Origin: a bacterium
GTDB lineage: Bacteria > Hydrothermota > UBA3073 > JACQXS01 > JAQTXJ01
DNA: 64,000 nt
Direction of reading: 5' to 3'
NCBI GenBank assembly: GCA_041649255.1
Contig: JBAZNK010000004.1
Coordinates: forward strand, 28,647 to 92,646
In this document: positions 1 through 64,000 of the stretch, piece by piece
Layout: each line of letters starts with the position of its first letter
Numbering within the stretch: the stretch's first letter is position 1
Notes under the pieces: generated by a model
Databases searched by the model: none
What the model saw: the letters and a program-made list of their open reading frames with translations, nothing else
What the model was told of the DNA's origin: nothing
Made by a program: the position numbers and the translations under genes

Positions 1-545
1 CTTAAAGTCATATCCAAACTACCACCTACACCGCCGCCTAAAGGTAAGTTAGAGGAATTTAACGTTGAATGTTTTATTTCTATTTTTGAAGAATCTATAG
101 AGATGAATCCAAACTGGTATACATATTCCTGTGGCATTATTAACGTACCACTGTCTATAGAAAATAAAGAATTTTGTATCGAATATATACAACCTTTTAC
201 ACAAAGAGAGCAACTGCGGACTATAAGCTGTCCGTTCCCAATTAACACAATATTGTTATTAATTGTAGTATCATGCGTGATTAAAAAAGATGAACTAATC
301 ACCCAGTCTCCTTTATTAAATTTGAATTCGGCTAAGTTCTTATTTTTTAATTCCATATCTTTAATAAAGGCGAAAGGACTCGTATGAATTGGCATATTTA
401 ATTTTGTTCCCGGGGCACTTAATCCCATAGCTTGTGGACCATACTGCTTAATTCCCCGACGCAGTACATCCAGTTGATTTGCATTCGTAATTCCGCCCAA
501 TAAAACAAATAAAAAGATTATAAAAATTATGGTAATATGTTTTTT
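1..545 (-). CDS. Secreted hypothetical protein, C-terminus beyond the left edge of the window. The 5' end is disrupted: with the A7 run at 540-546 read as A6 the ORF begins MKKHITIIFIIFLFVLLGGITNA, a clean signal peptide. As written, the ATG at 547-549 is out of frame.
   Basis: My manual reverse-complement translation gives one open minus-strand frame from ~545 to 1 (...QYGPQAMGLSAPGTKLNMPIHTSPFAFIKDMELKNKNLAEFKFNKGDWVISSSF...LPLGGGVGGSLDMTL). Hydrophobic N-terminus but no in-frame ATG. The plus-strand track ORF 103..387 is its antisense shadow. Confidence 0.35.
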
Positions 546-591
546 CATATTTTTTATTTTTAGTATTCAAAAAATTTCATACTTTCGCGCT

Positions 592-1998
592 TCATTCTTT
601 TTTCTTACAGCGCATTCCTTCCGGGGTATCTTCGAGGATATAACCAGAACTTTCAATCTGTTTTCTTAACGCATCCGATTTTGCCCAGTCTTTGCTCTTT
701 CTTGCGTTTTCCCTTTCAGCAATCAATGTTTTAATTTCATCCGGCAACTCTTTTTTTGTAGATTCTCTTTTTTCTTTTATTCTTATGCCTAAAACTTTAT
801 CAAAATCTAATAATGTCTCATAAACCCTGAAATGCTTACGTTTATAGGCTTCCTGAATAATTTCCAGAACTACAGCCACCGCCTGCGGAGTATTTAAATC
901 ATCATTTATTGCTTCAAGAAATTTCTCTTTATAGCCCTTAACCCAATCTTCATCACCAGTTTGGATGACGTCATCCAAACTACCCATTTGAGTAACAAAA
1001 TTATAAATATATTCTAATACCGTTTTTGCAGCCGTTAAAGCTTCATCCGTAAAACTCAATTCTGCCCTGTATTTAGCCATTAAAACAAACATTTTAAAAA
1101 CCATCGGGTCAAACCCCATATTCTTTAAATCCTGTAGTGTATAAAAATTAGCCAGGCTTTTACTCATCTTCGTATCTTTAATCTGCAAGAAATTTGCGTG
1201 AACCCAGTAATTAACGAACTTTTTCCCGGTAGCGCCTTCAGATTGGGCTATTTCATTGGTATGATGTACCGGAATATGGTCTATCCCGCCGGAATGAATA
1301 TCAAATGTTTCGCCAAGATATTTCATAGACATCGCCGAACACTCAATATGCCATCCCGGGAACCCTCTCCCCCACGGACTATCCCACTGCATAATATGAT
1401 TCGGCTGGTTTATTTTCCACAAAGCAAAATCAAACGGATTTCTTTTCTCCGGCTCAACTTCCACTCTTGCACCTGAGTTTTGACCATCAAGGTTTAGCCG
1501 CGCAAGTTTCCCGTAATCTTTGAATTTTGAAGTATCATAGTAAACGGCATTTTTAGTAACATATGCGTAACCTTTATTTACAAGTTTTTCTATCAATGCA
1601 ATCATATCGGGTATATGTTCGGTAGCTTTGCACATCAATTTGGGTTTTTTAATATTCAATTCTTCCATATCTTTAAGAAACGCCTGTGTATAGAACTCTG
1701 CAATTTCGTAAGGAGATTTTTTAGTTTTTTGGGCTTCCCTATCTATTTTATCTTCTCCTTCATCCTGGTCAGAAGCCAGATGTCCGACATCCGTAATATT
1801 CATTATATGGTTAACTTCGTAACCGTTATATTCGAGGACTCTGCGTAAAGTATCCGTAAAAATATAAGTTCTTAAATTTCCGATATGCGCATAATTATAA
1901 ACGGTCAAGCCACAGGAATAATACCCAACTTTTTTTGCAACTATAGGGATAAACTCATCCTTTTGTCTGGTTAACGTATTAAAAAGTTTTAGGCTCAT
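592..1998 (-). CDS. cysS: Cysteine--tRNA ligase (class I aaRS)
   Basis: 468 aa; HIGH-type motif (YAHIGNLRTY), KMSKS motif, Zn-binding Cys near the N-terminus, anticodon-binding C-terminal helices typical of CysRS. Confidence 0.9.
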   Translation of the reverse strand: MSLKLFNTLTRQKDEFIPIVAKKVGYYSCGLTVYNYAHIGNLRTYIFTDTLRRVLEYNGYEVNHIMNITDVGHLASDQDEGEDKIDREAQKTKKSPYEIAEFYTQAFLKDMEELNIKKPKLMCKATEHIPDMIALIEKLVNKGYAYVTKNAVYYDTSKFKDYGKLARLNLDGQNSGARVEVEPEKRNPFDFALWKINQPNHIMQWDSPWGRGFPGWHIECSAMSMKYLGETFDIHSGGIDHIPVHHTNEIAQSEGATGKKFVNYWVHANFLQIKDTKMSKSLANFYTLQDLKNMGFDPMVFKMFVLMAKYRAELSFTDEALTAAKTVLEYIYNFVTQMGSLDDVIQTGDEDWVKGYKEKFLEAINDDLNTPQAVAVVLEIIQEAYKRKHFRVYETLLDFDKVLGIRIKEKRESTKKELPDEIKTLIAERENARKSKDWAKSDALRKQIESSGYILEDTPEGMRCKKKE

Positions 1999-2033
1999 TC
2001 TGGAATATATCGTCCTGCTATTGTTTCAAGTGT

Positions 2034-3245
2034 TTACTTATTTTCCGTCTGATATTTTTTAATACCTTCGCGTAGAATTCTCATTGCATCACGCAGTTCT
2101 TTTTCTTTCAAAACGTACGCAATTCGTGCCTCATTTCTACCCCTGCCAGGCGTAACGTAGAACCCTTCACCCGGGGCAATCATAGTAGTTTTTCCATCCA
2201 CGCTAAAATCCGTCAGCATCCACTGGGTAAACTTTTCCGCATCTTCTACCGGCAACCTGCAAGTCATATAAAATGCGCCTTCCGGCAAAGTAGCGAACGC
2301 GCCCGGAATTTTCTGTATTTCTTCATAAACGACATTTCGACGCAATTCATATTCTTTCATCATTTCCGGTATAATATCATCCATTCTTCCGTATAATTCA
2401 ACCATACCAACCTGTTCAATCGTCGGGGGACAAAGTCTCGACATACTGCATCTCATAATTCCTTTTAAGATATTTTCATTCGTAGAAACTACGCAACCAA
2501 TTCTTGCTCCGCAAGCGCTAAAACGCTTTGAAACGGAATCAATCACGATTTTATATTCATCCTCGCCCGGCAAATTAAATACGCTTGTATGTTTCCTGCC
2601 ATCGAATAAAAATTCCCGGTAAACTTCATCGGATATCAGGTAAATATTATGTTTTTCCGCTATTCTAGCAACACGCATCATTTCATCTTTTGAATATATC
2701 GTTCCTGTAGGATTATTCGGCGTACATATTATAATTCCTTTTGTTTTTGGAGTTATCAGTTTTTCAATTTCTTCTTCTTCCGGCAAATGGAAACCCTCTT
2801 CTACTTTCGTAAGTATAGGAACCAATTTCACTTCTGCTATTGCCGCAAGGGATATGTAATTTGCATAACAAGGGTCAGGGATGAGAAACTCATCTCCTTT
2901 ATCTGCAAGAATTATATAAACAAACAATATTGCTTCAGAGCCACCTGTAGTTATAGAAACATTAGCTGTCGTTATATTTTTTGCTCCGAATGAATTATAG
3001 TAAGTTGCAATTGCTTTTCTTAATGCCAATAACCCATTAGACGGTCCATAAGCAAGGACTTTTTCTCCATATCCCTGTATAGCTCTCCAGAAATACGAGG
3101 GAGTTTGAATATCGGGCTGTCCGATATTCAAATGATAAACTTCTATACCCCTTGATTTTGCCTCGTCTGCACAAGGAATGAGTTTCCTTATAGGAGAAGC
3201 AGGTATAACACTTCCTCTATTAGAGATTAATAAGTTTTTGTTCAT
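2034..3245 (-). CDS. PLP-dependent aminotransferase, class I/II (aspartate/aromatic aminotransferase-like)
   Basis: 403 aa; SVSKRFSACGARIG PLP-lysine motif, NPTG motif, typical fold-type I layout. Confidence 0.85.
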   Translation of the reverse strand: MNKNLLISNRGSVIPASPIRKLIPCADEAKSRGIEVYHLNIGQPDIQTPSYFWRAIQGYGEKVLAYGPSNGLLALRKAIATYYNSFGAKNITTANVSITTGGSEAILFVYIILADKGDEFLIPDPCYANYISLAAIAEVKLVPILTKVEEGFHLPEEEEIEKLITPKTKGIIICTPNNPTGTIYSKDEMMRVARIAEKHNIYLISDEVYREFLFDGRKHTSVFNLPGEDEYKIVIDSVSKRFSACGARIGCVVSTNENILKGIMRCSMSRLCPPTIEQVGMVELYGRMDDIIPEMMKEYELRRNVVYEEIQKIPGAFATLPEGAFYMTCRLPVEDAEKFTQWMLTDFSVDGKTTMIAPGEGFYVTPGRGRNEARIAYVLKEKELRDAMRILREGIKKYQTENK

Positions 3246-4257
3246 TTGCGCACCTTATTTCACATTGTTTATCGTTTATAACTTTAAATTCTATCGGTAA
3301 ATTAATATTGTCCTCTATTACGGTTTCACCTATTTTAGCAGGGGTAAATACCCAATTTTTAACTAAAGCCTTTACATGAGGTTGGTCATATGTTATATCC
3401 GAAGGTAAAAACTTTACATCTTCCACTTCTCCTTTTTTATTTATATGAAGTCTTAGATTTATTCTCCCTTCCGAGCCTTTTAAGCTTGATTCCGAAGCAG
3501 GATAATCGGGCAATGTTATACTTTTAATTGTCGGCGCAGTATATATAGCGCATACGGGGTCGCCCTTACATATAATCTGTAATTCGGCATAATTTTTAGG
3601 TTCAATTCTTATACTTCTGATTTTATCTCCAACCCGGATTCCTTTTACTTCATCCATTCCTCTGATTATCTGTCCAAAAACGGTATATCTATTCCCGGTA
3701 GCATCCAATGACGGTATCGCCTGCAAGCAAACATAAAATTGTGATGAGGCGGAATTCGGGTCTTCTGCCCTTGCCATAGCTACCGTTCCCAAAATATGCC
3801 GTCTTGAATTAAATTCGGCTTTAATATTATACCCTGCGCCACCCGTACCATTTCCTGCGGGATCTCCACCTTGCACTAAAAATCCCGGTTCAACACGATG
3901 AAACGTTAACCCATCATAAAAATTAAGGTTTGCAAGCATAATAAAATTCTTTACGGTATTCGGAGCATCTTCAGGAAAAAATTTCATATAAATCTTATCG
4001 CCGTTTCCCATAGTAATAGTGGCTATTTCCGAACCATCTACTTTTAGAGTATCAAGTATTGATTTTTTAAGTTTTTGTGTTATTTGCACTCTCTTAGCGG
4101 GAGCTTCCTCTGTTGTACCATCAATATTAATTGTTTTTTCGACTACTTTCTTTTCGATTGGAGAAGAAGGTTCAATAACTATTTTATCTTCACCGACTAA
4201 ACTTCCAACTAATCCTATTAGCAAAACGACACAGGATATTCCCACAAATCTTTTCAT
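3220..4257 (-). CDS. Cyclophilin-type peptidyl-prolyl cis-trans isomerase with N-terminal signal/anchor and a C-terminal TonB_C-like domain
   Basis: 345 aa; cyclophilin core (FHRVEPGFLVQGGDP...GNGTGG...FGQII); hydrophobic N-terminus; C-terminal ~80 aa resemble the TonB C-terminal fold (RINLRLHINKKGEVEDVKFL...). Overlaps the aminotransferase stop by 26 nt. Confidence 0.65.
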   Translation of the reverse strand: MKRFVGISCVVLLIGLVGSLVGEDKIVIEPSSPIEKKVVEKTINIDGTTEEAPAKRVQITQKLKKSILDTLKVDGSEIATITMGNGDKIYMKFFPEDAPNTVKNFIMLANLNFYDGLTFHRVEPGFLVQGGDPAGNGTGGAGYNIKAEFNSRRHILGTVAMARAEDPNSASSQFYVCLQAIPSLDATGNRYTVFGQIIRGMDEVKGIRVGDKIRSIRIEPKNYAELQIICKGDPVCAIYTAPTIKSITLPDYPASESSLKGSEGRINLRLHINKKGEVEDVKFLPSDITYDQPHVKALVKNWVFTPAKIGETVIEDNINLPIEFKVINDKQCEIRCANEQKLINL

Positions 4258-4267
4258 TTATTCCCCC

Positions 4268-4744
4268 TTATTTCACTTCGTATTCTTTCAATCTGTCATA
4301 AAGCGAGTAATAAAACTTGTCCGCAAGTTCAGTATCATCTTCCGTATCTTTCCATGCTTTATACTCAAGATGATAACTCGTTTTAGTAGTATCAGGAACT
4401 TTTTCCATTGTTTTCGACTCTTTCTGGCGTGGACACCGAATCGCTACACGATAAAGACTGTCCCCTAAAACTTCTACGATAACTCTAACTCTTTGTTGTA
4501 TATTTACAGGTTTATAATCGGCTTCTATATGTCCTTCCGTCTCTTTCGTAATGGAAAACTGTTCCGCAACTATCGAATAAACGGCATTCCTAACCTCTTT
4601 ATAAGCACATCTGTAACGAGCCGCTCTTACTTTGTAAACGCTATTATCGTAAGTTTTCTTATGAGTTCCTTCCTGTGATAATTTAGAAGAACATCCTAAA
4701 AAAGAAACTATTATACCTACAACTAACAAAACACTTCTTCCCAT
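4268..4744 (-). CDS. Hypothetical lipoprotein
   Basis: 158 aa; signal peptide with lipobox (VSFLGC|SS); no recognisable catalytic motif. Confidence 0.5.
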   Translation of the reverse strand: MGRSVLLVVGIIVSFLGCSSKLSQEGTHKKTYDNSVYKVRAARYRCAYKEVRNAVYSIVAEQFSITKETEGHIEADYKPVNIQQRVRVIVEVLGDSLYRVAIRCPRQKESKTMEKVPDTTKTSYHLEYKAWKDTEDDTELADKFYYSLYDRLKEYEVK

Positions 4745-4783
4745 ATTTCTCCTTAAAACATTATTTACTACGCGATATTTTAC

Positions 4784-5839
4784 TTACGGTATAAAATTCG
4801 TTTTCTCGTCTATCCGCATTATAAACCCGGTCAATAATTTAACTATGTTTTCGATATCATTAAGAGATACGAGTTCTACCGGGCTGTGCATATACCTATT
4901 TGGTATGGAAACAAGTCCCGCTGCCACACCTTCTTTTGTCAATTGAATTGCGTTGGCATCCGTTCCCGTACCTCTTGGTGCTGCATCTATCTGGTATGGT
5001 ATTTTTTCTTTCTTAGCAACATCAACGAGTATTTCAAAAACTTTATGATTTATGTTGGGACCTCTAGATATAACTGGCCCTTTACCGATTTTTATATCCC
5101 CATTTTTTTCTTCCGTTCCGGGATAATCAGAAGCAAATGTAACATCTATTGCTATGCCGACATCCGGTGATACACGGAAAGCAGAAGTCGTTGCTCCTCT
5201 TAAACCAATCTCTTCCTGAACAGTTGCAACTCCAAAAACGCTTGATTTTATTTTCTTTTTTGAAAGATTTCTTAAAACCTCTGATACGATAAATGCTCCA
5301 CCTTTATCGTCAAATCCTCTTGCGACAACTCTATCTTTATTCAACACTTCGAATTCCACCGCCGGAACCGCAGGGTCACCGATACTAACCAATTTTTCTG
5401 CTTCCGCTTTTGTTTTTACTCCTATATCTATAAATAAATCTCCGATATCGGCTATTTTCTTTCTTTGTTCTTCTTTTAATAAATGAATGGGTGGTCTTCC
5501 GATTACGCCAAGTATTTTACCTTTGCTTGTATTAATCCATACTCTTTCACCAGGTAACAAATGAAGGTCAAATCCACCTATTAAAGAGAAATATATGAAT
5601 CCATCTTTGTTTATATATTTTACCATATATCCGATTTCATCCATATGCCCGGCAAGCATTATTCTTGGTTTTCCAGTCTTATTTAATACTCCCATCGCAT
5701 TTCCGTGAACATCCGTAAATACTTCATCCGTAAATTTTTTAGTTCTGTCTTTCCATATTTTCCGAGCTTCCCCTTCAAAACCTGAAGGGCTGACCGAATT
5801 TATAAAACTCCTTAAAAAATCTAAACTCTCTTTTTCCAT
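4784..5839 (-). CDS. M42 family metallopeptidase (glutamyl aminopeptidase / FrvX-like)
   Basis: 351 aa; M42 hallmarks (HMDEIG metal-binding motif, GG...D.G...E layout) and typical length. Confidence 0.8.
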   Translation of the reverse strand: MEKESLDFLRSFINSVSPSGFEGEARKIWKDRTKKFTDEVFTDVHGNAMGVLNKTGKPRIMLAGHMDEIGYMVKYINKDGFIYFSLIGGFDLHLLPGERVWINTSKGKILGVIGRPPIHLLKEEQRKKIADIGDLFIDIGVKTKAEAEKLVSIGDPAVPAVEFEVLNKDRVVARGFDDKGGAFIVSEVLRNLSKKKIKSSVFGVATVQEEIGLRGATTSAFRVSPDVGIAIDVTFASDYPGTEEKNGDIKIGKGPVISRGPNINHKVFEILVDVAKKEKIPYQIDAAPRGTGTDANAIQLTKEGVAAGLVSIPNRYMHSPVELVSLNDIENIVKLLTGFIMRIDEKTNFIP

Positions 5840-5916
5840 TTTTCCCCCTTTAAATTATTTAAGTCTATTTTTTACACAAATAATCTTACTGTCAACTAAT
5901 TTATAAAAAAATTGTA

Positions 5917-6258
5917 TTATATTTCATCTTCTTCTACTGCTCCTACTACTGAATCAACTTTCAATGTAATTATTTTCCCTACTCCTTTTTTCTCAAAGTC
6001 CAATCCAACTGCTCTTAAAATTCCCGTTATTTCTTTTGCAACATCAGGAATATCCGTTAATGCATAAATCGTTTTTGAACCCGGTTTATCTTTTGCTCCC
6101 ATTTTAAACATTGCAAATATTGGAACTTCCTGAGCAAGAACATCCTTCATCTGCTTTATGTCCCCTACAAAAGCAGACTCAACTCCGACTTCTACAAGAC
6201 ACGAAAGCAAATCGTCAAGCCACTGTTCTTTGTGTAAAATTATAATCAATAACCACAT
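5917..6258 (-). CDS. Small hypothetical protein, possibly PII-like/alpha-beta fold
   Basis: 113 aa ORF, acidic C-terminus; no motif I can name with confidence. Confidence 0.35.
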   Translation of the reverse strand: MWLLIIILHKEQWLDDLLSCLVEVGVESAFVGDIKQMKDVLAQEVPIFAMFKMGAKDKPGSKTIYALTDIPDVAKEITGILRAVGLDFEKKGVGKIITLKVDSVVGAVEEDEI

Positions 6259-6260
6259 CT

Positions 6261-6776
6261 CTATTTGTTGTTATAAACTACTTTTCCCCCTTGAGTCTGC
6301 ACTTCCAGACTTTCCGGTAATATGTTATCAAATTCTTTTATCACATCCATAATCTTTTCCGGGCTGCTTGCTTTTATTAATGCCTGCCGAATAGTATTTG
6401 ATTTTAACAACCTTGATATTTTCGCTACAGCTTGTAAATATGTTTTACCGATATCTTCCGGTGCCGCAATCATAAAAATTATATGCACGGGATTGTTGTC
6501 CAACGAGTTGTAAGATATCCCTTCCGGAGATATCCCAATTGCAACTTTTAATACTTTCACACCAGTGGTTCTTGCATGAGGAATGGCTATACCATCGCCA
6601 ATACCGGTTGTTTCTAATTGTTCCCGGGTTTCAATGGCTTTAATAAAATCTTCTGGATTCGTTAAAAAACCAGTTTTTACAAACGTATCCGTGAGTTCTT
6701 TTATTGCTTTAGATTTGTCTTTTTGTTGTAATTTACAATTTATGAATTCAATGCCCGTTAATTCCTGTAATAACAT
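6261..6776 (-). CDS. ptsN: PTS EIIA type-2 domain protein (PtsN / EIIA-Ntr-like)
   Basis: 171 aa; EIIA-2 motif around the phospho-His (GIAIPHART), typical length. Consistent with an RpoN-containing organism. Confidence 0.7.
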   Translation of the reverse strand: MLLQELTGIEFINCKLQQKDKSKAIKELTDTFVKTGFLTNPEDFIKAIETREQLETTGIGDGIAIPHARTTGVKVLKVAIGISPEGISYNSLDNNPVHIIFMIAAPEDIGKTYLQAVAKISRLLKSNTIRQALIKASSPEKIMDVIKEFDNILPESLEVQTQGGKVVYNNK

Positions 6777-6837
6777 AACATCCTCCCCGTTTCTCTAATT
6801 AAAATTAAATAAAGAGGAACTTTTTATGTAGTAGACG

Positions 6838-7512
6838 CTATTTTCGTCGAGCAGAAGAAGATTGTGGAGCTTTTGCAACGTCCTGCTTTGGCGGAATTAT
6901 TTTATTCTTTCGAGGAATTACAAGGACATAAGAATTTTTAGCTCCGGGTATTGCCCCACGAATAAAAAGTAAATTTTTAGGCTCATCAATTTTCACAAGT
7001 TTCAGATTGGCAGTAGTCTGATTCTCATTACCCATTCTTCCCGGTAATGGATGCCCTTTTACTGTCTCCCCCGGTTCTGCTGTTCCTACTGACCCAGGTC
7101 TACGATGAAACTTAGAACCATGACCATCAGGTCCACCCTTCCATCCATATCGTTTCATCCCACCCGCAAAACCTTTTCCGATTGAACAGCCTTCAACGTT
7201 CACCCTTTGAGTGCCCGAAAAAACCGTTACGCCAAGCTGACTACCTATTACCCAATCTTCAGGTGCATTCCTAACTTCATAAAGAACTTGCGTCGGTTTA
7301 ATATTAAGAGCTTTAAACTCTCCTGCATAAGGTTTATTAGGATGTTTCTTTTCTCCATACCCTAATACACACGCATTATAGCCTTCTTTCTGAGCTGTCT
7401 TGCGATAAATCACCGTATTGGGCTTCATTTCAACAACGCTTACGGGAACAACAGTACCATCTTCTTCAAAAATTTGAGTCATTCCGACTTTCTTTCCCAT
7501 TATTCTGACCAT
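6838..7512 (-). CDS. rplC: 50S ribosomal protein L3 (isolated copy, not in an S10 operon context)
   Basis: 224 aa; MGKKVGMTQIF..., GKGFAGGMKRYGW, basic C-terminal extension. The true start is possibly the internal Met (MGKK) at 7500. Confidence 0.88.
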   Translation of the reverse strand: MVRIMGKKVGMTQIFEEDGTVVPVSVVEMKPNTVIYRKTAQKEGYNACVLGYGEKKHPNKPYAGEFKALNIKPTQVLYEVRNAPEDWVIGSQLGVTVFSGTQRVNVEGCSIGKGFAGGMKRYGWKGGPDGHGSKFHRRPGSVGTAEPGETVKGHPLPGRMGNENQTTANLKLVKIDEPKNLLFIRGAIPGAKNSYVLVIPRKNKIIPPKQDVAKAPQSSSARRK

Positions 7513-7680
7513 ATTGTCGTTTAATATCTTATACTTACTATTTTGTCAACAAGAATTTCAACTATTATTAAATATCCTTGAATAAAGTTCTATTATTGTC
7601 ATAATTTGTATAAGGGGATGCTACAAAATATATCAAAGATCTATATAGAATAGATTCGATTTTTCAATACCTTATTTATG

Positions 7681-7875
7681 TTATGCATCCAGAGGAAACA
7701 TCTTTTTCATACTATCAGCAAGTCTTTCTTTCCTTGCAATATCCTCTTCTGATGGGACTTGTTTAACCACTTCATGAGTCTTTGGATCCTTAATCTTATA
7801 AACCGGAATTTCTCTCCCATTTGAATGGATTCCTGGAACTACCACATAAAAAGTAGGAGAAGTGTTTATTTCCAT
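7681..7875 (-). CDS. Small conserved hypothetical protein (64 aa), tandem paralog 1 downstream of fliD
   Basis: Starts MEINTSPTFYVVVPG...; preceded by GGAGGGG RBS. ~70% identical to the 8035..8229 ORF. Confidence 0.5.
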   Translation of the reverse strand: MEINTSPTFYVVVPGIHSNGREIPVYKIKDPKTHEVVKQVPSEEDIARKERLADSMKKMFPLDA

Positions 7876-8034
7876 TTCTATCCCCTCCAAGTTATAAACT
7901 CTTTTGACCTAAATTCTACCCTGACAGAACTACTTCTCTTCATTATTTAATTATTCCTGCTTTATATATATAATAAACTAAAAAATTATCTACATATCTA
8001 TAATTCCAAATATTATAACACTTTATTATATATA

Positions 8035-8229
8035 TTAAGCATCCACGGGAAACATCTTTGTCATGCTATTCGCAAGTCTTTCTTTCCTTGCAATATCCTC
8101 TTCCGATGGAATTTGTTTAACTATTTCACCGGTTTTAGAGTCTTGAATCCTATAAACTGGAATTTCTCTCCCATTTGAATGCATACCCGGAGACACTATA
8201 TAAAAAGTGGGGGACGTATTTATTTCCAT
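8035..8229 (-). CDS. Small conserved hypothetical protein (64 aa), tandem paralog 2 downstream of fliD
   Basis: MEINTSPTFYIVSPGMHSNGREIPVYRIQD...; GGAGGAG RBS 8 nt upstream; paralog of 7681..7875. Confidence 0.5.
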   Translation of the reverse strand: MEINTSPTFYIVSPGMHSNGREIPVYRIQDSKTGEIVKQIPSEEDIARKERLANSMTKMFPVDA

Positions 8230-8278
8230 TTTCTCTCCTCCTTCATTACAAGAAGTTCCTTGGGCTTTAGCCCTTAGA

Positions 8279-10186
8279 TTAAACTGTTGCAGCGCTTAAA
8301 AACGACTGCATAGATAAATATTGGCTCTGGTATTGAGTCATCATAACTTGCATTTGTGCAAGTTGTTTTGTATATGCCTCTACTCTCTTATCTATTCTTG
8401 ATTGCATTGACGTAATTCTAATATCAAGGTAGTTACTTTTACTATCCTGACCACTTATACTTTTTCCTACATAACCACCACTCTTAACATAATTATCAAC
8501 ATAATCATACAATTTTGATGCTTTTCCATATCCGGTATCCCCGGTAATTAATTGAAATAATTCTGATACATTGGAAGCTTTATTTGCAAGAGCATTTTCA
8601 AATTTATTAGTATCCGAAATCGAGTAATTCCCATTTGAATCGGCGGTTATACCTATTTGAGGAAGTTGTTCATAACCGGTATTAGCCACGCCGACAACTT
8701 TTTCTGACATATATCTCCTCAAATTTGAATACAACATTCTATAAATAGAGTTGTCGGAAAGCGGACCTTTGTCATATTCTCCTTCAGTTAATTTACGAGT
8801 CTTTGTTACTTCATCCAGATAATTAACCACATTATTATATGCACTTAGAAATGCTTGAACTTCTGCTTTTACTGATTCGGTATCGGAACCAACCGTAATA
8901 GTTACCGTTGGTGAAGTCTGAACCTTTATTAAATTCAATGTTAGTCCCGTAACTGCATCCGTAACCGTATTTGATTGCCGTTCCATAGATTCCGTATTAA
9001 TAATAAATTTAGAATTAAGTTCATCTTCTGCGTACACATAACCGCCTTCTCCATCTATCGCATCTTTTTTGGTTATCCTATTAAGTCCGGTAGTATTCGG
9101 GGAACCATCCCCAACAAGATTTCCTGTCACATCCTGGAGAGTAACGGTATAATTATTACCTGTTTCTTTACTCATAATTGTAAGTCTTGCTGTATCAGAG
9201 GTCGGATGAACGACAGTCGCAGTAACTCCTGAATCTGCATATCCGGCGCCACCTGCTGTATCTGTCTTTTGTGTTGTCCTGCCAAGTCCGGTAGTATTAT
9301 GTGAACTACTCCCAACAAGGTTCCCTGTTACATCTTCAAGAGTAACGGTATAATCATTACCTGTTTCTTTACTCATAACTGTAATTCTTGATGTCCCGGA
9401 AGTAGGATGCGTCACAGTCGCAGTAACCCTTGTGTCTGCAGCATTTATAGCCGCTGCCATATTGTCCATAATTGTATCGTTTGTATCGCTTGCAGAAACG
9501 TTTACCGCAATATCACTACTTGCAACTCCTTCTACAAGCACTTTAAACTTATATTCCCCGACATCTCCAGGGTTTTCTCCATATGTTTCATTCGCATCTA
9601 AATCTAAAGCCTCCCATATATCCGTTTCTGTACTTGTAAACCTGTCTGATGCCTGAATTGAATTCTGAGCTGCATTTATAGCAGTTGCCATATTTGTCAG
9701 AATTGTTTCATTTGTATCGCTCGCTGCAACGGTTACTGCAATATTGCCACTTGCAACACCTTCTTTAAGCACGTTAAATTTATATGTCCCGGCACCTAAA
9801 CTTAAATTTCCCCATATATCTGTTGCCGTATTTGTGAATTTATCCGATACCTGAATTGAATTTTTGGCTAACTGGGATATTGAAGTGTTATAATTCCCGG
9901 CCACTGCGGTACTCCCGGCAGATGCAGTAACAACATCAGTATCCGAAGAATTTGCTGATTTGCTATTAAAAGAATTAGCTCCTTCAGTAGTATTTTTTAT
10001 AGCATATGCCTGACTTTTTAATACATTTAATTTAGAAAGCAAGCTTGATAAAACTGAATTTGTAGATTGAATTACTGATTTTTGCGCCTTCAGTAAAGTA
10101 AGAGGTTGCTCAAGCTGTGTTCTGTAAGTTTGAATCATACTATCCAGAGCACTTGAGACAGAACCAGTCGACGATGTGCTTGCCAT
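8279..10186 (-). CDS. fliD: Flagellar filament capping protein FliD (hook-associated protein 2)
   Basis: 635 aa; FliD N-terminal and C-terminal coiled-coil domains around an internally duplicated Thr/Ser/Asn-rich central region. Confidence 0.85.
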   Translation of the reverse strand: MASTSSTGSVSSALDSMIQTYRTQLEQPLTLLKAQKSVIQSTNSVLSSLLSKLNVLKSQAYAIKNTTEGANSFNSKSANSSDTDVVTASAGSTAVAGNYNTSISQLAKNSIQVSDKFTNTATDIWGNLSLGAGTYKFNVLKEGVASGNIAVTVAASDTNETILTNMATAINAAQNSIQASDRFTSTETDIWEALDLDANETYGENPGDVGEYKFKVLVEGVASSDIAVNVSASDTNDTIMDNMAAAINAADTRVTATVTHPTSGTSRITVMSKETGNDYTVTLEDVTGNLVGSSSHNTTGLGRTTQKTDTAGGAGYADSGVTATVVHPTSDTARLTIMSKETGNNYTVTLQDVTGNLVGDGSPNTTGLNRITKKDAIDGEGGYVYAEDELNSKFIINTESMERQSNTVTDAVTGLTLNLIKVQTSPTVTITVGSDTESVKAEVQAFLSAYNNVVNYLDEVTKTRKLTEGEYDKGPLSDNSIYRMLYSNLRRYMSEKVVGVANTGYEQLPQIGITADSNGNYSISDTNKFENALANKASNVSELFQLITGDTGYGKASKLYDYVDNYVKSGGYVGKSISGQDSKSNYLDIRITSMQSRIDKRVEAYTKQLAQMQVMMTQYQSQYLSMQSFLSAATV

Positions 10187-10266
10187 TTTTTCCTTATTAC
10201 CTCATTTTTTTTAATCTGTCAATTTTTTATTATGTAGGGACTTGATTTTCCAAGTCCATTATTTTT

Positions 10267-10599
10267 TTATAGTCCTTCGCTAAATTTTTGAAGATTAAAA
10301 GCCTTGATCCATGACTCTTTAAGTCCTTGTAATATATGCATTGGTTCACCGAAATGACCTTTTCTCGCTTCCGCCATAGCATATTGATAAAGTCTAAAAA
10401 GTCTTGCAGGTATTTCTCCGTGGTCAAAATTTAAAGAATCTATAAGTTCGGCAATTACTGCCAAAGTTTTTCCTTTATCTTTCGCTATACATGCTGATAC
10501 TCCTATATCATATAATTTTGCTATCAACTCTTCTTTTGATAACCCCATAATTTCTTCTTTCAGAAAAGTGTCTGACGCATAACCTGGCATTGTTCTCAT
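10267..10599 (-). CDS. fliS: Flagellar export chaperone FliS
   Basis: 110 aa helical protein immediately upstream of fliD in transcription order; FliS-like motifs (KLYDIGVSACIAKDKG, LYQYAMAEA). Confidence 0.75.
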   Translation of the reverse strand: MRTMPGYASDTFLKEEIMGLSKEELIAKLYDIGVSACIAKDKGKTLAVIAELIDSLNFDHGEIPARLFRLYQYAMAEARKGHFGEPMHILQGLKESWIKAFNLQKFSEGL

Positions 10600-10674
10600 T
10601 TTTTCTCCTTTATCCCGCCTTGGACGGGATTATCCCAAATTTGTGCTGGGGGACAAATCCTTTGTCCTCTAACC

Positions 10675-10723
10675 AAAAAACAATGCTACAGGGGAAGAAG
10701 AAATCCTCTCCACCTGTAGCAAT
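10675..10723 (-). terminator. Probable intrinsic terminator/attenuator downstream of flagellin
   Basis: Inverted repeat CTACAGG...CCTGTAG (10690-10723) followed on the minus strand by CAUUGUUUUUUGG. Two more hairpins lie before fliS (10645-10661 GGACAAAtccTTTGTCC; 10606-10626 ATCCCG..CGGGAT). Confidence 0.45.
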
Positions 10724-10747
10724 TGTTTTATTGTTTTTCATTGTCCT

Positions 10748-11620
10748 TTATTTACCAAGCAATCCGAGTACGAATGAAGGCGCTGTATTCGCCTGTGCAA
10801 GTCCGGCTATTGCAGATTGCTGCAATATTGTATACTTCGTTACAGCCAACTGTTCCTCAGCCATGTCAGCGTTCATTATTCTTGAATAAGTTGCCCAAAC
10901 ATCTGATTCATGCTGAGCAATTCTTCCTTCCTTCACTAATAGACGCTCTTCATAAGTTCCGATGATATTAACAGCGGACTTATCTACTTTTGCAACAGCG
11001 GTTATAAGTGACGCAAGTAATGAACTTGCTGCCGTAATAGTAGAAACGCTCATCGTAGTAATAGAGGCAACTCCCGTTAACTGTTTGAAAGTTAGTCCAC
11101 TTGCTAAATTGTGAACCGTGAATGAGAGTTTGCTTGTCGCTGAATCGCTCGTTGTACCAACCCATGTTGACCTGTTGGTAGAATAGCTACCTTTCAACAG
11201 ATGCAAGCCTCTATACTGAGTCTGTTCTACAGTCTGGTTTATTTCATTTGCAAGAGATTTGAGTTCAGCCAGGACATTTGCTCTGTCAGTTGTTGACAGC
11301 AAGTCAGATGCTGCCCCTTCTGCAAGGACTGACATCTGAGTAAGCATATCCTTAATCGCTACTGCACCTGTTTCTGCAGTAATAAAAAGATTTTGGGTGT
11401 CTTGCACGTTTGTAAGTGCTTTGTGCCACCTCAATGCTGTTCCCTCTAACTCTTTTGCAATAGAAAATTCTGCCGGACCTTCGCCTGCTGAGTTTAACCT
11501 TTTGCCTGTGGCAATTCTGAGTTGGTGAGTACCTAACTCACGGTTAACTGCATTCAAGGCGTTTGATGCATTCATCGCACCCATATTGGTGCGGATTCTC
11601 GCTAAGTCTCCGAATGGCAT
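10748..11620 (-). CDS. fliC: Flagellin (short, 290 aa; N- and C-terminal D0/D1 helices, small variable region)
   Basis: N-terminus (LRIATGKRLNSAGEGPAEFSIAKEL) and C-terminus (IMNADMAEEQLAVTKYTILQQSAIAGLAQAN) match conserved flagellin domains; GGAGG RBS at 11635-11640. Confidence 0.85.
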   Translation of the reverse strand: MPFGDLARIRTNMGAMNASNALNAVNRELGTHQLRIATGKRLNSAGEGPAEFSIAKELEGTALRWHKALTNVQDTQNLFITAETGAVAIKDMLTQMSVLAEGAASDLLSTTDRANVLAELKSLANEINQTVEQTQYRGLHLLKGSYSTNRSTWVGTTSDSATSKLSFTVHNLASGLTFKQLTGVASITTMSVSTITAASSLLASLITAVAKVDKSAVNIIGTYEERLLVKEGRIAQHESDVWATYSRIMNADMAEEQLAVTKYTILQQSAIAGLAQANTAPSFVLGLLGK

Positions 11621-11646
11621 TTAATTTTCCATCACCTCCTGAATTG

Positions 11647-11674
11647 ATTATCGCTTACTTTCCCCAAAACTTTA
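11647..11674 (-). promoter_or_regulatory. Sigma-28 (FliA)-like promoter for flagellin
   Basis: Minus strand reads cTAAAGTTT-N12-GCGATAAt, close to the TAAAGTTT-N11-GCCGATAA consensus; ~15 nt upstream of the RBS. Confidence 0.45.
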
Positions 11675-11782
11675 GAAAAAAATTAAAAAACCTTAAATTA
11701 TTTTTTCATACCCGAAAATAAATAACCGGAAACCTGTATATAAATGCGACTTAACGGGTATGTGCAGAACTATTATATAATT

Positions 11783-11813
11783 TGTAGGGAACGCATATAT
11801 GCGTTCCCTACAA
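11783..11813. promoter_or_regulatory. Perfect 13-bp-arm palindrome TAGGGAACGCATA|TATGCGTTCCCTA between the island and the flagellin promoter (operator or terminator)
   Basis: Directly visible in sequence; loop-less and without a flanking U-tract, which favours a dimeric protein-binding site over a terminator. Confidence 0.5.
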
Positions 11814-11905
11814 ATTGATATTCAATTCTTCATTGAACTTGTGTGCCGGATACTCACTTAGCTGGGCCAGATGAGGGATTTCTTACCAGCTCTTGGATGT
11901 AATCC

Positions 11906-13405
11906 TTAGAGTTTGTTATCCACCTCTGCTGGAGCATCCCCTTGTCTATTTACTTTCCCCTTCTCTATTCCCTTAACTTTTGTAAATATTTCTATCGCTT
12001 TATTCTCATTTCCGGATTTCTGGTAACATAGAGCAAGATTTTTTAATGCAGGAACAAATTCGGGATTCAATTTAAGCGCCTCTTCCAATTGAAAAATTGC
12101 TTTATCATACAATCCTTTTAACATATAACCGAATCCGAGTTTATTACATATTTCACAATCCTTTTGTCCGAGTAGAATCGCCTTTTCAAAACAATCACAT
12201 GCTTCGTCTACATTTAGAATCTTCAACAATAATTCTCCCAACAAAACATACAAAACAGGATTATCCGGTTGGATACTTATTGCGTTTTTATAAGATTCCA
12301 TTGCTTTTTCTAATTCATCTTGCTGTTCATAAATCCTGCTTAATTTAAGATACGGCACAACATAATTTTTATCCGTTTCTATTGCCTCATTATAATAAAA
12401 GATAGCTTTATCATTCAATCCTGCTGATTCATAAACTTCCCCAAGCATCTCATATATTACCTGCGGCGTCATTTTTATATAAAATAATCTATGTTGAATG
12501 AGTTGACATTTCTTTAACGCAATTTTTAACTCTTTTACCGCATCAATATATTCTTCCTTTATTGAATAAGAGTGAGCAGCATGAACATTAAACATGCACT
12601 CATCGGGATACAACTTAATTGACTTGCTACACCATTCCAATGCCTTATCCGGCTCCTTTTTTCCATTATACGCATCTATTATATATATATGTGTGAATAA
12701 TCGAAAATGTGGAGATGAAACATCAGAACTAATAACCTTATGGAAATGCTTTATTGCCGAATTTTCATCCCCCATCGCGTGGTATTTCGAACCAAGATAA
12801 AAATTAACAACAGGGGAATCAGGATCTTTTTTATACCATTCTTTTAATATTTTTAGACGTCCTTCCTTCTTTTTTAATTCTCCGGAAAGATAACCCACAT
12901 GATATATAAATATATCCATTATTTTTACTTTAATTTTAAGTTTTTGCATAGATTCTTCCAGATCATTGTGAATCACACCACTATAACAAATCCCGGGAAT
13001 ATTTTTAAAAAGCCTTATTAATATGTTAACATCAAAAGCAGGAGAATAGGGGATAAAAAAATTCCTCGTACTAATTGCATACGCATCATATTCAGGATTC
13101 TGCAGCAATGTTTCTATTTTTTTTCTATTCTCTTCATCTATATACTCATCCGCATCTATAATTAGTATCCATTCTTTTGTAACATATTTTAATGACTCAT
13201 TCCTCGCTGCCGAAAAATCATCGCACCACTTAAAATAATATACTTTTGCCCCGTATGATTTGGCTATTTCTACCGTTTTATCACTTGAACCGGTATCTAC
13301 TACTATTATCTCATCTACTAAGTCCTTAAAACTATCCAGACATCTTGGTAAATTCTTTTCCTCATCTTTTACAATCATACATAGGGATATGCTTTGTTTT
13401 TTCAT
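11906..13405 (-). CDS. GT2 family glycosyltransferase fused to C-terminal TPR repeats (GmaR-like architecture), paralog 1
   Basis: 499 aa; N-terminal GT-A fold (ISLCMIVKDEEKNL...IVVDTGSSD...DADE DxD-type motif); C-terminal half TPR-like. Confidence 0.75.
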   Translation of the reverse strand: MKKQSISLCMIVKDEEKNLPRCLDSFKDLVDEIIVVDTGSSDKTVEIAKSYGAKVYYFKWCDDFSAARNESLKYVTKEWILIIDADEYIDEENRKKIETLLQNPEYDAYAISTRNFFIPYSPAFDVNILIRLFKNIPGICYSGVIHNDLEESMQKLKIKVKIMDIFIYHVGYLSGELKKKEGRLKILKEWYKKDPDSPVVNFYLGSKYHAMGDENSAIKHFHKVISSDVSSPHFRLFTHIYIIDAYNGKKEPDKALEWCSKSIKLYPDECMFNVHAAHSYSIKEEYIDAVKELKIALKKCQLIQHRLFYIKMTPQVIYEMLGEVYESAGLNDKAIFYYNEAIETDKNYVVPYLKLSRIYEQQDELEKAMESYKNAISIQPDNPVLYVLLGELLLKILNVDEACDCFEKAILLGQKDCEICNKLGFGYMLKGLYDKAIFQLEEALKLNPEFVPALKNLALCYQKSGNENKAIEIFTKVKGIEKGKVNRQGDAPAEVDNKL

Positions 13406-13542
13406 ATAAAAGTTCCCCTTGCTTATTCTTCAATATCAACTTCTATTCTTCTTTTGTTCCCGAGCCTTTAGCTTGCTTAGAACTGGTTTCCCACCCTTAC
13501 TCGTCATTCCCGTGTAAGCGGGAATCCAGTATTTTTGCTGTT

Positions 13543-14520
13543 TTATTTTCTTATCAAATCCTCTACAAGTTTATTTACAGTTTTCAATTGCTTCTCTGAT
13601 GAATAATGTTCATCAATAAATTCTTTATATTCTATTGATTTATAATCTTTCGAAAACACCAATTTTCTAAATTTTTCAGGTGTTTCAAATAAATATTTCT
13701 CAGGATAAATCTCATTTGCCCCCGGGAAATAGTGAATAATAGGTTTTATCCCTCTTGCCATAGCTTCCATTATTCCCATTCCCTGGCTTTCTCGGATACT
13801 TGTAGAAATAATAAAGTTTTTGTCTTCTAACCAGTTATTTATATCTTTTATAAACCCATAAAAAGTTATGTTCTTTTCCAAATGCCACAACTTAATTATA
13901 TGGTCGAAATAATCTTTTATTTCAAGTGCAGGAGGATAATCATCATTGCATCGTCCGACAATATGTAATTTATATTTTGGGTTCAGGTTAACTATTTCCT
14001 TAAAACACTGTAATAACAAGGGAATGTTTTTCGCGGGACGGAAATCTCCGATAAATGCAATATTATATCCCGGTTTTCTATCTTTAAATGCAAAATTATC
14101 CACGTCCACTCCATTAGGAATGACAACAGTGTCGACTTTTTCTTCAAGAAAAGGCACTAATCTTTTCGTTTTTTCTTTTATATGATTGGCAACAAAGATC
14201 AACCTATCAACTCCTCCCCATCTCACCATTGAAGGCGTTCCCGTATACGTTTCATAACTGTGCAACCGGCAAACAACCTTACATATTTTAGGTCTCTGTG
14301 TCACATAAGCCAAAATAGGTTTACACCATTCAAACCAGGAAACATCACTCCATTGCATAATATCGTACAATTCTTCCGCCGTATTCCCGGAAAACACTTT
14401 TGTTTCATACCTTACAGATAAATTTTTAATAATTGGATCTAAAAAAGAAAATTCTCCGGGTTCAGCAATAAAAGCAATACGAGGTTTCCCGGAAGTATTT
14501 TTAATGCCTACACCCATCAT
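13543..14520 (-). CDS. Glycosyltransferase, GT1/GT4-like (GT-B fold)
   Basis: 325 aa; C-terminal EGFG-like nucleotide-sugar binding region (RESQGMGIMEAMARGIKPI). Confidence 0.6.
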   Translation of the reverse strand: MMGVGIKNTSGKPRIAFIAEPGEFSFLDPIIKNLSVRYETKVFSGNTAEELYDIMQWSDVSWFEWCKPILAYVTQRPKICKVVCRLHSYETYTGTPSMVRWGGVDRLIFVANHIKEKTKRLVPFLEEKVDTVVIPNGVDVDNFAFKDRKPGYNIAFIGDFRPAKNIPLLLQCFKEIVNLNPKYKLHIVGRCNDDYPPALEIKDYFDHIIKLWHLEKNITFYGFIKDINNWLEDKNFIISTSIRESQGMGIMEAMARGIKPIIHYFPGANEIYPEKYLFETPEKFRKLVFSKDYKSIEYKEFIDEHYSSEKQLKTVNKLVEDLIRK

Positions 14521-14726
14521 TTATCTCCTCTTTTCTGCACCTGTCTGCCATTTTTTGACAGATATTCCCCATGTTTTATTTCTAATATATATATTTGATA
14601 TTTAATTTTTTTACAGACTCTTTGGTAATAACCATTAGAGCTCGTTATCCCGTTCCAGCGGGGGATTTTTAATTTATCTCTCATTATGCATGCCCATTTC
14701 TCACCCACTACTCATATCTCTTTCTC

Positions 14727-16223
14727 TCACCGTTTCTCCAGCCTTCTCACTTTCGTAAATACCTCTACCGCTTTATTCTCGTCCCCGACTTTCTGATAAC
14801 ATAGAGCAAGGTTTTTTAATGCAGGAACAAATTCGGAATTCAATTTAAGCGCCTCTTCCAATTGAAAAATTGCTTTATCATACAAGCCTTTTAACATATA
14901 ACCGAATCCGAGTTTATTACATATTTCACAAGTCTTTTGTCCGAGTAGAATCGCTTTTTCAAAACAATTACATGCTTCATCTACATTTAGAGTTTTTAAT
15001 AATAGCCCTCCAAATAAAACATATAAAACAGGATTATCGGGCTGAATACTTATTGCGTTTTTATAAGATTCCATTGCTTTTTCCAATTCATTTTGCTGCT
15101 CATAAATCCTGCTTAATTTAAGATACGGCACAATATAATTCCTATCCGTTTCTATCGTCTTGTTATAATAAAATATAGCTTTATCTTTCAATCCTGCTGA
15201 CTCATAAACTTCTCCAAGCATCTCATATATTACCTGCGGTGTCATTTCCATATAAAATAATCGTCGCTGAACCAGCTGACATTTCTTTAGTGCAATTTTT
15301 AACTCTCTTACCGCATCAATATATTCATCCTTTAATGAATAGGAATGAGCCGCATGAACGTTAAACATACATTCATCGGGATATAACTTAATTGACTTGC
15401 TACACCATTCCAACGCATTATCTGGATCTTTTTTCCCATTATACGCATCTATTATATATATATATGAGAATAATCGAAAATGTGCATACGGCGTATCCGA
15501 ATCAATAACTTTACGGAAATGTTTTATTGCCGAACTTTCATACCCCATTGCGTGGTATTTTGAAGCAAGATAAAAATTAATAATGGGCGAATCAGGCTCT
15601 TTTTTATGCCATTCTCTTAATATTTTCAAACGACCTTTTTTCTTTTTCAATTCTCCGGGAAGATAACCTGTATGATATATAAATATATCTGTAATTTTTA
15701 CTCTTAATTTAAGTTTGCGTATAGATTCCTCTATGTCATTATGAATTACACCACTATAATATAAGCCATGGGTATTTTTATAAAGACGGATTAACACATT
15801 AATATCATAAGCAGGAGAATGTGCTATATAAAAGTTCTTGATATTAATCCCATATGCATCATAGTCTGCACTCTGGAGCAAAACTCTAATTTTAGCCTTA
15901 TTTTCTTCATCTATATATTCATCCGCATCTATACTAAATATCCATTCTTTCGTTGCATATTTCAATGTTTCATTCCGTGCTTTTGAAAAATCATCGCACC
16001 AGTTAAAATAATATATTTTTGCCCCGTATGATTTGGCTATTTCTACCGTTCTATCACTTGACCCGGTATCCACTATTATTATTTCATCTGCTAAGTCCTT
16101 TACGCTTTCCAGACATTTCGACAAGTTTTTTTCTTCGTTCTTTACCATCATACATAATGAAATAGTTGGAACTCTATGATCAACCGTCTGTAATTTTTTA
16201 ATTTCACTATTGTTTTTATTCAT
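14727..16223 (-). CDS. GT2 family glycosyltransferase fused to TPR repeats (GmaR-like), paralog 2
   Basis: 498 aa; same architecture as 11906..13405. The 3' two-thirds are near-identical at DNA level; the antisense shadow ORFs 12097..12348 and 14870..15121 are homologous. Confidence 0.75.
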   Translation of the reverse strand: MNKNNSEIKKLQTVDHRVPTISLCMMVKNEEKNLSKCLESVKDLADEIIIVDTGSSDRTVEIAKSYGAKIYYFNWCDDFSKARNETLKYATKEWIFSIDADEYIDEENKAKIRVLLQSADYDAYGINIKNFYIAHSPAYDINVLIRLYKNTHGLYYSGVIHNDIEESIRKLKLRVKITDIFIYHTGYLPGELKKKKGRLKILREWHKKEPDSPIINFYLASKYHAMGYESSAIKHFRKVIDSDTPYAHFRLFSYIYIIDAYNGKKDPDNALEWCSKSIKLYPDECMFNVHAAHSYSLKDEYIDAVRELKIALKKCQLVQRRLFYMEMTPQVIYEMLGEVYESAGLKDKAIFYYNKTIETDRNYIVPYLKLSRIYEQQNELEKAMESYKNAISIQPDNPVLYVLFGGLLLKTLNVDEACNCFEKAILLGQKTCEICNKLGFGYMLKGLYDKAIFQLEEALKLNSEFVPALKNLALCYQKVGDENKAVEVFTKVRRLEKR

Positions 16224-18423
16224 CTTTTTCTAAAAGCTCCTTTAAAACTGCTTGTCGAAAACTATCAACACTATTTGTAACTTGTCCCCGTTTGTCAAAC
16301 ATAATCCCAAGACTGGAGTCATATTCCTGGAGATTTAAAATTGGAACGCACCAATTCCCGGAGACTATACTTAATATTTTTTCACATCTATCCACATATC
16401 TATAATGTTGATGGACTAATTGGTACCCTGCTTTTGCTATATGCTCCCTTTCATCTTCATTTTCTAAATAATATTTAATTTTTTTCACCAGATCATCAAA
16501 ATCGTGCACTTTCCAATAAATCAGATGCTTTCCGTTTGCAAACATATCCGGCATTGAAATCTCTTCTGTAAGTGCAAAAGTCCCTGTTCCAAGAATTTCA
16601 TGCAGCCGTGTCTCTGTATTTAACAACTCTGTAAAGTGAAGGTTGAGAAAAATCTTACATTGATTGATAAAACAATTTAATTCTTCTCCATATACGCTTT
16701 TATAAACTATGTTAATTCCTTCTTTCTGGAGAGAATTCAATATTTCTTGCCTGCGAGGGGAAATAAGTCCTGAAAAGCCAATATCATATATTTTAGGGGT
16801 ATCTATCTTTTTATGTATTTTAGGATTTACTCCTGAGGTACTTACCCAAAATACATTCTTTCCACCGAGTTCTCTTATTTCATTAAGTGCGCTATAGTCG
16901 TGATGAAAGAACATATCAAAAGCTGATATATTTTGTTTAAGGTTTTCTGCGTTTATTTTTGACCTCCAGTCAGCAATTTCAGAACGCTGGTGAATTAATT
17001 CACCATACCATACAACAGTAGGTTTTGGGAAGAATTTGATCACCCCCGGGGGAATACCGTGTCCCTGTAATACTATTGTTATATCGGCAGATGAATAAAT
17101 AACATTTGAAAGACTTTCTTTACGGGAATCAAAAGTCTTTATTTCATACCCAAGCTGTTGAAATGCATCTAAAACATGATATTCGACTCCCCATTTGTTA
17201 CTAAAAACACCAACAAGATTTATCTTTTTTATCGGATATTCCAAATTTTCTTTTTTTGAATGCAATGCCACAATTTCTCTAATTTGACAAGTTGAATCCG
17301 TCTCGGACAGACTCGCCTCAACCTTTTCCCCTTTTCCGTACCTACCTGCCAATTCACTTTGCAGGTCTCCATCTCCCAAAACTTTCAAAACTTCCAACCA
17401 ACGTTTTTCCCATGTATGTTCTCTAAGCGCCCTTTTTCTCGCATTAATACCAATCCTTATAGTTTCTTCGGGATGGGCAATATAATACTTTACTCTCTTT
17501 AGAAGTTCTTTTTCATTTCGATAAAAAAGAATTTCTTTGTCCAGTTCAAAATAATTGGATAATTCTTCATTATAAGTGGTTAAATATGCAACTCCGGTCA
17601 TTGGAACCTCAAAGTCTCTGCCTTTCATTGCTTTTGCATCTTTCGTATATCCAAATCCTAAAGTAATAAATGAATTATGATAAATTCTAATCATTTCTTC
17701 TTGTGAAACCTCACCTTCAGGCCACTCCTTGCCTCTTGCATAAACAGGGATTCCATTCTTTTTTAGCATTTCAATAATCCCGGTACGGATACCGTAGTTT
17801 TGTCCTATAAAACTAACGGGTATATTTTTTTGAATTGTTCTTCTCTCTTTCCCAAAAACCTTCTCATTTGCCCCGGGAGGAACAAATAAAGGTGTCGCGC
17901 CAACTGACAAATATTTTTCCACATCCTTCCTACTCTGTGCAGTAATACAAACATCAAAAATAGAGGCTATTTCTCCATTTCCACTCCACCCTGTTGTTTC
18001 TTTCTTGCCCCAAAAACAACTCGTATCATCAAAACCAAAATTTATCGTTATTATACCCATTTCATTTATCTGTTGTATGGTTTCTCTAAAAACCCATCTA
18101 CCGGAAAGATACCCAAAAAAAATATGGATTGGCTTTTGCAAATGCGCTTCTTTCACTTTTTCTAACAATATATTATTAAACTCATTTTTTTTAATAGTAT
18201 GCCAATCTAAGGAATATTGATTATATTCTTCTCCCCAATCATAATGGACAACATCCGCAATCTTATTCCATGAATCCACTAAACCGGCTTTTTCCCAATT
18301 AATGTTTTTTACGGCAATAAAAATTCTTGGACGGGTATTATAAGGTATTTTTTTGTTCTGCTGTTTCAATTTATTTCTGATTGACCTTACCAAATCCTTG
18401 TCTTTTATAAAACTCTTATCCAT
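16216..18423 (-). CDS. Protein with two tandem CgeB-like (DUF3880 + Glyco_trans_1_2-type) glycosyltransferase-like domains
   Basis: 735 aa; two repeats each ending in the CgeB-family motif (...ARKRALREHTWEKR... and ...AKAGYQLVHQHYRYVDR...). Confidence 0.5.
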   Translation of the reverse strand: MDKSFIKDKDLVRSIRNKLKQQNKKIPYNTRPRIFIAVKNINWEKAGLVDSWNKIADVVHYDWGEEYNQYSLDWHTIKKNEFNNILLEKVKEAHLQKPIHIFFGYLSGRWVFRETIQQINEMGIITINFGFDDTSCFWGKKETTGWSGNGEIASIFDVCITAQSRKDVEKYLSVGATPLFVPPGANEKVFGKERRTIQKNIPVSFIGQNYGIRTGIIEMLKKNGIPVYARGKEWPEGEVSQEEMIRIYHNSFITLGFGYTKDAKAMKGRDFEVPMTGVAYLTTYNEELSNYFELDKEILFYRNEKELLKRVKYYIAHPEETIRIGINARKRALREHTWEKRWLEVLKVLGDGDLQSELAGRYGKGEKVEASLSETDSTCQIREIVALHSKKENLEYPIKKINLVGVFSNKWGVEYHVLDAFQQLGYEIKTFDSRKESLSNVIYSSADITIVLQGHGIPPGVIKFFPKPTVVWYGELIHQRSEIADWRSKINAENLKQNISAFDMFFHHDYSALNEIRELGGKNVFWVSTSGVNPKIHKKIDTPKIYDIGFSGLISPRRQEILNSLQKEGINIVYKSVYGEELNCFINQCKIFLNLHFTELLNTETRLHEILGTGTFALTEEISMPDMFANGKHLIYWKVHDFDDLVKKIKYYLENEDEREHIAKAGYQLVHQHYRYVDRCEKILSIVSGNWCVPILNLQEYDSSLGIMFDKRGQVTNSVDSFRQAVLKELLEKDE

Positions 18424-18484
18424 AATTATTTCTATAAACTATATTTTTTTAATATTATTTTTCTTACATTTACACTAATCACTT

Positions 18485-20368
18485 TTATTTCTCGGGCAAG
18501 GGTTTTACAGCAACTACCCTGAGGAAGTGGTCCAGACTTTTCCCCTCTTTCAGAGCCACATCAGTATGGTAATCTCGTGGTATTTCTTCAACAATATTCT
18601 CAAACCCACTTTCTTTAAGAAAACGGGATAACCTCTCAAAATTATACCCTGCTAAATGACAATCCGCTCTGCTACGTTGCCCGCCAAAAATCATCGTCAT
18701 ATTATGGTCTGTTGGGGCATTCATATAATCTTCAATACATTTATCCCCATTTGGACATTCAATAATCAGCTTCCCCCCGGGTTGAAGCACCCTGAACCAT
18801 TCTTTCAACATTTGTTTAGCTTCCGGTATTAAAACATGTTCTATCATATGATATGATTCTACCAGTTCCGCGCTATTACCCTGGAATCCTAAGCTACATG
18901 CATCCATTATTACATCTGCAAACGAATTCTTGTAAAGGTCAATATTAACGTATCCTTTTTTATATACTTTACCACAGCCAATATGTAACCTTAGCTTGTT
19001 ATCACAAACCTGTACTAACGGCGCATAATCATTTAATTCTTCTTTCATCACCCTTAATAAATTTCGTTTCAGGGTATTAAAATCAAACTTTTCACATACC
19101 AACTTTCTTGCATTTTTACTCATTTTTTCCACTAACCGTGGATTATTGGCCAAAAAATTCATTTTTATTGCCAGGTCATTTAGATTAACAATTTCCTCTG
19201 GGAAAGCAATATTATCTTCCCTCACTACTTTATTTGCAACCTCTACCAATAATCCATTATGTTTATTTTTAACAAACTCATTCATAGGAGGAGCATTTGT
19301 AGTGATTGCCGGCAAACCACAAGCTAAGGCTTCTATCAAACTCAAGCCCAATCCATCTAATTTGGACGGGTAAACATAAATTAATCCTTTATGGTAGAGT
19401 CCAGGTAGAGGAATTGTTCCCACACAATAAGTAATTCTTTCATTCTTTTGGACAATCCCAACAATTTCTAACGGTAGTTTTTCCAATCCAATCTGGGAAT
19501 GAATTAAAAGAGAGAAATGAGGATTATATTTTGATATCGCATCAAAAGCCAGTATAACCGCAGGAGTCATCTTACGATAATTTATTCCCACCCATCCCGC
19601 ATTATGGAAAAAAGTATATTGAGCTTTTTCTTTTTTAGGCATAAAAAGCTCGGTATCTGTTCCCCAACCAATATAATGAGCATTGCAAAAATCTTTAACA
19701 AGGTCAAAAGTTCTTTTCGTAGAACACAATACCATATCATACAGTTTCATATAAGGCTTCCAATCTTCCTTATAATAATCAAGATAAGTTATGATTTTTA
19801 CTCCTTTTTGTTTACAAAAAATAATTAGATTCCAATCATACTCTTCATTAAATATAATCATACCTATATTGTTATCGTCAATCCATTTTGCAATTATATT
19901 GTGTGGGATAAGATACTGATTAAAAGTTGTAAGGTTCGAAACTTCCCATTCTCCCTTTGTTTTTAAAGAAGGATTCTCAGGCGTTCCTCCATTCCTTGCA
20001 AAAACAAAAGTATTGTATTCTTCGGACAGCGCATCTCTTATTGTTTTTGTGACATACGCCTGACCTCTTTCAAACCACAAACTTATAAATCCAATATTAA
20101 GTTTATTAGAACATTTTTTTCCCTTTCTTGCTTGGAGTTTTGCTTCGCCAGAAACATTAGTGCAAGTTATCCTGCTCCGCCGTGCTTGCTTACAAAGTCT
20201 ATATATAGAAGAATAACGTTCTTTTACTTCAGGATGTGCTTCTGTTATTGCATCTAACCTAAGCATTGCTTCTTCTGTTTTCCCGCACTTAATTAATGCC
20301 CGGATACGAACTATTTTATCATCAAAATTCATATTCCTCAATTGCCACTCTAATCCCGAGTTTGCCAC
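18485..20368 (-). CDS. Bifunctional protein: N-terminal TPR-like helical module + GT-B glycosyltransferase + C-terminal class I SAM-dependent methyltransferase
   Basis: 627 aa; GT-B motif (GLGLSLIEALACGLPAITT); C-terminal MTase motifs (LHIGCGKVYKKGYVNIDL motif I; LQPGGKLIIECPN). Confidence 0.65.
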   Translation of the reverse strand: MANSGLEWQLRNMNFDDKIVRIRALIKCGKTEEAMLRLDAITEAHPEVKERYSSIYRLCKQARRSRITCTNVSGEAKLQARKGKKCSNKLNIGFISLWFERGQAYVTKTIRDALSEEYNTFVFARNGGTPENPSLKTKGEWEVSNLTTFNQYLIPHNIIAKWIDDNNIGMIIFNEEYDWNLIIFCKQKGVKIITYLDYYKEDWKPYMKLYDMVLCSTKRTFDLVKDFCNAHYIGWGTDTELFMPKKEKAQYTFFHNAGWVGINYRKMTPAVILAFDAISKYNPHFSLLIHSQIGLEKLPLEIVGIVQKNERITYCVGTIPLPGLYHKGLIYVYPSKLDGLGLSLIEALACGLPAITTNAPPMNEFVKNKHNGLLVEVANKVVREDNIAFPEEIVNLNDLAIKMNFLANNPRLVEKMSKNARKLVCEKFDFNTLKRNLLRVMKEELNDYAPLVQVCDNKLRLHIGCGKVYKKGYVNIDLYKNSFADVIMDACSLGFQGNSAELVESYHMIEHVLIPEAKQMLKEWFRVLQPGGKLIIECPNGDKCIEDYMNAPTDHNMTMIFGGQRSRADCHLAGYNFERLSRFLKESGFENIVEEIPRDYHTDVALKEGKSLDHFLRVVAVKPLPEK

Positions 20369-20514
20369 GGGATATGTATATTTATTTTATATAACAAAAA
20401 ACTAAGCTTTGTCAATGCTAATTTTTCAACAAATTCTTAGCTGCTTAGAGTTTGTTATCCTTAATAGAGTGAAGAATTACAAGTTTTTATCTGTCTGCAT
20501 TAGTCTAAGTGGTT

Positions 20515-21708
20515 TTAATCGAATTCTTTTTTAATCAAAAATAATTTTTCAAGATGCCCCGACAACCCATACCCTGGTTCAATTTTTATAGCTCTTTGTA
20601 AATATTCTATCGCGTTGTCAATTTCGTTTTCTTCTTCGTATAATTTTACTAATTTAAGATATGGAGTAAGGTAATCTGGAGTAATTTCAATCGCTTTTTT
20701 ATAATAAAAAATAGCTTTTTCAATAATCCCAAGACACTCATAATTTGCACCTATCATTCCATATATTACGGACGGGGATACTTCCATATTAAATAATGAC
20801 TCGGTATTCCGTTTATTTAATTTTTTCATCCCATTTTTCAATTCTTTGATACTTTCTAAATATTCTTTTTTCAAATTATACGATTGTGACGCCATAATAT
20901 GTAACATAAAGTCATCCGGATATACCCTTAATGTCTTTCTAAACCATTTTAATGCCTCGTCCGGTAATTCTTTTTTATTATAAATATCAATTATATGAAG
21001 CATCCCCGGTAAAAAAATGGCTGATATTTGTGAAACAACTGCTTTCTTAAAATGCTCAATAGCTGTATCATAGTTACTCATAGATTCATATTTTTCACCA
21101 AGATAGAAATTAACAAGAGGGTCCGTTGGTGTTTCTTTATAACATTCTTTTAGCATATTAATTCTTTCTCCGTCATTTTTGTCCTTAGCTAAATATCCTG
21201 TATGGTATATGAAGATGTCTGTAATTCCTATTTTCACCCCTAACTTTTTAATGGAAGACTCTATCTGATTATGTATTTTTCCATTATAACAAATGCCGGG
21301 AATTTTTTTATAAAGTCTTATTAAAGTATTCACTGCAAATATAGGACTGTAAGGGGCAAGAAAATTTTTAGTGTTAATACTGTACGCACTGCACACCGGA
21401 TTTTGAAGAACTTGTTTGATTTTTTCTTTATTCCCAGAATCTATATATTCATCCGCATCTATAATCAGTATCCATTCTTTTGTTGCATATTTTAATGACT
21501 CATTCCTCGCTGCCGAAAAATCATCGCACCACTTAAAATAATATACTTTTGCTCCATATGACTTGGCTATTTCTACCGTTCTATCGGTTGAACCGGTATC
21601 TACTACTATTATCTCATCTACTAAGTCCTTAAAACTATCCAGACATCTTGGTAAATTCTTTTCCTCATCTTTTACAATCATACATAGGGATATGCTTTGT
21701 TTTTTCAT
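20515..21708 (-). CDS. GT2 family glycosyltransferase fused to TPR repeats (GmaR-like), paralog 3 (shorter, 397 aa)
   Basis: The first ~95 codons are near-identical in DNA to paralog 1 (21451-21708 vs 13141-13405); the remainder has diverged. Confidence 0.75.
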   Translation of the reverse strand: MKKQSISLCMIVKDEEKNLPRCLDSFKDLVDEIIVVDTGSTDRTVEIAKSYGAKVYYFKWCDDFSAARNESLKYATKEWILIIDADEYIDSGNKEKIKQVLQNPVCSAYSINTKNFLAPYSPIFAVNTLIRLYKKIPGICYNGKIHNQIESSIKKLGVKIGITDIFIYHTGYLAKDKNDGERINMLKECYKETPTDPLVNFYLGEKYESMSNYDTAIEHFKKAVVSQISAIFLPGMLHIIDIYNKKELPDEALKWFRKTLRVYPDDFMLHIMASQSYNLKKEYLESIKELKNGMKKLNKRNTESLFNMEVSPSVIYGMIGANYECLGIIEKAIFYYKKAIEITPDYLTPYLKLVKLYEEENEIDNAIEYLQRAIKIEPGYGLSGHLEKLFLIKKEFD

Positions 21709-21923
21709 AATTATTAATTTCCCTAATGTGAATTATTTCCCATAAACTCTGCCAAAAGTTGCTTTTGAAATAACCATTGGATTTTTTTATACGATAGGTA
21801 TCGGGACTTGATTTTACACTTCGGGACCCCGCTATGACAGCCGCATCAAGTCCATTTTCATCGACATCGGACATCATCAACGATGTTCCTACATCTCATT
21901 TATAACTATTCTTAATTACTTAT

Positions 21924-22538
21924 TTACTTTTCCAATTCTTTATTAACTATTTTAAGATTTTCTTTAGCTGTTTTATTATCCGGTTCAACTTTTAAAACTT
22001 TCTCATACCCTATTTTAGCTGATTCGTATTTACCCATCTTAAAATAACAATTAGCAAGCGCTATTAATGACCCAACTTCGGGTTGTTTTAATAATCCCGC
22101 CTCATAAAGAGGAATTGCCTGTTCATATTTACCGAGTTCAAAATACACATCTGCAAGGTTTTTCTTTGCACATATATTATTATCATCCATAGCAATTGCA
22201 GAGTGGAAAAAATTCTCAGCTTTTTTCTTATCTCCTCGGATAAAATATAAAGCTCCGATATTGCTATACACCTCTGTTGAAGGCTCAATATCAAGTGCCT
22301 TTTGATAAAATTCAATTGCTTTTTTAGAATCCTTTTTTATTGAATATATATTACCAAGGCCTATATACGGTTGGACAATGTCAGGATATTCCTTACTTAT
22401 CTCCTTGAATTTTTTTTCTGCCTCGTCAACTTTTCCGGTTTTTAAGAGTTTTATAGCTTGTTCAATTATTTTGTCCGGTTTTTCAAAATTTGTGTTAGGC
22501 ATTTGTTTCTTTGAAGATTTACTTTTTTTTGTATCCAT
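21924..22538 (-). CDS. TPR repeat protein with Lys-rich N-terminus
   Basis: 204 aa; 4-5 TPR units (AIEFYQKALDIEP, YEQAIPLYEAGL...). Confidence 0.65.
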   Translation of the reverse strand: MDTKKSKSSKKQMPNTNFEKPDKIIEQAIKLLKTGKVDEAEKKFKEISKEYPDIVQPYIGLGNIYSIKKDSKKAIEFYQKALDIEPSTEVYSNIGALYFIRGDKKKAENFFHSAIAMDDNNICAKKNLADVYFELGKYEQAIPLYEAGLLKQPEVGSLIALANCYFKMGKYESAKIGYEKVLKVEPDNKTAKENLKIVNKELEK

Positions 22539-22922
22539 TCTACCTCCTTCACTTCATTCGGGATATTTACCAGCCATTACCCAAAAGCTTCTAATCCCTT
22601 ACTCCATTTATTTTAAGAATTCCCTTCTTAAAACCATTGCTATGTTTCTTGCTATTTCATCTATTTCAGATGTATTATATAAATCAGTTACTGATTTATT
22701 CTGAATCGTTTTACACCTCTTTGCTACTTTTTTACCGTATTTCTTTTCTCTTTTTTTGTTTCCGTTCATAAATCCTCCATAGCTAAATATCTATATGTAT
22801 TATAGTATAGCAAATTCCGTGTCAAATGTAAAACTCTATAATTCATAGGGATTTCGACAATATATGCAATATGAGATATGAACATTCCCTCCTATTACAG
22901 CTAATTTTCTGCCCATTGTTTA

Positions 22923-25900
22923 TTAGTTATCATTTTTTAAAGTTTTATTTTCTTTAATAATCTTTACTTCTCTATTCAATCTTTCCGATTCCTGTGCAAA
23001 TCTAATAGATTTATCTTTTTCCCCTATTACTCTATAGCAAGTGCTTAAAATTTTATATGCAATCACCTTTTTAAATGCCTCTGTAAGCCTTCCTTCCGAT
23101 ATTAACTTTTCAAGTATCTTAATCGGCTTATTAAAGTTCTTTTGCTGCATAAAAACCATAGCAAGTTGGAAATAATAATACGCCTCTTCTTCTTGAGGTA
23201 GAATAATTACTTCCGGATAAAGTGTGCCTATTCTTTCAATCCCATTTTTAAAAGAGTTTTCTGCCTCTTGATACTTTTCAAGTTTTAAATAATATTCTCC
23301 AAGAAAATAGTACGGCAATGGAGAATTTGGAATAAGCTTGCTCGCAAAAATTACATTTTCAATAGCCTTTTTGAACCCTACTTCTCCTGCACTAACAGCG
23401 CTTTCTATAAGATATTTCAATGCATCATTTTCTTTGTTTATTTTTTCCACTTTCATTTCTTTTTCTTCAATAAACTTTTTTATCCAATCTTTTCCTTCAT
23501 ACCAGCTAATAACCCCATCAATCCCTTTTGCATAATAATAATTTAAAATAAGGGCGTAGCAAGTCTCTAAAAGCGGATCCCTGCTGAACTTGTAACTTTC
23601 TAATTCTTTTTCTGATAACTGCTCCAGTTTGGATACAAGATTTTCGGTATATTTTACTAATTCTTCCCTGTTATAAAAATCACATAAACATCTTCTTTTC
23701 GCTTCTTCCAGACTCCACATATCGGTATGCGGACATTTATAAGACAAAATGCCAAAACTCTCCCCTACTTTTACCTGTCTTTGAATATAACTTTTCAACT
23801 CCTGTTTATGATAATGATAAACGATAGCATCGGCATTATAAACTATTCTGTATTTATTTAGGGTTAATCTTAAACCTAATTCCGAATCCTGCCATCCATA
23901 TTTTAGGCTCTCATCAAACAGACCCGCTTCTTCAAAAGCGCTTCTTCTTAATGATATATTCGGGGCATAAAAATATCTAAATTCAACGTTGTCAGGAGAT
24001 TCAATACTCTCATAAGCAAACTGGATATCCCTGTTTTCTATATAGTTTATAAAATGCGATTTTTCTATTTCAGAAGGCCTTTGAATATACCCTAATACCA
24101 CTGTATTCTCATCCCCTTGTTGATGAGTATTTAAATGCTGCTTTATTAAATCTTTTTTTGCAATTACATCCTGACACGAAAGCAAAATGAATTTTCCCTT
24201 AGCTTCCTGTATCCCCTTATTTGTAGCAGCAGATTGACCTTTATGGGATTGTACATACTGCTTAAATTCACATGGGGCTTTTAATCCTTTAATGGCATCA
24301 ATAGTCCCATCCGTAGAACCATCGTCAACTACGATAATTTCCAAATCATCGGCATTAATACCATCCTGGTTGGCAAACGAATCAATACATTTAAGTAAAA
24401 TTTCTTTGTTATTATAAGAAGGAATAACTACCGATAATAGTTTTTCCTCGGGATACGTAAACTTAACTTTAATTTTATCCATTAAATCGGGTTTTATATG
24501 CCATACGGCAGTATCTTTAGCTTCTATAATCTTATATCCTTTGTTTATTATGCCCAATATAATTTCTTGCAAATTCTTACATTCCTTTGGTATAATTTCC
24601 TTTTTAATAATCATACAAGGAACATTTATGTTCTGAACTACAGTTTTTTCATTTCTGTATTTCTTATAATTTTCCCATACATCATTTTCAAATTCATATA
24701 TAAAATTATACTTAAAGGGCAAACTACTAGGAATAACTATTCCAGCGTCTTTCTTCCTATTTAGGTGACTCATTAAATGTTTATCCCATCGCAATGAGAC
24801 AACAACCCCACTATCCAGTATAGCAATATACTTACCCGAAGAATTTTGAATTATGTAATTTGTAATGTTTTCAAGTTCTTGCTCGTTTTCATATTTAATA
24901 TAAAACTTAAAATTTCGCTCCAATTCTCTGGCAATTTTATCACTTTTTGTCGCAATTAGTATGTCTGATAATTTCTCATCCGTATTAATTACCAAATTTT
25001 CTATAGAAGTTTTCGATATTTCCGTATCCTCCGTTACAATAAAAATTATAGTAAGTTCATTTAACAAATGAGACAACAAAGAAGAATCATAAGAAACTTT
25101 AAACCTTTCCGGGTATTTTTCTTTCGGCTCGGGTAATGTATTCCCAAGGTGAATTAACCTTTTTTCTACCATTTCGACGCTATAATTATCTTTAATAAGA
25201 GCTTTCCCATTTCGAGATAGTCTTTCCCACAATTCTTTATCATTATATACTTTAATTACCTCATTAGCAAAACTCTCAGGCGTATCTGCAATTAATCCGT
25301 GTTTGCCATTTTCTATTCCAATTCCTTCCGCTCCAATTGATGTGGTAACCACCGGAATGCCATTTGCAAGCGCTTCGGTCACTTTTCCTTTCATCCCCGC
25401 CCCATAAGTCAAAGGCGCAACCGAAATGCAACAGGAGTCAAGATATACATTAGTGTCGGGTACATACCCCGTTACGATAATGTCTTCAGACTCAAAAGCT
25501 CTAACTTCCGGAGGAGGAGCATTGCCAACTATAAAAAACTTTATATCCGGTAATTTTTTCTTAATTAAAGGAAATATCTCTTTACAAAAATATAACACCG
25601 CGTCTACATTAGGAGTATGTAAAAAACCTCCTACAAACAAAATATCTCCCCTGTTTTCCCTGCCAATAAAGTCTTCCGTGATTTTATGCGTATTGGGCAA
25701 AATTCTTATATCCAAATTGGGAGATTCCTTTAAAAGCGCTTCTCTATCCGTTTCGCAAACGGTTGTGACTACATCCATTTTTTCATAAGTTGCCAACTCT
25801 TTAATTTTATTATATGTAACTTTTCTAAAAAGAGATGGAATTCCTAAAATTTCTGCTTCTCGGAGTTCTCTCATAAAATGCACATCGTGACTATCCAGCA

Positions 25901-27050
25901 CCGTAACACTTTGTGGAGAAAATTTCCTTATAAAATCTATCCACCTGTCTGCAATATTATAAAATTCCAGAGAAACCAACTTAAATTTATTAAAGGTAAG
26001 CAATGCTTCAATTCCTTCGGGAAAAAGAGGATCATAAATTCCACTAATATGCCGCTTTAAATCACAATGAAAAACTGCTACATCCAATTCTTCCAATTTA
26101 TCTACATATTTTTCATACCCGAGTAAATCTTCCACTATAAACACAACATCATAATATTTCTTTAATATATTTATTTTTTGATACAGTCTCAATCCACCAG
26201 ATGAAGCGTCATACCAGGGAGGATATTCGGCAATTATTAATATTTGTTCTTTTTCTGACGGAACTTTATAAAAAGCGCTCTTATAATTACTTAAAACTTT
26301 TTCCCATTTATTAATAAACTTTTCCCTGTTAACTTCCTGGTGTTTTTTCATCCCGGATTTCACGTCCGTTCCTGCTGTTCCCCCTTCTATATGAGTAACC
26401 AGGCTTTTAGGTTGATACATTACCCTAAGTCCCGCTTCTCTACTTCTAAAACACAAATCAACATCTTCAAAATAGCAGGGACAAAACAATTCATCAAACT
26501 CACCGGTTCTATCTAAAGTACTTCGTTTAATATACATACAAGCGCCTGAAGAATAATCAATCTCTCTCTGATGATTATATTTTGGCTTATCGGGATTATC
26601 TCCCCTGCCGATATTTCGTGTTGCCCCATATCTAAAAATATTTCCTCCCCCTGCTTCATTTATAACACCGGTAGGATAAATAAACTTTGGGGCGACGATA
26701 CCAATATCTTCGGAACTATAAGCGCATTCAATTAATCCTTCAAGCCATCCGTTATGAACTAATGTATCATTATTTAATAACAATATGTCATTCTTTGCAT
26801 AAGTCCTCATAACCTGATTCATAGATAATACAAAACCTACATTCTCAGGGCTATTGATAACATCAACTTTATTTTCTAAACTTTCCAAATATTCTTTAGT
26901 CCCATCCGTACTCGCCTGGTCAAATACGCATATTCTATAATAAGGAGTTTTGGTATTCTTAAAAATACTTTCAATGCAATTCTTTAATAAATCAGCCCTA
27001 TTCCAGGTTGGAATAGTGATTATAACCGGTCTGTTTTTATCTGGTTTCAT
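22923..27050 (-). CDS. Giant multidomain glycosyltransferase: GT2 (GT-A) + GT1/GT4 (GT-B) + second GT2 + C-terminal TPR repeats
   Basis: 1375 aa. N-terminal GT-A (PVIITIPTWNRADLL...DQASTDGT...EDVDLCFR). Central GT-B (LFVGGFLHTPNVDAV...GMKGKVTEALANGIPVVTT). Third domain GT-A (LSVVIPSYNNKEIL...VVDDGSTDGT). C-terminal TPR. Confidence 0.7.
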   Translation of the reverse strand: MKPDKNRPVIITIPTWNRADLLKNCIESIFKNTKTPYYRICVFDQASTDGTKEYLESLENKVDVINSPENVGFVLSMNQVMRTYAKNDILLLNNDTLVHNGWLEGLIECAYSSEDIGIVAPKFIYPTGVINEAGGGNIFRYGATRNIGRGDNPDKPKYNHQREIDYSSGACMYIKRSTLDRTGEFDELFCPCYFEDVDLCFRSREAGLRVMYQPKSLVTHIEGGTAGTDVKSGMKKHQEVNREKFINKWEKVLSNYKSAFYKVPSEKEQILIIAEYPPWYDASSGGLRLYQKINILKKYYDVVFIVEDLLGYEKYVDKLEELDVAVFHCDLKRHISGIYDPLFPEGIEALLTFNKFKLVSLEFYNIADRWIDFIRKFSPQSVTVLDSHDVHFMRELREAEILGIPSLFRKVTYNKIKELATYEKMDVVTTVCETDREALLKESPNLDIRILPNTHKITEDFIGRENRGDILFVGGFLHTPNVDAVLYFCKEIFPLIKKKLPDIKFFIVGNAPPPEVRAFESEDIIVTGYVPDTNVYLDSCCISVAPLTYGAGMKGKVTEALANGIPVVTTSIGAEGIGIENGKHGLIADTPESFANEVIKVYNDKELWERLSRNGKALIKDNYSVEMVEKRLIHLGNTLPEPKEKYPERFKVSYDSSLLSHLLNELTIIFIVTEDTEISKTSIENLVINTDEKLSDILIATKSDKIARELERNFKFYIKYENEQELENITNYIIQNSSGKYIAILDSGVVVSLRWDKHLMSHLNRKKDAGIVIPSSLPFKYNFIYEFENDVWENYKKYRNEKTVVQNINVPCMIIKKEIIPKECKNLQEIILGIINKGYKIIEAKDTAVWHIKPDLMDKIKVKFTYPEEKLLSVVIPSYNNKEILLKCIDSFANQDGINADDLEIIVVDDGSTDGTIDAIKGLKAPCEFKQYVQSHKGQSAATNKGIQEAKGKFILLSCQDVIAKKDLIKQHLNTHQQGDENTVVLGYIQRPSEIEKSHFINYIENRDIQFAYESIESPDNVEFRYFYAPNISLRRSAFEEAGLFDESLKYGWQDSELGLRLTLNKYRIVYNADAIVYHYHKQELKSYIQRQVKVGESFGILSYKCPHTDMWSLEEAKRRCLCDFYNREELVKYTENLVSKLEQLSEKELESYKFSRDPLLETCYALILNYYYAKGIDGVISWYEGKDWIKKFIEEKEMKVEKINKENDALKYLIESAVSAGEVGFKKAIENVIFASKLIPNSPLPYYFLGEYYLKLEKYQEAENSFKNGIERIGTLYPEVIILPQEEEAYYYFQLAMVFMQQKNFNKPIKILEKLISEGRLTEAFKKVIAYKILSTCYRVIGEKDKSIRFAQESERLNREVKIIKENKTLKNDN

Positions 27051-27061
27051 ATAATTCTGCC

Positions 27062-27092
27062 CTTTTTATTAAGCCACAGAATTCACAGAAGG
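27062..27092. repeat. Left arm of an imperfect inverted repeat (CACAGAA units) flanking the GxxExxY gene
   Basis: AGCCACAGAATTCACAGAAGGACACAGAAAA here; its reverse complement TTCTGTGATTTCTGTGTCATTCTGTGGCT lies at 27611-27640. Confidence 0.55.
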
Positions 27093-27143
27093 ACACAGAA
27101 AATTCCCTCGTTTATTTCTGTGAATTTCTATCTTCCGCATCTC

Positions 27144-27527
27144 TCAATACACCATCCTTTTTACTTCACACTTTTTCTCTCCAAAATTTAAAAGAAGTCC
27201 TACTTTTACGTTTGTAGTCTTAAGGTAATTTGATAGTTGAGATTCATTTTTGGAATTGTACTCTTTGTCTACTTTGAGTTCTACCAATACTTTTTCCTCG
27301 ACATAAATGTCACAAGCAAAATCTCCAACAGGTTCTCCTTTATAATGAACACTTATAGAGAATTCACTTTTGGCTTCTATGCCTCTTAATCTAAGTTCCA
27401 CAAGTAATGCATTTTTATATACCTTTTCTAAAAAGCCATATCCCAAGTTTTTGTAAACCTCAAAAGCAGCCCCAATTATCTTCTCTGTTAACTCTTTGTA
27501 TAAAAATTCCTCTGATTTCTGCGTCAT
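27144..27527 (-). CDS. GxxExxY family protein (PD-(D/E)XK-like; family typically found in rRNA intervening sequences)
   Basis: 127 aa; family signature LTEKIIGAAFEVYKNLGYGFLEKVYKNAL...; flanked by inverted repeats. Confidence 0.8.
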   Translation of the reverse strand: MTQKSEEFLYKELTEKIIGAAFEVYKNLGYGFLEKVYKNALLVELRLRGIEAKSEFSISVHYKGEPVGDFACDIYVEEKVLVELKVDKEYNSKNESQLSNYLKTTNVKVGLLLNFGEKKCEVKRMVY

Positions 27528-27610
27528 TCTTTAACTATAAGTTTTATTGGTTTTTTATTTGTTTAACTTTATTCATTATTATATTCTCTATTAACTTTTT
27601 GTATAAGACA

Positions 27611-27640
27611 TTTCTGTGATTTCTGTGTCATTCTGTGGCT
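27611..27640. repeat. Right arm of the inverted repeat flanking the GxxExxY gene; additional CTGTG units follow up to 27720
   Basis: See left arm; extra TCTGTGACTA, ATCTGTGTGCTA and TTTCTGTTTTTG units plus the hairpin CCTGCCTGACGGCAGGCAGG at 27681-27700. Confidence 0.55.
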
Positions 27641-27758
27641 ATAATTTTTATCTGTGACTATCCTTCTACTCCCTGCCTGACGGCAGGCAGGTGTGCAAAT
27701 CTGTGTGCTAATTTTTCTGTTTTTGTTTTTCTTTTCCATTTTCTCTTTGGTCCACTCC

Positions 27759-28805
27759 CTATAATTTTATACACTTCTCAAGAACTTTTTCCGGCAAAAT
27801 AATTGACATACAATCCTTTTCGCATTTACTTTTATAGCACCCCAAACAATCCAATTCAGGTTCAATAATCTCTCCAAGCCCATATAATTCAAACTCATTT
27901 CTGTTGAAAATATTATTCAGAAGTATTATTTTCTTTTCAAATCCTATCGCTATATGTAAAGCCATAGTGACCTGTGTAACCACAACTTCGCACACATTTA
28001 CGACCCAAAGAAAATCCTTTAAACTGAAAGTCCCCCAGTATTCTGCTCCGCTTTTTGTTTTTATCCTTTTGTTTTTTTCGTCTTCCTGCGGTCCTCCCAA
28101 AAGAAGCGGAATAAAACCGGCGCTTTTTAATTTTTTAGCTAATGTTACCCAGTTTTCTTCGCTCCAGTTACGAGTTTCCCATCTCCCCCCGCATCCCGTA
28201 TTTAATCCTACTATGCGACCTTTTAATTTTGGGAGTTCCGGGGACTTACCTTTAAGTTCAAGAATATATTTTTCGCCTGAGAAATTAAATCCGCAAACTT
28301 CAAATATTTCCTCAACATAATGTTTTTTATTAGCTTTTTCTATATCATCCCATAATCCCGTTAAAAACTTATGTTCGGCATCTTTATCAATAGAACTGCA
28401 TTTGCCGTCTTTAAGAATAAAACCCTTTTTTATATCCGCAGAAATAAGCCTTGCAAGGGAACAAGTTTCCTTGTCTTTATCAAGATTGTAAAGTATGTCA
28501 AACTTATCTCCTAAAAGAGATACGACGTTTGAAAGCTCAAACTTCATAGGATAATCTACGATAGAAGGCAAAAGTTCCGGGAATATGCTTAACCATGTAA
28601 TCTCGCTATCGGGATATATCTCTTTGAGTCTTCTTAAAATTGGAGTTGTTCTTATAACGTCTCCTGCTGCGCCAAATTTTATTATTAGAATTCTTTTTGA
28701 CACCTCTTTATAATATTCACAATTGTCACAATGAACTCCCTTTTCTTTATGGAATTTACAAGGAATATCCCCTTTGTAAAACCTGCAATTAGTTTTAATT
28801 TTCAT
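27759..28805 (-). CDS. GT9 family glycosyltransferase (heptosyltransferase-like) with N-terminal Cys4 zinc-ribbon-like motif
   Basis: 348 aa; GT9 motif (ILIIKFGAAGDVIRTTPILRRL); N-terminal C-x7-C-x9-C-x2-C; overlaps the start of the upstream radical-SAM gene by 11 nt (translational coupling). Confidence 0.6.
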   Translation of the reverse strand: MKIKTNCRFYKGDIPCKFHKEKGVHCDNCEYYKEVSKRILIIKFGAAGDVIRTTPILRRLKEIYPDSEITWLSIFPELLPSIVDYPMKFELSNVVSLLGDKFDILYNLDKDKETCSLARLISADIKKGFILKDGKCSSIDKDAEHKFLTGLWDDIEKANKKHYVEEIFEVCGFNFSGEKYILELKGKSPELPKLKGRIVGLNTGCGGRWETRNWSEENWVTLAKKLKSAGFIPLLLGGPQEDEKNKRIKTKSGAEYWGTFSLKDFLWVVNVCEVVVTQVTMALHIAIGFEKKIILLNNIFNRNEFELYGLGEIIEPELDCLGCYKSKCEKDCMSIILPEKVLEKCIKL

Positions 28806-31800
28806 TGCCCCTTCCTTTTAGAAATGCTTCTCCTATTTGTGGCATAATGGTGCATAAAAGCCAGCAATGGCATTTCCCGCTGTTCATAAAATCCCGAATC
28901 TTAGTTGCTTTGGACGATTCCCATAATTTATCAAAAGGAGTATCTTTAACATTCCCAACTAACATCTGTTTATTCATCGGACAGAAAAAAAGGTCTCCTT
29001 GAGGATTAAACATAGCAAAATGCACTCCTGCCATACACTTCTTAAAAACTCTGGTAGGATGTAATTGATATTCAACTAAATTCGACCAGAAATATAATTG
29101 CGCAAGTAACCCTATATCGCTTGTAATTGATGTCGTTCTTTTTGCATCAATCATTTTTTTAAGTATTATTTCGATAATGCCTTGAACTTCCAATAACTTT
29201 TCCTTGCTCCATTTCGGGTCCGGCGGTAATACAAATTGAGCCGAAAATATACAATTAAGCCTATTTACAAATTCATAAACAGGCAATAGTTCCGTATAAT
29301 TGTCAGGAGTAACTGTAAAATTAATATTGTAATGAATGTCTTCAAACTCTTTCTGCACTTGAGTTATTGTTCGGACTAAATTATTAAATGCATCCTTTCT
29401 GCCCCTGATTTCATTATGCTTTTCAAATAAGCCGTCAAGAGAAGACCCCAGCCAGATAGATTTTGGCTCATACTTCCTTTTTACCTCCATAAGTTTTTTT
29501 ATCGTTAAATTCGCATCCATACTATTTGTCAAAATTCCAATACTCGCTTCCGGCAACTGTTCTGTTAAGCAACCGCATATTTCTACAAAATCTTTTCTCA
29601 AAAAAGGTTCTCCACCGGAAAGGACTATAGATTTAACATTTTTAAGATATTTGGAATCTCCGATAAACTTCTGAATTTCTTCAAGTGTTAATTGTTTTTT
29701 CTCTAACTCCGGGAATTTGCTGTATTTATCCCACAAATCACAAAAAGTGCATTTACAATTACACCTGTAAGTTAATTCCATATGTAGTTCTTCAGGCCCC
29801 TTCCCTAAATTTATTGCATTATCTATTTTTGGAATTCCTTTTTGAATAGTGTGGTTAATGCTCTCTAAAAGATACTTAAATGGATATCCCTTAATATTAT
29901 GCTCTCTGTACAAGTCCTCTATTTCATAATACAGATTTATTAGAGAAGGGTCTATCTCTTGCGCTTTACGCAGATATGCAATTGCTTCATCTATCTTGCC
30001 TTGCATTTTGCATAAGTATCCCATATTAACGTATGCATCAATATAATCCGGTTTAATTGAAATGGATTTTTTGAAACAACTTTCCCCGTCCTGAAGCTTG
30101 CCAACAGAAACCATTGACACCCCTGTAATATCCCAGATTTCATAATCATCCGGCACGCAAGATAACAATTTTACAAATAGTAAACAGGCTTCTTGTAATT
30201 GTTGGTTAGAAGCCCATTTTTTCCCGAGTTCCAAAACCCATTTTTTTAAATCCGGGTCAATGCTTAATGCTTTTTGAAGCAACTCTTTAGGAAAATCTAA
30301 CTTCCCGGTATTAAAATATAATTTACATAGAATAGAATAAACTTTTGTTGACTCAGGATGCGCTGATAAAACACTTTCCAATTTTAAAATCGCATTCTTG
30401 TAATCTCCTGAATTTATAAAGTTTTCTGCTTCATTTATTTCTTTATCAACTCCCCTTACAGACGGAACTTTTTCGTTAGCTTTTGTATCTTTCCCCGTTC
30501 CCCATTCTTTAATTTCCTTTAAACATTCTTCGTATAAATCCTGTAATCCGATTTTTTGATAGCAGAACGCAAGGTTTTGAATAATAGAGATATTGCGGGA
30601 TTCTTTTTCTATGGAGTTAATAAAATATGGAATTGCTTTTTCAGGTTCTCCTGTATTAAAATAATAATTACCTATGAGATTATTTCTGTTCAGTAATCTT
30701 GGAGCAGGGTAAACACTTGGAACTTTCAAATCCCACGCAAGTTGGCAGAACTCTTCAAATCTTCTTAAACGCACTAAATAAGTATTAGAGCCATCTTTTG
30801 ATTCCCAATACTCTCCTCCTTTACTAAAATCAATGTCAAATTCTTCCTGATGGTCATAAGCATAAGTCCCGGGAGCAAAGCTGCAAAATGCAGGGCAGGG
30901 ATTGACAGTCCCAATATAATCTTTATTTCTTCTTAAAAACTTAAGCGTCTCTCTGAAATCTTCTTCTGTTTCCCCAGGCAAACCAAACATAAAATTAACG
31001 GCACAACTAAGGCCGGCTTTACAACCATCTCTTACTATTTTCTCAGGGTTAATATCTTTTGCCAACAATTTTCCTGCCTTTAACATTAAAGGAACTGAAG
31101 CAGTTTCCATTCCGTATCCTAATGCTACACACCCTGATTGTTTTAATTTAAGTAAAAGTTCATAAGTCATATCCTTTCTCATAATTGCCTGACCGCTCCA
31201 CTGGATTTTCAGCCCATCTTTTACTATGAAATCAGCAAGTTTTTCTAACTCCTTAACACTTCCATTGACCAAACTATCCTGAAAATCAAAGAAACTTCCT
31301 TTTGGATGTTTTTTCAATTGATACAACATTTCCTTATACATATTTTCTGCCGTTCTGAATCGAAATCTTTTCCAGAAAGGACGTTCATTGCAATACACAC
31401 ATTTATTACAGCATCCCCTGCTTGAGATAATTGGAATTTTAAATGGTTCTTTATAATCATTGAAATCGTAATCCGAAAAATCCGGCATTGGCAAAGAATT
31501 AACGTCTTTAATTAACTCTCTATCCCCGCAATCAACCACTTCGCCATTTTTACATATAAGCGTCCCTGCACAAAAATCTACTTTCGGATTTTTAACAATT
31601 TCTTCTAAAGTAACTTCTCCTTCCCCCTGGACAATAAAGTCTACGTTTTCATCTTTAATAATTGCTTTTCCTGCTAAGTCCCTGCTTACATGGGGACCAC
31701 CAAATACAATAATTATTTTGCTGTTTTTTTTCTTAATTTGTTTTGCCAGGTAAAGACTAATATATAAAGAAGAAAAATATATTGAAAATCCAACAACTTT

Positions 31801-33768
31801 TGCTCCACTGCCTAATATTATATCTACATAGTCATTTAAATAATTCTTATGATATTCTATAAACTCATCTACCACGGATGGATTATTCCAGAATGCAAGT
31901 GATTTTTCTAACTCCCAGACATCAGTGTATTTACCTCTTCTCAATTTATAGAGTTCTATATTCAAATCTAAGGAAAGAACTTCATACCCCTGATGTCTCA
32001 CATAAGCAGTCAAACTGGCTAATGCCAGAGGCGGAGTGCTTATTCCCCATGCCGGAGCTTGAACAAGCACAACATCTGCATTCGTAATTTTATTTTTAAT
32101 GTTTGCGTCCGATAAAGACGGAAAATGTTTTTTCATAATATTTTTTACCTCTATTTTCTGGTTATTATCTTTAATTTTACCGCTTTTTTCAAGTTTAAGG
32201 TATTTATCTATAATTTTATTTTTTTTGTTAAGTTCCGCATACAAGGCAGAAAGTTTATCAAATATTTCAGTATTAAACGTTTCTTTAACTAAAGACCTTT
32301 CATAATATTTAGTCGCTTCTTGATATTTCTTTTCATAAAGATAATAATCGCCTATGAGTTTATTCTCGTTAGGTAATTGTTTGAAACCCAATACTATACC
32401 TAATGACTCTAAATGATTAGTAAATTTTTGAAATCTATTTAAACGAATTACATAATTATTTTTTCCGTCTTTACTTTTCCAGTAAACAGCATTATCGTTT
32501 ACTTCTATATTAAATTCTTCCGGGTGAGAATATGCATAACAGCCGGTTGTAAACCCACAAAATCCGGCGCTTGGATTAACTGAGCAATGAGGTCGTAGAT
32601 AGTCAGCATTTCTTGTGAAGAAATCCAAATCGGCTTGAAAATCTTCTTCCGTATCTCCCGGGAAACCGAACATCCAATTCAATCCTATACCTAATTGCGC
32701 TTTATAGCAATCTTTGATAAACTTATCAAAATCGGCATTTTTACACAATAGTTTCCCCATTTTAAGTAATTGTCCTTTTGAAGAATGTTCCATTCCAAAA
32801 CAAAGATGAAAACAGCCAGAATTATGAATTTTCTGCAATAATTCAAATGTCATTTCCGGACGAACGGTCGCTTGCCCCATCCATTCAATACCAAGATTGC
32901 TTTCTATCGCAAGGTCACAAAATTTTTCAAGGGCTTTAACATTACCATTTACCAAAGAATCAGTAAATTCAATTTTTTTTATGTTATATTTAGAAACCTG
33001 GTATTTTACTTCTTCAAAAATTTTCTCCCCTGTTCTGCTTCTAAATTTATACCAAAACACTTTTTCATCGCAATAAATACAATTATTAGGACACCCTCTT
33101 GAAGTTGTAGCCGGTAACATTACAGGCTCTTTATATAATTCAAAAGGAAAATCAGAAAAATCGGCATAAGGCAAAGAATTAAGGTCTGCGATTAATGGTC
33201 TGTCTCCACCGTAATAAATTTTTCCATTTCTGGAAAATAACACGCCTTTTATTGGGTCAAATTCTTCTCCTTTTTCAATAGCTTTGACCAATTCATATAA
33301 AGTTTCTTCCCCTTCCCCGTGAACTACGAAATCTACTTCATTTCTTAAAACAAATTCTTCTCCTTTTATGCCTCTTGCCGCATGGGGACCACCAAAAACG
33401 ATAATCCTGCTCGGGTCTTTCTTTTTAATTTCGGACGCCAATACCAAACTCATTTGTTCCGTAGACCATAGTATTGTAAAACCGATTATTTTAGAGCCGG
33501 AATTTAAAATCTCATCTACGTATCTATCTATTAATTTCTTATGTGCCTTTACAAAATTGCTTACCGCTTGAATATCGCCCCAGAATCCTTCGTTTAATGT
33601 CCACGCATTTGCATATTTAGTATCCTTGAATTCATTATACAATTCAATATTAATGTCCCTCTTGTAAACTTCATAACCGTAAGATTTTAAATAAGCAGAT
33701 AAACAAGCTATAGCAAAAGGAGGGCTTTGTCTTCCCCATGCAGGTGTCTGGATTAATGCTATTTTCAT
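28795..33768 (-). CDS. Giant tri-radical-SAM protein: two tandem B12-binding (class B) radical-SAM domains, TPR linkers, and a C-terminal SPASM/twitch-type radical-SAM domain
   Basis: 1657 aa. Domain 1 (KIALIQTPAWG...TSRGCPNNCIYCDE: CxxxCxxC). Domain 2 (VVLVQAPAWGISTPP...SSRGCCNKCVYCNE). TPR region ~aa 1000-1290. Domain 3 (MELTYRCNCKCTFCD plus C-terminal Cys-rich CMAGVHFAMFNPQGDLFFCP...GKCHCWLLC). Confidence 0.8.
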   Translation of the reverse strand: MKIALIQTPAWGRQSPPFAIACLSAYLKSYGYEVYKRDINIELYNEFKDTKYANAWTLNEGFWGDIQAVSNFVKAHKKLIDRYVDEILNSGSKIIGFTILWSTEQMSLVLASEIKKKDPSRIIVFGGPHAARGIKGEEFVLRNEVDFVVHGEGEETLYELVKAIEKGEEFDPIKGVLFSRNGKIYYGGDRPLIADLNSLPYADFSDFPFELYKEPVMLPATTSRGCPNNCIYCDEKVFWYKFRSRTGEKIFEEVKYQVSKYNIKKIEFTDSLVNGNVKALEKFCDLAIESNLGIEWMGQATVRPEMTFELLQKIHNSGCFHLCFGMEHSSKGQLLKMGKLLCKNADFDKFIKDCYKAQLGIGLNWMFGFPGDTEEDFQADLDFFTRNADYLRPHCSVNPSAGFCGFTTGCYAYSHPEEFNIEVNDNAVYWKSKDGKNNYVIRLNRFQKFTNHLESLGIVLGFKQLPNENKLIGDYYLYEKKYQEATKYYERSLVKETFNTEIFDKLSALYAELNKKNKIIDKYLKLEKSGKIKDNNQKIEVKNIMKKHFPSLSDANIKNKITNADVVLVQAPAWGISTPPLALASLTAYVRHQGYEVLSLDLNIELYKLRRGKYTDVWELEKSLAFWNNPSVVDEFIEYHKNYLNDYVDIILGSGAKVVGFSIYFSSLYISLYLAKQIKKKNSKIIIVFGGPHVSRDLAGKAIIKDENVDFIVQGEGEVTLEEIVKNPKVDFCAGTLICKNGEVVDCGDRELIKDVNSLPMPDFSDYDFNDYKEPFKIPIISSRGCCNKCVYCNERPFWKRFRFRTAENMYKEMLYQLKKHPKGSFFDFQDSLVNGSVKELEKLADFIVKDGLKIQWSGQAIMRKDMTYELLLKLKQSGCVALGYGMETASVPLMLKAGKLLAKDINPEKIVRDGCKAGLSCAVNFMFGLPGETEEDFRETLKFLRRNKDYIGTVNPCPAFCSFAPGTYAYDHQEEFDIDFSKGGEYWESKDGSNTYLVRLRRFEEFCQLAWDLKVPSVYPAPRLLNRNNLIGNYYFNTGEPEKAIPYFINSIEKESRNISIIQNLAFCYQKIGLQDLYEECLKEIKEWGTGKDTKANEKVPSVRGVDKEINEAENFINSGDYKNAILKLESVLSAHPESTKVYSILCKLYFNTGKLDFPKELLQKALSIDPDLKKWVLELGKKWASNQQLQEACLLFVKLLSCVPDDYEIWDITGVSMVSVGKLQDGESCFKKSISIKPDYIDAYVNMGYLCKMQGKIDEAIAYLRKAQEIDPSLINLYYEIEDLYREHNIKGYPFKYLLESINHTIQKGIPKIDNAINLGKGPEELHMELTYRCNCKCTFCDLWDKYSKFPELEKKQLTLEEIQKFIGDSKYLKNVKSIVLSGGEPFLRKDFVEICGCLTEQLPEASIGILTNSMDANLTIKKLMEVKRKYEPKSIWLGSSLDGLFEKHNEIRGRKDAFNNLVRTITQVQKEFEDIHYNINFTVTPDNYTELLPVYEFVNRLNCIFSAQFVLPPDPKWSKEKLLEVQGIIEIILKKMIDAKRTTSITSDIGLLAQLYFWSNLVEYQLHPTRVFKKCMAGVHFAMFNPQGDLFFCPMNKQMLVGNVKDTPFDKLWESSKATKIRDFMNSGKCHCWLLCTIMPQIGEAFLKGRGNEN

Positions 33769-34916
33769 ATTTTTTTTGCAACAACAACCATTTCAGGTCC
33801 TATGTTAATGTCAAGGTTATCTAAATATTCTATAACTTGCAAAGCAATTTTTTTGTCCTCTAGGAATAATCGTTCTTGAATAAGATTAATACAAGTCTTA
33901 AGGGGACCTCCAGTGCTTCTGGTATACAATTTCAGGATTTCAAAACCTGCTTTCTCCAGATATTTACGCATAGTATCCGGAGTAAAGTAATATAAATGAT
34001 TAGGCCATGCCTTCCATTCCCATATTTTCCCCTGCGCCTTTGCCATAAAAGAATCAAAGTTAAGCGTGGTAAGCCACAACAGCCCATCGGATTTAATCGT
34101 TCTTTGCATTTCTTTTAATATCAATAATGGGTCTTTAAGATGTTCAATCACACATTGTATAGCAATTACGTCAAATTCATTAGCAGGAAACCTTGCGTCA
34201 ACAAAGTTATCTCCAATAGTTATATCTAATCCAAGTTTTTCAATGGCATAATTTGCAGTTTCAGGACAGGTTTCAAAACCTTTTACTTTCCAACCTTCTT
34301 CCTGGGCGGCTTTTAAAAACTCACCATTTGCACAACCTATATCTAAAATTTTTCCTTTATGAGTTATATATTTTTCAATTTCTCTTAATTCTCCCTTTCT
34401 GGCCAAAATTCTTGTTAAAATATTATTAGATATATTTTCCATAGTCTCATCATTGAAAACACTGTAATAGCTATTCAATTCATCGTCAGATGGTAGAGGG
34501 TTATAAGCCACAAGCCCGCAAGTTTTACATCTCACTAGATTAGAAGGATTTTCTTGATATACTATTTCATAATTATTTCCCCCACAAAGATTGCAATCAC
34601 TATATTCAATTTTTGCTAAATGAGACTCTTCCGTACACTCAATGTCCGGAGTTTGGCTCATTTTATTAAGCCAGTTTTCAAAATCTTTGTCAACTTTTGT
34701 TGCTCTCATTATCCATTCCGGTGGAACATCTGCCTTACCTACTTTAATACAAAGCTTACATAACATAGGGTACAACTCGTCCGTTTCAGGATATATTTCT
34801 ATTAAACTTTCTAATCTAAGTATCGCTTCTGTAGAGTTCCCATTTTTCTCTAATTGGCGGATATGGTCTATTTTATCAGAGAGTGCCATAGCAAGCCTCC
34901 TTATAGTTTGTAACAC
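33765..34916 (-). CDS. TPR-like N-terminal module + Cys4 zinc ribbon + class I SAM-dependent methyltransferase
   Basis: 383 aa; CNLCGG...CKTCG zinc ribbon; MTase motif I (ILDIGCANGEF); post-II/III motifs (VIAIQCVIEHLKDP...IKSDGLLWLTT). Confidence 0.7.
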   Translation of the reverse strand: MLQTIRRLAMALSDKIDHIRQLEKNGNSTEAILRLESLIEIYPETDELYPMLCKLCIKVGKADVPPEWIMRATKVDKDFENWLNKMSQTPDIECTEESHLAKIEYSDCNLCGGNNYEIVYQENPSNLVRCKTCGLVAYNPLPSDDELNSYYSVFNDETMENISNNILTRILARKGELREIEKYITHKGKILDIGCANGEFLKAAQEEGWKVKGFETCPETANYAIEKLGLDITIGDNFVDARFPANEFDVIAIQCVIEHLKDPLLILKEMQRTIKSDGLLWLTTLNFDSFMAKAQGKIWEWKAWPNHLYYFTPDTMRKYLEKAGFEILKLYTRSTGGPLKTCINLIQERLFLEDKKIALQVIEYLDNLDINIGPEMVVVAKKI

Positions 34917-34928
34917 ATTTCTTTTTCA

Positions 34929-35969
34929 TTATTTATTTCTAATTTCTTGCTCCAACAATGTTATTTGTTTTTCATATAATTCTTTTAATTTTTTGATATA
35001 TGTTTGAAATTTTGCCGAAGTATCCAACTCGTTCTGTATTATCTTTCTTCCGCTTTCTCGCCATTTTTCAATTTCGCAAGCAACTTCAGAATTTACAAGG
35101 ACTGGAGAACCATTAGCAATATGATTTCGCAACATTTTTACTTCATCAATTAAAAGTTGATTTAGGTCAAACGGGACTTTTTCTTTCTTATCCGCTTTTT
35201 CTTTCTTATCCGCTTTGACTTTATTTTCTACCTCAACTTGATTTTTATACAGAATCAAAATATATTTTTCTTCTTCCCTTGCAAACTTACACATAAACCC
35301 CAAAATTTCAGCCATTACATCAAAAGTCTTTTTTGAATAGAATGAAACATGTCCGGATTTTACCACAATATAATCCCAATCTTTGCCAACTTTTTTAAAA
35401 TCCCCATACTCTTGAGTTGCAGTATTTATTAAAAGTGTCCCCCGTGGTTTCACTATCCGTAATAATTCTCTAAATTCTTTCATAGGATTGGTCAAATGCT
35501 CAGCTACTTCAACACTCAATACCGCATCAAAATAATTATCAGGGAAATGCTTCTCTACCAAAGAACTCTTGAACAGGTAATTATTTTCTTGTAGACAGGA
35601 TGAGATATCAACCCCAACCATATCCAAACCGGCTTTTCTTCCAATTTTTACTGTCTCTCCTAATCCACATCCAAAATCTAAAACTTTGTGCACAGGAGCG
35701 ATAGATTCTAACAATAGGTCTTTCAATCTAAGAACACAGTCCCTCGTGGTTCTCTCAAACCACGGTTCCCCATTCCAATATGCCTGACTGTAGAACTTAC
35801 TTAAAGCTTCAACATCAAGATTATCTATGTAATCAGTAAACAGAAACTCACAATTTGGACACTGATAAAATCTTGCTCCTTCTTTCTCAAAGACAAAGGA
35901 TGCTGTTTTTTTGCATATTTTACAGGTTTTCTCCATAGATTCAGTTCTCTTTGACATAACTTTTTTCAA
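34929..35969 (-). CDS. Zinc-ribbon + class I SAM-dependent methyltransferase with C-terminal coiled-coil tail module
   Basis: 346 aa; CKICKK...CPNCEF; VLDFGCGLGE motif I; KADKKEKADKKEK repeat; last ~45 aa homologous to the tail of 37237..39333. Confidence 0.7.
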   Translation of the reverse strand: MKKVMSKRTESMEKTCKICKKTASFVFEKEGARFYQCPNCEFLFTDYIDNLDVEALSKFYSQAYWNGEPWFERTTRDCVLRLKDLLLESIAPVHKVLDFGCGLGETVKIGRKAGLDMVGVDISSCLQENNYLFKSSLVEKHFPDNYFDAVLSVEVAEHLTNPMKEFRELLRIVKPRGTLLINTATQEYGDFKKVGKDWDYIVVKSGHVSFYSKKTFDVMAEILGFMCKFAREEEKYILILYKNQVEVENKVKADKKEKADKKEKVPFDLNQLLIDEVKMLRNHIANGSPVLVNSEVACEIEKWRESGRKIIQNELDTSAKFQTYIKKLKELYEKQITLLEQEIRNK

Positions 35970-36013
35970 GCCAATAATTCTAGTAAAATTTTATCTATTG
36001 ATAATTATTACCA

Positions 36014-37240
36014 TTACTTACTGCATATAATAAAATGTTGTTTGGAAATCTTATGTTCTTTGATTTCGCTTTTTTTATAATCTACAGAAAAACCAAATTT
36101 TTTAAGTTTTTCCAATAAATCCATTCCATAATCTCTATAAACTAATGTGTGCCCGCCATGATATACAGGCGGTAAAAGATAAACGTCTTTTTCTCCTTCC
36201 GGTTTGACTCTTATAGTTGTGATTTTTGCGGGACTTTCTATCGGTATCGGTAGCGAAAGGAAAAATTTACCAGACCGTTTAAGCACTCTAAATATCTCTC
36301 TATATCCCTTATTGTCCAATCTAACATGTTCAAAAACATCTGCCGCGATAACAATATCAAAAGAATTTGAAGCAAACGGTAGATTCTGAACATTCACATA
36401 TTTACAGGAATCTATATTCTCATCAACTTTTTCAGGTATATACTCCGTATCTAAATAATCAAACTTTTGCTCTAAAATTTTACAACGGGGTCTTCCACCG
36501 CTTATTTCAAGGATTTTAAGTTTTTTATTTGACTCCCAGAATATCATCGGTTTATTTCCTTTGTCCAAACATTGAGCAAGTTGATATACAAGCATCCTAT
36601 CCCTACTATGAGAACTACAATTTAAACAATTTAATCCCTGTCGCCGATATTCCAGCAGCTTAGCTTTATTGTTATACTCACAACATACAGTATTGATAAG
36701 CTCTTTTAGTACAAGGTCAGAATCTAAGAACCCTTTTGGACTACCGCAAACATTACAATAAGGCGTTTTATTCGTTTTATAATTTGTTTTAAGACAATCT
36801 ATGGCTTTTTCTATCTTATTGGTATGAACATAAAGTCCGTATAAAATAATATACAATTCTTTTTGTTCAGGATAGTTAACGCAAAGGGATTTTAATCTTG
36901 TTATAGCTTCTTCTATATTGTTTTTTTCTATCAGTTGTTGAACTATAATTATTCTTTTTGAAAGTCCCATATTTCCACATTCATTATAGCCAAAATTTTT
37001 CAATACATCTTCTAATCCCGTCTCGACTTCAATCGCTTTTTTTACCCATTCTGTTGGAATATCAAACTTTTTAACGTTAATGTAAAGTTTACATATCATT
37101 GGATAGAGTTCTTTAATATCCGGGTACAATTTTAGAAGGGTTTCTAAGTTAAATACTGCCTCTTCTGATTTTCCGGTTGTAATTAATTGACGGATTTTAG
37201 TTATTTCCTCAGAAAATGTCATTGAAATATTCCTTTTCAT
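36014..37240 (-). CDS. TPR-like N-terminal module + zinc ribbon + class I SAM-dependent methyltransferase
   Basis: 408 aa; N-terminal module homologous to those of 33765..34916 and 18485..20368; MTase motifs (IVIAADVFEHV...LKRSGKFFLSLP). Confidence 0.7.
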   Translation of the reverse strand: MKRNISMTFSEEITKIRQLITTGKSEEAVFNLETLLKLYPDIKELYPMICKLYINVKKFDIPTEWVKKAIEVETGLEDVLKNFGYNECGNMGLSKRIIIVQQLIEKNNIEEAITRLKSLCVNYPEQKELYIILYGLYVHTNKIEKAIDCLKTNYKTNKTPYCNVCGSPKGFLDSDLVLKELINTVCCEYNNKAKLLEYRRQGLNCLNCSSHSRDRMLVYQLAQCLDKGNKPMIFWESNKKLKILEISGGRPRCKILEQKFDYLDTEYIPEKVDENIDSCKYVNVQNLPFASNSFDIVIAADVFEHVRLDNKGYREIFRVLKRSGKFFLSLPIPIESPAKITTIRVKPEGEKDVYLLPPVYHGGHTLVYRDYGMDLLEKLKKFGFSVDYKKSEIKEHKISKQHFIICSK

Positions 37241-39333
37241 TTCTTATTCTTAATTTCTTCCTCTAACAATCTTATTTGTTTTTCGTATAATTCCTTCAAT
37301 CTTTTGATATATGATTGAAATTTCGCCGTAGTATCAAATTCGTTCTGTATAGTTTCCCTTCCCTTTATTTTTAGTTCTTCAATAAGCTTGTCTTTTTCCT
37401 TAATAATACTTTCTTTCGCTTGAATAATGTTTTCTTTTTCCTGAATAATTCTATCTTTCCCTTGGAAAGATTCATTTCTAAGTTTTTTTTCATTATTATT
37501 TTTTTCTTCTAAATACTTTATTGGAAAACCATATATTAAATGATTCATTGGAACATTTTGTTTTTCAACTTTCCCGCATACAGCGATAATATAAATAAAT
37601 TTTTCAAATACTTGAAAATTCTCAGATGAATCCTTCCAGGTAGGTTGTGTATGGATCGGAAGAACCTTAAAATCTGTTGTTTGTTCTCTCTTGTTTTTTT
37701 CTAAAAACTGTTTTTCTATAATCATACCTTCAAAGTAGTCCTGCCCCCAAAAAGTTATTTCGGAAAAATATTTTTTTAGAAAAACATCAAATTCGTCAAT
37801 ATAATACTCATGAATATGAAAAGGATTTTTCCAGTCTTCAACGGCATCCGTATAAATTTTCTTATTAGGAGTAGAAATTATTAATATCCCATCCGTTTTT
37901 AATACTCTTTTTATTTCTGATAAATACATTTCAGGGTTTTGTAGATGCTCTACTACTTCAAAAGACACCACAACATCAAATACTTTGTCCGGGAAAGATA
38001 ATTTTTCAGCATTCATTACCTTAAATTCCAGGTTTTTATTTTCATAATTAGATTTGCAATACTCTATTGTTTCTTTGGAAATATCAATTCCTGTAACTTT
38101 TTTCGCACCACTTTTCAAGAGATGATAAGAACCATATCCACACCCACAACCTGCATCAAAAACTATTTTATCTTTTACATATTGACTGGCAAACATATAC
38201 CGCGTAATATGTTCAAGAAATAAACTTTCTCTCTCTGGGTTATCCGGAACCAATCTTTCTCCTGTAGATTCCATTTTTAACTTATTTTGCACTCCTTTTT
38301 GTTTAATTTTATAAGTTGCCTGACCTGCATCATTACCCTTTTCACAATTTTGTAGTGCTTGCTCGTTTTTGGTTTTTTGTAAGTTATTTACCAATTCATC
38401 ATATTCTTCCATCAACCCGGGTATCTGGCAGCTATAAGAACTCACACCGTAAGATATGCAGGATGAACATATAGGATTAGATATCCGCTTTTTTGCTATC
38501 TCGTCTGTATTCATATCAAGATAATTTCCAACTATGCCTTCCGGCTCAAAAGTTCCACAACACTGAAGAACCTCGCCTTTGTAAGTAAACGCAATTTGAT
38601 TGTAAAGTAAAGGACAAGGCATCCTGTATTTTTTCGCAATCTCCATAGCGGGCAACACAGGTAATAAATATTCAGAGGTTATGAATTCATCTTTATTTTT
38701 CCCCATAAAGTTATCAGCAAGAGCTATAAGCTCCTCAAATACCATATGTTTTGCATAATAGGTCGCAAAGCCAAAGCCCAAATCTTTCGCATATTTCTCC
38801 ATCAATTTCATCTCCATGAGATTAGTTTTATATTTATGATAATAGATATATACATTAGTAGTTGCCCCTGTTTGTTCTTTTGCTAAGGATAAAAGGTGCA
38901 TATTCATTTTCACTTTTTCAATATTTCCTCCCGCGTGAAAACGATTGTAAGTATTTTGGTACCACCCCGAAAGACTTATACAGAAGTTTTTGGGATTATA
39001 TTGCATAATTTCGTAAAAATCAACCGTCTTATTTAAGTTGCTGCTAATATTAACCTCAAATTGTAAAGATTTTGCAAAACTAATCAACTCAACAAGATTT
39101 GGATGCAAGAGTGGCTCACCCCAATTATATATGTCAATATCCTTAACTTGCGGGTAGTCATTTCTAAGTTTGGAAACTATCTTTCTGAATAAATTTAGAC
39201 TCATAAATGGTAACGTTTTATCATTTATTATTTTCCCTTTTCCTCTTGGGCAGGAAGGACAACGTAAGTTACAGTTTCCAACTATATCCATATGAACGGT
39301 TTTGATGTTCATAGGAGTAAAAGGTTCTTGCAT
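37237..39333 (-). CDS. Radical-SAM (CxxxCxxC, possible SPASM-like Cys cluster) fused to class I SAM-dependent methyltransferase and C-terminal coiled-coil tail
   Basis: 698 aa; VGNCNLRCPSCPRG radical-SAM motif; later Cys cluster PCPLLYNQ...QCCGTF; MTase motif I VFDAGCGCGYGS, VVSFEVVEHLQNP, DGILIISTPN; tail ...FQSYIKRLKELYEKQIRLLEEEIKNKK. Confidence 0.75.
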   Translation of the reverse strand: MQEPFTPMNIKTVHMDIVGNCNLRCPSCPRGKGKIINDKTLPFMSLNLFRKIVSKLRNDYPQVKDIDIYNWGEPLLHPNLVELISFAKSLQFEVNISSNLNKTVDFYEIMQYNPKNFCISLSGWYQNTYNRFHAGGNIEKVKMNMHLLSLAKEQTGATTNVYIYYHKYKTNLMEMKLMEKYAKDLGFGFATYYAKHMVFEELIALADNFMGKNKDEFITSEYLLPVLPAMEIAKKYRMPCPLLYNQIAFTYKGEVLQCCGTFEPEGIVGNYLDMNTDEIAKKRISNPICSSCISYGVSSYSCQIPGLMEEYDELVNNLQKTKNEQALQNCEKGNDAGQATYKIKQKGVQNKLKMESTGERLVPDNPERESLFLEHITRYMFASQYVKDKIVFDAGCGCGYGSYHLLKSGAKKVTGIDISKETIEYCKSNYENKNLEFKVMNAEKLSFPDKVFDVVVSFEVVEHLQNPEMYLSEIKRVLKTDGILIISTPNKKIYTDAVEDWKNPFHIHEYYIDEFDVFLKKYFSEITFWGQDYFEGMIIEKQFLEKNKREQTTDFKVLPIHTQPTWKDSSENFQVFEKFIYIIAVCGKVEKQNVPMNHLIYGFPIKYLEEKNNNEKKLRNESFQGKDRIIQEKENIIQAKESIIKEKDKLIEELKIKGRETIQNEFDTTAKFQSYIKRLKELYEKQIRLLEEEIKNKK

Positions 39334-39474
39334 TTTAAGTTGCCTCCCGCAACAGTCTCAACTACTAAAAAAGCAGGAAAATTAGGAATTTCCACTCTTT
39401 TTTATTTTCTAATTTTGACATAAAATTTTATTTATCTATATCTTTTTTATTATCGTCAAATTTTCCTTAAAACT

Positions 39475-40683
39475 TTAACTTACATATGCTTCTTTATTCC
39501 ACTCCCGCATAGTTTCTATTATACTGCTTGCGCGATGGACATAAGTATGTTCCTGTAAAACTCTTTGTCTTGCTTTTTTTGCAATCTTTTTTCTTTCGGT
39601 TGAATGCTGAAGATAAAAGTTAACCAGTTCTTTTAATTCTTCCTTATCCTTGAAAGTTATTACCTCTTCTTTTGGAATAAACAAATCAATCAAAGTCTTA
39701 CGTTCATCCGTAATAAGAAACCCGCCCGCAGCAGGAACATCAAATACCCTTTGATTACATCCCTCCGGCATTTGAAAACTTGTAATATTTAAATTTATTT
39801 CACTCCCGTTATAAACCAAAGGCAATTGAGTGTAATAGTTTACGGCAGGCAACAATGTTACGTTCTTGAAAAGTTTATGCCAACCCGTATCTCCATATAT
39901 TCTTAATCCACAAGATAAAATATTCTCCAAGACTTCTTGTCTTTTGTTAAACGTAGCTTTTAATGCAATATAAGACTCAAGTTCAGTTAATTTTCCATTA
40001 TCAATCGGCAATTTTAATTCCAGAGTTTCAGATATTTTTTTCAATGCTTTGCCTGAGAAAATTCCACTTTTATTATGTAATAATTTTAAGGTTTCATCAG
40101 ATAGTTTTTCCCATTCATTAATATTAGAGACTTTCTTTTTCCACTTATCAACTGATTCTATCATAGAATCTCCAACAAAGCTTATATCCGTTACATATTT
40201 ACCGGGTATATTTTCCATTAGTTTAAATATTTCCGGGTCAGTTCCAAGAGGTAAATACTTAACTTTTTTAAATCCTGATTCTTGAAGTTCAGAAACATAC
40301 AAAGGGTCCCACACAAATACGTTGGCATAAGGAGAAACGTTTTCTTTGTCATAACCTTCAAGAATATATCTAGGGGAATCTACATACCATATTGCATACG
40401 GAATCTTTAACTCGGTTAACAATCCCGTAATTTTCCCTTCACAGTCAAACCCCTCGTGGTTTACGGTGAATATGAAATCCGGTTGAAATTCACATAACGT
40501 AACCAGAAGTTCTTTTAGGAAGGTATCTTTCTTGTTAACAGTTATTTTACGAACTTCGCAGCCAAGTCTTTCAAATGCAGTAGCGCATTCTTTGACAATA
40601 TAATAATCCCATTCAAATATAACTATCCTTGTCTTATTTCTTTTGAATTTTGCATAAGATGTTGCGGATTTAATCTTTTGCAT
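39475..40683 (-). CDS. CgeB-like (DUF3880/Glyco_trans_1_2) glycosyltransferase-like protein
   Basis: 402 aa; C-terminal motif KIAKKARQRVLQEHTYVHR typical of CgeB-family proteins. Confidence 0.5.
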   Translation of the reverse strand: MQKIKSATSYAKFKRNKTRIVIFEWDYYIVKECATAFERLGCEVRKITVNKKDTFLKELLVTLCEFQPDFIFTVNHEGFDCEGKITGLLTELKIPYAIWYVDSPRYILEGYDKENVSPYANVFVWDPLYVSELQESGFKKVKYLPLGTDPEIFKLMENIPGKYVTDISFVGDSMIESVDKWKKKVSNINEWEKLSDETLKLLHNKSGIFSGKALKKISETLELKLPIDNGKLTELESYIALKATFNKRQEVLENILSCGLRIYGDTGWHKLFKNVTLLPAVNYYTQLPLVYNGSEINLNITSFQMPEGCNQRVFDVPAAGGFLITDERKTLIDLFIPKEEVITFKDKEELKELVNFYLQHSTERKKIAKKARQRVLQEHTYVHRASSIIETMREWNKEAYVS

Positions 40684-40693
40684 CGCTCATATT

Positions 40694-41752
40694 TCAGACT
40701 TTGCAGGAAATTCCGACTTTACTTATTACTGCTCTCAGTTTTTGAAATTCCTTTTTAGGATTGAAATGTGTTTTTATATAAATCTTACCATCTTCTACTA
40801 ATTCTCTCCTTAGGTTCTCATCATTCAAAACTCTTTTTATCTCTTTTACCCATTTATCCGGATTTAAGAAATCATCTATTAATATGGCGCCCGGTCCAGC
40901 AGCTTCAGGGATTCCACCTATTCTTCCTGCAACTACAGGTATTCCATTAAGCAAAGCTTCTACAATTATCATACCAAAAGTTTCTCCTATTACTGAAGGG
41001 ACAACTAATAATTTAGTAGTAGAATAAAAATATTTCGGAGGAGTATATCCCATATATCTTACATTTGGAAGTTTAAGTTTTATTCCATGTCCTACAGTTA
41101 AAAACTGTTCTTCCGGCATTAATCTGGCAATTTCACAAAAAGTTAAAATACCTTTACGGACTTCAGGCTGATACATAGTAATATACTTCTGAGGTACAAA
41201 TATCTCCTCGCATATGATTTCATCATAGTTGATAAACGGATAAATCACTTCCGAATCCATATTTGTAAACTCTTTTAACACCTGTCTTGTATATTCGGAA
41301 TTTGATATAATAGCATCTGCCTGTTGAAGCATCTCACGATTTCTTACAAGCGTAGTTTCATACAAATTGTAATAATTACAGTTTTTACAATTTCTGTCAC
41401 ATATTTCTGCATATAAGGGCACATGACAGAAATAATCCATACCATGAACAAAAAGAACTACCGGAATGTTTAACCTTTTGGCGATACTGACTGCAAAGGG
41501 AGCAAGATCAAACTGCGTAAATATGACATCCGGCAATAAAGTTTCTATACTTTTTGTAAGACTTAGCAATTCGCTAAAAGTATTTACTGTTACACCATTT
41601 TTTTCCACTTTTCTGCTTCTATTCTTTTCAATACAAAAAGCATAGGTATCAAATCCTTCCTCGCTTAAATGCTCAAGCAATGTTAAACTACTTTTTTCTG
41701 CACCTCTTAAAGGAGGATACAAATCGTGTGCTATGAATAATATTTTTTTCAT
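40694..41752 (-). CDS. GT4 family glycosyltransferase (GT-B)
   Basis: 352 aa; GETFGMIIVEALLNGIPVVAGRIGGIPE nucleotide-sugar binding motif. Confidence 0.75.
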   Translation of the reverse strand: MKKILFIAHDLYPPLRGAEKSSLTLLEHLSEEGFDTYAFCIEKNRSRKVEKNGVTVNTFSELLSLTKSIETLLPDVIFTQFDLAPFAVSIAKRLNIPVVLFVHGMDYFCHVPLYAEICDRNCKNCNYYNLYETTLVRNREMLQQADAIISNSEYTRQVLKEFTNMDSEVIYPFINYDEIICEEIFVPQKYITMYQPEVRKGILTFCEIARLMPEEQFLTVGHGIKLKLPNVRYMGYTPPKYFYSTTKLLVVPSVIGETFGMIIVEALLNGIPVVAGRIGGIPEAAGPGAILIDDFLNPDKWVKEIKRVLNDENLRRELVEDGKIYIKTHFNPKKEFQKLRAVISKVGISCKV

Positions 41753-41938
41753 TTATTCCTAATGCCTTTTTTAAATCAGCAAGTTCCGTGTCATTTATTA
41801 AAATATTCTGAACTCTCTTATATCATAAACATTTAAAGCTTTATTTAAAATACAAAAATATTTTCAATGTGGAAAATATTTCCTATCTAATAGGCAAAGA
41901 ACTAACTATTTTTTAATCACAAGAATGGATTATTAAAA

Positions 41939-42208
41939 ATGCTTGACTTTTTAAATATTAAGATTAATTGTTTTAACAGAATGGCGATTATCAAGAGAGA
42001 TAAGATTATAATTGAAGGTGAAGAAAATATAGGACTATCTCCTTCTCAACAGTCTATTCCTGTAGATACCCCGAATAATACAGAGTTAAAGGAGCCCGGG
42101 ATAAGTATAAACAAAGCAAATGGCATAGTTAACAGTATAGACATATTATGTACTTGTGGGCGTAAGATTCATATAGATTGTGAATACGAGGAAAAACCAA
42201 AAGCATAA
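41939..42208 (+). CDS. Small hypothetical protein with C-terminal Cys/His cluster, divergent from the modification island
   Basis: 89 aa ORF; ...ILCTCGRKIHIDCEYEE; no family assignment possible by eye. Confidence 0.3.
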   Translation: MLDFLNIKINCFNRMAIIKRDKIIIEGEENIGLSPSQQSIPVDTPNNTELKEPGISINKANGIVNSIDILCTCGRKIHIDCEYEEKPKA

Positions 42209-42263
42209 TTAGAAAATAGAAAAATAGGACATCCCGCTTTGACGGGTATCTGATAAATCCTTT

Positions 42264-43520
42264 ATGAATAATAATTATAAAGTTCTTGTTTATGATTCCT
42301 CTTACGAAGTATGCAACACGCTAAAGAATATTCTAAAAGATTTTAATTTCGAAATAGTAGAGTGTACAAATGTAAAAGATTTTTTTAAGTTTCTTGAAAG
42401 TATATTTTTTAATATCGCCTTTTTTGACACAGAAAACAAAGATAAAATCGAGATAGATATTTTTCAGAAATTTAAGATGGCTATGAATCCTGATATAAAT
42501 ATTATTTTAACATCTACAGTTCCCAAAGTTGAAATTGCAATTCGCGGCATTAAGTTCGGAATTTTAGATTATTTAACAAAACCTCTTAATAAGAAAGAAG
42601 TGTTGGAAAGCGTAAATAAAGTAGTGAACAAAGAACAGCCTTTTGAGAGAACCGGGTTGGGTTTATTAATAGGAGTTTCTCCAAAAATGCAACAACTTTA
42701 TTCTGAAATCTTAAATGTCGCTCCAACAAACTCCACAGTATGCATTCAAGGAGAAAACGGGACCGGCAAAGAATTGATAGCCCAAACCATTCATAATCTT
42801 TCCCTTCGTAAAGACGCGAACTTTATACCTGTAAATTGCAGTGCCATTCCTGAAAGCCTGCTCGAGACAGAATTATTTGGTCACGTAAAAGGCGCATATT
42901 CCGGAGCATCTCGCGATAATCCTGGCATTTTCAGGGCAGCCGAAAAAGGAACCATATTTCTTGATGAAATAGCAGAAATACCACACAGCATTCAGATAAA
43001 ACTCCTAAGGGTTCTTGAAGAAAAAGAAGTCAGATCTATTGGAAGCGCCCAGAATTATAAAATTGATTGTCGCATTATTACAGCTACAAACAAAGATCTT
43101 GAAAGAGCCGTTTTACAAGGAAAAATAAGAGAAGATTTTTTCCATAGACTGTTTGTCGTTTCTATAATAGTCCCTCCGCTTAGAGAAAGAAGAGAAGACA
43201 TTCCCCTTCTAATTGAACACTTCTTAATTTTAACCAAGGGACAAAATAAAAAACAGATTTCGGACGAAGTTCTTGAAGCTTTATGCTCTTATGATTGGCC
43301 CGGAAACGTCAGAGAATTAGAAAACGTGATAGAAAGCGCTTGCGTTACAAGCAGCAGTAATAGTTTAATCAAACTAACCGATATTCCCTTAAAAATAAGA
43401 GGAAGCAAAGGATTCATGCCAAATCGAAAATCTGTTTTATGGGATGACACACAAAAAAGCCTCATTCAAAGGACACTTGCCCAAACAGGCACAACAAACT
43501 CAAAACTGCAAAACTACTAG
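42264..43520 (+). CDS. Sigma-54-dependent response regulator (REC + AAA+ sigma-54 activator; NtrC/FlgR/FlrC-like); the C-terminal Fis-type HTH is in another frame (43490-43606)
   Basis: REC residues (D10, D55, T/S ~82, K ~104); Walker A GENGTGKEL; GAFTGA-type motif (GHVKGAYSGA); ESELFGH-like; the ORF stops just before the HTH NKLKTAKLLGIDRKTLYRKLKRYKI, which is readable in the frame offset by 2. Confidence 0.8.
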   Translation: MNNNYKVLVYDSSYEVCNTLKNILKDFNFEIVECTNVKDFFKFLESIFFNIAFFDTENKDKIEIDIFQKFKMAMNPDINIILTSTVPKVEIAIRGIKFGILDYLTKPLNKKEVLESVNKVVNKEQPFERTGLGLLIGVSPKMQQLYSEILNVAPTNSTVCIQGENGTGKELIAQTIHNLSLRKDANFIPVNCSAIPESLLETELFGHVKGAYSGASRDNPGIFRAAEKGTIFLDEIAEIPHSIQIKLLRVLEEKEVRSIGSAQNYKIDCRIITATNKDLERAVLQGKIREDFFHRLFVVSIIVPPLRERREDIPLLIEHFLILTKGQNKKQISDEVLEALCSYDWPGNVRELENVIESACVTSSSNSLIKLTDIPLKIRGSKGFMPNRKSVLWDDTQKSLIQRTLAQTGTTNSKLQNY

Positions 43521-43792
43521 GCATAGATCGCAAAACATTATACAGAAAACTCAAAAGATATAAAATAGTATCTCCATCACCCCAGACACAAGACACAACA
43601 CAATAAACCAGCACAAAAACAAAACAACCCAATCAAAATAAACTACACATTAAACACACTCAAAATACCCCAACACAAACAAAATCAACCACAATAGTGT
43701 AGCATAAAACTACACCCCAAAACCCCTAACCAACAACACAAAACAACACAGCGTCAATTCGCTACACCACACTGTCGCTCAATGCCTCAGTG

Positions 43793-44005
43793 TGGCAAAT
43801 TGACATATAGGAACAAAATGCCACATTGTAACATAAGGCAAAAAGCCACACCTCGGGATTATTTATCATCACAGTAAAATAACTCAGGGGTATATTGCTA
43901 CACTAGACTGTGGCTAAATAGAACATTGGGGCAAATTGACATATGAGAACAAAAGCCACACCGCAAAGTAAGGCAAAAAGCCACACCTCGAGACTGTTTA
44001 TTATC
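43793..44005. repeat. Two ~75-bp direct repeats (period ~138 bp) with recurring GCCACA/TGTGGC motifs inside a CA-only intergenic region; candidate enhancer (UAS) elements
   Basis: GGCAAATTGACATAT[A/G]GGAACAAAA..GCCACA...TAAGGCAAAAAGCCACACCTCG[G/A]GA.T.TTTAT at 43795-43870 and 43933-44008; long-range inverted repeat GGGGCAAATTGACA (43935) / TGTCAATTTGCCCC (44052). Confidence 0.6.
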
Positions 44006-44150
44006 CTATTAATACAACTTAGGGGTAAATCGCCACATATAGTTGTGTCAATTTGCCCCTGTGGTTATTTAGGACATACTGATTTGTATGATGATGTAAC
44101 TATTTGTTGGGTGTGGGTTTTAGGGTATTAGTGTGAATAATTTTGTATAT

Positions 44151-44165
44151 TGGCACATTTGTTGC
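44151..44165 (+). promoter_or_regulatory. Sigma-54 promoter (TGGCAC-N5-TTGC) upstream of the second activator gene
   Basis: TGGCACatttgTTGCTATTATAATAT; exact -24/-12 consensus; lies inside the track ORF start (44143), so the real start is ATG 44182. Confidence 0.55.
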
Positions 44166-44181
44166 TATTATAATATCTACT

Positions 44182-45231
44182 ATGGCAAAATTAACGGAAT
44201 TATTTTCTGAATTTAACGTTGCTGCAGAACGATTAGAAGGGGCTTACAAGGTTTTACAGGAGAAGGTTGAGCGTGCAAACCTATCCTACGGTTTTGGACC
44301 TCTTGTTGGAAGAACTGAAGGGATGAAGGAAATATACGAGATAATTCGTGCAGTTGCAAAGAGTAGAGCTTCGGTTTTGGTATATGGGGAGTCCGGGACC
44401 GGAAAAGAACTTGTATCAAGAGCAATACACTACGAGAGTAATTGCAAAGATAAACCTTTTATTTCCATAAATTGTGCGGCTATTTCCGAGGGGTTGTTAG
44501 AAAGCGAGCTTTTTGGTCATGAGAAAGGAGCTTTTACCGGAGCATTAGAAAAAAGAAAAGGGAAATTTGAACTTGCCAATGGAGGGACATTACTTCTTGA
44601 TGAAATTTCAGAGATGGGACTTATGCTCCAGGCGAAATTACTTCGTGTATTACAGGAATTTAGGTTTTTTAGAGTAGGCGGTTCCGAAGAAATAAAAGTA
44701 GATGTGAGGATAATTGCCACAACAAACCTTAATCCAAAAGAAGCTATTGAAAAACAAAAACTCAGAGAAGACCTTTTTTACAGGTTAAACGTAGTGAGCG
44801 TTAATATTCCACCATTGAGAGAAAGAAAAGAGGATATTCCTGTTCTTGCGGCTTATTTTTTAAGGAAATATTCCACTTTTTACAATAAACAGGTAAATTC
44901 CATCTCAACAGATGCATTAAAAATTCTTTTAAATTATAACTGGCCTGGAAATGTAAGAGAACTTGAAAATGTAATAGAGAGGGCAGTGATTCTTAATTCT
45001 TCTCCCTCGGTTCTCACTTCACATCTCAATCTTTCCAATAACTCAAATGATGTGCAATTAAACGGACTTATTGGATTATCTTTAGATGAAATAGAAAAGA
45101 AAGTTATTATTGAAACATTAAAAAAGAATAATGGGAACCGGACAAATACTGCTAAAATGTTAAAAGTAAGTATCCGGACAATAAGAGAAAAAATCAGGCA
45201 ATATAAAAAAGATGGGGAAATAATTGACTAA
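44182..45231 (+). CDS. Sigma-54-dependent transcriptional activator lacking any receiver/sensor domain (PspF-like: ~40-aa N-terminal helix + AAA+ + Fis HTH)
   Basis: GESGTGKELVSRAIH Walker A; GAFTGA (EKGAFTGAL); ESELFGH; intact C-terminal HTH (NRTNTAKMLKVSIRTIREKIRQY). Confidence 0.8.
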   Translation: MAKLTELFSEFNVAAERLEGAYKVLQEKVERANLSYGFGPLVGRTEGMKEIYEIIRAVAKSRASVLVYGESGTGKELVSRAIHYESNCKDKPFISINCAAISEGLLESELFGHEKGAFTGALEKRKGKFELANGGTLLLDEISEMGLMLQAKLLRVLQEFRFFRVGGSEEIKVDVRIIATTNLNPKEAIEKQKLREDLFYRLNVVSVNIPPLRERKEDIPVLAAYFLRKYSTFYNKQVNSISTDALKILLNYNWPGNVRELENVIERAVILNSSPSVLTSHLNLSNNSNDVQLNGLIGLSLDEIEKKVIIETLKKNNGNRTNTAKMLKVSIRTIREKIRQYKKDGEIID

Positions 45232-45315
45232 TAGGTGGAGTTTTTTGCCTATTGTAAAAAAAAGTAGTTTTATGAATTTATTATTTTATATACCTATTAT
45301 AGGTAGTGTTAATTT

Positions 45316-45330
45316 TGGCACGAAATTTGC
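45316..45330 (+). promoter_or_regulatory. Sigma-54 promoter (TGGCAC-N5-TTGC) of the flgB operon
   Basis: TGGCACgaaatTTGCTATTATAAATAT, 19 nt upstream of the flgB ATG; same downstream TATTATAA(A)TAT box as the 44151 promoter. Confidence 0.6.
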
Positions 45331-45348
45331 TATTATAAATATATTACA

Positions 45349-45759
45349 ATGAATAGTATTTTTAACGATATGGGTTTTGGCGCTACAAAAAAAGGGTTGG
45401 ATGTTAGCGCTTTGAGAAACAAGGTAATTGCCCAGAATATTTCAAATGTCTCAACGCCGGGATATTCTTCGTCAAAAGTAAAGTTTGAAGAGCTTCTTGA
45501 CGAAAAACTCGGGTTCAAATTATCCGGGACACGCACAAATCAAAGTCATCTACCCGTTGGCAGGGCAAATAACGAAATTAACAACGTAAATCCCTTAGTT
45601 GAAACATCAACTGATCCGATTCCGGCTGGGAAAGTCAACAACATAGAGATAGACAAAGAAATAGTTTCGCTTGCAAAAAATTCTTTAGATTGGGATACGT
45701 ATGTTAATTTGATTTCTTTCAAATATAGGCTTTTAACGCTAAGTATAAGAAGACAATAA
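45349..45759 (+). CDS. flgB: Flagellar basal-body rod protein FlgB
   Basis: 136 aa; N-terminal rod motif (LDVSALRNKVIAQNISNVSTPGY). Confidence 0.85.
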   Translation: MNSIFNDMGFGATKKGLDVSALRNKVIAQNISNVSTPGYSSSKVKFEELLDEKLGFKLSGTRTNQSHLPVGRANNEINNVNPLVETSTDPIPAGKVNNIEIDKEIVSLAKNSLDWDTYVNLISFKYRLLTLSIRRQ

Positions 45760-45783
45760 CAAAAATAAAACGGAGGTTATTAT

Positions 45784-46287
45784 ATGGGATGGTTTCCGGG
45801 AATTGACATAAGCGCGTCCGGGCTTTATGCGCAGCGTGTCAAACTAAATCAAGTAGCAAACAATATTGCAAATATAAATACGACCCGTAGTTTTTCGGGT
45901 GGACCTTATCGCAGACACGAGGTTTTATTGAAATCGGAAGATAATTTTTCGCAGCATCTTAGTGGACTGGAAGCTACACAAACGCCTCTTTCTTTGACAC
46001 ATCCTCGTCATATGCCATCGCTTGACGCTATGGGATCAGAATCCACACGGCAAAGACAAGGCGTAGCAGTAGATGAAGTAACTGAAGATACCGTAACTCC
46101 CTTTAAGACGGTATATAATCCTTCTCATCCGGATGCAGATAAGGATGGTTACGTAAAATTACCGAATGTAGACATTACTAAAGAACTTACGGATATGGTA
46201 ATAGCCAAAAGGGCTTACGAAGCAAATGTTGCATCAATTAATGCGAGTAAATCAATGGCAAGAACAGCACTTGACATAGGGAGATAA
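45784..46287 (+). CDS. flgC: Flagellar basal-body rod protein FlgC
   Basis: 167 aa; SASGLYAQRVKLNQVANNIANINTTRS N-terminus and conserved C-terminus (IAKRAYEANVASINASKSMARTALDI). Confidence 0.85.
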   Translation: MGWFPGIDISASGLYAQRVKLNQVANNIANINTTRSFSGGPYRRHEVLLKSEDNFSQHLSGLEATQTPLSLTHPRHMPSLDAMGSESTRQRQGVAVDEVTEDTVTPFKTVYNPSHPDADKDGYVKLPNVDITKELTDMVIAKRAYEANVASINASKSMARTALDIGR

Positions 46288-46394
46288 AAAGAAATGCAAA
46301 TTTTAGATTCTAGACTTTGCCTGCCTGCCGGTAGGCAGGGATTTGGGATAAGTACGATCTCGGCATCCACCTTAGGTGGAGATAGGAGGGTTAA

Positions 46395-46681
46395 TGGATA
46401 AAATTAGTAGAATTCAATTCGAAGCTCTTGCAAAATTAGAAGCGGCAAAATCAGACAAATCCGTTGATTTTAAATCCGTTTTAGAGAATTTTGTTAAAGA
46501 GGTTAATGACTTACAAAAGGAAGCAGACAATTCCATAGAGAAATTTACTTCAGGAAAAGAGGTAGACATTCATAAGGTAATGATAGCGACTCAAGAGGCA
46601 CAAATAAGCTTCCAACTTATGCTTGAACTTCGTAATAGATTGCAGACGGCTTACGAAGAAGTAATGCGCACGCAGATATAA
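46395..46681 (+). CDS. fliE: Flagellar hook-basal body protein FliE
   Basis: 95 aa from the ATG preceded by AGGAGGG (the track ORF starts upstream at 46376); C-terminus NRLQTAYEEVMRTQI typical of FliE. Confidence 0.75.
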
Positions 46682-46747
46682 TATTTAAAGTATACTAATA
46701 TGAACAATATAATATAATGAGGGAGATATTTTATTTAAAATAATCCT

Positions 46748-48226
46748 ATGAAATTCTGGAGCAAGCTTGGAATATTACAGAAAATTCTTTTTATTGGGAT
46801 AATCATAACAGCGATAGCGTCTTTTATGATTGTTCCAACTATGAAGAGCAAAAATGAAAAATTTGTCACTCTTTATTCTGAACTCAGTTTAAAAGAAGCA
46901 GGCGAGATAACAAAAAACCTTAAAGAGCTTAGCATTCCTTACAAAATAACGGATGGTGGCACAAAAATTCTTGTTCCTGAACTTCAAGTTTATGAGTCCA
47001 GACTAAATTTAGCATCTAAAGGAATTCCCAAGGGTGGAACGGTCGGCTATGAAATATTTGACAAAAACAATCTTGGGACAACGGCATTTGTAGAAGAAAT
47101 AAATTATAAACGTGCACTTGAGGGAGAACTTGTGCGAACTATTCAGAGCATAGAAGAAGTCAGCAGTGTAAGGGTTCACCTTGTTACACCAAAGGAACGA
47201 TTATTTAAAGAAGACCAAAAATCACCGAGTGCATCAGTAGTATTAAGATTAAAAAGTCCTCTTGCCGAGTCACAAATAAAGGGCATTGCTCATCTTATTG
47301 CCTCATCCGTAGAAGGTTTAGAGGCACAAAATGTAACTATACTTGATTATTCCGGAGAACTTTTACACGGTGGGGTTGGCGGGGAAGCGGACAACATTGC
47401 CATTTTATCAGGCAATCAATTAGAAACAAAACGCGATGTAGAGCGTTATCTTGCGCAAAAAGCTCAAGCCTTACTTGAAAAAGCAGTAGGTTATAGCAAT
47501 GTAATCGTAAAAGTAAATGCAGACATTAATTTTACCAATATAGTCGAGACTAACGAAAAATATGACCCGGAAGGACAGGTAGTAAGAAGTGAGGAAAAAC
47601 GTTCCGGCGGACAAAGTGGTGAAAAAAGTTCTGTAACTAATTATGAGATAACAAAAAGTGTTCAGCAGGTAATCAATCGTGCCGGCACCATAAACAGGCT
47701 TTCTGTTTCGGCTTTAATAAATGGGACATACGATCTTATAGAAGAAAACGGGAAGAAATCTTATAAATATACTCCTCGTAGTGAAACCGATTTAATGAAG
47801 TTTCAATCGCTTGTAAAAAATGCAGTAGGATATACATTAACAAGGGGAGATTCTATAGAAGTCACTTCCGTTCCTTTCGGAGCGCCTGTTATTGACACAC
47901 AGAAACCGGAAAAAGAAGGGATACCTATTTTAGTTATAATACAACCACTTATAACACCTATAGTGACCGGAATAGTAATTATTATAGTTCTTATGTTTTT
48001 AATACGGTTATTAGGTTCTATGCCTTCCGCTGCCGGTCGCCCTGTCAATCGTTCTGCCGCTCCCGGACAAACTGCTGCAAACGCTCAGACATCTCCAGAT
48101 AGAGCAACAGAAAGTACAAAGGGAGAAGAAAAAACAGATTTCAATAAACTAAAAGAAGACTTTTCAAAGACCGTAGCTGAGAACCCAAATATGCTTGCGG
48201 GAGTAATAAAAAGATTACTGAAATAA
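46748..48226 (+). CDS. fliF: Flagellar M-ring protein FliF
   Basis: 492 aa; N-terminal TM, conserved periplasmic region (ELQVYESRLNLASKGIP), second TM and cytoplasmic tail. Confidence 0.85.
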   Translation: MKFWSKLGILQKILFIGIIITAIASFMIVPTMKSKNEKFVTLYSELSLKEAGEITKNLKELSIPYKITDGGTKILVPELQVYESRLNLASKGIPKGGTVGYEIFDKNNLGTTAFVEEINYKRALEGELVRTIQSIEEVSSVRVHLVTPKERLFKEDQKSPSASVVLRLKSPLAESQIKGIAHLIASSVEGLEAQNVTILDYSGELLHGGVGGEADNIAILSGNQLETKRDVERYLAQKAQALLEKAVGYSNVIVKVNADINFTNIVETNEKYDPEGQVVRSEEKRSGGQSGEKSSVTNYEITKSVQQVINRAGTINRLSVSALINGTYDLIEENGKKSYKYTPRSETDLMKFQSLVKNAVGYTLTRGDSIEVTSVPFGAPVIDTQKPEKEGIPILVIIQPLITPIVTGIVIIIVLMFLIRLLGSMPSAAGRPVNRSAAPGQTAANAQTSPDRATESTKGEEKTDFNKLKEDFSKTVAENPNMLAGVIKRLLK

Positions 48227-48281
48227 AAACAAGATAACGAGTTCTAATGGCTATCGCCAAAGAACTTGTAATAAATAATAC

Positions 48282-49265
48282 ATGGCAGAAGAACTATCAG
48301 GACCACAAAAAGCAGCAGTTATTATCGCATGGCTTGATGATACTCTTGCAGTTGAAGTTTTAAAACAATTATCTCCTGAAGAAATAAAATCAGTAGCAAA
48401 AGAAATAGCCCAACTTGGAAATATTCCACCAAGGGCAGTAAAAAATGTATTATCTGAATTTAATGAATTAATGACAGAACAACCTATTGTAGGCAACCAG
48501 ACAAGGGCAACTGCACTTCTAAATCAGGTAATGGGAAATTTGGAATATTCAGAAATAGTAGGGGATTATGGCGGAGAAAGCGACAAAAAGGCATTGGAAA
48601 TTCTCCAGAATGCAGATCCTTTTGCTCTTCTTGATGCAATAAAAAATGACCAGCCACAAACTATAGCAATAACGTTAAGGACCATTCCCCCGGCAAAAGC
48701 ATCAATGATTTTAAGAGACTTGCCTCCCGAAACAATGGAGGAAGTCATAAAAAAAATGACCAAACTTGATAACGTTTCTTCGGAAACAGTTAATATAATA
48801 GCACAAAGTTTAAGGATGAAACTACGATTAGCGACATCCAAAGAAGAGATTCGTCGTTCAAGCGGAATTGGTATTGCATCTACAATTGTATCTTATATTG
48901 GTGGAGCAGATGCTCAAAATATATTAAAGTCTATAGGGGAAAAAGATTCGGATACGGCAAACAGGATGAAAGATTTAATATTCACATTTGATGATATAGC
49001 AGATATGGAAGACAAAGCGCTCCAGCAGATTATTCGTGAGATAGACAGGCATACTCTTGTTGTAGCATTAAAAGGTGCCAATGAGAAGATAAAAAATAAG
49101 ATTTTATCCAACGTATCAGAAAGGGCAAAAGAAGAGTTGATGGAAGAATTTGAAACGCTTGGTGCTTTGAGATTAGCGGAAATAGAAGAATCTCAAAGAA
49201 AAGTTGTAGAAATAATACGAAGGCTTGATGAAGAAGGCAAGGTTACGTTACAAAAGAAACAATAA
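48282..49265 (+). CDS. fliG: Flagellar motor switch protein FliG
   Basis: 327 aa; FliG N-terminal, middle and C-terminal domains (LSGPQKAAVII...; MEDKALQQIIREID). Confidence 0.85.
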   Translation: MAEELSGPQKAAVIIAWLDDTLAVEVLKQLSPEEIKSVAKEIAQLGNIPPRAVKNVLSEFNELMTEQPIVGNQTRATALLNQVMGNLEYSEIVGDYGGESDKKALEILQNADPFALLDAIKNDQPQTIAITLRTIPPAKASMILRDLPPETMEEVIKKMTKLDNVSSETVNIIAQSLRMKLRLATSKEEIRRSSGIGIASTIVSYIGGADAQNILKSIGEKDSDTANRMKDLIFTFDDIADMEDKALQQIIREIDRHTLVVALKGANEKIKNKILSNVSERAKEELMEEFETLGALRLAEIEESQRKVVEIIRRLDEEGKVTLQKKQ

Positions 49266-49271
49266 TAATTT

Positions 49272-49847
49272 ATGGAATATACAATAAAGACGAGCATGCC
49301 ATTAAAAGATATATCTTTTCGGCAGGCTACGCAAAATACATGCGAACATCTAGATTTCTGGAATAAAGTTTACGGGGAAGGGTTTAAAGATGGTAGCCTA
49401 AAAGGCACAGAAAAAGGGCTAACAATGGCAAAGAACGAGTTGCAAAATACTAAAGAGAAGTTAGAATTTTTAGTTCATTCTTTTTTAGAGGAAAAAGAGA
49501 AACTTTTAAAATCATCGGAAACAACCATATTTCAATTAGTAAAAGAGATAGCCAAAAAAGTTATAGAGATTGAGATAAACGAAAACCCTAAAGTAATTGT
49601 TGATACTGTAGGCGAAGCAATAAAGCGGATAAGAGAAGAAGAAAGGGTTATAATTAAAGTTAATCCCGTAGATTTTGACATTATAAAATCAAAAGAAAGC
49701 GAATGGGTAGCTTCTCTTCCTTATGTTTCAAAGTTTCAAATAACAGCCGACGAAAATATATCCCGGGGAGGTTGTTTAATAGAAACCAGTGTTGGGAAAA
49801 TAGATGCCACTATTGAGTCCAAGTTTAAGAAATTAGAAGAGCTCTAA
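49272..49847 (+). CDS. fliH: Flagellar assembly protein FliH
   Basis: 191 aa; position between fliG and fliI; FliH/YscL-like C-terminal region. Confidence 0.7.
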   Translation: MEYTIKTSMPLKDISFRQATQNTCEHLDFWNKVYGEGFKDGSLKGTEKGLTMAKNELQNTKEKLEFLVHSFLEEKEKLLKSSETTIFQLVKEIAKKVIEIEINENPKVIVDTVGEAIKRIREEERVIIKVNPVDFDIIKSKESEWVASLPYVSKFQITADENISRGGCLIETSVGKIDATIESKFKKLEEL

Positions 49848-49857
49848 TAAACAAACT

Positions 49858-51177
49858 ATGACAGAACTTATATTGGATAAATATTTAACAAAAATAGAGA
49901 ATACGGACTTTATATCTCATAGCGGTAAAGTTACGGGTGTAACAGGACTTATAATTGAAGCACGTGGACTTCATGCAGCAATTGGGGAAGTTTGCAATCT
50001 AATAAATAATAACAATCCCCACGAAAGCATAAAAACTGAAGTAGTTGGTTTCAAGGGCGACAATACACTTCTTATGCCACTTGGTTCAATGGATGGTATT
50101 TCTCCCGACACTGAAGTTATTACAACAGGCAAGCCATTGGAAATACCTGTCAGCAATGCTCTTCTTGGAAGGGTATTAGACGGGCTTGGGAATCCAATAG
50201 ACGACAAGGGACCTCTTTTAAGTTCCGAAAACAGGTGTGTATATAATGTAGCGCCTCATCCTTTAAAACGTTCAAGAGTAAAAGAGGTTTTACCTACCGG
50301 GATAAAGGCAATAGATGGTTTTTTAACTTGCGGAAAAGGCCAAAGGATAGGAATATTTTCCGGAAGCGGCATAGGGAAGAGTACATTAATGGGTATGATT
50401 GCGAGGTATTGCAAAGCCGATATAAACGTAATTGGACTGACAGGGGAAAGGGGAAGGGAAGTTAAAGACTTCATCGAAAAAGATTTAAAAGAAGGTATTA
50501 GCAAATCGGTCGTAGTGGTTTCCACTTCCGAACAACCTGCTCTTATAAGGTTAAAAGGAGCATTTACGGCTACTACGATAGCAGAATATTTCAGAGATAA
50601 GGGTTATAACGTATTATTATTATTGGATTCCATAACTCGTATAGCAATAGCACAAAGAGAGGTAGGGTTATCCATTGGGGAACCGCCAACAACAAAAGGA
50701 TTTACTCCTTCGGTTTTTGCGCTTTTACCAAAACTTCTTGAGCGTTCGGGAATGTCTGATACCGGTAGTATTACAGGTTTTTACACCGTTCTTGTCGAAC
50801 AGGGAGATATGGATGAGCCAATATCGGATGCCGTAAGAGCAATTCTTGATGGACACATCGTTCTTTCAAGAAAACTTGCCCATGCAAATCATTATCCTGC
50901 GATAGACATTCTTTCGAGTATTTCAAGACTAATGATAGACATTGTCCCCAAAGAACACAATAATGCAGCAAGGTTAACGAGAGACATTCTTGCATTACAT
51001 AGAGAAACAGAAGACCTTATAAATATTGGGGCATATGTCAGACATTCCAACCCCAAAATAGACCACGCAATAGATATGATTGATAAAATTAACGATTTTG
51101 CAGAACAAGAAATCGATTTAAAAGCAGAGTATAAGCAAACCATTCAACAATTAATTGAGCTTAGCAAGTCCGCCTGA
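49858..51177 (+). CDS. fliI: Flagellum-specific ATPase FliI
   Basis: 439 aa; Walker A GSGIGKST, Walker B LLLLDSITR, T3SS ATPase signature. Confidence 0.9.
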   Translation: MTELILDKYLTKIENTDFISHSGKVTGVTGLIIEARGLHAAIGEVCNLINNNNPHESIKTEVVGFKGDNTLLMPLGSMDGISPDTEVITTGKPLEIPVSNALLGRVLDGLGNPIDDKGPLLSSENRCVYNVAPHPLKRSRVKEVLPTGIKAIDGFLTCGKGQRIGIFSGSGIGKSTLMGMIARYCKADINVIGLTGERGREVKDFIEKDLKEGISKSVVVVSTSEQPALIRLKGAFTATTIAEYFRDKGYNVLLLLDSITRIAIAQREVGLSIGEPPTTKGFTPSVFALLPKLLERSGMSDTGSITGFYTVLVEQGDMDEPISDAVRAILDGHIVLSRKLAHANHYPAIDILSSISRLMIDIVPKEHNNAARLTRDILALHRETEDLINIGAYVRHSNPKIDHAIDMIDKINDFAEQEIDLKAEYKQTIQQLIELSKSA

Positions 51178-51194
51178 GGCGGAGTTGATAAAAA

Positions 51195-51641
51195 ATGAAA
51201 AGATTTGAATTTAGGCTTGATAAAGTTATGAATTATAAAAAAAATATAGAAGAGATGAAGAAACAAGAACTTGCACAAGCTATGAGATTGCTTCTTGAAG
51301 CTCAAATAAAAGCTTCCCAGTTGAAAAAATATAAATCCTGCCAGCTTAAAGAGATGACTGAGATCCAGGAAGATGATATATATACAAGATTATTGTATGA
51401 TAAGTATATATTAGCTTTAAATTTTCACATAAAAATGGCTGAAAAATTAATAGCAGAAAGAATCCTTTTAAGCGAACAAAAAAGACTTGAAGTTGTTGAG
51501 GCATCTAAAGCCCGACGTATCTTTGAAAAATTAAAGGAGAAAAAAATAGAAGAATTTAATTACGAGCGAAATAAATGGGAACAAGGCGTTGAAGATGAAT
51601 GTGCTAAATACGTTCATAATAATCAGAGTACGATAAGATAA
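51195..51641 (+). CDS. fliJ: Flagellar export protein FliJ
   Basis: 148 aa coiled-coil protein directly after fliI. Confidence 0.65.
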   Translation: MKRFEFRLDKVMNYKKNIEEMKKQELAQAMRLLLEAQIKASQLKKYKSCQLKEMTEIQEDDIYTRLLYDKYILALNFHIKMAEKLIAERILLSEQKRLEVVEASKARRIFEKLKEKKIEEFNYERNKWEQGVEDECAKYVHNNQSTIR

Positions 51642-51673
51642 TCCGCCAAGGCGGGACTAAAAAAAATATAATT

Positions 51674-52465
51674 ATGGCTGACGAAGAACAAAAACAAGAG
51701 TTAACTAACTCTGAATCCACTGCTCCGGATAACAAGGCAGGGAAAAAAACAAAGCCTAAAAAAGGTGGGTTTTCGATTAAATTCCCTAAAAAAGCTTCGG
51801 GCGGTAAAAAAAATAAATCCAGAGACGAAAGAGATGATAGAGACAAGGAAAAGAAAACAGATGGGAAAGATGCTCCAAAAGAAGGGACCGGGAAAAAGCC
51901 CCCCAAAAAAATGTTATTATTAATAATTATAGGTGCCGCTGTTATTATTATTGCAGCAGCAGGATTTTTTGTCTTAAAACCGAAGCTCGCATCAAAAAAA
52001 AACATAGCAGAACAAGCAGATTCTTCAAAAGTTGCTTTGGCAGATACATTCAAAACCGATTCTTTACTTACAGATACATCTTCTTACAGTCTTTCTAATG
52101 CCGACACCAACAAATTAAATGCCGACTCTATTCTTGCTCAAGATGAAACAACTCAAAATTCTAATTCTTCACAACTTGATGTCGCTATAAAACAAGCGGA
52201 AGACAAGACAATACTCGAAAAACAATTATTAGAAACAAAACGTGTAAATGACAGCATCGTCAAAGAATCCGAACGTAAACTTACCAAGACTCTGGAATCT
52301 ATGGAACCTGAGGGCATGAGCGCCATTATGGATAGTCTTGATGATAATACCGTTATTGATTTATTATCAAAAATGAAACCTAAGAATGTTTCCGAGATAT
52401 TAAGCGTTATGAATCCGGGCAGGGCGGCTAAACTTATAAGAGACATTAACTCTAGAAACAAATGA
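51674..52465 (+). CDS. YlxF/MotE-family flagellar protein (Lys-rich N-terminus, one TM, C-terminal MgtE_N-like domain)
   Basis: 263 aa; C-terminus SAIMDSLDDNTVIDLLSKMKPKNVSEILSVMNPGRAAKLI resembles the MgtE N domain; same position as ylxF in the B. subtilis fla/che operon. Confidence 0.55.
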   Translation: MADEEQKQELTNSESTAPDNKAGKKTKPKKGGFSIKFPKKASGGKKNKSRDERDDRDKEKKTDGKDAPKEGTGKKPPKKMLLLIIIGAAVIIIAAAGFFVLKPKLASKKNIAEQADSSKVALADTFKTDSLLTDTSSYSLSNADTNKLNADSILAQDETTQNSNSSQLDVAIKQAEDKTILEKQLLETKRVNDSIVKESERKLTKTLESMEPEGMSAIMDSLDDNTVIDLLSKMKPKNVSEILSVMNPGRAAKLIRDINSRNK

Positions 52466-54957
52466 ATAATAATACTAATATAATTTCTAAAAACTGTCTA
52501 CCTGTTTCAAAAGGGAAGACAAAAACTGCTTTACTTAAAAATACCCAATTTAACTCTCTTAATAATCTAAAAGGGGAAAAATATCAGGACAATAGAGCAA
52601 GTTTTAATGATGAACTATTTAAGGTCTTAACTGTTCCGGGTATGTCTTCCCTTAAAGAATCTTCGATGAAAATATCTACACCCAACAATACTACTTCTAA
52701 CCGGTTGAATTCAAATTCTTCTTCCACCTCATTAAACAATACGGCAACCCGTCTTACATCCTCAACTGCCAAGGAGACAGAAACTACGAGCACCGCCAAG
52801 AATATTTCTACCAAGTTAAATACAAATTCAAATTCTTCTTCCACCTCATTAAACAATACAACAACCCGTCTTACATCCTCAACTGCCAAGGAGACAGGAA
52901 CTACGAGCACCGCCAAGAATATTTCTACCAAGTTAAATACAAATTCAAATTCTTTTTCCACCTCATTAAACAATACAGCAACCCGTCTTACGTCCTCAAC
53001 TGTCAAGGAGACAGGAACTACGAGCACCGCCAAGAAAGAGACTACGACATTGGGGATTGATAAATCGCCAAGCATATCTATTCCGGAAGCCTTGAAGACA
53101 AATAAACCGGATTCCAGTTCTCTCCCTACCTACGTCAGGCAGGCAGGGAATAATAACCCTATCGCTACACCTATTAATCTTTCCGAAACAAACAAACAAA
53201 CAACTTCAGTATTTTTTAATAAAAATATAAAATTGACTGTCACAGCTGAACATCCTATATCATATGATAAAAACACCGCGAATCAAATTCAGTCACAGTC
53301 TAATTCTGACTTAGCAAGCAAAGTATCTGATAAGACAAACAAACAAACTGAACCAACAAGTAATAACACAATCCCGGGGCATCAAATTTCCGCTTCAAAA
53401 ATAATTACAACAAGTACTTCTATACCTACCGGATTAAAAGCAGGTTCAAATTCTTCCCCATCTTCATATTTAAATGACGCCTCTACCGCAAAAGCACCGG
53501 TTACTTCTAAAACACTTTTTCTTAAGGAATCTACGACAGTACATCAGAAAACAGACAAAAACATAACAACTAAACTTTTATCCTTAAATGACAAAGAAAC
53601 AGGGACTACGCCCACTACAAAGGTAGGGGCTACGACATTAGGAATTGATAAATCGCCGAGCATATCCATTTCGGAAGTCCTGAAGACAAATAAATCTGAT
53701 GCTATCAATACCCGCCAAGACAGGATAAGGAATTTATCATCTACGATAAATTCTTCCCGCGTTAAGTTTGATAATTTATCAAGTTCCACGCCTATTAATA
53801 TTTCCGACTTAAACAAGCAAATATCTACAGTATTTTCCAATAAAAATACTGCAAGTCAAATTCAGCCAGAATCTCGTTCTGACTTAGCAAATAAGGTATC
53901 TGACAAACCAAAAGAGAAAACAAAACCAATAAACAGTAAAGCAATTTCGGGTTCTGTTACAAGCGAACTTTCCGTTCAACCGCGTTCAGAGGAAATACCT
54001 GTCATTCGCCTCAAGCAAACCAACAGTACGGTATCTTCTTCGTCCATTTTTCCACCAAAGGCGGATGAGTCCATTCTTCCAACAATACTCCAAACAAAAG
54101 TCGAACAAGTAGCTCAAGGGAGGCTCAATATAAGACACTCTGCTCCGATAGAGAGAACTGATACCGGAACGGATAAAAAAATTAATACTGACAATAACTT
54201 ATCTAAAAATATATTTATTAAAGAGCAGGTTATTCCATTATCTACGCCAAGACAAGATGTTTCATATTCAAAAACCTATTCAAATATGTTCAATACGAAT
54301 GACAGGAATACGGATAACCTTAGCGTTCAAAAGCAATCACAGAAAACCGTTTCCAATGTATCTTTTAATACTGCCGGGTCAGAACCATTATCACCTAACA
54401 ACGACGTAATTAATATTCTCCAGTCAAAGGAAAACGCATCTAAGACTGACATTACGCCTAAAAACACTTCTTTTACAGGGTCTTCTACCACTCAAACAAT
54501 CTTTCAATCTAGTTTTCCCTTCATTTCAAATCATATTAAAACCTCTTTAACGACAACTAAAACAGGAGATTTGATAACAACTACTTTCAATCTCAAACCG
54601 GAGCATTTAGGCAAATTAAAAATAAGTTTAATTTCGCATAATAATTTTACTCAAGACAAAACTTCTATATCAGAGCTCAAACTTGTCGTTGATAACATTG
54701 CGACCAAACAATTATTAGAATCTAATATTTCACAACTTAAATCTGCTCTTCTTTCAGAAGGGGTTATGATTCAAGAATTTAATATTTCTCTTAATCAAGA
54801 TGCGTCTGATAATGCACATCAATCTTTGCCAGGGTACAATCATTCAAAATTATCTACACTATCTTCCATCAAAGACGAGTCTAATTTTGATAGGAATGTA
54901 ATTCCATCGGGTATTAACTTAGCTTATGAAAAAGGAAAAATTGATTTATTTATTTAA
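52462..54957 (+). CDS. fliK: Flagellar hook-length control protein FliK (unusually long, 831 aa, repeat-rich N-terminal ruler region)
   Basis: C-terminal Flg_hook domain (TTFNLKPEHLGKLKISLI...LKLVVDNIATKQLLESNISQLKSALLSEGVMIQEFNIS); Ser/Thr/Asn-rich N-terminal region with tandem repeats. Confidence 0.7.
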   Translation: MNNNTNIISKNCLPVSKGKTKTALLKNTQFNSLNNLKGEKYQDNRASFNDELFKVLTVPGMSSLKESSMKISTPNNTTSNRLNSNSSSTSLNNTATRLTSSTAKETETTSTAKNISTKLNTNSNSSSTSLNNTTTRLTSSTAKETGTTSTAKNISTKLNTNSNSFSTSLNNTATRLTSSTVKETGTTSTAKKETTTLGIDKSPSISIPEALKTNKPDSSSLPTYVRQAGNNNPIATPINLSETNKQTTSVFFNKNIKLTVTAEHPISYDKNTANQIQSQSNSDLASKVSDKTNKQTEPTSNNTIPGHQISASKIITTSTSIPTGLKAGSNSSPSSYLNDASTAKAPVTSKTLFLKESTTVHQKTDKNITTKLLSLNDKETGTTPTTKVGATTLGIDKSPSISISEVLKTNKSDAINTRQDRIRNLSSTINSSRVKFDNLSSSTPINISDLNKQISTVFSNKNTASQIQPESRSDLANKVSDKPKEKTKPINSKAISGSVTSELSVQPRSEEIPVIRLKQTNSTVSSSSIFPPKADESILPTILQTKVEQVAQGRLNIRHSAPIERTDTGTDKKINTDNNLSKNIFIKEQVIPLSTPRQDVSYSKTYSNMFNTNDRNTDNLSVQKQSQKTVSNVSFNTAGSEPLSPNNDVINILQSKENASKTDITPKNTSFTGSSTTQTIFQSSFPFISNHIKTSLTTTKTGDLITTTFNLKPEHLGKLKISLISHNNFTQDKTSISELKLVVDNIATKQLLESNISQLKSALLSEGVMIQEFNISLNQDASDNAHQSLPGYNHSKLSTLSSIKDESNFDRNVIPSGINLAYEKGKIDLFI
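52711..53040 (+). repeat. 2.8 tandem copies of a 117-bp (39-codon) in-frame repeat inside fliK
   Basis: The marker TCAAATTCTT recurs at 52711, 52828 and 52945; unit encodes NSNSSSTSLNNTATRLTSSTAKETETTSTAKNISTKLNT; a diverged larger-scale copy lies at ~53590-53900. Confidence 0.8.
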
Positions 54958-55009
54958 GTCCGGGTTCCGGGCTCCCGAACATTTTCGGGGAAATGAAGGA
55001 GGTGATTAA

Positions 55010-55669
55010 ATGATAACGAATATACAGAGCCTTAATTACACAACTACTAGCGCTACAGCATCTACTGCTTCTACTGACATTACAGGTAAAGATGAATTTT
55101 TAAAACTTCTTACAACTCAACTCAAATACCAGGATCCTACTGCTCCTATGGATAACAAAGATTTTCTTGCACAGCTTGCACAGTTTTCGAGTTTAGAGCA
55201 ACTTCTTAACGTCAACGGAAATCTTCAGGCAAATTTTCTTGCTCTCCAATCTCTAAACAATTCTTCCGCGACTGATTTTATCGGAAAAACCGTTAAGGCC
55301 ACAGGTAATTCTGTTTCTCTTGTTGAAAACGCATCGGTTCCTATTAGTTATTCTCTTGCCGGGGCTGCTGAAGCAACAGTAAGTATTTACGATTCCAACG
55401 GAAATTTAGTCCGCACTTTAGATTCTGAATGGCAAAGTTCGGGTGACAATCAAATGTTATGGGATGGAAAAGATTCTTCGGGCAATGCTTTGGCGCCGGG
55501 GAAATATACTTTTTCGGTTTCAGCAAAGGATACTGATGATAATTCCGTAACAGCTACAGGATACCTCAGCGGTAAAATAACGGGAGTAAAGTTCGTCAAC
55601 GGTAATCCTGTACTTATGATGGGTGACACAGAAATATCTTTTAGTGATATTTACGAGATAAATGGTTAA
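55010..55669 (+). CDS. flgD: Flagellar hook capping (scaffolding) protein FlgD
   Basis: 219 aa; DEFLKLLTTQLKYQDPTAPMDNKDFLAQLAQFSSLEQL signature; AGGAGG RBS. Confidence 0.85.
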   Translation: MITNIQSLNYTTTSATASTASTDITGKDEFLKLLTTQLKYQDPTAPMDNKDFLAQLAQFSSLEQLLNVNGNLQANFLALQSLNNSSATDFIGKTVKATGNSVSLVENASVPISYSLAGAAEATVSIYDSNGNLVRTLDSEWQSSGDNQMLWDGKDSSGNALAPGKYTFSVSAKDTDDNSVTATGYLSGKITGVKFVNGNPVLMMGDTEISFSDIYEING

Positions 55670-55684
55670 TAAGGAGGTGATGAA

Positions 55685-56098
55685 ATGGTAGATAAATTAA
55701 CGGTAACTAATTCTGTTAATACAAAGAGACCAATCACACCCGTATCAGGTGGAATATCTGATAGTAAATCAGGGCAGATACAAGGGGCAGGTTCAACCAG
55801 TTTTGCCGAACTGTTAAGAGAAAAAGGGATTCAACTTTCAAATCATGCCAACACGAGAATACAGTCCAGAAATATTCCAACCAGCACAGAGAATGTTTCG
55901 AGACTGCAGTCTGCAATAGACAAAGCCAGTGCCAAGGGTGCAAAAGAATGCCTTGTTCTTATGGACAACACTGCATATTTGGTCGCTCTAAAACATTTGC
56001 CTGACGGGAAAGCAAGTCAGACAGTAGTTACTGTTATAAGTAAAGATGAGCTTCAACAGCGCATTTTTACTTCTATAGATTCGGTTGTAATTGCTTGA
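55685..56098 (+). CDS. Flagellar operon protein (TIGR02530-like ORF conserved between flgD and flgE)
   Basis: 137 aa; the call is positional and by size, in the known flgD-X-flgE arrangement of Firmicutes and spirochaetes. Confidence 0.45.
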   Translation: MVDKLTVTNSVNTKRPITPVSGGISDSKSGQIQGAGSTSFAELLREKGIQLSNHANTRIQSRNIPTSTENVSRLQSAIDKASAKGAKECLVLMDNTAYLVALKHLPDGKASQTVVTVISKDELQQRIFTSIDSVVIA

Positions 56099-56217
56099 GG
56101 CCGGACCTTGCCATAGTGGCAAGGAAGCCTCTTTATGTCGCTGAATGACTGATGCGGCATACTTTCCGCCCGAAAGGCGGAAAGTCTCGCCAAGGCGGGA
56201 CAAGGAGGAGGGGGAAA

Positions 56218-58263
56218 ATGATAGGATCATTATATACAGGAGCGAGTGGGCTTAGAGCTCATCTCCTGAGACTTGACGTAGTTAGTAACAATCTTGCAAA
56301 TGTTAACACAATTGGTTTTAAGGCAGGCAGAACGACTTTTGAAGAAGCTTTATCACGTTTCATATCTTCCGCTCGCAGGGCTGATGACGATATGGGAGGT
56401 ATAAACCCGGCTCAAATCGGGACAGGTGTTAATGTTTCTTCTATTGATAATATCTTTACACAGGGGGGATTATCCTCTACGGGTGTAACTACTGACCTTG
56501 CTATACAGGGAAATGGATTTTTTACGGTAAAGGATAATTCCGGCGCAAATTATTATACAAGAGCCGGTATGTTCAGACTTGATTCTTTAGGACATTTAGT
56601 AACCCCGGATGGTCTCAGACTTCAGGGTAAAATGGCAGACAGCGAAGGGACTATCGCATCCGGAACAAGCATAGAAGACCTGATACTTCCACTCGGTGTA
56701 AAAGTTCCTGCAAAAGCAACGACAGAAGCGAAATTTACTTGCAACCTTAATATGGCAGAGAATCCATTAGAGACAATTCTAAATTCACAAAGAATGTTGG
56801 GAGATGCTATATCCACAGACGCATTAAGTGGACTCACTGACGGTTCAGGTTCAAGAATGACTTTAGACGCCAATGATAACGTAACATTCACAGTCGGGGC
56901 ATCATCGACCATTTTATCTTATGACATAAGCAGTGACGGAGCAGCTTCAGACAACAAGTTTCATACATTAGCCGGGCTTGCGGCAGAACTACAAAGCTTT
57001 GTGACAGGGTTAGCGGGACACGCTGCAGATACCGTAACAGTGGTTGCTGGGACAGGAGCCGGGGCACAAACCCAGATAAGATGGGCCAATAGCGCCGGAG
57101 CAACAGCTACGTTTGATTCTAATAATGCAGTATTAAAGGATATGTTTTCTTCATATAGCGGAACAGTATTAGCCGGGAATATAGATTCGGATAATTTCTT
57201 ACATAACGCAACCGGTGCGGACAGACTTGAGGACTTATATTCGTCATCAGGGACAAATTTAGGGTTAACAGCCGGTGACACTTTGATATTTTCAGGAACA
57301 AATGGAACTAGCGCAGTAAATACGACACATGCGATGATTGCAGCAGATACCTTAGATACTTTATGCGGTTGGTTAGAGACAGATTTTTCAATAGCAACCG
57401 GGGAAGCAAAAATGGATTCTGACGGCAAACTTGTAATTGAAGGAGATAAAGGGACAGCCAATGCATTAACAGCATCCATCACAGAAGCAGGTAATACGAT
57501 ATTTAACGGTTCAATGGGACTCGCGGAATCGCAAGCAGCGACAGACATAACACATTCAACATCATTCTCGGTTTATGATTCACTTGGCGTAACTCACACG
57601 GTAACAGTAAAGTTCCAGAAAGATGAAATAACATCAAATTTATGGCATTGGACTACAACTCTTGATAGAGGAACAATATTAAACGGAGGAAGCGGGGATG
57701 TAAGTTTCAATAGCGATGGCAGTTTAGCATCTTTTGGATATACAGGAGGCGTAAGTGCGTTTTCGTTCGATCCTGAAGATGGTGCTACAAATCCGGTAAA
57801 TATTGATTTTAATGCAGGTACAATAAATGCATTCGACGGGATAACTCAGTTATCAGGGGCAACTACAACAATTATGTCTCACCAGAACGGTTATGCAATG
57901 GGAAGATTGTCAACCATAGCAGTAAATGGTAACGGAGAAATTACAGGTAGTTTCACAAATGGTATAACGAGAACATTAGCTGAGGTATCGCTTGCAACAT
58001 TCACTAATCCTGCCGGATTAAAGAAAGCGGGTAATTCGTTATGGCAGGAGGATGTAAACTCAGGGACAGCAGTTCTTGGAAAAGCAGGAACAACTTTACC
58101 TGATACAAGCATATCCGCAGGATATCTTGAGCAATCCAATGTAGACATGGCAAATGAATTTATAGAAATGATTATCGCACAGAGGGGATTCCAAGCAAAT
58201 TCAAAAACCATAGCATTGGGAGACCAAATGCTGGCAGAATTAGCGGCATTAAAACGAATATAG
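56218..58263 (+). CDS. flgE: Flagellar hook protein FlgE (large, 682 aa)
   Basis: Start MIGSLYTGASGLRAH... after AGGAGGAGGGGG RBS (the track ORF start 56152 reads through an upstream hairpin region); conserved C-terminus (GYLEQSNVDMANEFIEMIIAQRGFQANSKTI). Confidence 0.85.
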   Translation: MIGSLYTGASGLRAHLLRLDVVSNNLANVNTIGFKAGRTTFEEALSRFISSARRADDDMGGINPAQIGTGVNVSSIDNIFTQGGLSSTGVTTDLAIQGNGFFTVKDNSGANYYTRAGMFRLDSLGHLVTPDGLRLQGKMADSEGTIASGTSIEDLILPLGVKVPAKATTEAKFTCNLNMAENPLETILNSQRMLGDAISTDALSGLTDGSGSRMTLDANDNVTFTVGASSTILSYDISSDGAASDNKFHTLAGLAAELQSFVTGLAGHAADTVTVVAGTGAGAQTQIRWANSAGATATFDSNNAVLKDMFSSYSGTVLAGNIDSDNFLHNATGADRLEDLYSSSGTNLGLTAGDTLIFSGTNGTSAVNTTHAMIAADTLDTLCGWLETDFSIATGEAKMDSDGKLVIEGDKGTANALTASITEAGNTIFNGSMGLAESQAATDITHSTSFSVYDSLGVTHTVTVKFQKDEITSNLWHWTTTLDRGTILNGGSGDVSFNSDGSLASFGYTGGVSAFSFDPEDGATNPVNIDFNAGTINAFDGITQLSGATTTIMSHQNGYAMGRLSTIAVNGNGEITGSFTNGITRTLAEVSLATFTNPAGLKKAGNSLWQEDVNSGTAVLGKAGTTLPDTSISAGYLEQSNVDMANEFIEMIIAQRGFQANSKTIALGDQMLAELAALKRI

Positions 58264-58353
58264 GAATAAGTAGAGAGCAGTAAGTTAAGGTAGAGAGTTA
58301 ATTATTCCGCTTCAGGCGGATAAGAGTTAAGTCCGTCTGAAGCGGATAAGAAT

Positions 58354-59139
58354 ATGGATATAACAACGATTGCAGGCGTAGCGATAGGGTTTTACCTATT
58401 ATTCACTGCTATATTGCAGGGAGGATCGGCCAAAATTTTTATTGATATTCCTGCAATAATGATTACCGGAGGCGGTACACTTGCAGCCGTGCTTATTAAT
58501 TACCAATTTACGGATGTTATCAGGATACTCAAAGTTACTGCAAAAGCTTTTATACATAAACCTATTGCACCCGTAAAAACAATTAATCTTTTATTAGAGA
58601 TGAGTAAAAAAGCTCGTAGAGACGGGTTTATTGCACTTGAAGAAGATTTAAAAAAAGTTGAAGATAAATTTTTAAGGGTTGCCCTCAGGTGTGTAGTTGA
58701 CGGCAGCCCGCTTGACAGGACTCAGAAACTATTAGAAACAGAAGTAGAGAATTTAGAGTTAAGACATAGCAAAGGGATAGGAATATTTAAAGCCGGGGGG
58801 AAATTTGCGCCGGCTTTTGGGTTACTTGGAACGTTAATCGGGCTGGTTCAAATTGGACGAGTCGTAAACGAGCCATCTGCAATTGTTTCAAGCATAGCAG
58901 TAGCATTTGTGTCGACTTTTTACGGAGTAATACTTTCGAATTTAATTTTTCTCCCCATAGCAGGTAAATTAGATGGATTAACGCAAGAGGAGACATTAGA
59001 GAAGAGGCTTATAATAGAAGGAATTCTATCAATACAGTCCGGAGAACCGACACTTGTAATAGAAGACCAATTAATAGCATTTTTGCCTCCGGAAGAAAGA
59101 GAAAAAAGAATAAAAATAAAAATGGAAGAGGAAGAGTAA
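58354..59139 (+). CDS. motA: Flagellar motor stator protein MotA (no motB follows)
   Basis: 261 aa; MotA/TolQ/ExbB channel motifs (AFGLLGTLIGLVQIG; ILSNLIFLPIAGKL). Confidence 0.8.
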   Translation: MDITTIAGVAIGFYLLFTAILQGGSAKIFIDIPAIMITGGGTLAAVLINYQFTDVIRILKVTAKAFIHKPIAPVKTINLLLEMSKKARRDGFIALEEDLKKVEDKFLRVALRCVVDGSPLDRTQKLLETEVENLELRHSKGIGIFKAGGKFAPAFGLLGTLIGLVQIGRVVNEPSAIVSSIAVAFVSTFYGVILSNLIFLPIAGKLDGLTQEETLEKRLIIEGILSIQSGEPTLVIEDQLIAFLPPEEREKRIKIKMEEEE

Positions 59140-59159
59140 AGAAGGCAGGCACGTAAAAA

Positions 59160-60122
59160 ATGGAAGAAAGAATATTGTCTCAGGAAGAAATTTCCACTTT
59201 GTTAAAAACCGTTCCTAAAAGTAATGAAGATACTCCTTCTAAAGAAAAAAAGATAGAAGAATACGACATCAAGAGATATGTAGGAATTACAAGGGAACAT
59301 TTCCCGATATTTAAAGAAATTAATGAATATTTCGACTTTCTTTTTGAACAATCGGTTGCCACGAGAACGGGAAACTTCATCAATATGATAACTTCTGAGC
59401 CGGAAATCAGCACTCTTGGTGAATTCATTTCTTCGGCATCCAATCCCACTTATATCATTATGTTCAAACTTGACCCTGCGGTTGGCGATGTGTATATGGA
59501 TATTTCGCCTTCGTTTGTACACTCGCTTGTAGATATGGAATTTGGAGGAACCGGCAGAATCAATAAAAATCCACCTGACATCACCATAATTGAACGTGCA
59601 GCTATGCCTAAAATTGCCAGAGCATTACTTGGTGAACTTGAAAAAGCATGGGGAAAATATGTTGCAGTATCTTCAAAAATAGTATCCCAGCAAACCAATC
59701 CATTAACTATAGCTCCACCGGAATCTGTAGTTCCAATTCTCAGTATTTCTTTTACCTTAACAATTGACGATATTCCTATGTCTCTACGAATTGCTTATTC
59801 TTCGGAAATCGCAAGGGCTCTTGCTGCCGAGGTTATAACTCACGAGCGTGTAACGAGAAAAACAGCCAATGCTGAGCTCCAGGAAAAAATCAAGCAGATA
59901 TTAATGCATGCAAGAGTAAATGTTTATGCTGAGCTTGGACGTTCAGGCATTTTTGTTTCTGATTTATTAGAATTGAAAGCAGGTGATATAATCCCTTTAA
60001 ACCTTCATACAGACAGTGAAATAATTGTTTACGTGGAAGATAAAAAGAAGTGGTTTGCCAAAGCAGGCGTTTATAAAATGAGAATGGCATCTAAAATTAC
60101 GCGTCCATACAAAAGGAGGTAA
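59160..60122 (+). CDS. fliM: Flagellar motor switch protein FliM
   Basis: 320 aa; N-terminal LSQEEISTLL CheY-P-binding-like motif, FliM middle domain, C-terminal FliN-like domain. Confidence 0.8.
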   Translation: MEERILSQEEISTLLKTVPKSNEDTPSKEKKIEEYDIKRYVGITREHFPIFKEINEYFDFLFEQSVATRTGNFINMITSEPEISTLGEFISSASNPTYIIMFKLDPAVGDVYMDISPSFVHSLVDMEFGGTGRINKNPPDITIIERAAMPKIARALLGELEKAWGKYVAVSSKIVSQQTNPLTIAPPESVVPILSISFTLTIDDIPMSLRIAYSSEIARALAAEVITHERVTRKTANAELQEKIKQILMHARVNVYAELGRSGIFVSDLLELKAGDIIPLNLHTDSEIIVYVEDKKKWFAKAGVYKMRMASKITRPYKRR

Positions 60123-60126
60123 AAAA

Positions 60127-60516
60127 ATGTGTCCAAAAGAAGATAATGTTCAGGAAGATAAACTTGCCGTATCGCCGGAAAAGAAAGTAACTGCGAAAAA
60201 GGCAAAGTTTGAAGAAGTTACCCCTGAAGAGAATATGCCCCCCAAAGTATCTAACATTGAGGGCATTTTAGACGTTCCGATGGAAGTTTCCGTAAGACTT
60301 GGGAAAACAACTCTTTCCATACAGGAACTTTTGAATACCGGGCCCGGTTCAATTGTAGAACTGGATAGTATTGCTGGTGGAACAGTAGATATTCTTATTA
60401 ACAACAGAATATTCGCCAGGGGTGAAATTATAGTTATTGAAGAAAGATTTGGAGTTCGTATAACAGCTCTTATAAACCCGGAAGAAAGAATTCAACAATT
60501 GGGAAAACAAGCATGA
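60127..60516 (+). CDS. fliN: Flagellar motor switch protein FliN
   Basis: 129 aa; SpoA/FliN domain (VPMEVSVRLGKTTLSIQELLNTGPGSIVELDSIAGGTVDILINNRIFARGEIIVI). Confidence 0.8.
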   Translation: MCPKEDNVQEDKLAVSPEKKVTAKKAKFEEVTPEENMPPKVSNIEGILDVPMEVSVRLGKTTLSIQELLNTGPGSIVELDSIAGGTVDILINNRIFARGEIIVIEERFGVRITALINPEERIQQLGKQA

Positions 60517-60541
60517 TAAAAACGAGAAGTGAGAGAAAAAG

Positions 60542-61108
60542 ATGAATAACTTAATATTTTTTTTATTAAACCAGTCCGCCTCAGGCGGAACTGACAGGCA
60601 AATGATAAGCGATTCTTCTGCTGCACCCGTATATAAAACTTTACTTGTCCCGACAAATGCAGCAGGTTCATTTTCCAGCATGATTTTTAGAGCCATTGGG
60701 AGTCTTATTGTTGTAATTGCCATAATGTTTGTAATTATATGGCTTCTGCGTAAATTTTCCAGCAAAAATGGATTATTGGGAAAAAGTGGGGGCGAAAAAA
60801 TTATTAATGTAATTGCTAAATCCGCACTTAACTCAAAGCAGGCTATTTATGTAGTTGAGGTTCCGGAACGGATACTTATATTAGGAGTAAGCGGCGACAA
60901 TATAAATATATTATCAGAAATAAAAGAGCCCTCTACAATAAAATCTCTTAAAGAAGGCTCAAAAGAAGGTATATTTGCCCAATACTTAAAGGGATTTACT
61001 TTAAGAGGCAGATCCGCTCCCAATGTGAAAAACAATGCATCGCAGTTGACCGATAAAGAGGCAACATCAGACAGAAGGGATAAACGTGGGTCCGGGTTAT
61101 TGGGATAA
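60542..61108 (+). CDS. fliO: Flagellar biosynthesis protein FliO/FliZ
   Basis: 188 aa; single TM (LIVVIAIMFVIIWLL) followed by a FliO-like region; immediately upstream of fliP. Confidence 0.6.
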   Translation: MNNLIFFLLNQSASGGTDRQMISDSSAAPVYKTLLVPTNAAGSFSSMIFRAIGSLIVVIAIMFVIIWLLRKFSSKNGLLGKSGGEKIINVIAKSALNSKQAIYVVEVPERILILGVSGDNINILSEIKEPSTIKSLKEGSKEGIFAQYLKGFTLRGRSAPNVKNNASQLTDKEATSDRRDKRGSGLLG

Positions 61109-61110
61109 AA

Positions 61111-61875
61111 ATGAAGAAACTACTATTAAAAATACAGAACAAGATTCTTTCCTATCCTCATTATCCGTATATATTAACACCTGTTTTATTTATTTTTTTA
61201 CTGTTCATAGCACAACCGCTTTTAGCGGCGAAAACGGTTAGTTTTGATACGCTAACTCCACCAATACAAATTGCGATAGCATTAACGCTTATCCCGTTGA
61301 TTCCTTTTTTACTTTTAACACTCACTTCTTTCACTCGCATAATCATTGTTTTTTCAATGCTTAGAAACGCATTAACGACTCGTTCAGTTCCTCCGAACCA
61401 GGTATTAATAGCGCTTGCATTATTTATGACTTTTTACATAATGAGACCTACTTTTGAAACAATATATAACGATGCGATTAGTCCTTATATTAACAAAGAC
61501 ATCTCTTCGAAAGAAGCAATAGAGAAAGGTATCGCACCTCTCCGCACTTTTATGTTAAAGCAGGTGAGGGAAGAGGATTTAGCTTTATTCGTTCATTTTT
61601 CGGAAGGGAAGAAGCCAACAACCGTAGCCGAAATTCCATTTACTACAATTATGCCGGCTTTTATTACTTCCGAATTAAGAATTTCATTTGAAATGGGATT
61701 TTTAATATACTTACCTTTTTTAATCATAGATTTAGTTTTAGCATCAATATTATTATCTATGGGGATGTTTATGGTTCCGCCTATGATGATTTCAGCACCT
61801 TTAAAATTATTATTATTCATTCTTGTTAACGGTTGGGATTTAATCGTAAAATCTTTAATTACGAGTTTTAGATAA
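61111..61875 (+). CDS. fliP: Flagellar export apparatus protein FliP
   Basis: 254 aa; signal/TM plus conserved FliP motifs (RIIIVFSMLRNALTT; PFLIIDLVLASILLSMGMFMVPP). Confidence 0.9.
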   Translation: MKKLLLKIQNKILSYPHYPYILTPVLFIFLLFIAQPLLAAKTVSFDTLTPPIQIAIALTLIPLIPFLLLTLTSFTRIIIVFSMLRNALTTRSVPPNQVLIALALFMTFYIMRPTFETIYNDAISPYINKDISSKEAIEKGIAPLRTFMLKQVREEDLALFVHFSEGKKPTTVAEIPFTTIMPAFITSELRISFEMGFLIYLPFLIIDLVLASILLSMGMFMVPPMMISAPLKLLLFILVNGWDLIVKSLITSFR

Positions 61876-61877
61876 CT

Positions 61878-62147
61878 ATGGATCAAGGAATGGCAATTTC
61901 TATTTTTAAGGATACTTTAATAACAACGCTTGTTTTATCTTTACCAATGTTGCTTGCAGGATTGGTAATAGGCGTTCTTATATCTATTTTTCAGGCTGTT
62001 ACTGCAATAAAAGAAATGACATTATCTTTTGTACCTAAGATTCTGGCAGTGGGCGCCGTAATGTATTTTACTTTACCGTGGATGCTAACAAAGATGGTAG
62101 AATTTACAGCAAGAATGTTTGCCCAGATGGAACATCTAGTTAAATAA
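61878..62147 (+). CDS. fliQ: Flagellar export apparatus protein FliQ
   Basis: 89 aa, two TM helices; typical FliQ sequence. Confidence 0.85.
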   Translation: MDQGMAISIFKDTLITTLVLSLPMLLAGLVIGVLISIFQAVTAIKEMTLSFVPKILAVGAVMYFTLPWMLTKMVEFTARMFAQMEHLVK

Positions 62148-62149
62148 CT

Positions 62150-62908
62150 ATGATACTAGAGCTAACTCTTATGAAAGGCATTTTTATATTTTTCAGGACT
62201 CTTGGAGTTATTATTACTTCTCCTATTCTTGGCGATAGGGGTTTTCCTGCCACTGCAAAAATAGCGCTTGCCCTATCAATTGCTTTTTTACTTACGCCGG
62301 TTCTCAATATAGAAGTGCCGAATCCTGATTCTATTATTACATTAATTCTTATTATCTCAAGAGAAATATTAATAGGCGTAGCTATTGGTTCGGTAGTACT
62401 TTTCATTTTTATGGGCGTGCAATTAGCAGGTTCCATTATGGGTTTCCAGATGGGAATGTGGTTAGCCGAAATGGTTGATCCTACTTTTGGGATAGAGATA
62501 CCTGTTATTGCTCAATTTAATTATTTATTTGCCATTATGATTTTTATTTGTGTAAACGGGCATCTTATCGTTTTAAACGCGGTAAGGCAAACTTTCAAAT
62601 TGCTACCTCTCGGGACTTTTTCGTTAAGCAATTCTTTTATGGAACAATTTGTTGCGACGGGAAGCAGCATTTTTAGAGTAGGTTTTGAAATAGGGGCACC
62701 GATTATTGGTGTTTTGTTATTAATCTCTATTGCCCTTGGTCTTATTTCCCGTGCTATTCCTGAATTTGACGTTCTTATGGCTTCAATTCCACTTACCATT
62801 GGCGTCGGGTTATGGCTTATGGCAGCATCTCTACCTTACATAGCCGTAACCGTTATAAAGATGATTAATAAATTAGAACCAACCATATATAATCTATTCA
62901 GACCTTAA
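62150..62908 (+). CDS. fliR: Flagellar export apparatus protein FliR
   Basis: 252 aa polytopic membrane protein following fliQ; FliR-like. Confidence 0.85.
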   Translation: MILELTLMKGIFIFFRTLGVIITSPILGDRGFPATAKIALALSIAFLLTPVLNIEVPNPDSIITLILIISREILIGVAIGSVVLFIFMGVQLAGSIMGFQMGMWLAEMVDPTFGIEIPVIAQFNYLFAIMIFICVNGHLIVLNAVRQTFKLLPLGTFSLSNSFMEQFVATGSSIFRVGFEIGAPIIGVLLLISIALGLISRAIPEFDVLMASIPLTIGVGLWLMAASLPYIAVTVIKMINKLEPTIYNLFRP

Positions 62909-62999
62909 AATATGAAAAGCATAACGATTAATAAAGAGTCCGGAGTTAAATATTGGACAAACAATTATCCCGTCAGGACGGGAATGAAGGAAACAAATT

Positions 63000-64000
63000 A
63001 TGGACGAAGATAGGACACTGCCGGCGACCGGGATGCGTCGCGGGAAAGAAAGACAAAAAGGAAATGTCCCCAGAAGCTCAGAAGCGAGTACTGTTTTGCT
63101 TTTAATAGTTAGCTTATTTTTATTTCCTGTTATTGGAGGAAAACTTGCAGGTGGTATTACTAACATAACGAAATATTTTTTCGGTAGTGGGATGCTTATG
63201 TCTATCAATGAAAAAACTACTTTATCTATAATTGCTTTTTCCATTAAGAATTTATTACCTTTCCTTATTCCTTTTTTTGCCATTCTTATTGTCGTTGATA
63301 TCCTTGGTTCTATTATTCTTGGTGGATGGGTATATGCACCTGAAGCGCTTGCTGTTAAGTGGGGAGCCATAAATCCAGCACAGGGAGCCAAAAACTTATT
63401 TAGCCCAAGTGCTTACTTTACTTTACTTAAGTCTCTGTTAAAATTAACTCTCATTGGAACCGTTATTTTTGTTGGGATAAAAGGAATCATAGCTCCAATG
63501 TTAGCGCTTACTAATTCTTCTGCTGAAGCCCAGTCAAGTTTTTTAGTTGCAACTATATTCAAGTTACTTCTTAATACTATTCTTGTATTTTTAGTTATCG
63601 CAGTATCAGATTATATTTTCCAGAAATGGACTTATGAAAAAAGTATACGGATGACTTCCCAGGAAGTAAAAGAGGAGACAAGACAAACAGAAGGGCCTCC
63701 TGAGATCAGAAGCAGGATTAGAGCAAAGCAACGAGAGTTATCAAGACGAAGAATGATGCGAGAGGTTCCAAAGGCAACCGTTATTATAACAAACCCAACA
63801 GAACTTGCCATTGCCATAAGATATGAACAGCCTAAAGATTCGGCACCGGTTATAGTTGCAAAAGGAGGCGGAGATGTAGCCAAGAAAATCAGAGAAATTG
63901 CAAACAAACATAACATTCCTATTGTTGAAAACAAGCCTCTTGCGAGGTTATTATTTACTACCTGTGATATAGACGATCAAATTCCGGTTAAATTATACCA
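63000..64000 (+). CDS. flhB: Flagellar export apparatus protein FlhB (partial, C-terminus beyond the window)
   Basis: Start MDEDRTLPATGMRRGKERQKGNVPRSSE...; four TM region; conserved EVKEETRQTEGPPEIRSRIRAKQRE and ...PTELAIAIRYEQ (NPTH-like autocleavage region reads NPTE). Not in the ORF track because no stop falls within the window. Confidence 0.8.
   Translation, partial: MDEDRTLPATGMRRGKERQKGNVPRSSEASTVLLLIVSLFLFPVIGGKLAGGITNITKYFFGSGMLMSINEKTTLSIIAFSIKNLLPFLIPFFAILIVVDILGSIILGGWVYAPEALAVKWGAINPAQGAKNLFSPSAYFTLLKSLLKLTLIGTVIFVGIKGIIAPMLALTNSSAEAQSSFLVATIFKLLLNTILVFLVIAVSDYIFQKWTYEKSIRMTSQEVKEETRQTEGPPEIRSRIRAKQRELSRRRMMREVPKATVIITNPTELAIAIRYEQPKDSAPVIVAKGGGDVAKKIREIANKHNIPIVENKPLARLLFTTCDIDDQIPVKLY

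What the first reader, a model, noticed from the sequence alone, without database searches (positions are those of the whole stretch)
7681..8229. Tandemly duplicated 64-aa ORFs immediately downstream of fliD
Two ~70%-identical small proteins (MEINTSPTFY[VI]V.PG.HSNGREIPVY[KR]I.D.KT.E.VKQ.PSEEDIARKERLA.SM.KMFP.DA), each with its own strong RBS, occupy the position where FliT or other late chaperones/regulators usually sit. They are not FliT-like (too short, not helical-looking). Conservation of both copies implies function.
Basis: seen in the sequence. Interest (0 to 1): 0.5.

Follow-up and report, generated by a model that had tools for sequence, protein, structure and literature searches.

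The report
Tandem half-size FlaG flagellar regulator genes
The two small genes after the flagellar cap gene fliD are real, conserved copies of a half-length version of FlaG, a known regulator of flagellar filament length, found only in a small group of uncultured bacteria.

Summary
Two 64-codon ORFs lie on the minus strand (8229..8035 and 7875..7681), directly after flagellin-fliS-fliD. Each has a strong Shine-Dalgarno site, and dN/dS between them is 0.13. They are not an unknown family. Profile comparison places them in FlaG (PF03646): hhalign 98.2%, E 5e-14 against 30 canonical FlaGs, and the RQIPSE signature is kept. They hold only the C-terminal core, predicted as three beta-strands plus one helix. 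They lack the roughly 70 N-terminal residues (disordered segment and helix 1) present in all 120-160-aa FlaGs seen here. This mini-FlaG form is rare: nine 90%-identity clusters among 5.8 billion proteins, all 64-65 aa. Wherever enough upstream sequence exists, it follows fliD. WOR-3 (Caldifarciminota) relatives carry one copy followed by a FliT-like gene. The window's clade (three lineages) carries the tandem pair and no detectable FliT-like gene. The likeliest mechanism, by inference only, is the one shown for Campylobacter FlaG: binding the FlhA export-gate ring to antagonise FliS-flagellin delivery. Verdict: a new short variant of a known family, of modest interest.

The parts
8035..8229 (-). 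mini-flaG copy A (fliD-proximal), 64 aa: FlaG-family core without the N-terminal half
   Evidence: ORF and translation. Pfam FlaG is the only hit, at 19.7 bits against a gathering score of 23.8. An HMM built from canonical FlaGs only gives E 4.6e-10. hhalign 98.2%. AF2 model pLDDT 81.6, strand-strand-strand-helix.
7681..7875 (-). mini-flaG copy B (fliD-distal), 64 aa, 81% identical to copy A
   Evidence: Pfam FlaG 20.8 bits. Canonical-only FlaG HMM E 2.4e-8. dN/dS against copy A is 0.13.
8235..8243 (-). Shine-Dalgarno site of copy A (AAGGAGGAG), 7 nt before the ATG
   Evidence: Read directly from the sequence.
7882..7888 (-). Shine-Dalgarno site of copy B (GGAGGGG), 6 nt before the ATG at 7875
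   Evidence: Read directly from the sequence. It overlaps the TTG at 7890, which argues for the ATG as the true start.
7960..8034 (-). AT-rich block of about 75 nt after the copy A stop codon. It is conserved in L001 and L003 and partly repeated after copy B. It is promoter-like in L003 (TTGAAA-17-TATAAT) but degenerate in the window.
   Evidence: Alignments (71% mean column identity). The function is inference only. The window promoter scan found no minus-strand site here.
8279..10186 (-). fliD (filament cap), immediately upstream of the pair
   Evidence: Pfam FliD_N and FliD_C.
10267..10599 (-). fliS (flagellin chaperone)
   Evidence: Pfam FliS 31.3 bits, above the gathering score of 26.7.
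10748..11620 (-). Flagellin gene heading the late-gene cluster
   Evidence: Pfam Flagellin_N and Flagellin_C.
11648..11674 (-). Sigma-28-like promoter (TAAAGTTT-N12-GCGATAA) upstream of the flagellin gene
   Evidence: Sequence and pattern search. That pattern alone is not rarer than chance: 2 found against 1.95 expected. The case rests on position and on the extended match.

Best explanation
The two ORFs are functional paralogues of a minimal FlaG. Each is a 64-residue protein holding only the C-terminal core of the FlaG family (PF03646): three antiparallel beta-strands, the [KR]Q[IV]PSE motif, one C-terminal helix and a 5-residue tail. They lack the roughly 70 N-terminal residues (disordered segment plus helix 1) present in all 120-160-aa FlaGs seen here. 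They sit at the end of the late flagellar cluster flagellin-fliS-fliD.

Shown here: homology to FlaG, the short architecture, purifying selection on both copies, strict linkage to fliD, and retention of the tandem pair in three lineages.

Inferred: they act as Campylobacter jejuni FlaG was shown to act (Waller et al. 2024, PMC11536152). That protein docks on the cytoplasmic ring of the export-gate protein FlhA and antagonises delivery of FliS-flagellin complexes, so limiting flagellin export and filament length.

Also inferred: with only about 9 unstructured N-terminal residues, they may be exported poorly or not at all, and so could act as more persistent antagonists. The two paralogues could supply dosage or form a heterodimer.

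Family assignment about 0.9; specific mechanism about 0.4.
For: Family assignment
- FlaG is the sole or best Pfam hit for all seven members tested (14.9-25.5 bits). One member, P0006, is above the gathering score, and PF03646 is precomputed for P0006 and P0011.
- A profile of four minis searched against 1.84 billion representatives reached a canonical 132-aa FlaG, P0008, at E 9e-4.
- hhalign of nine minis against 30 canonical FlaGs gives 98.2%, E 5e-14, with mini residues 19-60 on FlaG 86-127. A relaxed alignment puts residues 3-12 on FlaG strand 1, with a 5-residue insertion.
- An HMM built only from canonical FlaGs picks out exactly these two ORFs in the six-frame translation of the whole window.
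- The only PDB sequence hit of the mini profile is FlaG 6jsx, E 0.0056.

Structure
- Two independent AF2 runs agree: strands 10-17, 23-30 and 36-40, helix 43-59, pLDDT 81.6 and 79.8.

Selection
- dN/dS is 0.13 between the copies and 0.08-0.23 across lineages.
- The N-terminal decapeptide MEINTSPTFY is invariant despite synonymous changes.

Context
- fliD lies directly upstream in every locus with enough sequence: window, L001/L002, L003, L004-6, L010, L011.

Mechanism template
- PMC11536152.
Against: - Neither window copy reaches Pfam's gathering score (19.7 and 20.8 against 23.8).
- Helix 1, part of the crystallised FlaG core (6jsx alignment), is absent, so the fold cannot be identical.
- The C-terminal tail, predicted in C. 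jejuni to form the FlhA-binding strand, is short here (FPVDA) and not conserved between mini-FlaG clades.
- FlhA of this organism is not in the window, so no interaction could be modelled.
- There is no expression or phenotype data.
- A full-length FlaG elsewhere in this genome cannot be excluded.
Confidence: 0.6

Rival explanations
1. They are FlaG homologues but work as an exported, filament-associated factor affecting flagellin stability or filament assembly, as reported for Treponema denticola FlaG, rather than as a cytoplasmic antagonist of FlhA.
For: PMC11536152 cites T. denticola FlaG as part of the filament and as affecting flagellin stability. The invariant N-terminal decapeptide could be a short type III export signal. 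The position after the cap gene fliD fits.
Against: Only about 9 residues precede the first strand. That is much less than the roughly 40-70 disordered N-terminal residues of canonical FlaG. Nothing here bears on localisation.
Confidence: 0.15
2. In the window's clade one paralogue has taken over the role of the missing FliT, acting as a chaperone or regulator of the FliD cap protein at the export gate. The duplication would then be neofunctionalisation, not dosage.
For: Sister-clade loci have a single mini-flaG followed by a FliT-like gene. Window-clade loci have two mini-flaG genes and no FliT-like gene in the 64-kb window or in L001. A FliT-like profile search of 5.8 billion proteins found only seven proteins. 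Copy A carries four clade-unique substitutions: S13, S31, G34, T57.
Against: FliT is an all-helical chaperone and the mini-FlaG model is mostly beta-strand. The paralogues are still 81% identical and both are under similar constraint. MAGs are incomplete, and a diverged FliT could escape a word-seeded search. The correlation rests on two clades, which is one evolutionary event.
Confidence: 0.1
3. The resemblance to FlaG is a shared short motif (IRQIPSEE) by convergence, and the proteins form an unrelated small family of unknown role.
For: Single-sequence hits are below the curated cut-offs. Fold searches do not recover FlaG significantly. The same motif gives weak hits to CheA and FliG chains.
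Against: The hhalign match covers 42 columns, well beyond the motif, at E 5e-14. A canonical-only HMM gives E 4.6e-10. Strict linkage to fliS and fliD is what homology predicts. One member passes Pfam's threshold.
Confidence: 0.05
4. They are non-functional leftovers or spurious ORFs.
For: They are very short. No expression data exist. NCBI annotates them as 'hypothetical protein' in the source MAG.
Against: dN/dS is 0.13 at dS 0.81. Length is fixed at 64-65 aa in nine clusters. Both have strong Shine-Dalgarno sites. The pair is kept in three lineages.
Confidence: 0.02

Closest known systems
FlaG family (Pfam PF03646; e.g. Campylobacter jejuni, Vibrio and Pseudomonas FlaG; Bacillus subtilis YvyC, PDB 2HC5; FlaG core, PDB 6JSX)
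   Same: Homologous over the strand 2 - strand 3 - helix 2 region, with the [KR]Q[IV]PSE signature. It is encoded with the late genes fliD and fliS. It probably has the same regulatory logic at the FlhA export gate, which is inferred from PMC11536152.
   Different: Half the length: 64 aa against 121-162 aa for every canonical hit listed, apart from one 85-aa protein its source marks as partial. No disordered N-terminal segment and no helix 1. A clade-invariant 5-residue insertion (P-G-x-H) in the first hairpin. The gene lies after fliD rather than before it; the usual flaG-fliD-fliS order is my own knowledge, not tested here. It is tandemly duplicated in one clade. The window copies fall just below Pfam's gathering score.
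FliT (PF05400), export chaperone of FliD
   Same: Occupies the same genomic slot: in the sister clade the FliT-like gene follows the mini-flaG directly. It is also a small late-flagellar protein.
   Different: No sequence similarity. FliT is helical throughout, whereas the mini-FlaG model is three strands plus one helix.
Injectisome gatekeepers (SctW family: MxiC, YopN, SepL)
   Same: A functional analogy drawn by Waller et al. (PMC11536152): proteins that bind the FlhA/SctV ring and block chaperone-substrate delivery.
   Different: No homology, and they are much larger proteins. The analogy applies only if the inferred FlhA-binding mechanism is right.

Membership tests
FlaG (PF03646) | Score at or above Pfam's gathering threshold (23.8 bits) | tested here: not met
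   Copy A 19.7 bits and copy B 20.8 bits. FlaG is the only hit for both. Relatives score 14.9-25.5 bits, and only P0006 passes.
FlaG (PF03646) | Profile-level homology to bona fide FlaG proteins | tested here: met
   hhalign of nine minis against 30 canonical FlaGs: 98.2%, E 5e-14, 42 columns. Canonical-only HMM: E 4.6e-10 and 2.4e-8. The canonical set itself hits 2hc5 and 6jsx.
FlaG (PF03646) | Signature motif D-x-x-T-G-E-h-I-R-Q-I-P-S-E in strands 2-3 and the start of helix 2 | tested here: met
   Copy A has QDSKTGEIVKQIPSEE and copy B has KDPKTHEVVKQVPSEE. T33, Q39, P41 and S42 are invariant in all nine minis.
FlaG (PF03646) | Full architecture: disordered N-terminal region, helix 1, three-stranded sheet, helix 2 (about 120-160 aa) | tested here: not met
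   64 aa. The model begins with strand 1 at residue 10. The alignment starts at about FlaG residue 73 of 132.
FlaG (PF03646) | Fold match to solved FlaG structures (2HC5, 6JSX) | tested here: inconclusive
FlaG (PF03646) | Encoded with the late flagellar genes fliD and fliS | tested here: met
   It lies directly after fliD in the window and in the six other independent loci with enough upstream sequence.
FlaG (PF03646) | Limits filament length; binds FlhA; is secreted by the flagellar type III system | not testable with these tools
   Needs genetics or biochemistry. FlhA is not in the window.
FliT (PF05400) | Sequence match to FliT and an all-helical fold | tested here: not met
   No Pfam FliT hit. 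An HMM of the sister clade's FliT-like proteins finds nothing in the window (best E 0.65). The model is mainly beta-strand.

The most novel reading that the evidence does not exclude
The mini-FlaG is a natural minimal FlaG. It would show that the N-terminal half, including the presumed export signal and helix 1, is dispensable for gate antagonism, making the protein a non-secreted brake on flagellin export. In the window's clade the duplicated pair would act as a heterodimer, or one paralogue would have replaced the lost FliT at the FlhA ring.
Probability: 0.12. Interest if true: 0.55.

Novelty: new variant of a known kind. Interest (0 to 1): 0.33.

Why it matters
How FlaG limits filament length was worked out only recently (PMC11536152), and which parts of the protein are needed is still open. 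A naturally occurring 64-residue form keeps only the beta-sheet, helix 2 and the tail. It suggests a minimal functional unit and gives a simple test: do native FlaGs truncated to this core, or the mini-FlaG itself, still bind FlhA and shorten filaments, and are they still secreted?

The clade-level swap, from one mini-flaG plus fliT to two mini-flaG and no fliT, is a small natural experiment in how the late-export accessory set can be rewired. For annotation, these genes should be named as FlaG-family (short form) rather than hypothetical.

Tried and rejected
- A single-sequence search of PDB sequences gave only a chance hit to a phage tail terminator (E 1.6).
- NCBIfam FlaG equivalogs matched far below their cut-offs.
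- MAFFT global alignments placed the mini N-terminus (ME-INT..) against the canonical FlaG N-terminus (MD-VS..), which would imply an internal deletion. I treat this as an end-anchoring artefact. The AF2 models put residues 10-17 in a strand paired with strand 2, and hhalign places them on FlaG strand 1. A retained N-terminal signal cannot be excluded.
- A scan of JGI metagenome contigs for further loci found none.
- No Rfam family or tRNA is present in the window.
- No convincing promoter or terminator lies between the copies in the window. The promoter-like hexamers in the conserved 3' block are good only in L003.
- Orthology of copies A and B across lineages could not be resolved. L001's two copies resemble each other (60/64) more than either resembles a window copy, which suggests gene conversion or rate differences. 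With about 40 synonymous sites the estimates are noisy.
- A literature search for the 6JSX structure paper and a look-up of the T. denticola FlaG paper both failed.

Full report
**1. What is in the sequence**

The finding's interval holds two ORFs on the minus strand. Copy A is 8229..8035. Copy B is 7875..7681. The mechanical ORF for copy B begins at a TTG at 7890, but the ATG at 7875 aligns with the start of every homologue. That ATG also lies 6 nt after a GGAGGGG Shine-Dalgarno site that overlaps the TTG.

Copy A has AAGGAGGAG 7 nt before its ATG. It starts only 49 nt after the fliD stop codon, so it cannot be the tail of a longer gene.

The proteins are 52/64 identical (81%, E 2e-41, no gaps). 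At DNA level there is one 206-nt direct repeat at 82% identity with a 354-nt period.

The minus-strand gene order is as follows:

| Element | Coordinates |
|---|---|
| flagellin, preceded by a sigma-28-like TAAAGTTT-N12-GCGATAA | 11620..10748 |
| fliS | 10599..10267 |
| fliD | 10186..8279 |
| copy A | 8229..8035 |
| copy B | 7875..7681 |
| ribosomal protein L3 gene | 7512..6838 |
| PTS EIIA-2 gene | 6776..6261 |

**2. Are they real genes?**

Nei-Gojobori counts between the two copies give dS 0.81, dN 0.106 and dN/dS 0.13. Comparisons with the copies in related contigs give 0.08-0.23.

The first ten residues (MEINTSPTFY) are identical in all five complete genes of this clade, although several of those codons differ synonymously.

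The same tandem pair, at the same place, occurs in a second MAG: GCA_028716385.1, locus L001, with an independent Logan assembly as L002. It also occurs in a JGI metagenome contig, L003. There the fliD 3' end is followed by one complete copy and, 186 nt later, by the start of a second copy cut by the contig end.

Flanking genes of the window and L001 differ by dS of about 0.36-0.43. The window paralogues (dS 0.81) are therefore at least as old as that split. Orthology of A and B across lineages is blurred: L001's two copies are 60/64 identical. That points to some gene conversion or to noise from only about 40 synonymous sites.

**3. What family?**

- Pfam gives FlaG (PF03646) as the only hit for both copies. 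The scores are 19.7 and 20.8 bits against a gathering score of 23.8, covering profile positions 64-91 of 101.
- All other members tested also give FlaG as the best hit. One (P0006) passes at 25.5 bits. PF03646 is precomputed for P0006 and P0011.
- NCBI names one close relative 'flagellar protein FlaG' but calls the window's own proteins hypothetical (WC614_03980 and WC614_03975).
- An index-free HMMER search of 1.84 billion representatives with a four-member profile found just two further 64-aa representatives, one repetitive protein that is evidently spurious, and a canonical 132-aa FlaG, P0008, at E 9e-4.
- hhalign of the nine mini sequences (A5) against 30 canonical FlaGs (A6, no minis) gives 98.2% probability and E 5e-14 over 42 columns. 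Mini residues 19-60 align to FlaG residues 86-127.
- An HMM built from the canonical set alone, run on the six-frame translation of the whole window, finds exactly these two ORFs (E 4.6e-10 and 2.4e-8) and nothing else.
- The mini profile's only PDB sequence hit is the FlaG core 6jsx (E 0.0056). The canonical set hits 2hc5 (B. subtilis YvyC) and 6jsx, which confirms what that set represents.
- The family signature is kept: QDSKTGEIVKQIPSEE in copy A against EDSETGELIRQIPSE in the canonical consensus.

**4. How they differ from FlaG**

In one search every canonical hit listed is 121-162 aa, apart from one 85-aa protein its source marks as partial. Every mini is 64-65 aa.

Two AlphaFold2 runs, one with a mixed alignment and one with minis only, agree. 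Residues 1-9 are coil, strands lie at 10-17, 23-30 and 36-40, and a helix spans 43-59. Mean pLDDT is 81.6 and 79.8.

A relaxed hhalign places residues 3-12 on FlaG strand 1 (LKFTV) with a 5-residue insertion. That insertion holds the mini-specific invariant P14-G15-x-H17.

The mini therefore corresponds to about residues 73-132 of a 132-aa FlaG. It lacks the disordered N-terminal segment and helix 1. Helix 1 is part of the crystallised core (6jsx alignment).

**5. Distribution and context**

The mini form is rare. There are nine clusters at 90% identity among 5.8 billion proteins and three representatives at 50% identity among 1.84 billion. One GTDB-species scan found four loci. A JGI contig scan found none.

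One carrier MAG is labelled candidate division WOR-3, now the phylum Caldifarciminota. The window's MAG is labelled only 'bacterium'.

Wherever enough upstream sequence exists, fliD is the preceding gene.

The family splits into two arrangements:

| Clade | Loci | Arrangement |
|---|---|---|
| WOR-3 | L004-6, L010, L011, L012, L013 | One mini-flaG followed directly by a 105-114-aa FliT-like gene (Pfam FliT 26.8 bits, below the 29.5 cut-off; mutually homologous, E 1e-21 or better) |
| Window | window, L001/L002, L003 | Two mini-flaG genes and no FliT-like gene in the 64-kb window or in L001 |

A FliT-like profile search of the 5.8-billion-protein set returned only seven proteins. This suggests, but does not prove, loss of that fliT together with the duplication. 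MAGs are incomplete, the search is word-seeded, and this is a single evolutionary event.

**6. How it most likely works**

For C. jejuni, Waller et al. (PMC11536152) showed three things. FlaG co-purifies with FlhA. FlaG and FliS-flagellin complexes antagonise each other for the FlhA ring. FlaG is itself secreted.

AF3 predicted that its last six residues form a strand that pairs with a conserved FlhA strand. It also predicted that the N-terminal roughly 40 residues are flexible.

By homology, the best-supported reading is that the mini-FlaGs are late-stage regulators acting at the FlhA ring to restrain flagellin export. This step is inference.

Three points weigh against simple transfer of the mechanism:
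- Helix 1 is missing.
- The C-terminal tail is short and differs between clades: FPVDA, LEKWA, FPKKW.
- The N-terminal region that would normally carry a type III export signal is reduced to about 9 residues, though these are strikingly conserved.

Hence the rival readings: an exported, filament-associated role as reported for T. denticola, and takeover of the FliT role by one paralogue.

**7. Comparison with what is known, and novelty**

These are members, at superfamily level, of a known family. They are a previously undescribed short architecture with an unusual gene position and a clade-specific tandem duplication. No description of such a form turned up in the four searches of the held papers, none of which targeted short FlaG forms. 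I rate this a new variant of a known kind, of modest interest. It offers a natural minimal FlaG for dissecting a mechanism that was clarified only in 2024.

**8. Wider context of the window**

Between the late-gene cluster and the core flagellar operon lies a roughly 30-kb block of glycosyltransferase, TPR, methyltransferase and radical-SAM genes (11.9-41.7 kb). It is plausibly a flagellin glycosylation island.

After it come two sigma-54 activator genes. Next, on the plus strand, are a rod gene, fliF, fliG, fliH, fliI, an 831-aa fliK, flgD, flgE, motA, fliM and fliO. The organism therefore encodes a full flagellum. flhA presumably lies just beyond the window's end.

Noticed in passing
window 11906-41752 (minus strand): A block of about 30 kb directly upstream of the flagellin gene, made almost entirely of glycosyltransferase (GT1, GT2, GT4, GT9), TPR, methyltransferase and radical-SAM genes. 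It includes a 1657-aa B12-binding radical-SAM/TPR protein (28795-33768) and a 1375-aa multi-glycosyltransferase (22923-27050). It is probably a flagellin glycosylation island. Related loci also have a GT2-TPR gene upstream of the flagellin gene.
   Followed up: partly
window 6838-7512 (minus strand) and promoter at about 7521-7549: A stand-alone ribosomal protein L3 gene sits between the flagellar late genes and a PTS EIIA-2 gene, outside any S10 operon. It is preceded by TTGACA-17-TATTAA, which ends 8 nt before the ATG, with no Shine-Dalgarno site. The mRNA may be leaderless. The promoter block is conserved in L001.
   Followed up: no
window 9037-9869 (inside fliD): The variable middle of FliD contains internal tandem duplications: a 201-nt unit twice at 76% identity, 129 nt twice at 80%, and 78 nt twice at 74%. 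They are visible in the protein as repeated '...TATVTHPTSGTSRITVMSKETGNDYTVTLEDVTGNLVG...' segments.
   Followed up: partly
window 7960-8034 and 7620-7680; L001 7849-7935; L003 688-775: An AT-rich block of about 75 nt after the mini-flaG stop codon is conserved across three lineages and is part of the duplicated unit. In L003 it reads as a near-consensus sigma-70 promoter (TTGAAA-17-TATAAT), which would give the second copy its own promoter. In the window the hexamers are degenerate.
   Followed up: partly
window 42264-45231 (plus strand): Two sigma-54 enhancer-binding activators, one with a receiver domain and one with a Fis-type HTH, lie just upstream of the flgC-like/fliF operon. This suggests a sigma-54 plus sigma-28 flagellar hierarchy like that of polar flagellates.
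   Followed up: no
window 52462-54957 (plus strand): The FliK hook-length control protein is unusually long at 831 aa. Only its C-terminal Flg_hook domain is recognisable. A 263-aa ORF with no Pfam match lies just upstream (51674-52465).
   Followed up: no
L004 3550-3930 (and L005, L006): In the WOR-3 relatives, a 126-aa gene of the bAvd / 23S-rRNA-intervening-sequence protein family sits directly upstream of the flagellin gene. This is an odd neighbour for a flagellar locus.
   Followed up: no
window 8262-8273 (minus strand): A small GGGC-TAAA-GCCC hairpin lies between the fliD stop and the copy A ribosome-binding site, with no following T-run. It is not a recognisable terminator.
   Followed up: no

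Follow-up and report, generated by a model that had tools for sequence, protein, structure and literature searches.

REP/REPIN sequences are extragenic palindromes which are mobilised by RAYT transposases (IS200/IS605-like Y1 enzymes); REP sequences are thought to be handled as single-stranded DNA hairpins and are known to affect mRNA stability secondarily. Rickettsia palindromic elements (RPEs), with a length of 100–150 nt, are tolerated in frame inside protein-coding genes. The small dispersed repeats (SDR) of heterocyst-forming cyanobacteria, reportedly described by Elhai et al. in Genome Research in 2008, are said to be mobile units of ~21–27 nt which cause no target duplication, differ in presence or absence between relatives and sit nested in other repeats, where they extend hairpins. 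REP/REPIN sequences are discussed too in the work on dRS3/NTS/SRM elements, small hairpin repeats which are found in intergenic DNA of many phyla and whose arms matter more than their loops (PMC11893778). SRM elements measure 20–50 nt (PMC11893778, Nat Commun 2025), and the NTS/SRM hairpin is the published target of the Ssn GIY-YIG ssDNA nucleases, which are encoded by small single-domain genes with flanking repeats (PMC11893778). In yeast mitochondria, mobile GC clusters, GC-rich palindromic mini-elements, have spread through intergenic regions in a very AT-rich genome and vary from strain to strain (PMC4478555).

For the window analysed here (the whole stretch of 64,000 nt), a first-pass annotation had described three families (A, B and C) of GC-rich mini-palindromes at 14 sites. 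With a probability of roughly 0.75, most of them are very small (about 15–28 nt) hairpin DNA repeats of the REP or dRS3-NTS type, which fall into at least three sequence families and are not private to this genome. A GC-rich inverted repeat was present at all 14 sites, although the coordinates were off by 0–11 nt and several sites did not fit the proposed consensus: those at 14648 (stem of 4–5 bp) and 42226 (bulged) deviate from it, the site at 13510 reads ATTCCCGTGTAAGCGGGAAT and lies at 13506–13525, those at 51645 and 56188 have loops of 4 nt, and the one at 58330 contains one wobble pair and one mismatch. Families B and C hold as true sequence families, whereas family A is heterogeneous. 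The hairpins have predicted stabilities between -5 and -16 kcal/mol.

Perfect 6-bp stems with at least five G/C and a loop of 3–8 nt occur eight times in the window, compared to 0.99 ± 1.04 (maximum 4) in 100 dinucleotide shuffles, and intergenic DNA alone, which makes up ~8% of the window, contains five hairpins where 0.11 ± 0.34 are expected. For 5-bp stems the count was 21 versus 9.6 in shuffles. Individual motifs exceeded the shuffles as well: TCCGCCNNNGGCGGA with up to two mismatches (8 versus 0.48), TCCCG-N5-8-CGGGA (3 versus 0.07), CCAAGGCGGGA (3 versus 0.35) and the published SRM search string (1 versus 0.05). The objection that the motifs might be no commoner than in shuffled DNA, which the first-pass annotation had itself raised, thus does not apply, because the counts clearly exceed the shuffles, intergenic DNA included. 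Short palindromes are common, the weak members at 14648, 42231 and 58332 are singly unremarkable, and the window stems from a metagenome assembly; that the hairpins are chance palindromes in low-GC sequence or products of library preparation or assembly is nevertheless hardly credible. The counts lie above every shuffle, the flanking DNA is normal genomic sequence, control palindromes of matched composition are essentially absent, and orthologues with point substitutions occur in independent assemblies from different samples (the window, L082, L083, L084 and L260), and on the shuffle counts, the assemblies and the control palindromes such an origin was rejected. Other low-GC flagellar loci contain 0–1 comparable hairpins per 20 kb, so the density is lineage-specific.

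Copies at 46366 and 20353 and two decayed ones in fliK, at 54051 and 53125, had not been part of the initial list.

Family A combines several dRS3-like cores with a single canonical NTS/SRM element:

13502–13529, plus strand: canonical NTS/SRM-type element CGTCATTCCCGTGTAAGCGGGAATCCAG, between two glycosyltransferase genes
10612–10630, minus strand: family A-like ATCCCGTCCAAGGCGGGAT, separated by 2 nt from the fliS Shine-Dalgarno sequence, which follows it
14648–14666, no strand assigned: family A-like TCCCGTTCCAGCGGGGGAT with a weak 4–5 bp stem, intergenic, T-tract on the plus strand only
20353–20373, no strand assigned: family A-like ATCCCGAGTTTGCCACGGGAT; it overlaps the GTG start annotated for the gene at 18485–20368 (minus strand)
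42231–42249, plus strand: bulged family A-like hairpin ATCCCGCTTTGACGGGTAT, ahead of the first sigma54-activator gene
62966–62985, plus strand: family A-like TATCCCGTCAGGACGGGAAT, in the fliR/flhB gap (flhB ATG at 63000), just upstream of the Shine-Dalgarno sequence

The element at 13502–13529 matches the published SRM search string exactly and the NTS consensus at 26 of 28 positions, and it encloses a dRS3 core, ATTCCC-N8-GGGAAT, at 13506–13525. Its orthologue in L260 (4189–4216) carries a C-G pair in place of a G.T pair. For most members of family A, no published consensus fits. The hairpin at 10612–10630 shares CCAAGGCGGGA with the copies at 51646 and 56190 and is the last of three in a 52-nt block, which is missing as a whole at the orthologous L260 junction; around 14648–14666 the orthologous L260 region is not alignable. 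The hairpin at 42231–42249 is identical in L082, and another GC-rich hairpin is found at that place in L083.

Family B consists of constant arms, TCCGCC and GGCGGA, around loops of 2–5 nt with free sequence. Its copies in the window are the following:

46366–46380, plus strand: family B-like TCCACCTTAGGTGGA, preceding the Shine-Dalgarno sequence of fliE (real ATG at 46393)
51168–51184, plus strand: family B, GTCCGCC-TGA-GGCGGAG, at fliI/fliJ
51642–51657, plus strand: family B-like TCCGCCAAGGCGGGAC, directly after the fliJ stop codon
54051–54065, plus strand: family B-like TCCACCAAAGGCGGA, within the fliK coding sequence
56161–56185, plus strand: family B, ACTTTCCGCC-CGAAA-GGCGGAAAGT, upstream of flgE, with a 10-bp stem (-15.7 kcal/mol)
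56184–56201, plus strand: family B-like GTCTCGCCAAGGCGGGAC, immediately before the flgE Shine-Dalgarno sequence (ATG at 56214)
58306–58346, plus strand: family B tandem pair, TCCGCTTCAGGCGGATAAGAGT and TCCGTCTGAAGCGGATAAGAAT, before motA
60574–60590, plus strand: family B, GTCCGCC-TCA-GGCGGAA, in the N-terminal coding region of fliO

At 51168–51184 the fliI stop codon makes up the loop, the final two FliI residues are encoded by the 5′ arm, and the 3′ arm, which is Shine-Dalgarno-like, lies 10 nt before the fliJ ATG. The fliO copy encodes SASGG, as had been proposed.

The unit of family C is a discrete palindrome of 20 nt, CCTGCCTGCCGG(C/T)AGGCAGG, mostly a perfect 20-bp dyad including its centre:

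27672–27691, no strand assigned: family C 20-mer CCTGCCTGACGGCAGGCAGG, in an intergenic region, 68 nt beyond the stop codon of the gene at 27759–28805 (minus strand)
46320–46339, plus strand: T variant of the family C 20-mer, CCTGCCTGCCGGTAGGCAGG, in the flgC/fliE gap
53125–53143, minus strand: decayed family C-like copy CCTGCCTGACGTAGGTAGG, inside fliK

When compared with close relatives (FliJ 94%, 86% and 75% identical), most hairpins are seen to have been inserted or deleted as units. This is clearest for the family C 20-mer, an exact block CCTGCCTG(A/C)CGGTAGGCAGG which is present or absent between identical flanks. Between fliE and fliF, L083 and the independent assembly L084 share an exact 20-nt insertion with identical flanks. 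The family C copy at 46320–46339 is present in both of these and missing from L082, which reads GACTTTG directly followed by GATTTGGG. The 52-nt block before fliS, a hairpin between fliS and fliD and the block between fliF and fliG likewise behave as present-or-absent units; the latter is

48237–48269, plus strand: hairpin block between fliF and fliG

and it occurs in the window and in L082 (with a compensating T-A to G-C change) and is missing from L083. Among the family B copies, the pairing at 46366–46380 has decayed in L082 and L083. The hairpin at 51168–51184 is found in L082, where its 3′ arm carries a 10-nt duplication, and in L083, and is missing from L085; the one at 51642–51657 is kept in L082, altered in L083 and missing from L085. 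L083 has an unrelated hairpin in place of 56161–56185 and a different 14-bp palindrome in place of the pair at 58306–58346. In-gene counterparts of the fliK copy at 54051–54065 exist in L083 (TCCGCCCCGGGCGGA) and L086, and the fliO copy is shared with L083, its hairpin being decayed there (TCCGCCTCAGGGGGGG).

Two pairs of hairpins outside the three families behave differently:

54958–54991, plus strand: two non-family hairpins, GTCCGGGTTCCGGGC and TCCCGAACATTTTCGGGGA, between fliK and flgD
56106–56160, plus strand: two non-family hairpins, CCTTGCCATAGTGGCAAGG and ATGTCGC...GCGGCAT, after the PF12611 gene

In the first pair, compensating changes and G.U pairs that form on the sense strand keep both hairpins in L083 and also in L086 (FliJ 43% identical), and those of the second are also conserved with compensating changes. 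This non-family minority may be true RNA elements, a possibility which for the fliK–flgD hairpins follows from their conservation.

It could be argued that the mini-palindromes in general are RNA elements which evolved in place and tune the polycistronic flagellar mRNA as stabilisers or processing sites, by occlusion of Shine-Dalgarno sequences or by translational coupling. The hairpins lie almost solely in intercistronic spacers, those at 10612, 56184 and 62966 end 1–2 nt before a Shine-Dalgarno sequence, the fliI stop codon forms the loop of one hairpin whose 3′ arm is Shine-Dalgarno-like, some stems contain G.U pairs that work on the sense strand only, and pairing in the fliK–flgD and PF12611–flgE junctions is kept by compensating changes even in a distant relative. 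Yet these conserved, covarying hairpins fall outside families A–C, whereas relatives with otherwise the same operon lack the family members or have them replaced or decayed; in L085, fliI, fliJ and mgtE_N follow each other with gaps of 11 and 8 nt and no hairpin. The same sequences also occur in unrelated genomes, phage contigs and non-flagellar contexts and inside other hairpins. No sense-strand T-tract (U-tract in the mRNA) follows the family B or C hairpins inside the flagellar operon, and the family C variant whose orientation can be told is not biased towards the sense strand of the genes next to it. An origin as RNA elements is therefore unlikely. The attenuator, mRNA-stability and processing roles suggested at first find no support in these data; the T-tracts at 13530 and 14668, to which attention had been drawn, do exist, but they are antisense to the genes around them. 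That some hairpins are held with compensating changes and several abut a Shine-Dalgarno sequence or stop codon is a point against mobile repeats and fits an RNA role for a subset.

Outside this lineage, the family C 20-mer was found in at least 120 metagenome stretches and 53 stretches of viral contigs (contig GC 31–71%), and at least 120 viral stretches contained the extended NTS-like motif. The two free positions of family C are strongly skewed, with 47 + 42 perfect palindromes and 28 + 14 T variants among the matches listed. Copies avoid ORFs (25 of 82, compared to 55.3 ± 3.6 at random positions) and favour hairpin tips, 41 of 141 lying inside an enclosing stem (19.7 ± 3.9 by chance). The T variant adjoins the 3′ arm of the enclosing hairpin seven times and the 5′ arm never (p = 0.016, from only seven cases). 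Further copies sit within other repeats, within orphan tRNA arms or within one another, and in L237 one and the same host hairpin occurs with a plain loop and also with family B or family C at its tip. Family B co-occurs with family C: 18 copies were counted in 0.93 Mb of family C-selected contigs and none in 1.33 Mb of controls, while composition-matched control palindromes reached 0–1 in the same comparison.

An identical sequence in very different genomes is typical for conserved protein-binding sites, and a perfect dyad goes beyond what an RNA hairpin, which would not need a paired centre, demands. Both would suit double-stranded DNA operators of a dimeric flagellar or global regulator, conserved across phyla like parS or CIRCE. 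Such operators are, however, very improbable here, as the units are inserted and deleted exactly and nest in each other, in loops of other repeats and in tRNA fragments, the sites lie within operons and not at promoters, the free 2–5 nt loops of family B would shift the half-site spacing, and some contigs carry several copies per 10 kb.

A candidate partner of family C emerged from its neighbourhood. Of 11 small GIY-YIG gene loci examined (Pfam PF01541, E = 2e-18 and 3e-15), 7 have a copy next to the gene within a partial tRNA copy; these seven are not all independent, because L383 is a close relative of L171. The genes are stand-alone and embedded in partially duplicated tRNA genes. The seven include four of five clade members from a sampling blind to palindromes; these four had family C a few tens of nucleotides upstream, again in a partial tRNA copy, and the fifth had a family B-like CCCGCC-N3-GGCGGG instead. 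Small GIY-YIG ORFs numbered six in family C-selected loci, six in SRM-selected loci and zero in 1.33 Mb of controls. Three GIY-YIG genes on family C-bearing contigs had no adjacent copy, and the only case of family B with a nuclease partner is the family B-like one in L389. The family C-linked nucleases resemble UPF0213-type proteins, their closest solved relatives, and only their N-terminal core is alignable with the SRM-linked ones, so they are at most putative members of Ssn. About 150 kb from the lineage of the window contained neither a GIY-YIG gene nor a recognised transposase candidate, so that for this genome the nuclease link is putative.

Because hairpins are gained and lost among relatives, recur with the same sequence in hundreds of unrelated contigs from environmental bacteria and phages and have GIY-YIG neighbours elsewhere, they are best viewed as mostly REP-like mobile DNA and not as purpose-built signals. 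The designation REP-like in the first-pass annotation is well founded in this respect, as the palindromic families are dispersed, gained and lost as units, and shared with those contigs. We infer that the repeats would spread as DNA, by inserting into the single-stranded loops of hairpins, and that a cognate small GIY-YIG nuclease may act on the hairpin much as SsnA does on NTS. Copies would then accumulate in the few permissive places of an AT-rich genome, namely intercistronic spacers and variable parts of FliK, FliO and FliP. We know of no mechanism that copies a 15–20 nt unit without target duplication. Any regulatory role of the hairpins would be secondary at best. RNA-level side effects, for example of the fliI stop codon in a loop or of hairpins abutting Shine-Dalgarno sequences, are possible, and whatever the hairpins do to flagellar mRNA, through its stability, through masking of Shine-Dalgarno sequences or through coupling at the fliI stop codon, would be incidental or co-opted later.

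With REP sequences the repeats share a similar size, many copies and a location in intergenic spacers within operons. Unlike in REP/REPIN, neither a conserved 5′ GTAG tetranucleotide nor a doublet (REPIN) organisation was seen, the gene adjoining family C encodes a GIY-YIG nuclease and not a Y1 transposase, and the same sequence is common to several phyla, whereas REP families are usually species-specific. In-gene copies in fliO, fliK and, in L083, fliP recall RPEs but measure only 15–20 nt and lie in poorly conserved segments. Cyanobacterial SDR differ in sequences and hosts, and to our knowledge no nuclease link, tRNA link or cross-phylum identity has been reported for them. As in the mobile GC clusters of yeast mitochondria, GC-rich palindromes have multiplied in AT-rich intergenic DNA, but those clusters are organellar, eukaryotic and longer, with unrelated sequences and machinery (PMC4478555). 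Families B and C differ from SRM in sequence, have no oriented CGTCA/TCYRG flanks and no match to the SRM string, and family C is usually a perfect dyad. The family C-linked nucleases belong to a different clade, and their genes sit in partially duplicated tRNA genes, a setting which the main text of PMC11893778 does not mention. The likeness to dRS3/NTS/SRM lies in the element at 13502–13529, which fits the published SRM string (PMC11893778), and in the repeat-gene-repeat layout of family C on both sides of the GIY-YIG gene in L171 and L383.

Several families of tiny hairpin repeats, which are gained and lost as units, are common to unrelated genomes and phage contigs. Considered here are family A, a mixed set of ATCCCG/CGGGAT-like hairpins, family B (TCCGCC-N2-5-GGCGGA, with constant arms and free loops) and family C, a 20-nt palindrome around CCTGCC and GGCAGG. 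The window has a GC content of 35.2% and carries on its plus strand a sigma54-driven flagellar operon (flgB, flgC, fliE-F-G-H-I-J, an MgtE_N gene, fliK, flgD, a PF12611 gene, flgE, motA, fliM, fliN, fliO-P-Q-R and flhB) and on its minus strand flagellin, fliS and fliD, followed by glycosyltransferase genes. In nearly all sizeable intercistronic gaps of the flagellar operon, one to three stem-loops separate the stop codon of the preceding gene from the Shine-Dalgarno (SD) sequence of the following one. A GC-rich inverted repeat was present at all 14 sites which the first-pass annotation had listed as REP-like mini-palindromes, although the listed coordinates were up to 11 nt off and several sites fell outside the consensus given for them. 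The excess over shuffled sequence, the check proposed there, was borne out: the window contains eight perfect 6-bp stems with at least five G/C, as compared to 0.99 ± 1.04 in dinucleotide shuffles. The family B pattern TCCGCCNNNGGCGGA occurs eight times with up to two mismatches (0.48 in shuffles) and TCCCG-N5-8-CGGGA three times (0.07 in shuffles), while intergenic DNA alone, about 8% of the window, holds five hairpins where 0.11 ± 0.34 were expected. Rfam 15 gave no match at the gathering threshold across the 64 kb, and a tRNA scan of the same 64 kb was empty. Individual hairpins of the window include:

13502-13529, plus strand: family A copy with the sequence of a canonical NTS/SRM element, CGTCATTCCCGTGTAAGCGGGAATCCAG
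fliI/fliJ junction, plus strand: family B hairpin GTCCGCC-TGA-GGCGGAG, the loop of which is the stop codon TGA
before flgE and before motA, plus strand: tandem family B units
upstream of fliS, minus strand: hairpin ending 2 nt short of the SD sequence

The source lineage is a deep one, with a best FliI match of 67% identity among 185,579 species representatives and a ribosomal protein L3 that is at most 50% identical to that of any named taxon. Eighty other flagellar loci (1.33 Mb), taken from the FliI search of species representatives, served as control set. Control loci with less than 40% GC contained zero to one such hairpins each, so that the abundance of hairpins is a trait of the present lineage rather than of flagellar operons in general. 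Related loci were obtained via FliJ (L082 with 94%, L083 and L084 with 86%, L085 with 75% and L086 with 43% identity) and via L3 (L260, which belongs to the same genome as L083 and is syntenic with the left part of the window). Both the window and L083/L084 carry the family C 20-mer between flgC and fliE; it is missing in L082, where GACTTTG is directly followed by GATTTGGG. Between fliE and fliF, L083 and the independent Logan assembly L084 carry a second family C copy as an exact 20-nt insertion (CCTGCCTGACGGTAGGCAGG), which is seated in the loop of a small AT hairpin and has flanks identical to those of the window and L082. L085 lacks the family B hairpins of the fliI/fliJ and fliJ/mgtE_N junctions. 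In L083, unrelated hairpins take the place of the family B hairpins upstream of flgE and motA, and the hairpin at 42231 is replaced, too. A 52-nt block of three hairpins before fliS, the hairpin between fliS and fliD and a block between fliF and fliG likewise vary between presence and absence among the relatives. L082 (9963-9999) shows a 10-nt duplication in the 3′ arm of its fliI/fliJ hairpin (GGCGGATTGA followed by GGCGGAG), which looks like slippage at the hairpin.

Copies of the palindromes within genes lie in variable segments of FliK and in FliO, where the copy is read as SASGG and has decayed in L083; L083 has a further one at the 5′ end of fliP. FliK comprises 831 aa in the window (52462-54957), 568 aa in L083 (11289-12995) and 720 aa in L086 (2515-4677), with decayed palindrome copies within the gene, and fliK of L086 includes two identical TCCCGTTTTGGCGGGA units 264 nt apart. 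A perfect palindrome with an 18-bp stem (TAATTTGTAGGGAACGCATATATGCGTTCCCTACAAATTG; 11778-11817), located upstream of the flagellin promoter region, is missing from L260. Sigma54-type promoters (TGGCAC-N5-TTGCT) at 45316-45331 and 44151-44166 lie upstream of flgB and of the second sigma54-activator gene; given the promoter position, the latter gene probably starts with an ATG near 44185 and not with the TTG at 44143. The 620-nt spacer between the two activator genes (43521-44142) is strongly A+C-rich, strand-asymmetric and conserved in L082 and L083, and includes an imperfect repeat of about 150 nt as well as inverted repeats like TGTGGCA...TGCCACA (43791). This spacer had no match in Rfam and may contain enhancer-binding sites or an unannotated RNA. 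Between fliD and rplC lie two paralogous 64-aa ORFs (MEINTSPTFY...; 7681-7875 and 8035-8229, minus strand), both of them conserved in L260/L261, and fliM directly follows motA (58354-60122), with no adjacent motB gene.

The hairpin repeats are extragenic, favour hairpin tips, and their families co-occur. The family C pattern CCTGCCTGNCGGNAGGCAGG was found in at least 120 metagenome stretches and in 53 stretches of viral contigs. Among the matches listed, the contigs had a GC content of 31-71% and the flanks were unrelated. The two free positions of the 20-mer were strongly skewed among these matches, with perfect palindromes accounting for 47 and 42 and one T variant, an orientable, non-dyad version, for 28 and 14. 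ORF-like stretches were avoided, as only 25 of 82 listed copies lay inside them, where random placement gives 55.3 ± 3.6. Of 141 distinct listed copies, 41 were surrounded by a stem of 5 bp or more (19.7 ± 3.9 with re-paired flanks), and such enclosed copies usually abut one arm directly. Where the orientable T variant was enclosed, it abutted the 3′ arm seven times and the 5′ arm never (p = 0.016; n = 7 among the matches listed). Family C copies are nested within one another, within loops of other repeat families and within orphan tRNA arms. In five contigs (L095, L096, L128, L235 and L236) a family C copy occupies the loop of another widespread repeat (CCCCTCTCC...GGAGAGGG, then GGGGGTGAGG), which demonstrates nesting between repeat families. 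The base frequencies of the flanks revealed no conserved tetranucleotide around family C. Short tandem repeats of the CAAAG/CACAAAG type flank palindromes in several unrelated contigs (L086 1327-1582; near a family C copy in L091, L140 and L166) and may represent another small repeat family.

Family B, the flanks of which are variable, had no copy in the 1.33 Mb of control loci. It occurred 18 times in 0.93 Mb of contigs chosen for family C alone, five times in 0.78 Mb of contigs selected for the NTS/SRM motif and six times in 117 kb of the window's lineage, while three composition-matched control palindromes had zero to one copies in every set. A single host hairpin repeat of the GC-rich contig L237 comes in three forms, its loop being plain or tipped by family B or by family C, and in L302 family B is located in the loop of an NTS-type element.

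Judged by its sequence, the family A copy at 13502-13529 belongs to the already known NTS/SRM kind of hairpin repeat. It matches the published SRM string HGTCWYN(0-2)YYVSBRHN(0-5)WNVSBRGN(0-2)RNCYNB exactly (one match in the window versus 0.05 in shuffles), is identical to the 28-nt Neisseria NTS consensus at 26 of 28 positions and has the oriented, non-palindromic flanks (CGTCA upstream, TCYRG downstream) around a core of the dRS3 type (ATTCCC-N8-GGGAAT), dRS3 being another published hairpin repeat. Its orthologue at the same junction in L260 keeps the SRM match, with a G.T pair changed to C-G. No other hairpin of the window matches the SRM string; the remaining family A sites are dRS3-like cores, which lack the oriented flanks, as do families B and C. 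The extended NTS-like motif of this copy was found in at least 120 viral stretches.

The first-pass annotation had proposed that the palindromes act as attenuators or as mRNA-stability or processing sites, and had pointed to T-tracts at 13530 and 14668. These T-tracts lie on the strand antisense to the genes, and the hairpins at 10238, 13506 and 14648 are flagged as terminator-like solely on that strand. No family B or C hairpin of the plus-strand operon is followed by a sense-strand T-tract, as would be expected of an intrinsic terminator. The T variant of family C allows for a further test, as it would keep an RNA stem via G.U pairing on one strand only. With about 14 sense and 10 antisense copies relative to neighbouring genes (crude ORF calls) no sense-strand bias was observed, which argues against selection on family C at the RNA level. 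The ideas of family B being a CsrA site or an anti-SD sequence were dropped from sequence alone, because its GGA is part of the stem and not of the loop and its loops are free. Two family C copies seemingly inside tRNA genes (L150 and L163) raised the idea of tRNA mini-introns, which was rejected as removal of the 20-mer restores no detectable tRNA in either contig; the copy in L150 lies within an orphan T-arm remnant. A minority of hairpins outside families A-C does look like genuine conserved RNA structures. At the fliK-flgD junction (54958-54991) and in the first two hairpins after the PF12611 gene (56106-56160) pairing is kept in L083 through compensating changes, and the fliK-flgD pair, which includes sense-strand G.U pairs, keeps it even in L086. 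They are candidate RNA elements of the intercistronic spacers ahead of flgD and flgE. For the hairpins of the repeat families an effect on flagellar mRNA is plausible, but would be secondary.

One hairpin family, family C, goes together with a small nuclease gene located at tRNA genes. According to PMC11893778, NTS/SRM hairpins are bound and cut, as single-stranded DNA only and on one strand, by small single-domain GIY-YIG nucleases (Ssn; cd10448, GIY-YIG_unchar_3), the genes of which are typically flanked by the repeat. A search with a local HMM in all collected sequence sets yielded small GIY-YIG ORFs in six family C-selected and six SRM-selected loci, none in the 1.33 Mb of controls and none in the roughly 150 kb of this lineage's DNA to which the search extended, a part of the genome. 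The window ORF at 103-387 (94 aa, the length of SsnA) had been considered as a candidate, yet its sequence is not GIY-YIG-like. At five of the six SRM-selected loci an SRM lies within about 100 nt of the gene, which reproduces the published layout. Among the six family C-selected loci, family C lies at the gene in three (L163, L252 and L171), and the proteins of L163 and L252 have GIY-YIG (PF01541) as their only Pfam match. When members of the same protein clade were sampled solely by similarity of the protein, length of the contig and taxon label, with palindromes being ignored, four of five (L383, L384, L385 and L388) had family C a few tens of nucleotides before the start codon; L389, the remaining one, has hairpins of the form CCCGCC-N3-GGCGGG in its place. 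Altogether, family C occurs within about 80 nt of the gene at seven of the 11 loci examined, although L383 is closely related to L171 and the positive loci are thus not all independent.

The taxon labels of these loci include Yanofskybacteria, Nitrospirae and Omnitrophica, and the clade comprises 3,294 database members at E ≤ 1e-8 from Patescibacteria, Omnitrophota, Nitrospirota, Bacteroidota and others. At the GIY-YIG loci the 20-mer is always located within the D-arm of an incomplete tRNA 5′ half duplicated upstream of the gene, and a tRNA copy without the 20-mer follows downstream of the gene wherever the sequence reaches far enough; ARAGORN identified an intact tRNA-Ser, tRNA-Lys or tRNA-Asn in L383, L384, L385 and L163. 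Family C flanks the gene on both sides in L171 and L383. The ORFs together with the duplicated tRNA 5′ half span 760-1190 in L163, 4350-4900 in L171, 480-870 in L252 and about 1900-2400 in L383-L385 and L388. In L385 and L388 the ORF begins directly behind the anticodon loop of the partial copy, as it does in L252, where this loop is slightly altered. The stop codon of the L385 ORF falls within the anticodon loop of the intact tRNA, and L385 has two tRNA-linked GIY-YIG genes arranged in tandem. Only the N-terminal core of the family C-associated nucleases aligns with the SRM-associated ones (30 aa with one homologue), and their closest solved relatives are UPF0213 proteins. A viral-contig search for relatives of the family C-associated nuclease returned the query locus alone.

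A far-reaching interpretation, with a probability of about 0.4, takes families C and B to be the hairpins cognate to this large, uncharacterised nuclease clade, whose genes would form cassettes in partly duplicated tRNA genes. Hairpins of 15-20 nt would be copied into single-stranded hairpin loops genome-wide and thus represent ultra-small mobile DNA, the exact sequence of which is common to several phyla (Patescibacteria, Omnitrophota, Nitrospirota and the present lineage) and their phages. Apart from this interpretation, the hairpins probably spread as DNA by way of single-stranded hairpin intermediates, with cognate small GIY-YIG nucleases assisting, and in this AT-rich genome they probably build up where they are least harmful. 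We know of no copying mechanism for so short a unit. If this view of their spread is correct, the hairpins of the flagellar operon have been left behind by a process acting on DNA and do not reflect operon design, and caution is warranted in interpreting intergenic stem-loops of uncultivated genomes as regulatory RNA. The pairing of a hairpin repeat with a small GIY-YIG single-strand nuclease would then extend to new repeat sequences, a new nuclease clade and a new niche, the tRNA genes, providing new candidate site-specific ssDNA nucleases and the hairpins that they are likely to recognise. It would also point to a 20-nt unit that targets a definite structure, namely the 3′ edge of hairpin loops, and so make the old question of REP-like multiplication directly testable. 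In practical terms, such elements yield falsely "covarying" or "conserved" hairpins, short in-frame protein insertions and spurious small ORFs.

A literature search with the family C sequence retrieved unrelated primer matches only, searches combining GIY-YIG, tRNA and palindromes in CPR or Omnitrophota found nothing relevant, and the main text of PMC11893778 includes neither tRNA nor CCTGCC or TCCGCC. Neither families B and C nor their targeting of hairpin loops nor a GIY-YIG cassette embedded in tRNA genes was found described in the searchable literature. Both families nevertheless fit the general paradigm of REP and NTS-Ssn systems. Like REP sequences, which are extragenic palindromes of 20-40 nt in many copies, they have an intergenic bias and occur in several copies per 10-60 kb. 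However, the 5′ GTAG-type tetranucleotide of REPs has no counterpart at families C and B, and the gene beside family C encodes a GIY-YIG nuclease, whereas that of a REPtron encodes a RAYT, a Y1 transposase. As in the hairpin-nuclease pairing of Ssn systems, family C is found near a small single-domain GIY-YIG gene across distant genomes.

Follow-up and report, generated by a model that had tools for sequence, protein, structure and literature searches.

A candidate flagellin O-glycosylation and glycan-tailoring island with radical-SAM enzymes in an uncultured bacterium

Known flagellin glycosylation systems and layout of the island

The transferase GmaR of Listeria monocytogenes was shown to transfer GlcNAc to flagellin (PMC9638930), and the flagellin specificity of Maf-1 is conferred by its TPR domain, according to work cited in PMC13317340. 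Classic flagellin glycosylation islands include those with pse/leg and Maf genes in Campylobacter, Helicobacter, Aeromonas and Clostridium, and those of Pseudomonas, Geobacillus and C. difficile types A/B. We analysed a 64,000-nucleotide stretch of DNA (the window) from an uncultured bacterium, in which a block of enzyme genes of ~30 kb lies inside a flagellar gene cluster. This island (11906-41752) contains 17 co-directional minus-strand ORFs of at least 100 aa and two small ORFs. The initial annotation had described twenty consecutive minus-strand genes, many overlapping by 4-11 nt. The shared direction and the overlap sizes were confirmed. However, going by NCBI's protein numbers for this contig, the island has 19 annotated genes, and the total rises to twenty only when flagellin, FliS and FliD are included. 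"Many" is generous because overlaps occur at 4 junctions out of 16 (4 nt each at 33765-33768 and 37237-37240, 8 nt at 16216-16223 and 11 nt at 28795-28805). The placement between flagellin and the fla operon was borne out by Pfam searches of the neighbouring ORFs: flagellin, a FliS-like protein and FliD lie downstream, and two sigma-54 activators followed by the flgB...fliR operon lie divergently upstream.

10748-11620, minus: flagellin, 290 aa, D0/D1 only (Pfam Flagellin_N 3.5e-20, Flagellin_C 1.4e-10)
42264-45231, plus: two divergent sigma-54 activators (context; Pfam Sigma54_activat 4e-64 and 2e-69)

As in the classic islands, glycosyltransferase and methyltransferase genes here form a variable block of low GC in a flagellar locus (30-35% GC in the island versus 35-39% in its flanks), with gene gain and loss between close strains. 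It differs from them in three respects. Neither Maf nor a pathway for nonulosonic acids or other nucleotide sugars is encoded in the window; the absence of nucleotide-sugar biosynthesis genes noted earlier thus holds for the window ORFs scanned, and in the relative L002 NeuB and a CMP-sugar synthetase adjoin the radical-SAM giant. The long homopolymer runs used for phase variation are also missing (no G or C run of at least 7 and no A or T run of at least 10). Finally, the island encodes four radical-SAM domains, two of the cobalamin type and one with SPASM. In the literature searched, no flagellin-glycosylation paper mentions radical-SAM domains, and none links flagellin glycosylation with radical SAM. 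The kind of system is known, but in that literature radical-SAM/B12 enzyme chemistry has not yet been reported for flagellin glycosylation.

Enzymes of the island

All enzyme domains listed in the initial annotation were found again by Pfam HMM searches. Eight of the ORFs bear TPR repeats. The glycosyltransferases (GT) and the TPR-only protein are as follows.

11906-13405, minus: i01, GmaR-like GT2+TPR, 499 aa (Pfam GT2 2.9e-22, plus TPR)
13543-14520, minus: i02, GT1-family (GT-B), 325 aa (Pfam Glycos_transf_1 3.6e-17)
14727-16223, minus: i03, GmaR-like GT2+TPR paralogue, 498 aa, 80% identical to i01
16216-18423, minus: i04, double Glyco_trans_1_2 (CgeB-like), 735 aa (Pfam 4.2e-46, two stretches), with no sequence relative in NCBIfam or PDB
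18485-20368, minus: i05, GT1 fused to a class I SAM methyltransferase, 627 aa (Pfam Glycos_transf_1 8.5e-15, Methyltransf_11 1e-8)
20515-21708, minus: i06, GmaR-like GT2+TPR paralogue, 397 aa, 59% identical to i01
21924-22538, minus: i07, TPR-only, 204 aa (Pfam TPR families ~1e-31)
22923-27050, minus: i08, GT2/GT1/GT2 giant with C-terminal TPR, 1375 aa (Pfam GT2 2e-47 in two stretches, Glyco_trans_1_4 5e-27, TPR)
27759-28805, minus: i10, GT9-like with heptosyltransferase fold, weak, 348 aa (Pfam GT9 5.7e-6)
39475-40683, minus: i16, DUF3880 + Glyco_trans_1_2 (CgeB-like), 402 aa (Pfam 7.7e-34, 1.1e-13)
40694-41752, minus: i17, GT4/GT1, 352 aa, first gene of the island (Pfam Glycos_transf_1 9e-17, Glyco_transf_4 1.2e-13)

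The catalytic domain of i01 matches the solved GT domain of GmaR (PDB 22ao; E=2e-37, 39% identity over 181 aa), and the match takes in the DTGS and DADE motifs; i01 also matches the peptide glycosyltransferase SunS (1e-24). This makes i01 a candidate initiating flagellin O-glycosyltransferase. As in GmaR, an N-terminal GT2 domain is followed by TPR repeats in i01, i03 and i06 (the first ~90 aa of i06 are almost the same as in i01), and their genes adjoin flagellin, the presumed acceptor of the island enzymes, which has a Ser/Thr-rich central segment at about residues 143-215. However, these three proteins are 140-240 aa shorter than GmaR, the solved TPR/linker/antirepressor part finds no match in them, and MogR-type regulation is not evident. 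Furthermore, GmaR is a single protein that adds a single GlcNAc, whereas the three paralogues sit among 13 further enzymes. For i10, NCBIfam heptosyltransferase matches were under cut-off and PDB 3tov was matched at 2e-5; its homologues occur in L001, L002, L009 and L032 and, by Pfam, also in L005 and L089, so that an i10-type gene is a recurrent neighbour of radical-SAM giants.

The radical-SAM and methyltransferase genes, and the one island gene out of keeping with the rest (i09), are as follows.

27144-27527, minus: i09, GxxExxY/PD-(D/E)XK_3 protein (Pfam 2.8e-39, TIGR04256 135.6 bits)
28795-33768, minus: i11 giant, 1657 aa, two B12-binding radical-SAM modules, TPR and radical SAM/SPASM
33765-34916, minus: i12, zinc ribbon (CxxC-N18-CxxC at residue 108) and class I SAM methyltransferase, 383 aa (Methyltransf_23 2.2e-24)
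34929-35969, minus: i13, zinc ribbon (at residue 16) and class I SAM methyltransferase, 346 aa (Methyltransf_23 8.4e-23)
36014-37240, minus: i14, TPR and class I SAM methyltransferase, 408 aa (Methyltransf_11 1.7e-10, weak TPR)
37237-39333, minus: i15, N-terminal radical SAM and class I SAM methyltransferase, 698 aa (Pfam Radical_SAM 31.9 bits, Methyltransf_11 1.8e-26; CNLRCPSC at residue 21)

No domain was matched in the C-terminal ~200 aa of i15. In the giant i11, module A (residues 1-~520) and module B (~560-1100) precede a TPR array (~1110-1290), which is followed by a SPASM module (~1310-1657), with Pfam matches to Radical_SAM (4.4e-43, three stretches), B12-binding (5e-23, two stretches) and SPASM (28.2 bits), and CxxxCxxC motifs at residues 226, 786 and 1336. 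With an N-terminal B12-binding domain and a CxxxCxxC radical-SAM core, modules A and B resemble the class B radical-SAM methyltransferases (GenK/GenD1, Fom3, TokK, CysS and the PoyC-type RiPP C-methyltransferases). Among solved proteins, they are closest to two cobalamin radical-SAM methyltransferases, CysS (1e-10) and TokK (2e-5), and the nearest curated families in NCBIfam are TIGR03975 and then ApyD, with HpnJ, BchE and PhpK also matched. In contrast to the class B enzymes, i11 carries the module twice in tandem, joined to TPR repeats and to a radical-SAM module of SPASM type, its genes' neighbours are glycosyltransferases of flagellar or O-antigen-type loci instead of antibiotic, hopanoid or RiPP clusters, and its scores are far under the family cut-offs. 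Because both B12 modules fall under the cut-off of every curated NCBIfam family, methylation is no more than the most common activity in this class; members of the HpnJ, BchE and OxsB types perform other chemistry, HpnJ being a sugar-rearranging non-methylase.

Genomic context of relatives and alternative explanations

The loci of relatives were read from 10-kb flanks, so that context calls are limited in either direction. In five independent lineages, homologues of the radical-SAM giant lie in flagellar loci: L087 (syntenic), L001 (FlaG, FliD and two FliS), L007 (FliS), L002 (FlgD/FlgE) and L010 (flagellin). The B12-radical-SAM module also occurs, at 38-50% identity and often fused to a glycosyltransferase, in four exporter-type polysaccharide loci (L089, L006, L013 and L009) with Wzm/Wzt or Wzx. 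In these loci, as in the island, the double module is accompanied by a SPASM partner and by GT2/GT1 and methyltransferase genes, and in L089 and L009 also by a GT9-like gene. However, they have no TPR, whereas the window is TPR-rich and has no export genes; sugar-nucleotide genes are present in L089 and L006, and Bac_transf in L089. Radical-SAM modules are fused to GT2/GT1 in the related proteins P0005, P0007, P0017 and P0018, and to a GT4 and a carbamoyltransferase in L004. Altogether, of the 16 closest loci examined (counting the window), 14 are of glycan type, four of them with exporters; the two non-glycan loci, whose B12 module is 43-47% identical, are L011, where it adjoins a PCMT-like protein, and L012, where it stands alone among housekeeping genes.

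The presence of a glycosyltransferase-fused module in Wzm/Wzt or Wzx loci, which lack a protein substrate, points to a sugar substrate. It is therefore most likely that the radical-SAM and methyltransferase enzymes tailor the glycan and not the flagellin polypeptide. The RiPP/proteusin flavour suggested in the initial annotation was not supported. On a reading of that sort, these enzymes would instead act on the polypeptide itself (C-methylation, epimerisation or cross-links), with TPR and zinc-ribbon modules docking the substrate and the glycosyltransferases working separately. The best NCBIfam matches of both B12 modules (TIGR03975, a RiPP C-methyltransferase family, then ApyD), the likeness of the SPASM module to peptide maturases, among others (NCBIfam, PDB), and the TPR array built into the giant, a feature that correlates with protein-substrate contexts, are in line with this, as is L011, whose module (47% identical) and PCMT-like protein occur without sugar genes. 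However, at 145 and 115 bits the two modules stay far under the TIGR03975 cut-off of 282, and the ORFs scanned include no RRE/PqqD domain, recognisable precursor peptide, leader protease or transporter. Moreover, a 50% identical, GT2-fused double module lies in a Wzm/Wzt/Bac_transf polysaccharide locus without TPR, and there are several independent fusions of radical SAM with glycosyltransferases or carbamoyltransferases. We thus consider action on the polypeptide unlikely.

A role in producing a cell-surface polysaccharide or a lipid-linked glycan of LPS/EPS type, with the island in a flagellar locus by chance, is very improbable. The exporter-type homologues of the giant and the heptosyltransferase-fold i10 would suit such a product, but the ORFs scanned contain no initiating polyprenyl-phosphate transferase, Bac_transf, flippase, polymerase, ligase or ABC exporter and no Wzx, Wzy, Wzm or Wzt, and a hydrophobic 19-mer scan detected no transmembrane helix in any island protein (maximum 1.76, versus 2.99 for FliF and 2.49 for a TonB-like protein). 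The three GmaR-type protein glycosyltransferases and the flagellar linkage kept in the five closest independent relatives also speak against it. ORFs with TPR are present in 6/6 loci of flagellar context and in 0/4 of the polysaccharide-export loci, which places the island with the flagellar class and supports the earlier suggestion that TPR modules dock onto a protein substrate. With eight diverse TPR-bearing ORFs and three diverged initiating paralogues, the island could recognise several acceptors, as in a general O-glycosylation system serving flagellin and other secreted or surface proteins. Known systems of that type use a lipid-linked glycan and a periplasmic oligosaccharyltransferase, neither of which is present here, and the relatives conserve linkage to flagellar genes; we regard this as quite unlikely. 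The neighbourhood comparison as a whole was mixed, with flagellar loci in the nearest relatives and polysaccharide loci in more distant ones, which makes the toolkit a glycan-tailoring one and does not refute flagellin as its presumed target here. The initial reading is partly supported: a flagellum-linked protein-modification island agrees with the GmaR-type transferases, the all-soluble enzymes, the lack of export machinery and the flagellar loci of relatives.

Proposed pathway and transcription signals

The island is probably a cytoplasmic flagellin O-glycosylation and glycan-tailoring system, a proposal built on its domain content, gene order, solubility, GmaR homology and genomic association in relatives. 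Counting against it are the missing nucleotide-sugar, nonulosonic-acid and Maf genes of the window, the sub-cut-off scores of the B12 modules and the non-glycan loci L011 and L012. The inferred substrate, chemistry and succession of steps are as follows. At least one of the three GmaR-type GT2+TPR enzymes would place the first sugar, probably a HexNAc supplied by the housekeeping pool of UDP-sugars, on Ser/Thr residues in the central segment, before flagellin is exported by the flagellar type III system; TPR arrays would hold the flagellin. The GT-B enzymes (GT1, GT4, GT9-like and CgeB-like) and the GT2/GT1/GT2 giant would extend the chain to an oligosaccharide. Five class I SAM methyltransferase domains could add O- or N-methyl groups, the two cobalamin-type modules may methylate or otherwise rearrange unactivated sugar carbons, and the SPASM module and the i15 radical-SAM domain may carry out a further radical step (e.g., oxidation, epimerisation or dehydration). 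If so, the filament protein of the flagellum would bear a sugar chain that is heavily tailored.

11649-11674, minus: sigma-28-like promoter TAAAGTTT-N11-GCGATAA (pattern search; consensus match only)
11781-11814, minus: perfect 15-bp hairpin (RNA fold -32.3 kcal/mol, z=-10.2)
22608-22769, minus: 53-aa basic ORF, no Pfam match
22809-22824, minus: sigma-54-like site TGACACGGAATTTGCT, one mismatch, in the conserved GG
41778-41793, minus: sigma-54-like site TGACACGGAACTTGCT, 26 nt 5' of the i17 start codon
45316-45331, plus: sigma-54 promoter TGGCACGAAATTTGCT, perfect match, just 5' of flgB (context)

Flagellin would be transcribed from its own sigma-28-like promoter, ~29 nt 5' of its ATG, and the island as a separate transcript. 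The hairpin, 92 nt 3' of the last island gene, i01, probably marks where the island transcript ends or else stabilises it; as a canonical U-run is missing, its role as a terminator is putative. The site before i17, identical in L087, is a possible island promoter, and the one preceding the 53-aa ORF, kept in L087 and overlapped by a sigma-70-like match, a possible internal one. The island sites lack the conserved GG, which counts against the promoter reading.

Compared with a sister MAG, the island differs by two indels. Judged by this alignment, i13, absent from the sister MAG, is a strain-specific extra gene, and i09, absent from the same syntenic locus, is a strain-specific insertion that probably lies outside the pathway. 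The 53-aa ORF is unusually conserved (161/162 nt the same, versus ~92.7% for the surrounding segment), and the other small ORF (48/71 aa, at 21665-21880) is poorly conserved. Beyond the island, the first sigma-54 activator carries a 1-nt deletion, with loss of its HTH domain.

Gene content of the island and its flagellar setting

Between positions 11906 and 41752 of the window, 17 minus-strand ORFs of at least 100 aa, named i17 (first) to i01 (last), are separated by short gaps or overlap (four junctions, each by 4-11 nt). Two smaller ORFs lie in the same island, one of 53 aa (22608-22769) and one of 48 or 71 aa (21665-21880) with poor conservation, and the NCBI protein numbering of the 198-kb MAG contig that contains the window implies 19 annotated genes. 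The GC content of the island is 30-35%, versus 35-39% in its flanks.

Island genes with their Pfam domains
11906-13405, minus: i01, GT2+TPR
13543-14520, minus: i02, GT1
14727-16223, minus: i03, GT2+TPR
16216-18423, minus: i04, two Glyco_trans_1_2 domains (CgeB-like)
18485-20368, minus: i05, GT1 + methyltransferase
20515-21708, minus: i06, GT2+TPR
21924-22538, minus: i07, TPR only
22923-27050, minus: i08, GT2/GT1/GT2 + TPR
27144-27527, minus: i09, GxxExxY / PD-(D/E)XK_3 (TIGR04256, 135.6 bits)
27759-28805, minus: i10, weak GT9
28795-33768, minus: i11, two B12-binding radical-SAM modules + TPR + radical SAM/SPASM
33765-34916, minus: i12, zinc ribbon + methyltransferase
34929-35969, minus: i13, zinc ribbon + methyltransferase
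36014-37240, minus: i14, TPR + methyltransferase
37237-39333, minus: i15, radical SAM + methyltransferase
39475-40683, minus: i16, DUF3880 + Glyco_trans_1_2
40694-41752, minus: i17, GT4

The domains add up to five class I methyltransferase and four radical-SAM domains. i11 has CxxxCxxC motifs starting from residues 226, 786 and 1336, and i15 has one at residue 21; CxxC...CxxC zinc ribbons are present in i12 and i13. The Pfam table and these motif positions thus bear out the enzyme content listed in the initial annotation, with two exceptions, its count of twenty genes and the odd GxxExxY gene. In PDB sequence searches i04 had no match and i10 only weak GT9 matches.

Downstream of the island, on the same strand, lie the genes for flagellin (290 aa), a FliS-like protein and FliD. 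Upstream and divergent are two sigma-54 activators, followed by flgB (a tentative assignment), flgC, fliE, fliF, fliG, fliH, fliI, fliJ and fliK and then flgD, flgE, motA, fliM, fliN, fliO, fliP and fliR. With flagellin, FliS and FliD on one side and flgB to fliR on the other, the island has the flagellar-cluster location of a flagellin glycosylation island. A set of soluble GmaR-type and GT-B glycosyltransferases, methyltransferases and radical-SAM enzymes sits within a flagellar cluster, and this linkage is kept in relatives.

Dedicated nucleotide-sugar genes (pse, leg, neu or vio), another mark of such islands, were not found among the window ORFs scanned with Pfam, as the initial annotation had remarked. 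These genes are not universal in flagellin glycosylation systems; the Listeria GmaR system uses UDP-GlcNAc as donor. One flagellar-context relative (L002/L003) has NeuB and a CMP-sugar synthetase. The same Pfam scan revealed no initiating polyprenyl-phosphate transferase, flippase, ABC exporter or polymerase/ligase, and none of the 17 island proteins has a transmembrane-grade hydrophobic segment (maximum 19-residue Kyte-Doolittle mean 1.76, versus 2.99 for FliF and 2.49 for a TonB-like protein). An LPS or EPS locus was rejected on this basis, since export genes, lipid-carrier genes and membrane helices were all sought and none found among the ORFs scanned. Campylobacter-like phase variation was likewise dismissed, the island having no G/C runs of at least 7 and no A/T runs of at least 10.

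GmaR-type transferases and the contexts of related loci

GmaR, the flagellin GlcNAc transferase of Listeria monocytogenes, is 637 aa long, with a catalytic domain followed by a TPR domain (PMC9638930). In i01, the N-terminal domain matched the GmaR glycosyltransferase domain (PDB 22ao) with E=2e-37 and 39% identity over 181 residues, in an alignment that runs through the DTGS and DADE motifs; the next-best match was the peptide S-glycosyltransferase SunS. i03 shares 80% and i06 59% identity with i01, and all three have the GmaR-family order of an N-terminal GT2 domain followed by TPR, making them, on sequence grounds, candidate flagellin-directed glycosyltransferases (GmaR, Maf or Fgt type). 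They are shorter than GmaR (397-499 aa), and PDB searches with i01 gave no match to its C-terminal linker and MogR-binding antirepressor domain. Residues 188-345 of i01 matched only generic TPR proteins in the PDB, and with full-length i01 the GmaR catalytic-domain chain was the sole GmaR chain among the best 60 of 131 matches. An antirepressor function for i01-type enzymes was rejected because, among the matches listed for these two queries, no part of GmaR past the catalytic domain appeared. i01, i03 and i06 are thus predicted GmaR-type transferases, not GmaR orthologues.

The three genes are recent paralogues. The first ~90 codons of i01 and i06 are nearly identical and a 26-nt stretch is fully so (13190-13215 = 21493-21518), suggesting gene conversion between the two genes.

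A tblastn search for flagellar genes, with the window proteins as queries, over 86 genome and metagenome loci was informative only for about 16 loci (at least 38% identity); matches below 38% were generic B12-radical-SAM enzymes. The 16 closest loci, window included, were classified by Pfam annotation or marker searches. Six loci, representing five independent lineages, have a flagellar context, four an exporter-type polysaccharide context, four a glycan-type context without a decisive marker, and two are not glycan loci.

Related loci by context (the window itself is the sixth flagellar locus)
L087, flagellar: sister MAG, 93% identical, syntenic
L001, flagellar: FlaG, FliD, two FliS
L007, flagellar: FliS
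L002, flagellar: FlgD, FlgE, with NeuB and CMP-sugar synthetase
L010, flagellar: flagellin
L089, exporter: Wzm, Wzt with Wzt_C, Bac_transf, PMT_2, sugar-nucleotide genes
L006, exporter: Wzm/Wzt, dTDP-sugar genes, sulfotransferase
L013, exporter: Wzm/Wzt
L009, exporter: Wzx-like Polysacc_synt, rhamnosyl O-methyltransferase
L004, glycan-type: carbamoyltransferases, epimerases
L008, glycan-type: DegT aminotransferase, epimerase
L005 and L090, glycan-type: GT/MT/TPR giants
L011, not glycan: adjoins a PCMT-like protein
L012, not glycan: solitary

Flagellar linkage is under-counted here, because the flanks of the relative loci extend at most 10 kb, while in the window i11 is separated from flagellin by 17 kb and from flgB by 11.6 kb. 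The glycosyltransferase/radical-SAM toolkit occurs in MAGs that carry the labels Nitrospirae, Nitrospiraceae, Deltaproteobacteria, Ignavibacteriae and Omnitrophota, as well as in unclassified MAGs.

Searched with the window's own TPR segments, all six flagellar-context loci had TPR-bearing ORFs (8, 6, 3, 1, 1 and 3), whereas none of the four exporter-context loci did. Counted by lineage, with the window and L087 as one, the split is 5/5 against 0/4 (exact probability ~0.008). For Maf-1, flagellin and site specificity is attributed to the TPR domain in work cited in PMC13317340. Targeting of a protein substrate by TPR modules is the best supported argument of the initial annotation, and the split between TPR and exporter loci would offer an easy genomic criterion by which protein-directed and lipid-directed versions of the toolkit could be distinguished.

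The host of the window is uncultured and taxonomically unplaced, which makes experimental proof harder. CysRS identity is 81-92% in three close relatives and then at most 62%, the first named matches (52-55%) coming from many phyla. In one relative with 81% CysRS identity (L091, 7777-15046), four Por_Secre_tail proteins (type IX secretion sorting) adjoin cysS, which hints at a lineage in or near the FCB group. Along the aligned segment, at the end of L010, the window flagellin shares 53% identity with a flagellin of an Ignavibacteriae MAG.

The radical-SAM giant and its likely substrate

The giant i11 contains PF02310 (5e-23, two stretches) and PF04055 (4e-43, three stretches). At residues 226 and 786 the CxxxCxxC radical-SAM cores are preceded by B12-binding domains, the architecture of class B. 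Neither module fell into a curated family (TIGR03975, HpnJ, BchE, PhpK, KedN5 and others): the best score was 144.7 bits against a cut-off of 281.85, and the remaining families were further below their own cut-offs. The closest solved chains were CysS and TokK, and both modules are predicted to be generic class B radical-SAM enzymes. The third module has a radical-SAM core with a C-terminal Cys-rich SPASM domain (PF13186, residues 1578-1635, 28.2 bits, cut-off 21.5), in which the CX12GX4C motif is present and the second Cys cluster is shortened to CxCx3C; its likeness to NirJ/AhbD-type SPASM proteins is far under the cut-offs. Relatives covering 100% of i11 were found only within its own 90%-identity cluster (the window protein and two from close MAGs); no other match extended over more than 71% of the query. 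Relatives have the third module as a SPASM gene of its own in the neighbourhood (L001 copy 36% identical, E=1e-72).

Several fusions bear on the substrate. Radical-SAM modules are fused to GT2 or GT1 in four relatives' proteins (P0005, P0007, P0017 and P0018), and in L004 also to GT4 and to a carbamoyltransferase. A 50%-identical double module lies within a lipid-linked polysaccharide locus where a protein acceptor is absent. Read most simply, the i11-type clade acts on sugars. The radical-SAM modules might instead dock through TPR on the folded 30-kDa flagellin and modify the polypeptide alongside the glycan, introducing C-methyl groups, D-residues or cross-links into the filament protein; if so, radical-SAM 'peptide' chemistry would extend to a full-size secreted protein. 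The TPR array embedded in i11 and the PCMT-like neighbour in L011 fit such a role, but the hallmarks of RiPP biosynthesis are missing. No RiPP precursor gene with a recognisable leader was found in the island, where the only small ORFs are the two described; the 53-aa ORF has no Pfam match and lies 6 kb from i11. No RRE/PqqD-like domain, leader protease or exporter was detected in any island protein (Pfam, E<=0.01). The RiPP C-methyltransferase family TIGR03975 scored 145 and 115 bits with the two B12 modules (cut-off 282), followed by ApyD, HpnJ, BchE and PhpK. The RiPP/proteusin-type chemistry suggested in the initial annotation was therefore rejected, and because these hallmarks are missing and action on sugars is the simplest reading, we regard polypeptide modification as unlikely.

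L011 itself (200-7194), from a Spirochaetales MAG, encodes a single B12-radical-SAM enzyme, 47% identical to the module, with a SPASM partner. Its neighbours are a protein-isoaspartate-methyltransferase-like protein and an 856-aa protein without a domain match, and no sugar genes are near. This is possibly a peptide-modifying use of the B12-radical-SAM module.

The island probably encodes a cytoplasmic system for flagellin O-glycosylation and glycan tailoring. The Ser/Thr-rich central segment of flagellin would be O-glycosylated in the cytoplasm before export and extended to an oligosaccharide from housekeeping nucleotide sugars; the sugars would then be O- or N-methylated and tailored by radical-SAM enzymes. 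C-methylation is the most likely radical-SAM step, with rearrangement, oxidation or epimerisation possible.

Flagellin glycosylation islands and GmaR-type enzymes are already known. To our knowledge, the flagellin glycans studied so far involve nucleotide-sugar pathways, glycosyltransferases and ordinary SAM methyltransferases. The literature searched gave no description of cobalamin-type or SPASM radical-SAM enzymes as parts of flagellin glycosylation islands, nor of GT-radical-SAM fusions that O-antigen-type loci also contain; this is absence of evidence, because most subscription-journal papers fall outside it. If the model is true, C-H-functionalising chemistry would be added to protein glycosylation, C-methylated or rearranged sugars are predicted on the flagellar filament, and a portable glycosyltransferase/radical-SAM toolkit would serve both flagellin glycans and exporter-type polysaccharides. 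To enzymologists, the natural GT-radical-SAM fusions would also suggest substrates for the uncharacterised class B radical-SAM enzymes of a large clade.

Strain variation and transcription signals

DNA identity between the window and the sister MAG L087 is ~90-94% over most of the region, with two extra segments in the window. One is the methyltransferase gene i13 (34929-35969, minus strand), which predicts a difference of a single methylation step between the two strains. The second, an insertion of ~700 bp between i10 and i08, carries the GxxExxY gene (27144-27527, minus strand); in L087 the insert is absent and i10 and i08 overlap directly. Such gene gain and loss is typical of glycosylation islands.

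Ahead of the flagellin gene lies TAAAGTTT-N11-GCGATAA, which by consensus matches sigma-28 well, and a perfect hairpin (11781-11814; -32.3 kcal/mol, z=-10.2) follows the last island gene. The whole window was also scanned for TGGCAC-N5-TTGCW with at most one mismatch. Only four matches were found, with ~1.15 expected by chance and at least four in 5 of 100 shuffles; all point into a downstream gene and three are intergenic.

Matches to the sigma-54 consensus
45316-45331: perfect site for flgB
44151-44166, plus (in segment 44143-44166): perfect, TGGCACATTTGTTGCT, just within the second activator ORF as listed from its TTG
41778-41793, minus: TGACACGGAAyTTGCT, 26 nt before i17
22809-22824, minus: TGACACGGAAyTTGCT, ~40 nt before the 53-aa ORF

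Translation of this activator probably begins downstream of the listed start, and its gene may itself be sigma-54-dependent. The two near-identical TGACACGGAAyTTGCT sites are kept in L087. We propose sigma-54 control of the island only as a hypothesis, because both sites lack the canonical GG and one is overlapped by a sigma-70-like match. The 53-aa ORF (22608-22769, minus strand) behind one of them has a very basic N-terminus, and 161 of its 162 nt are the same in L087, compared with ~92.7% for the surrounding DNA; it may act as a small regulator or as an element at the RNA level.

Three further observations concern the flagellar flanks. The first sigma-54 activator (42264-43520, plus strand) has a 1-nt deletion relative to L087 at ~43490. 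The resulting frameshift costs it the C-terminal HTH_8 DNA-binding domain, whose sequence can still be read in another frame; the deletion is either a true pseudogenisation or an error of assembly. A lone 224-aa ORF (6838-7512, minus strand), flanked by a PTS EIIA gene and by the flagellar genes, has only a partial match to ribosomal protein L3 (51 bits), with no ribosomal operon near by in the window. Just downstream of fliD, two tandem paralogous ORFs of 69 and 64 aa (7681-7890 and 8035-8229, minus strand) begin with 'MEINTSPTFY...'. The 64-aa ORF matched FlaG with 19.7 bits (below the cut-off of 23.8), and the pair are possibly miniature FlaG-like proteins.
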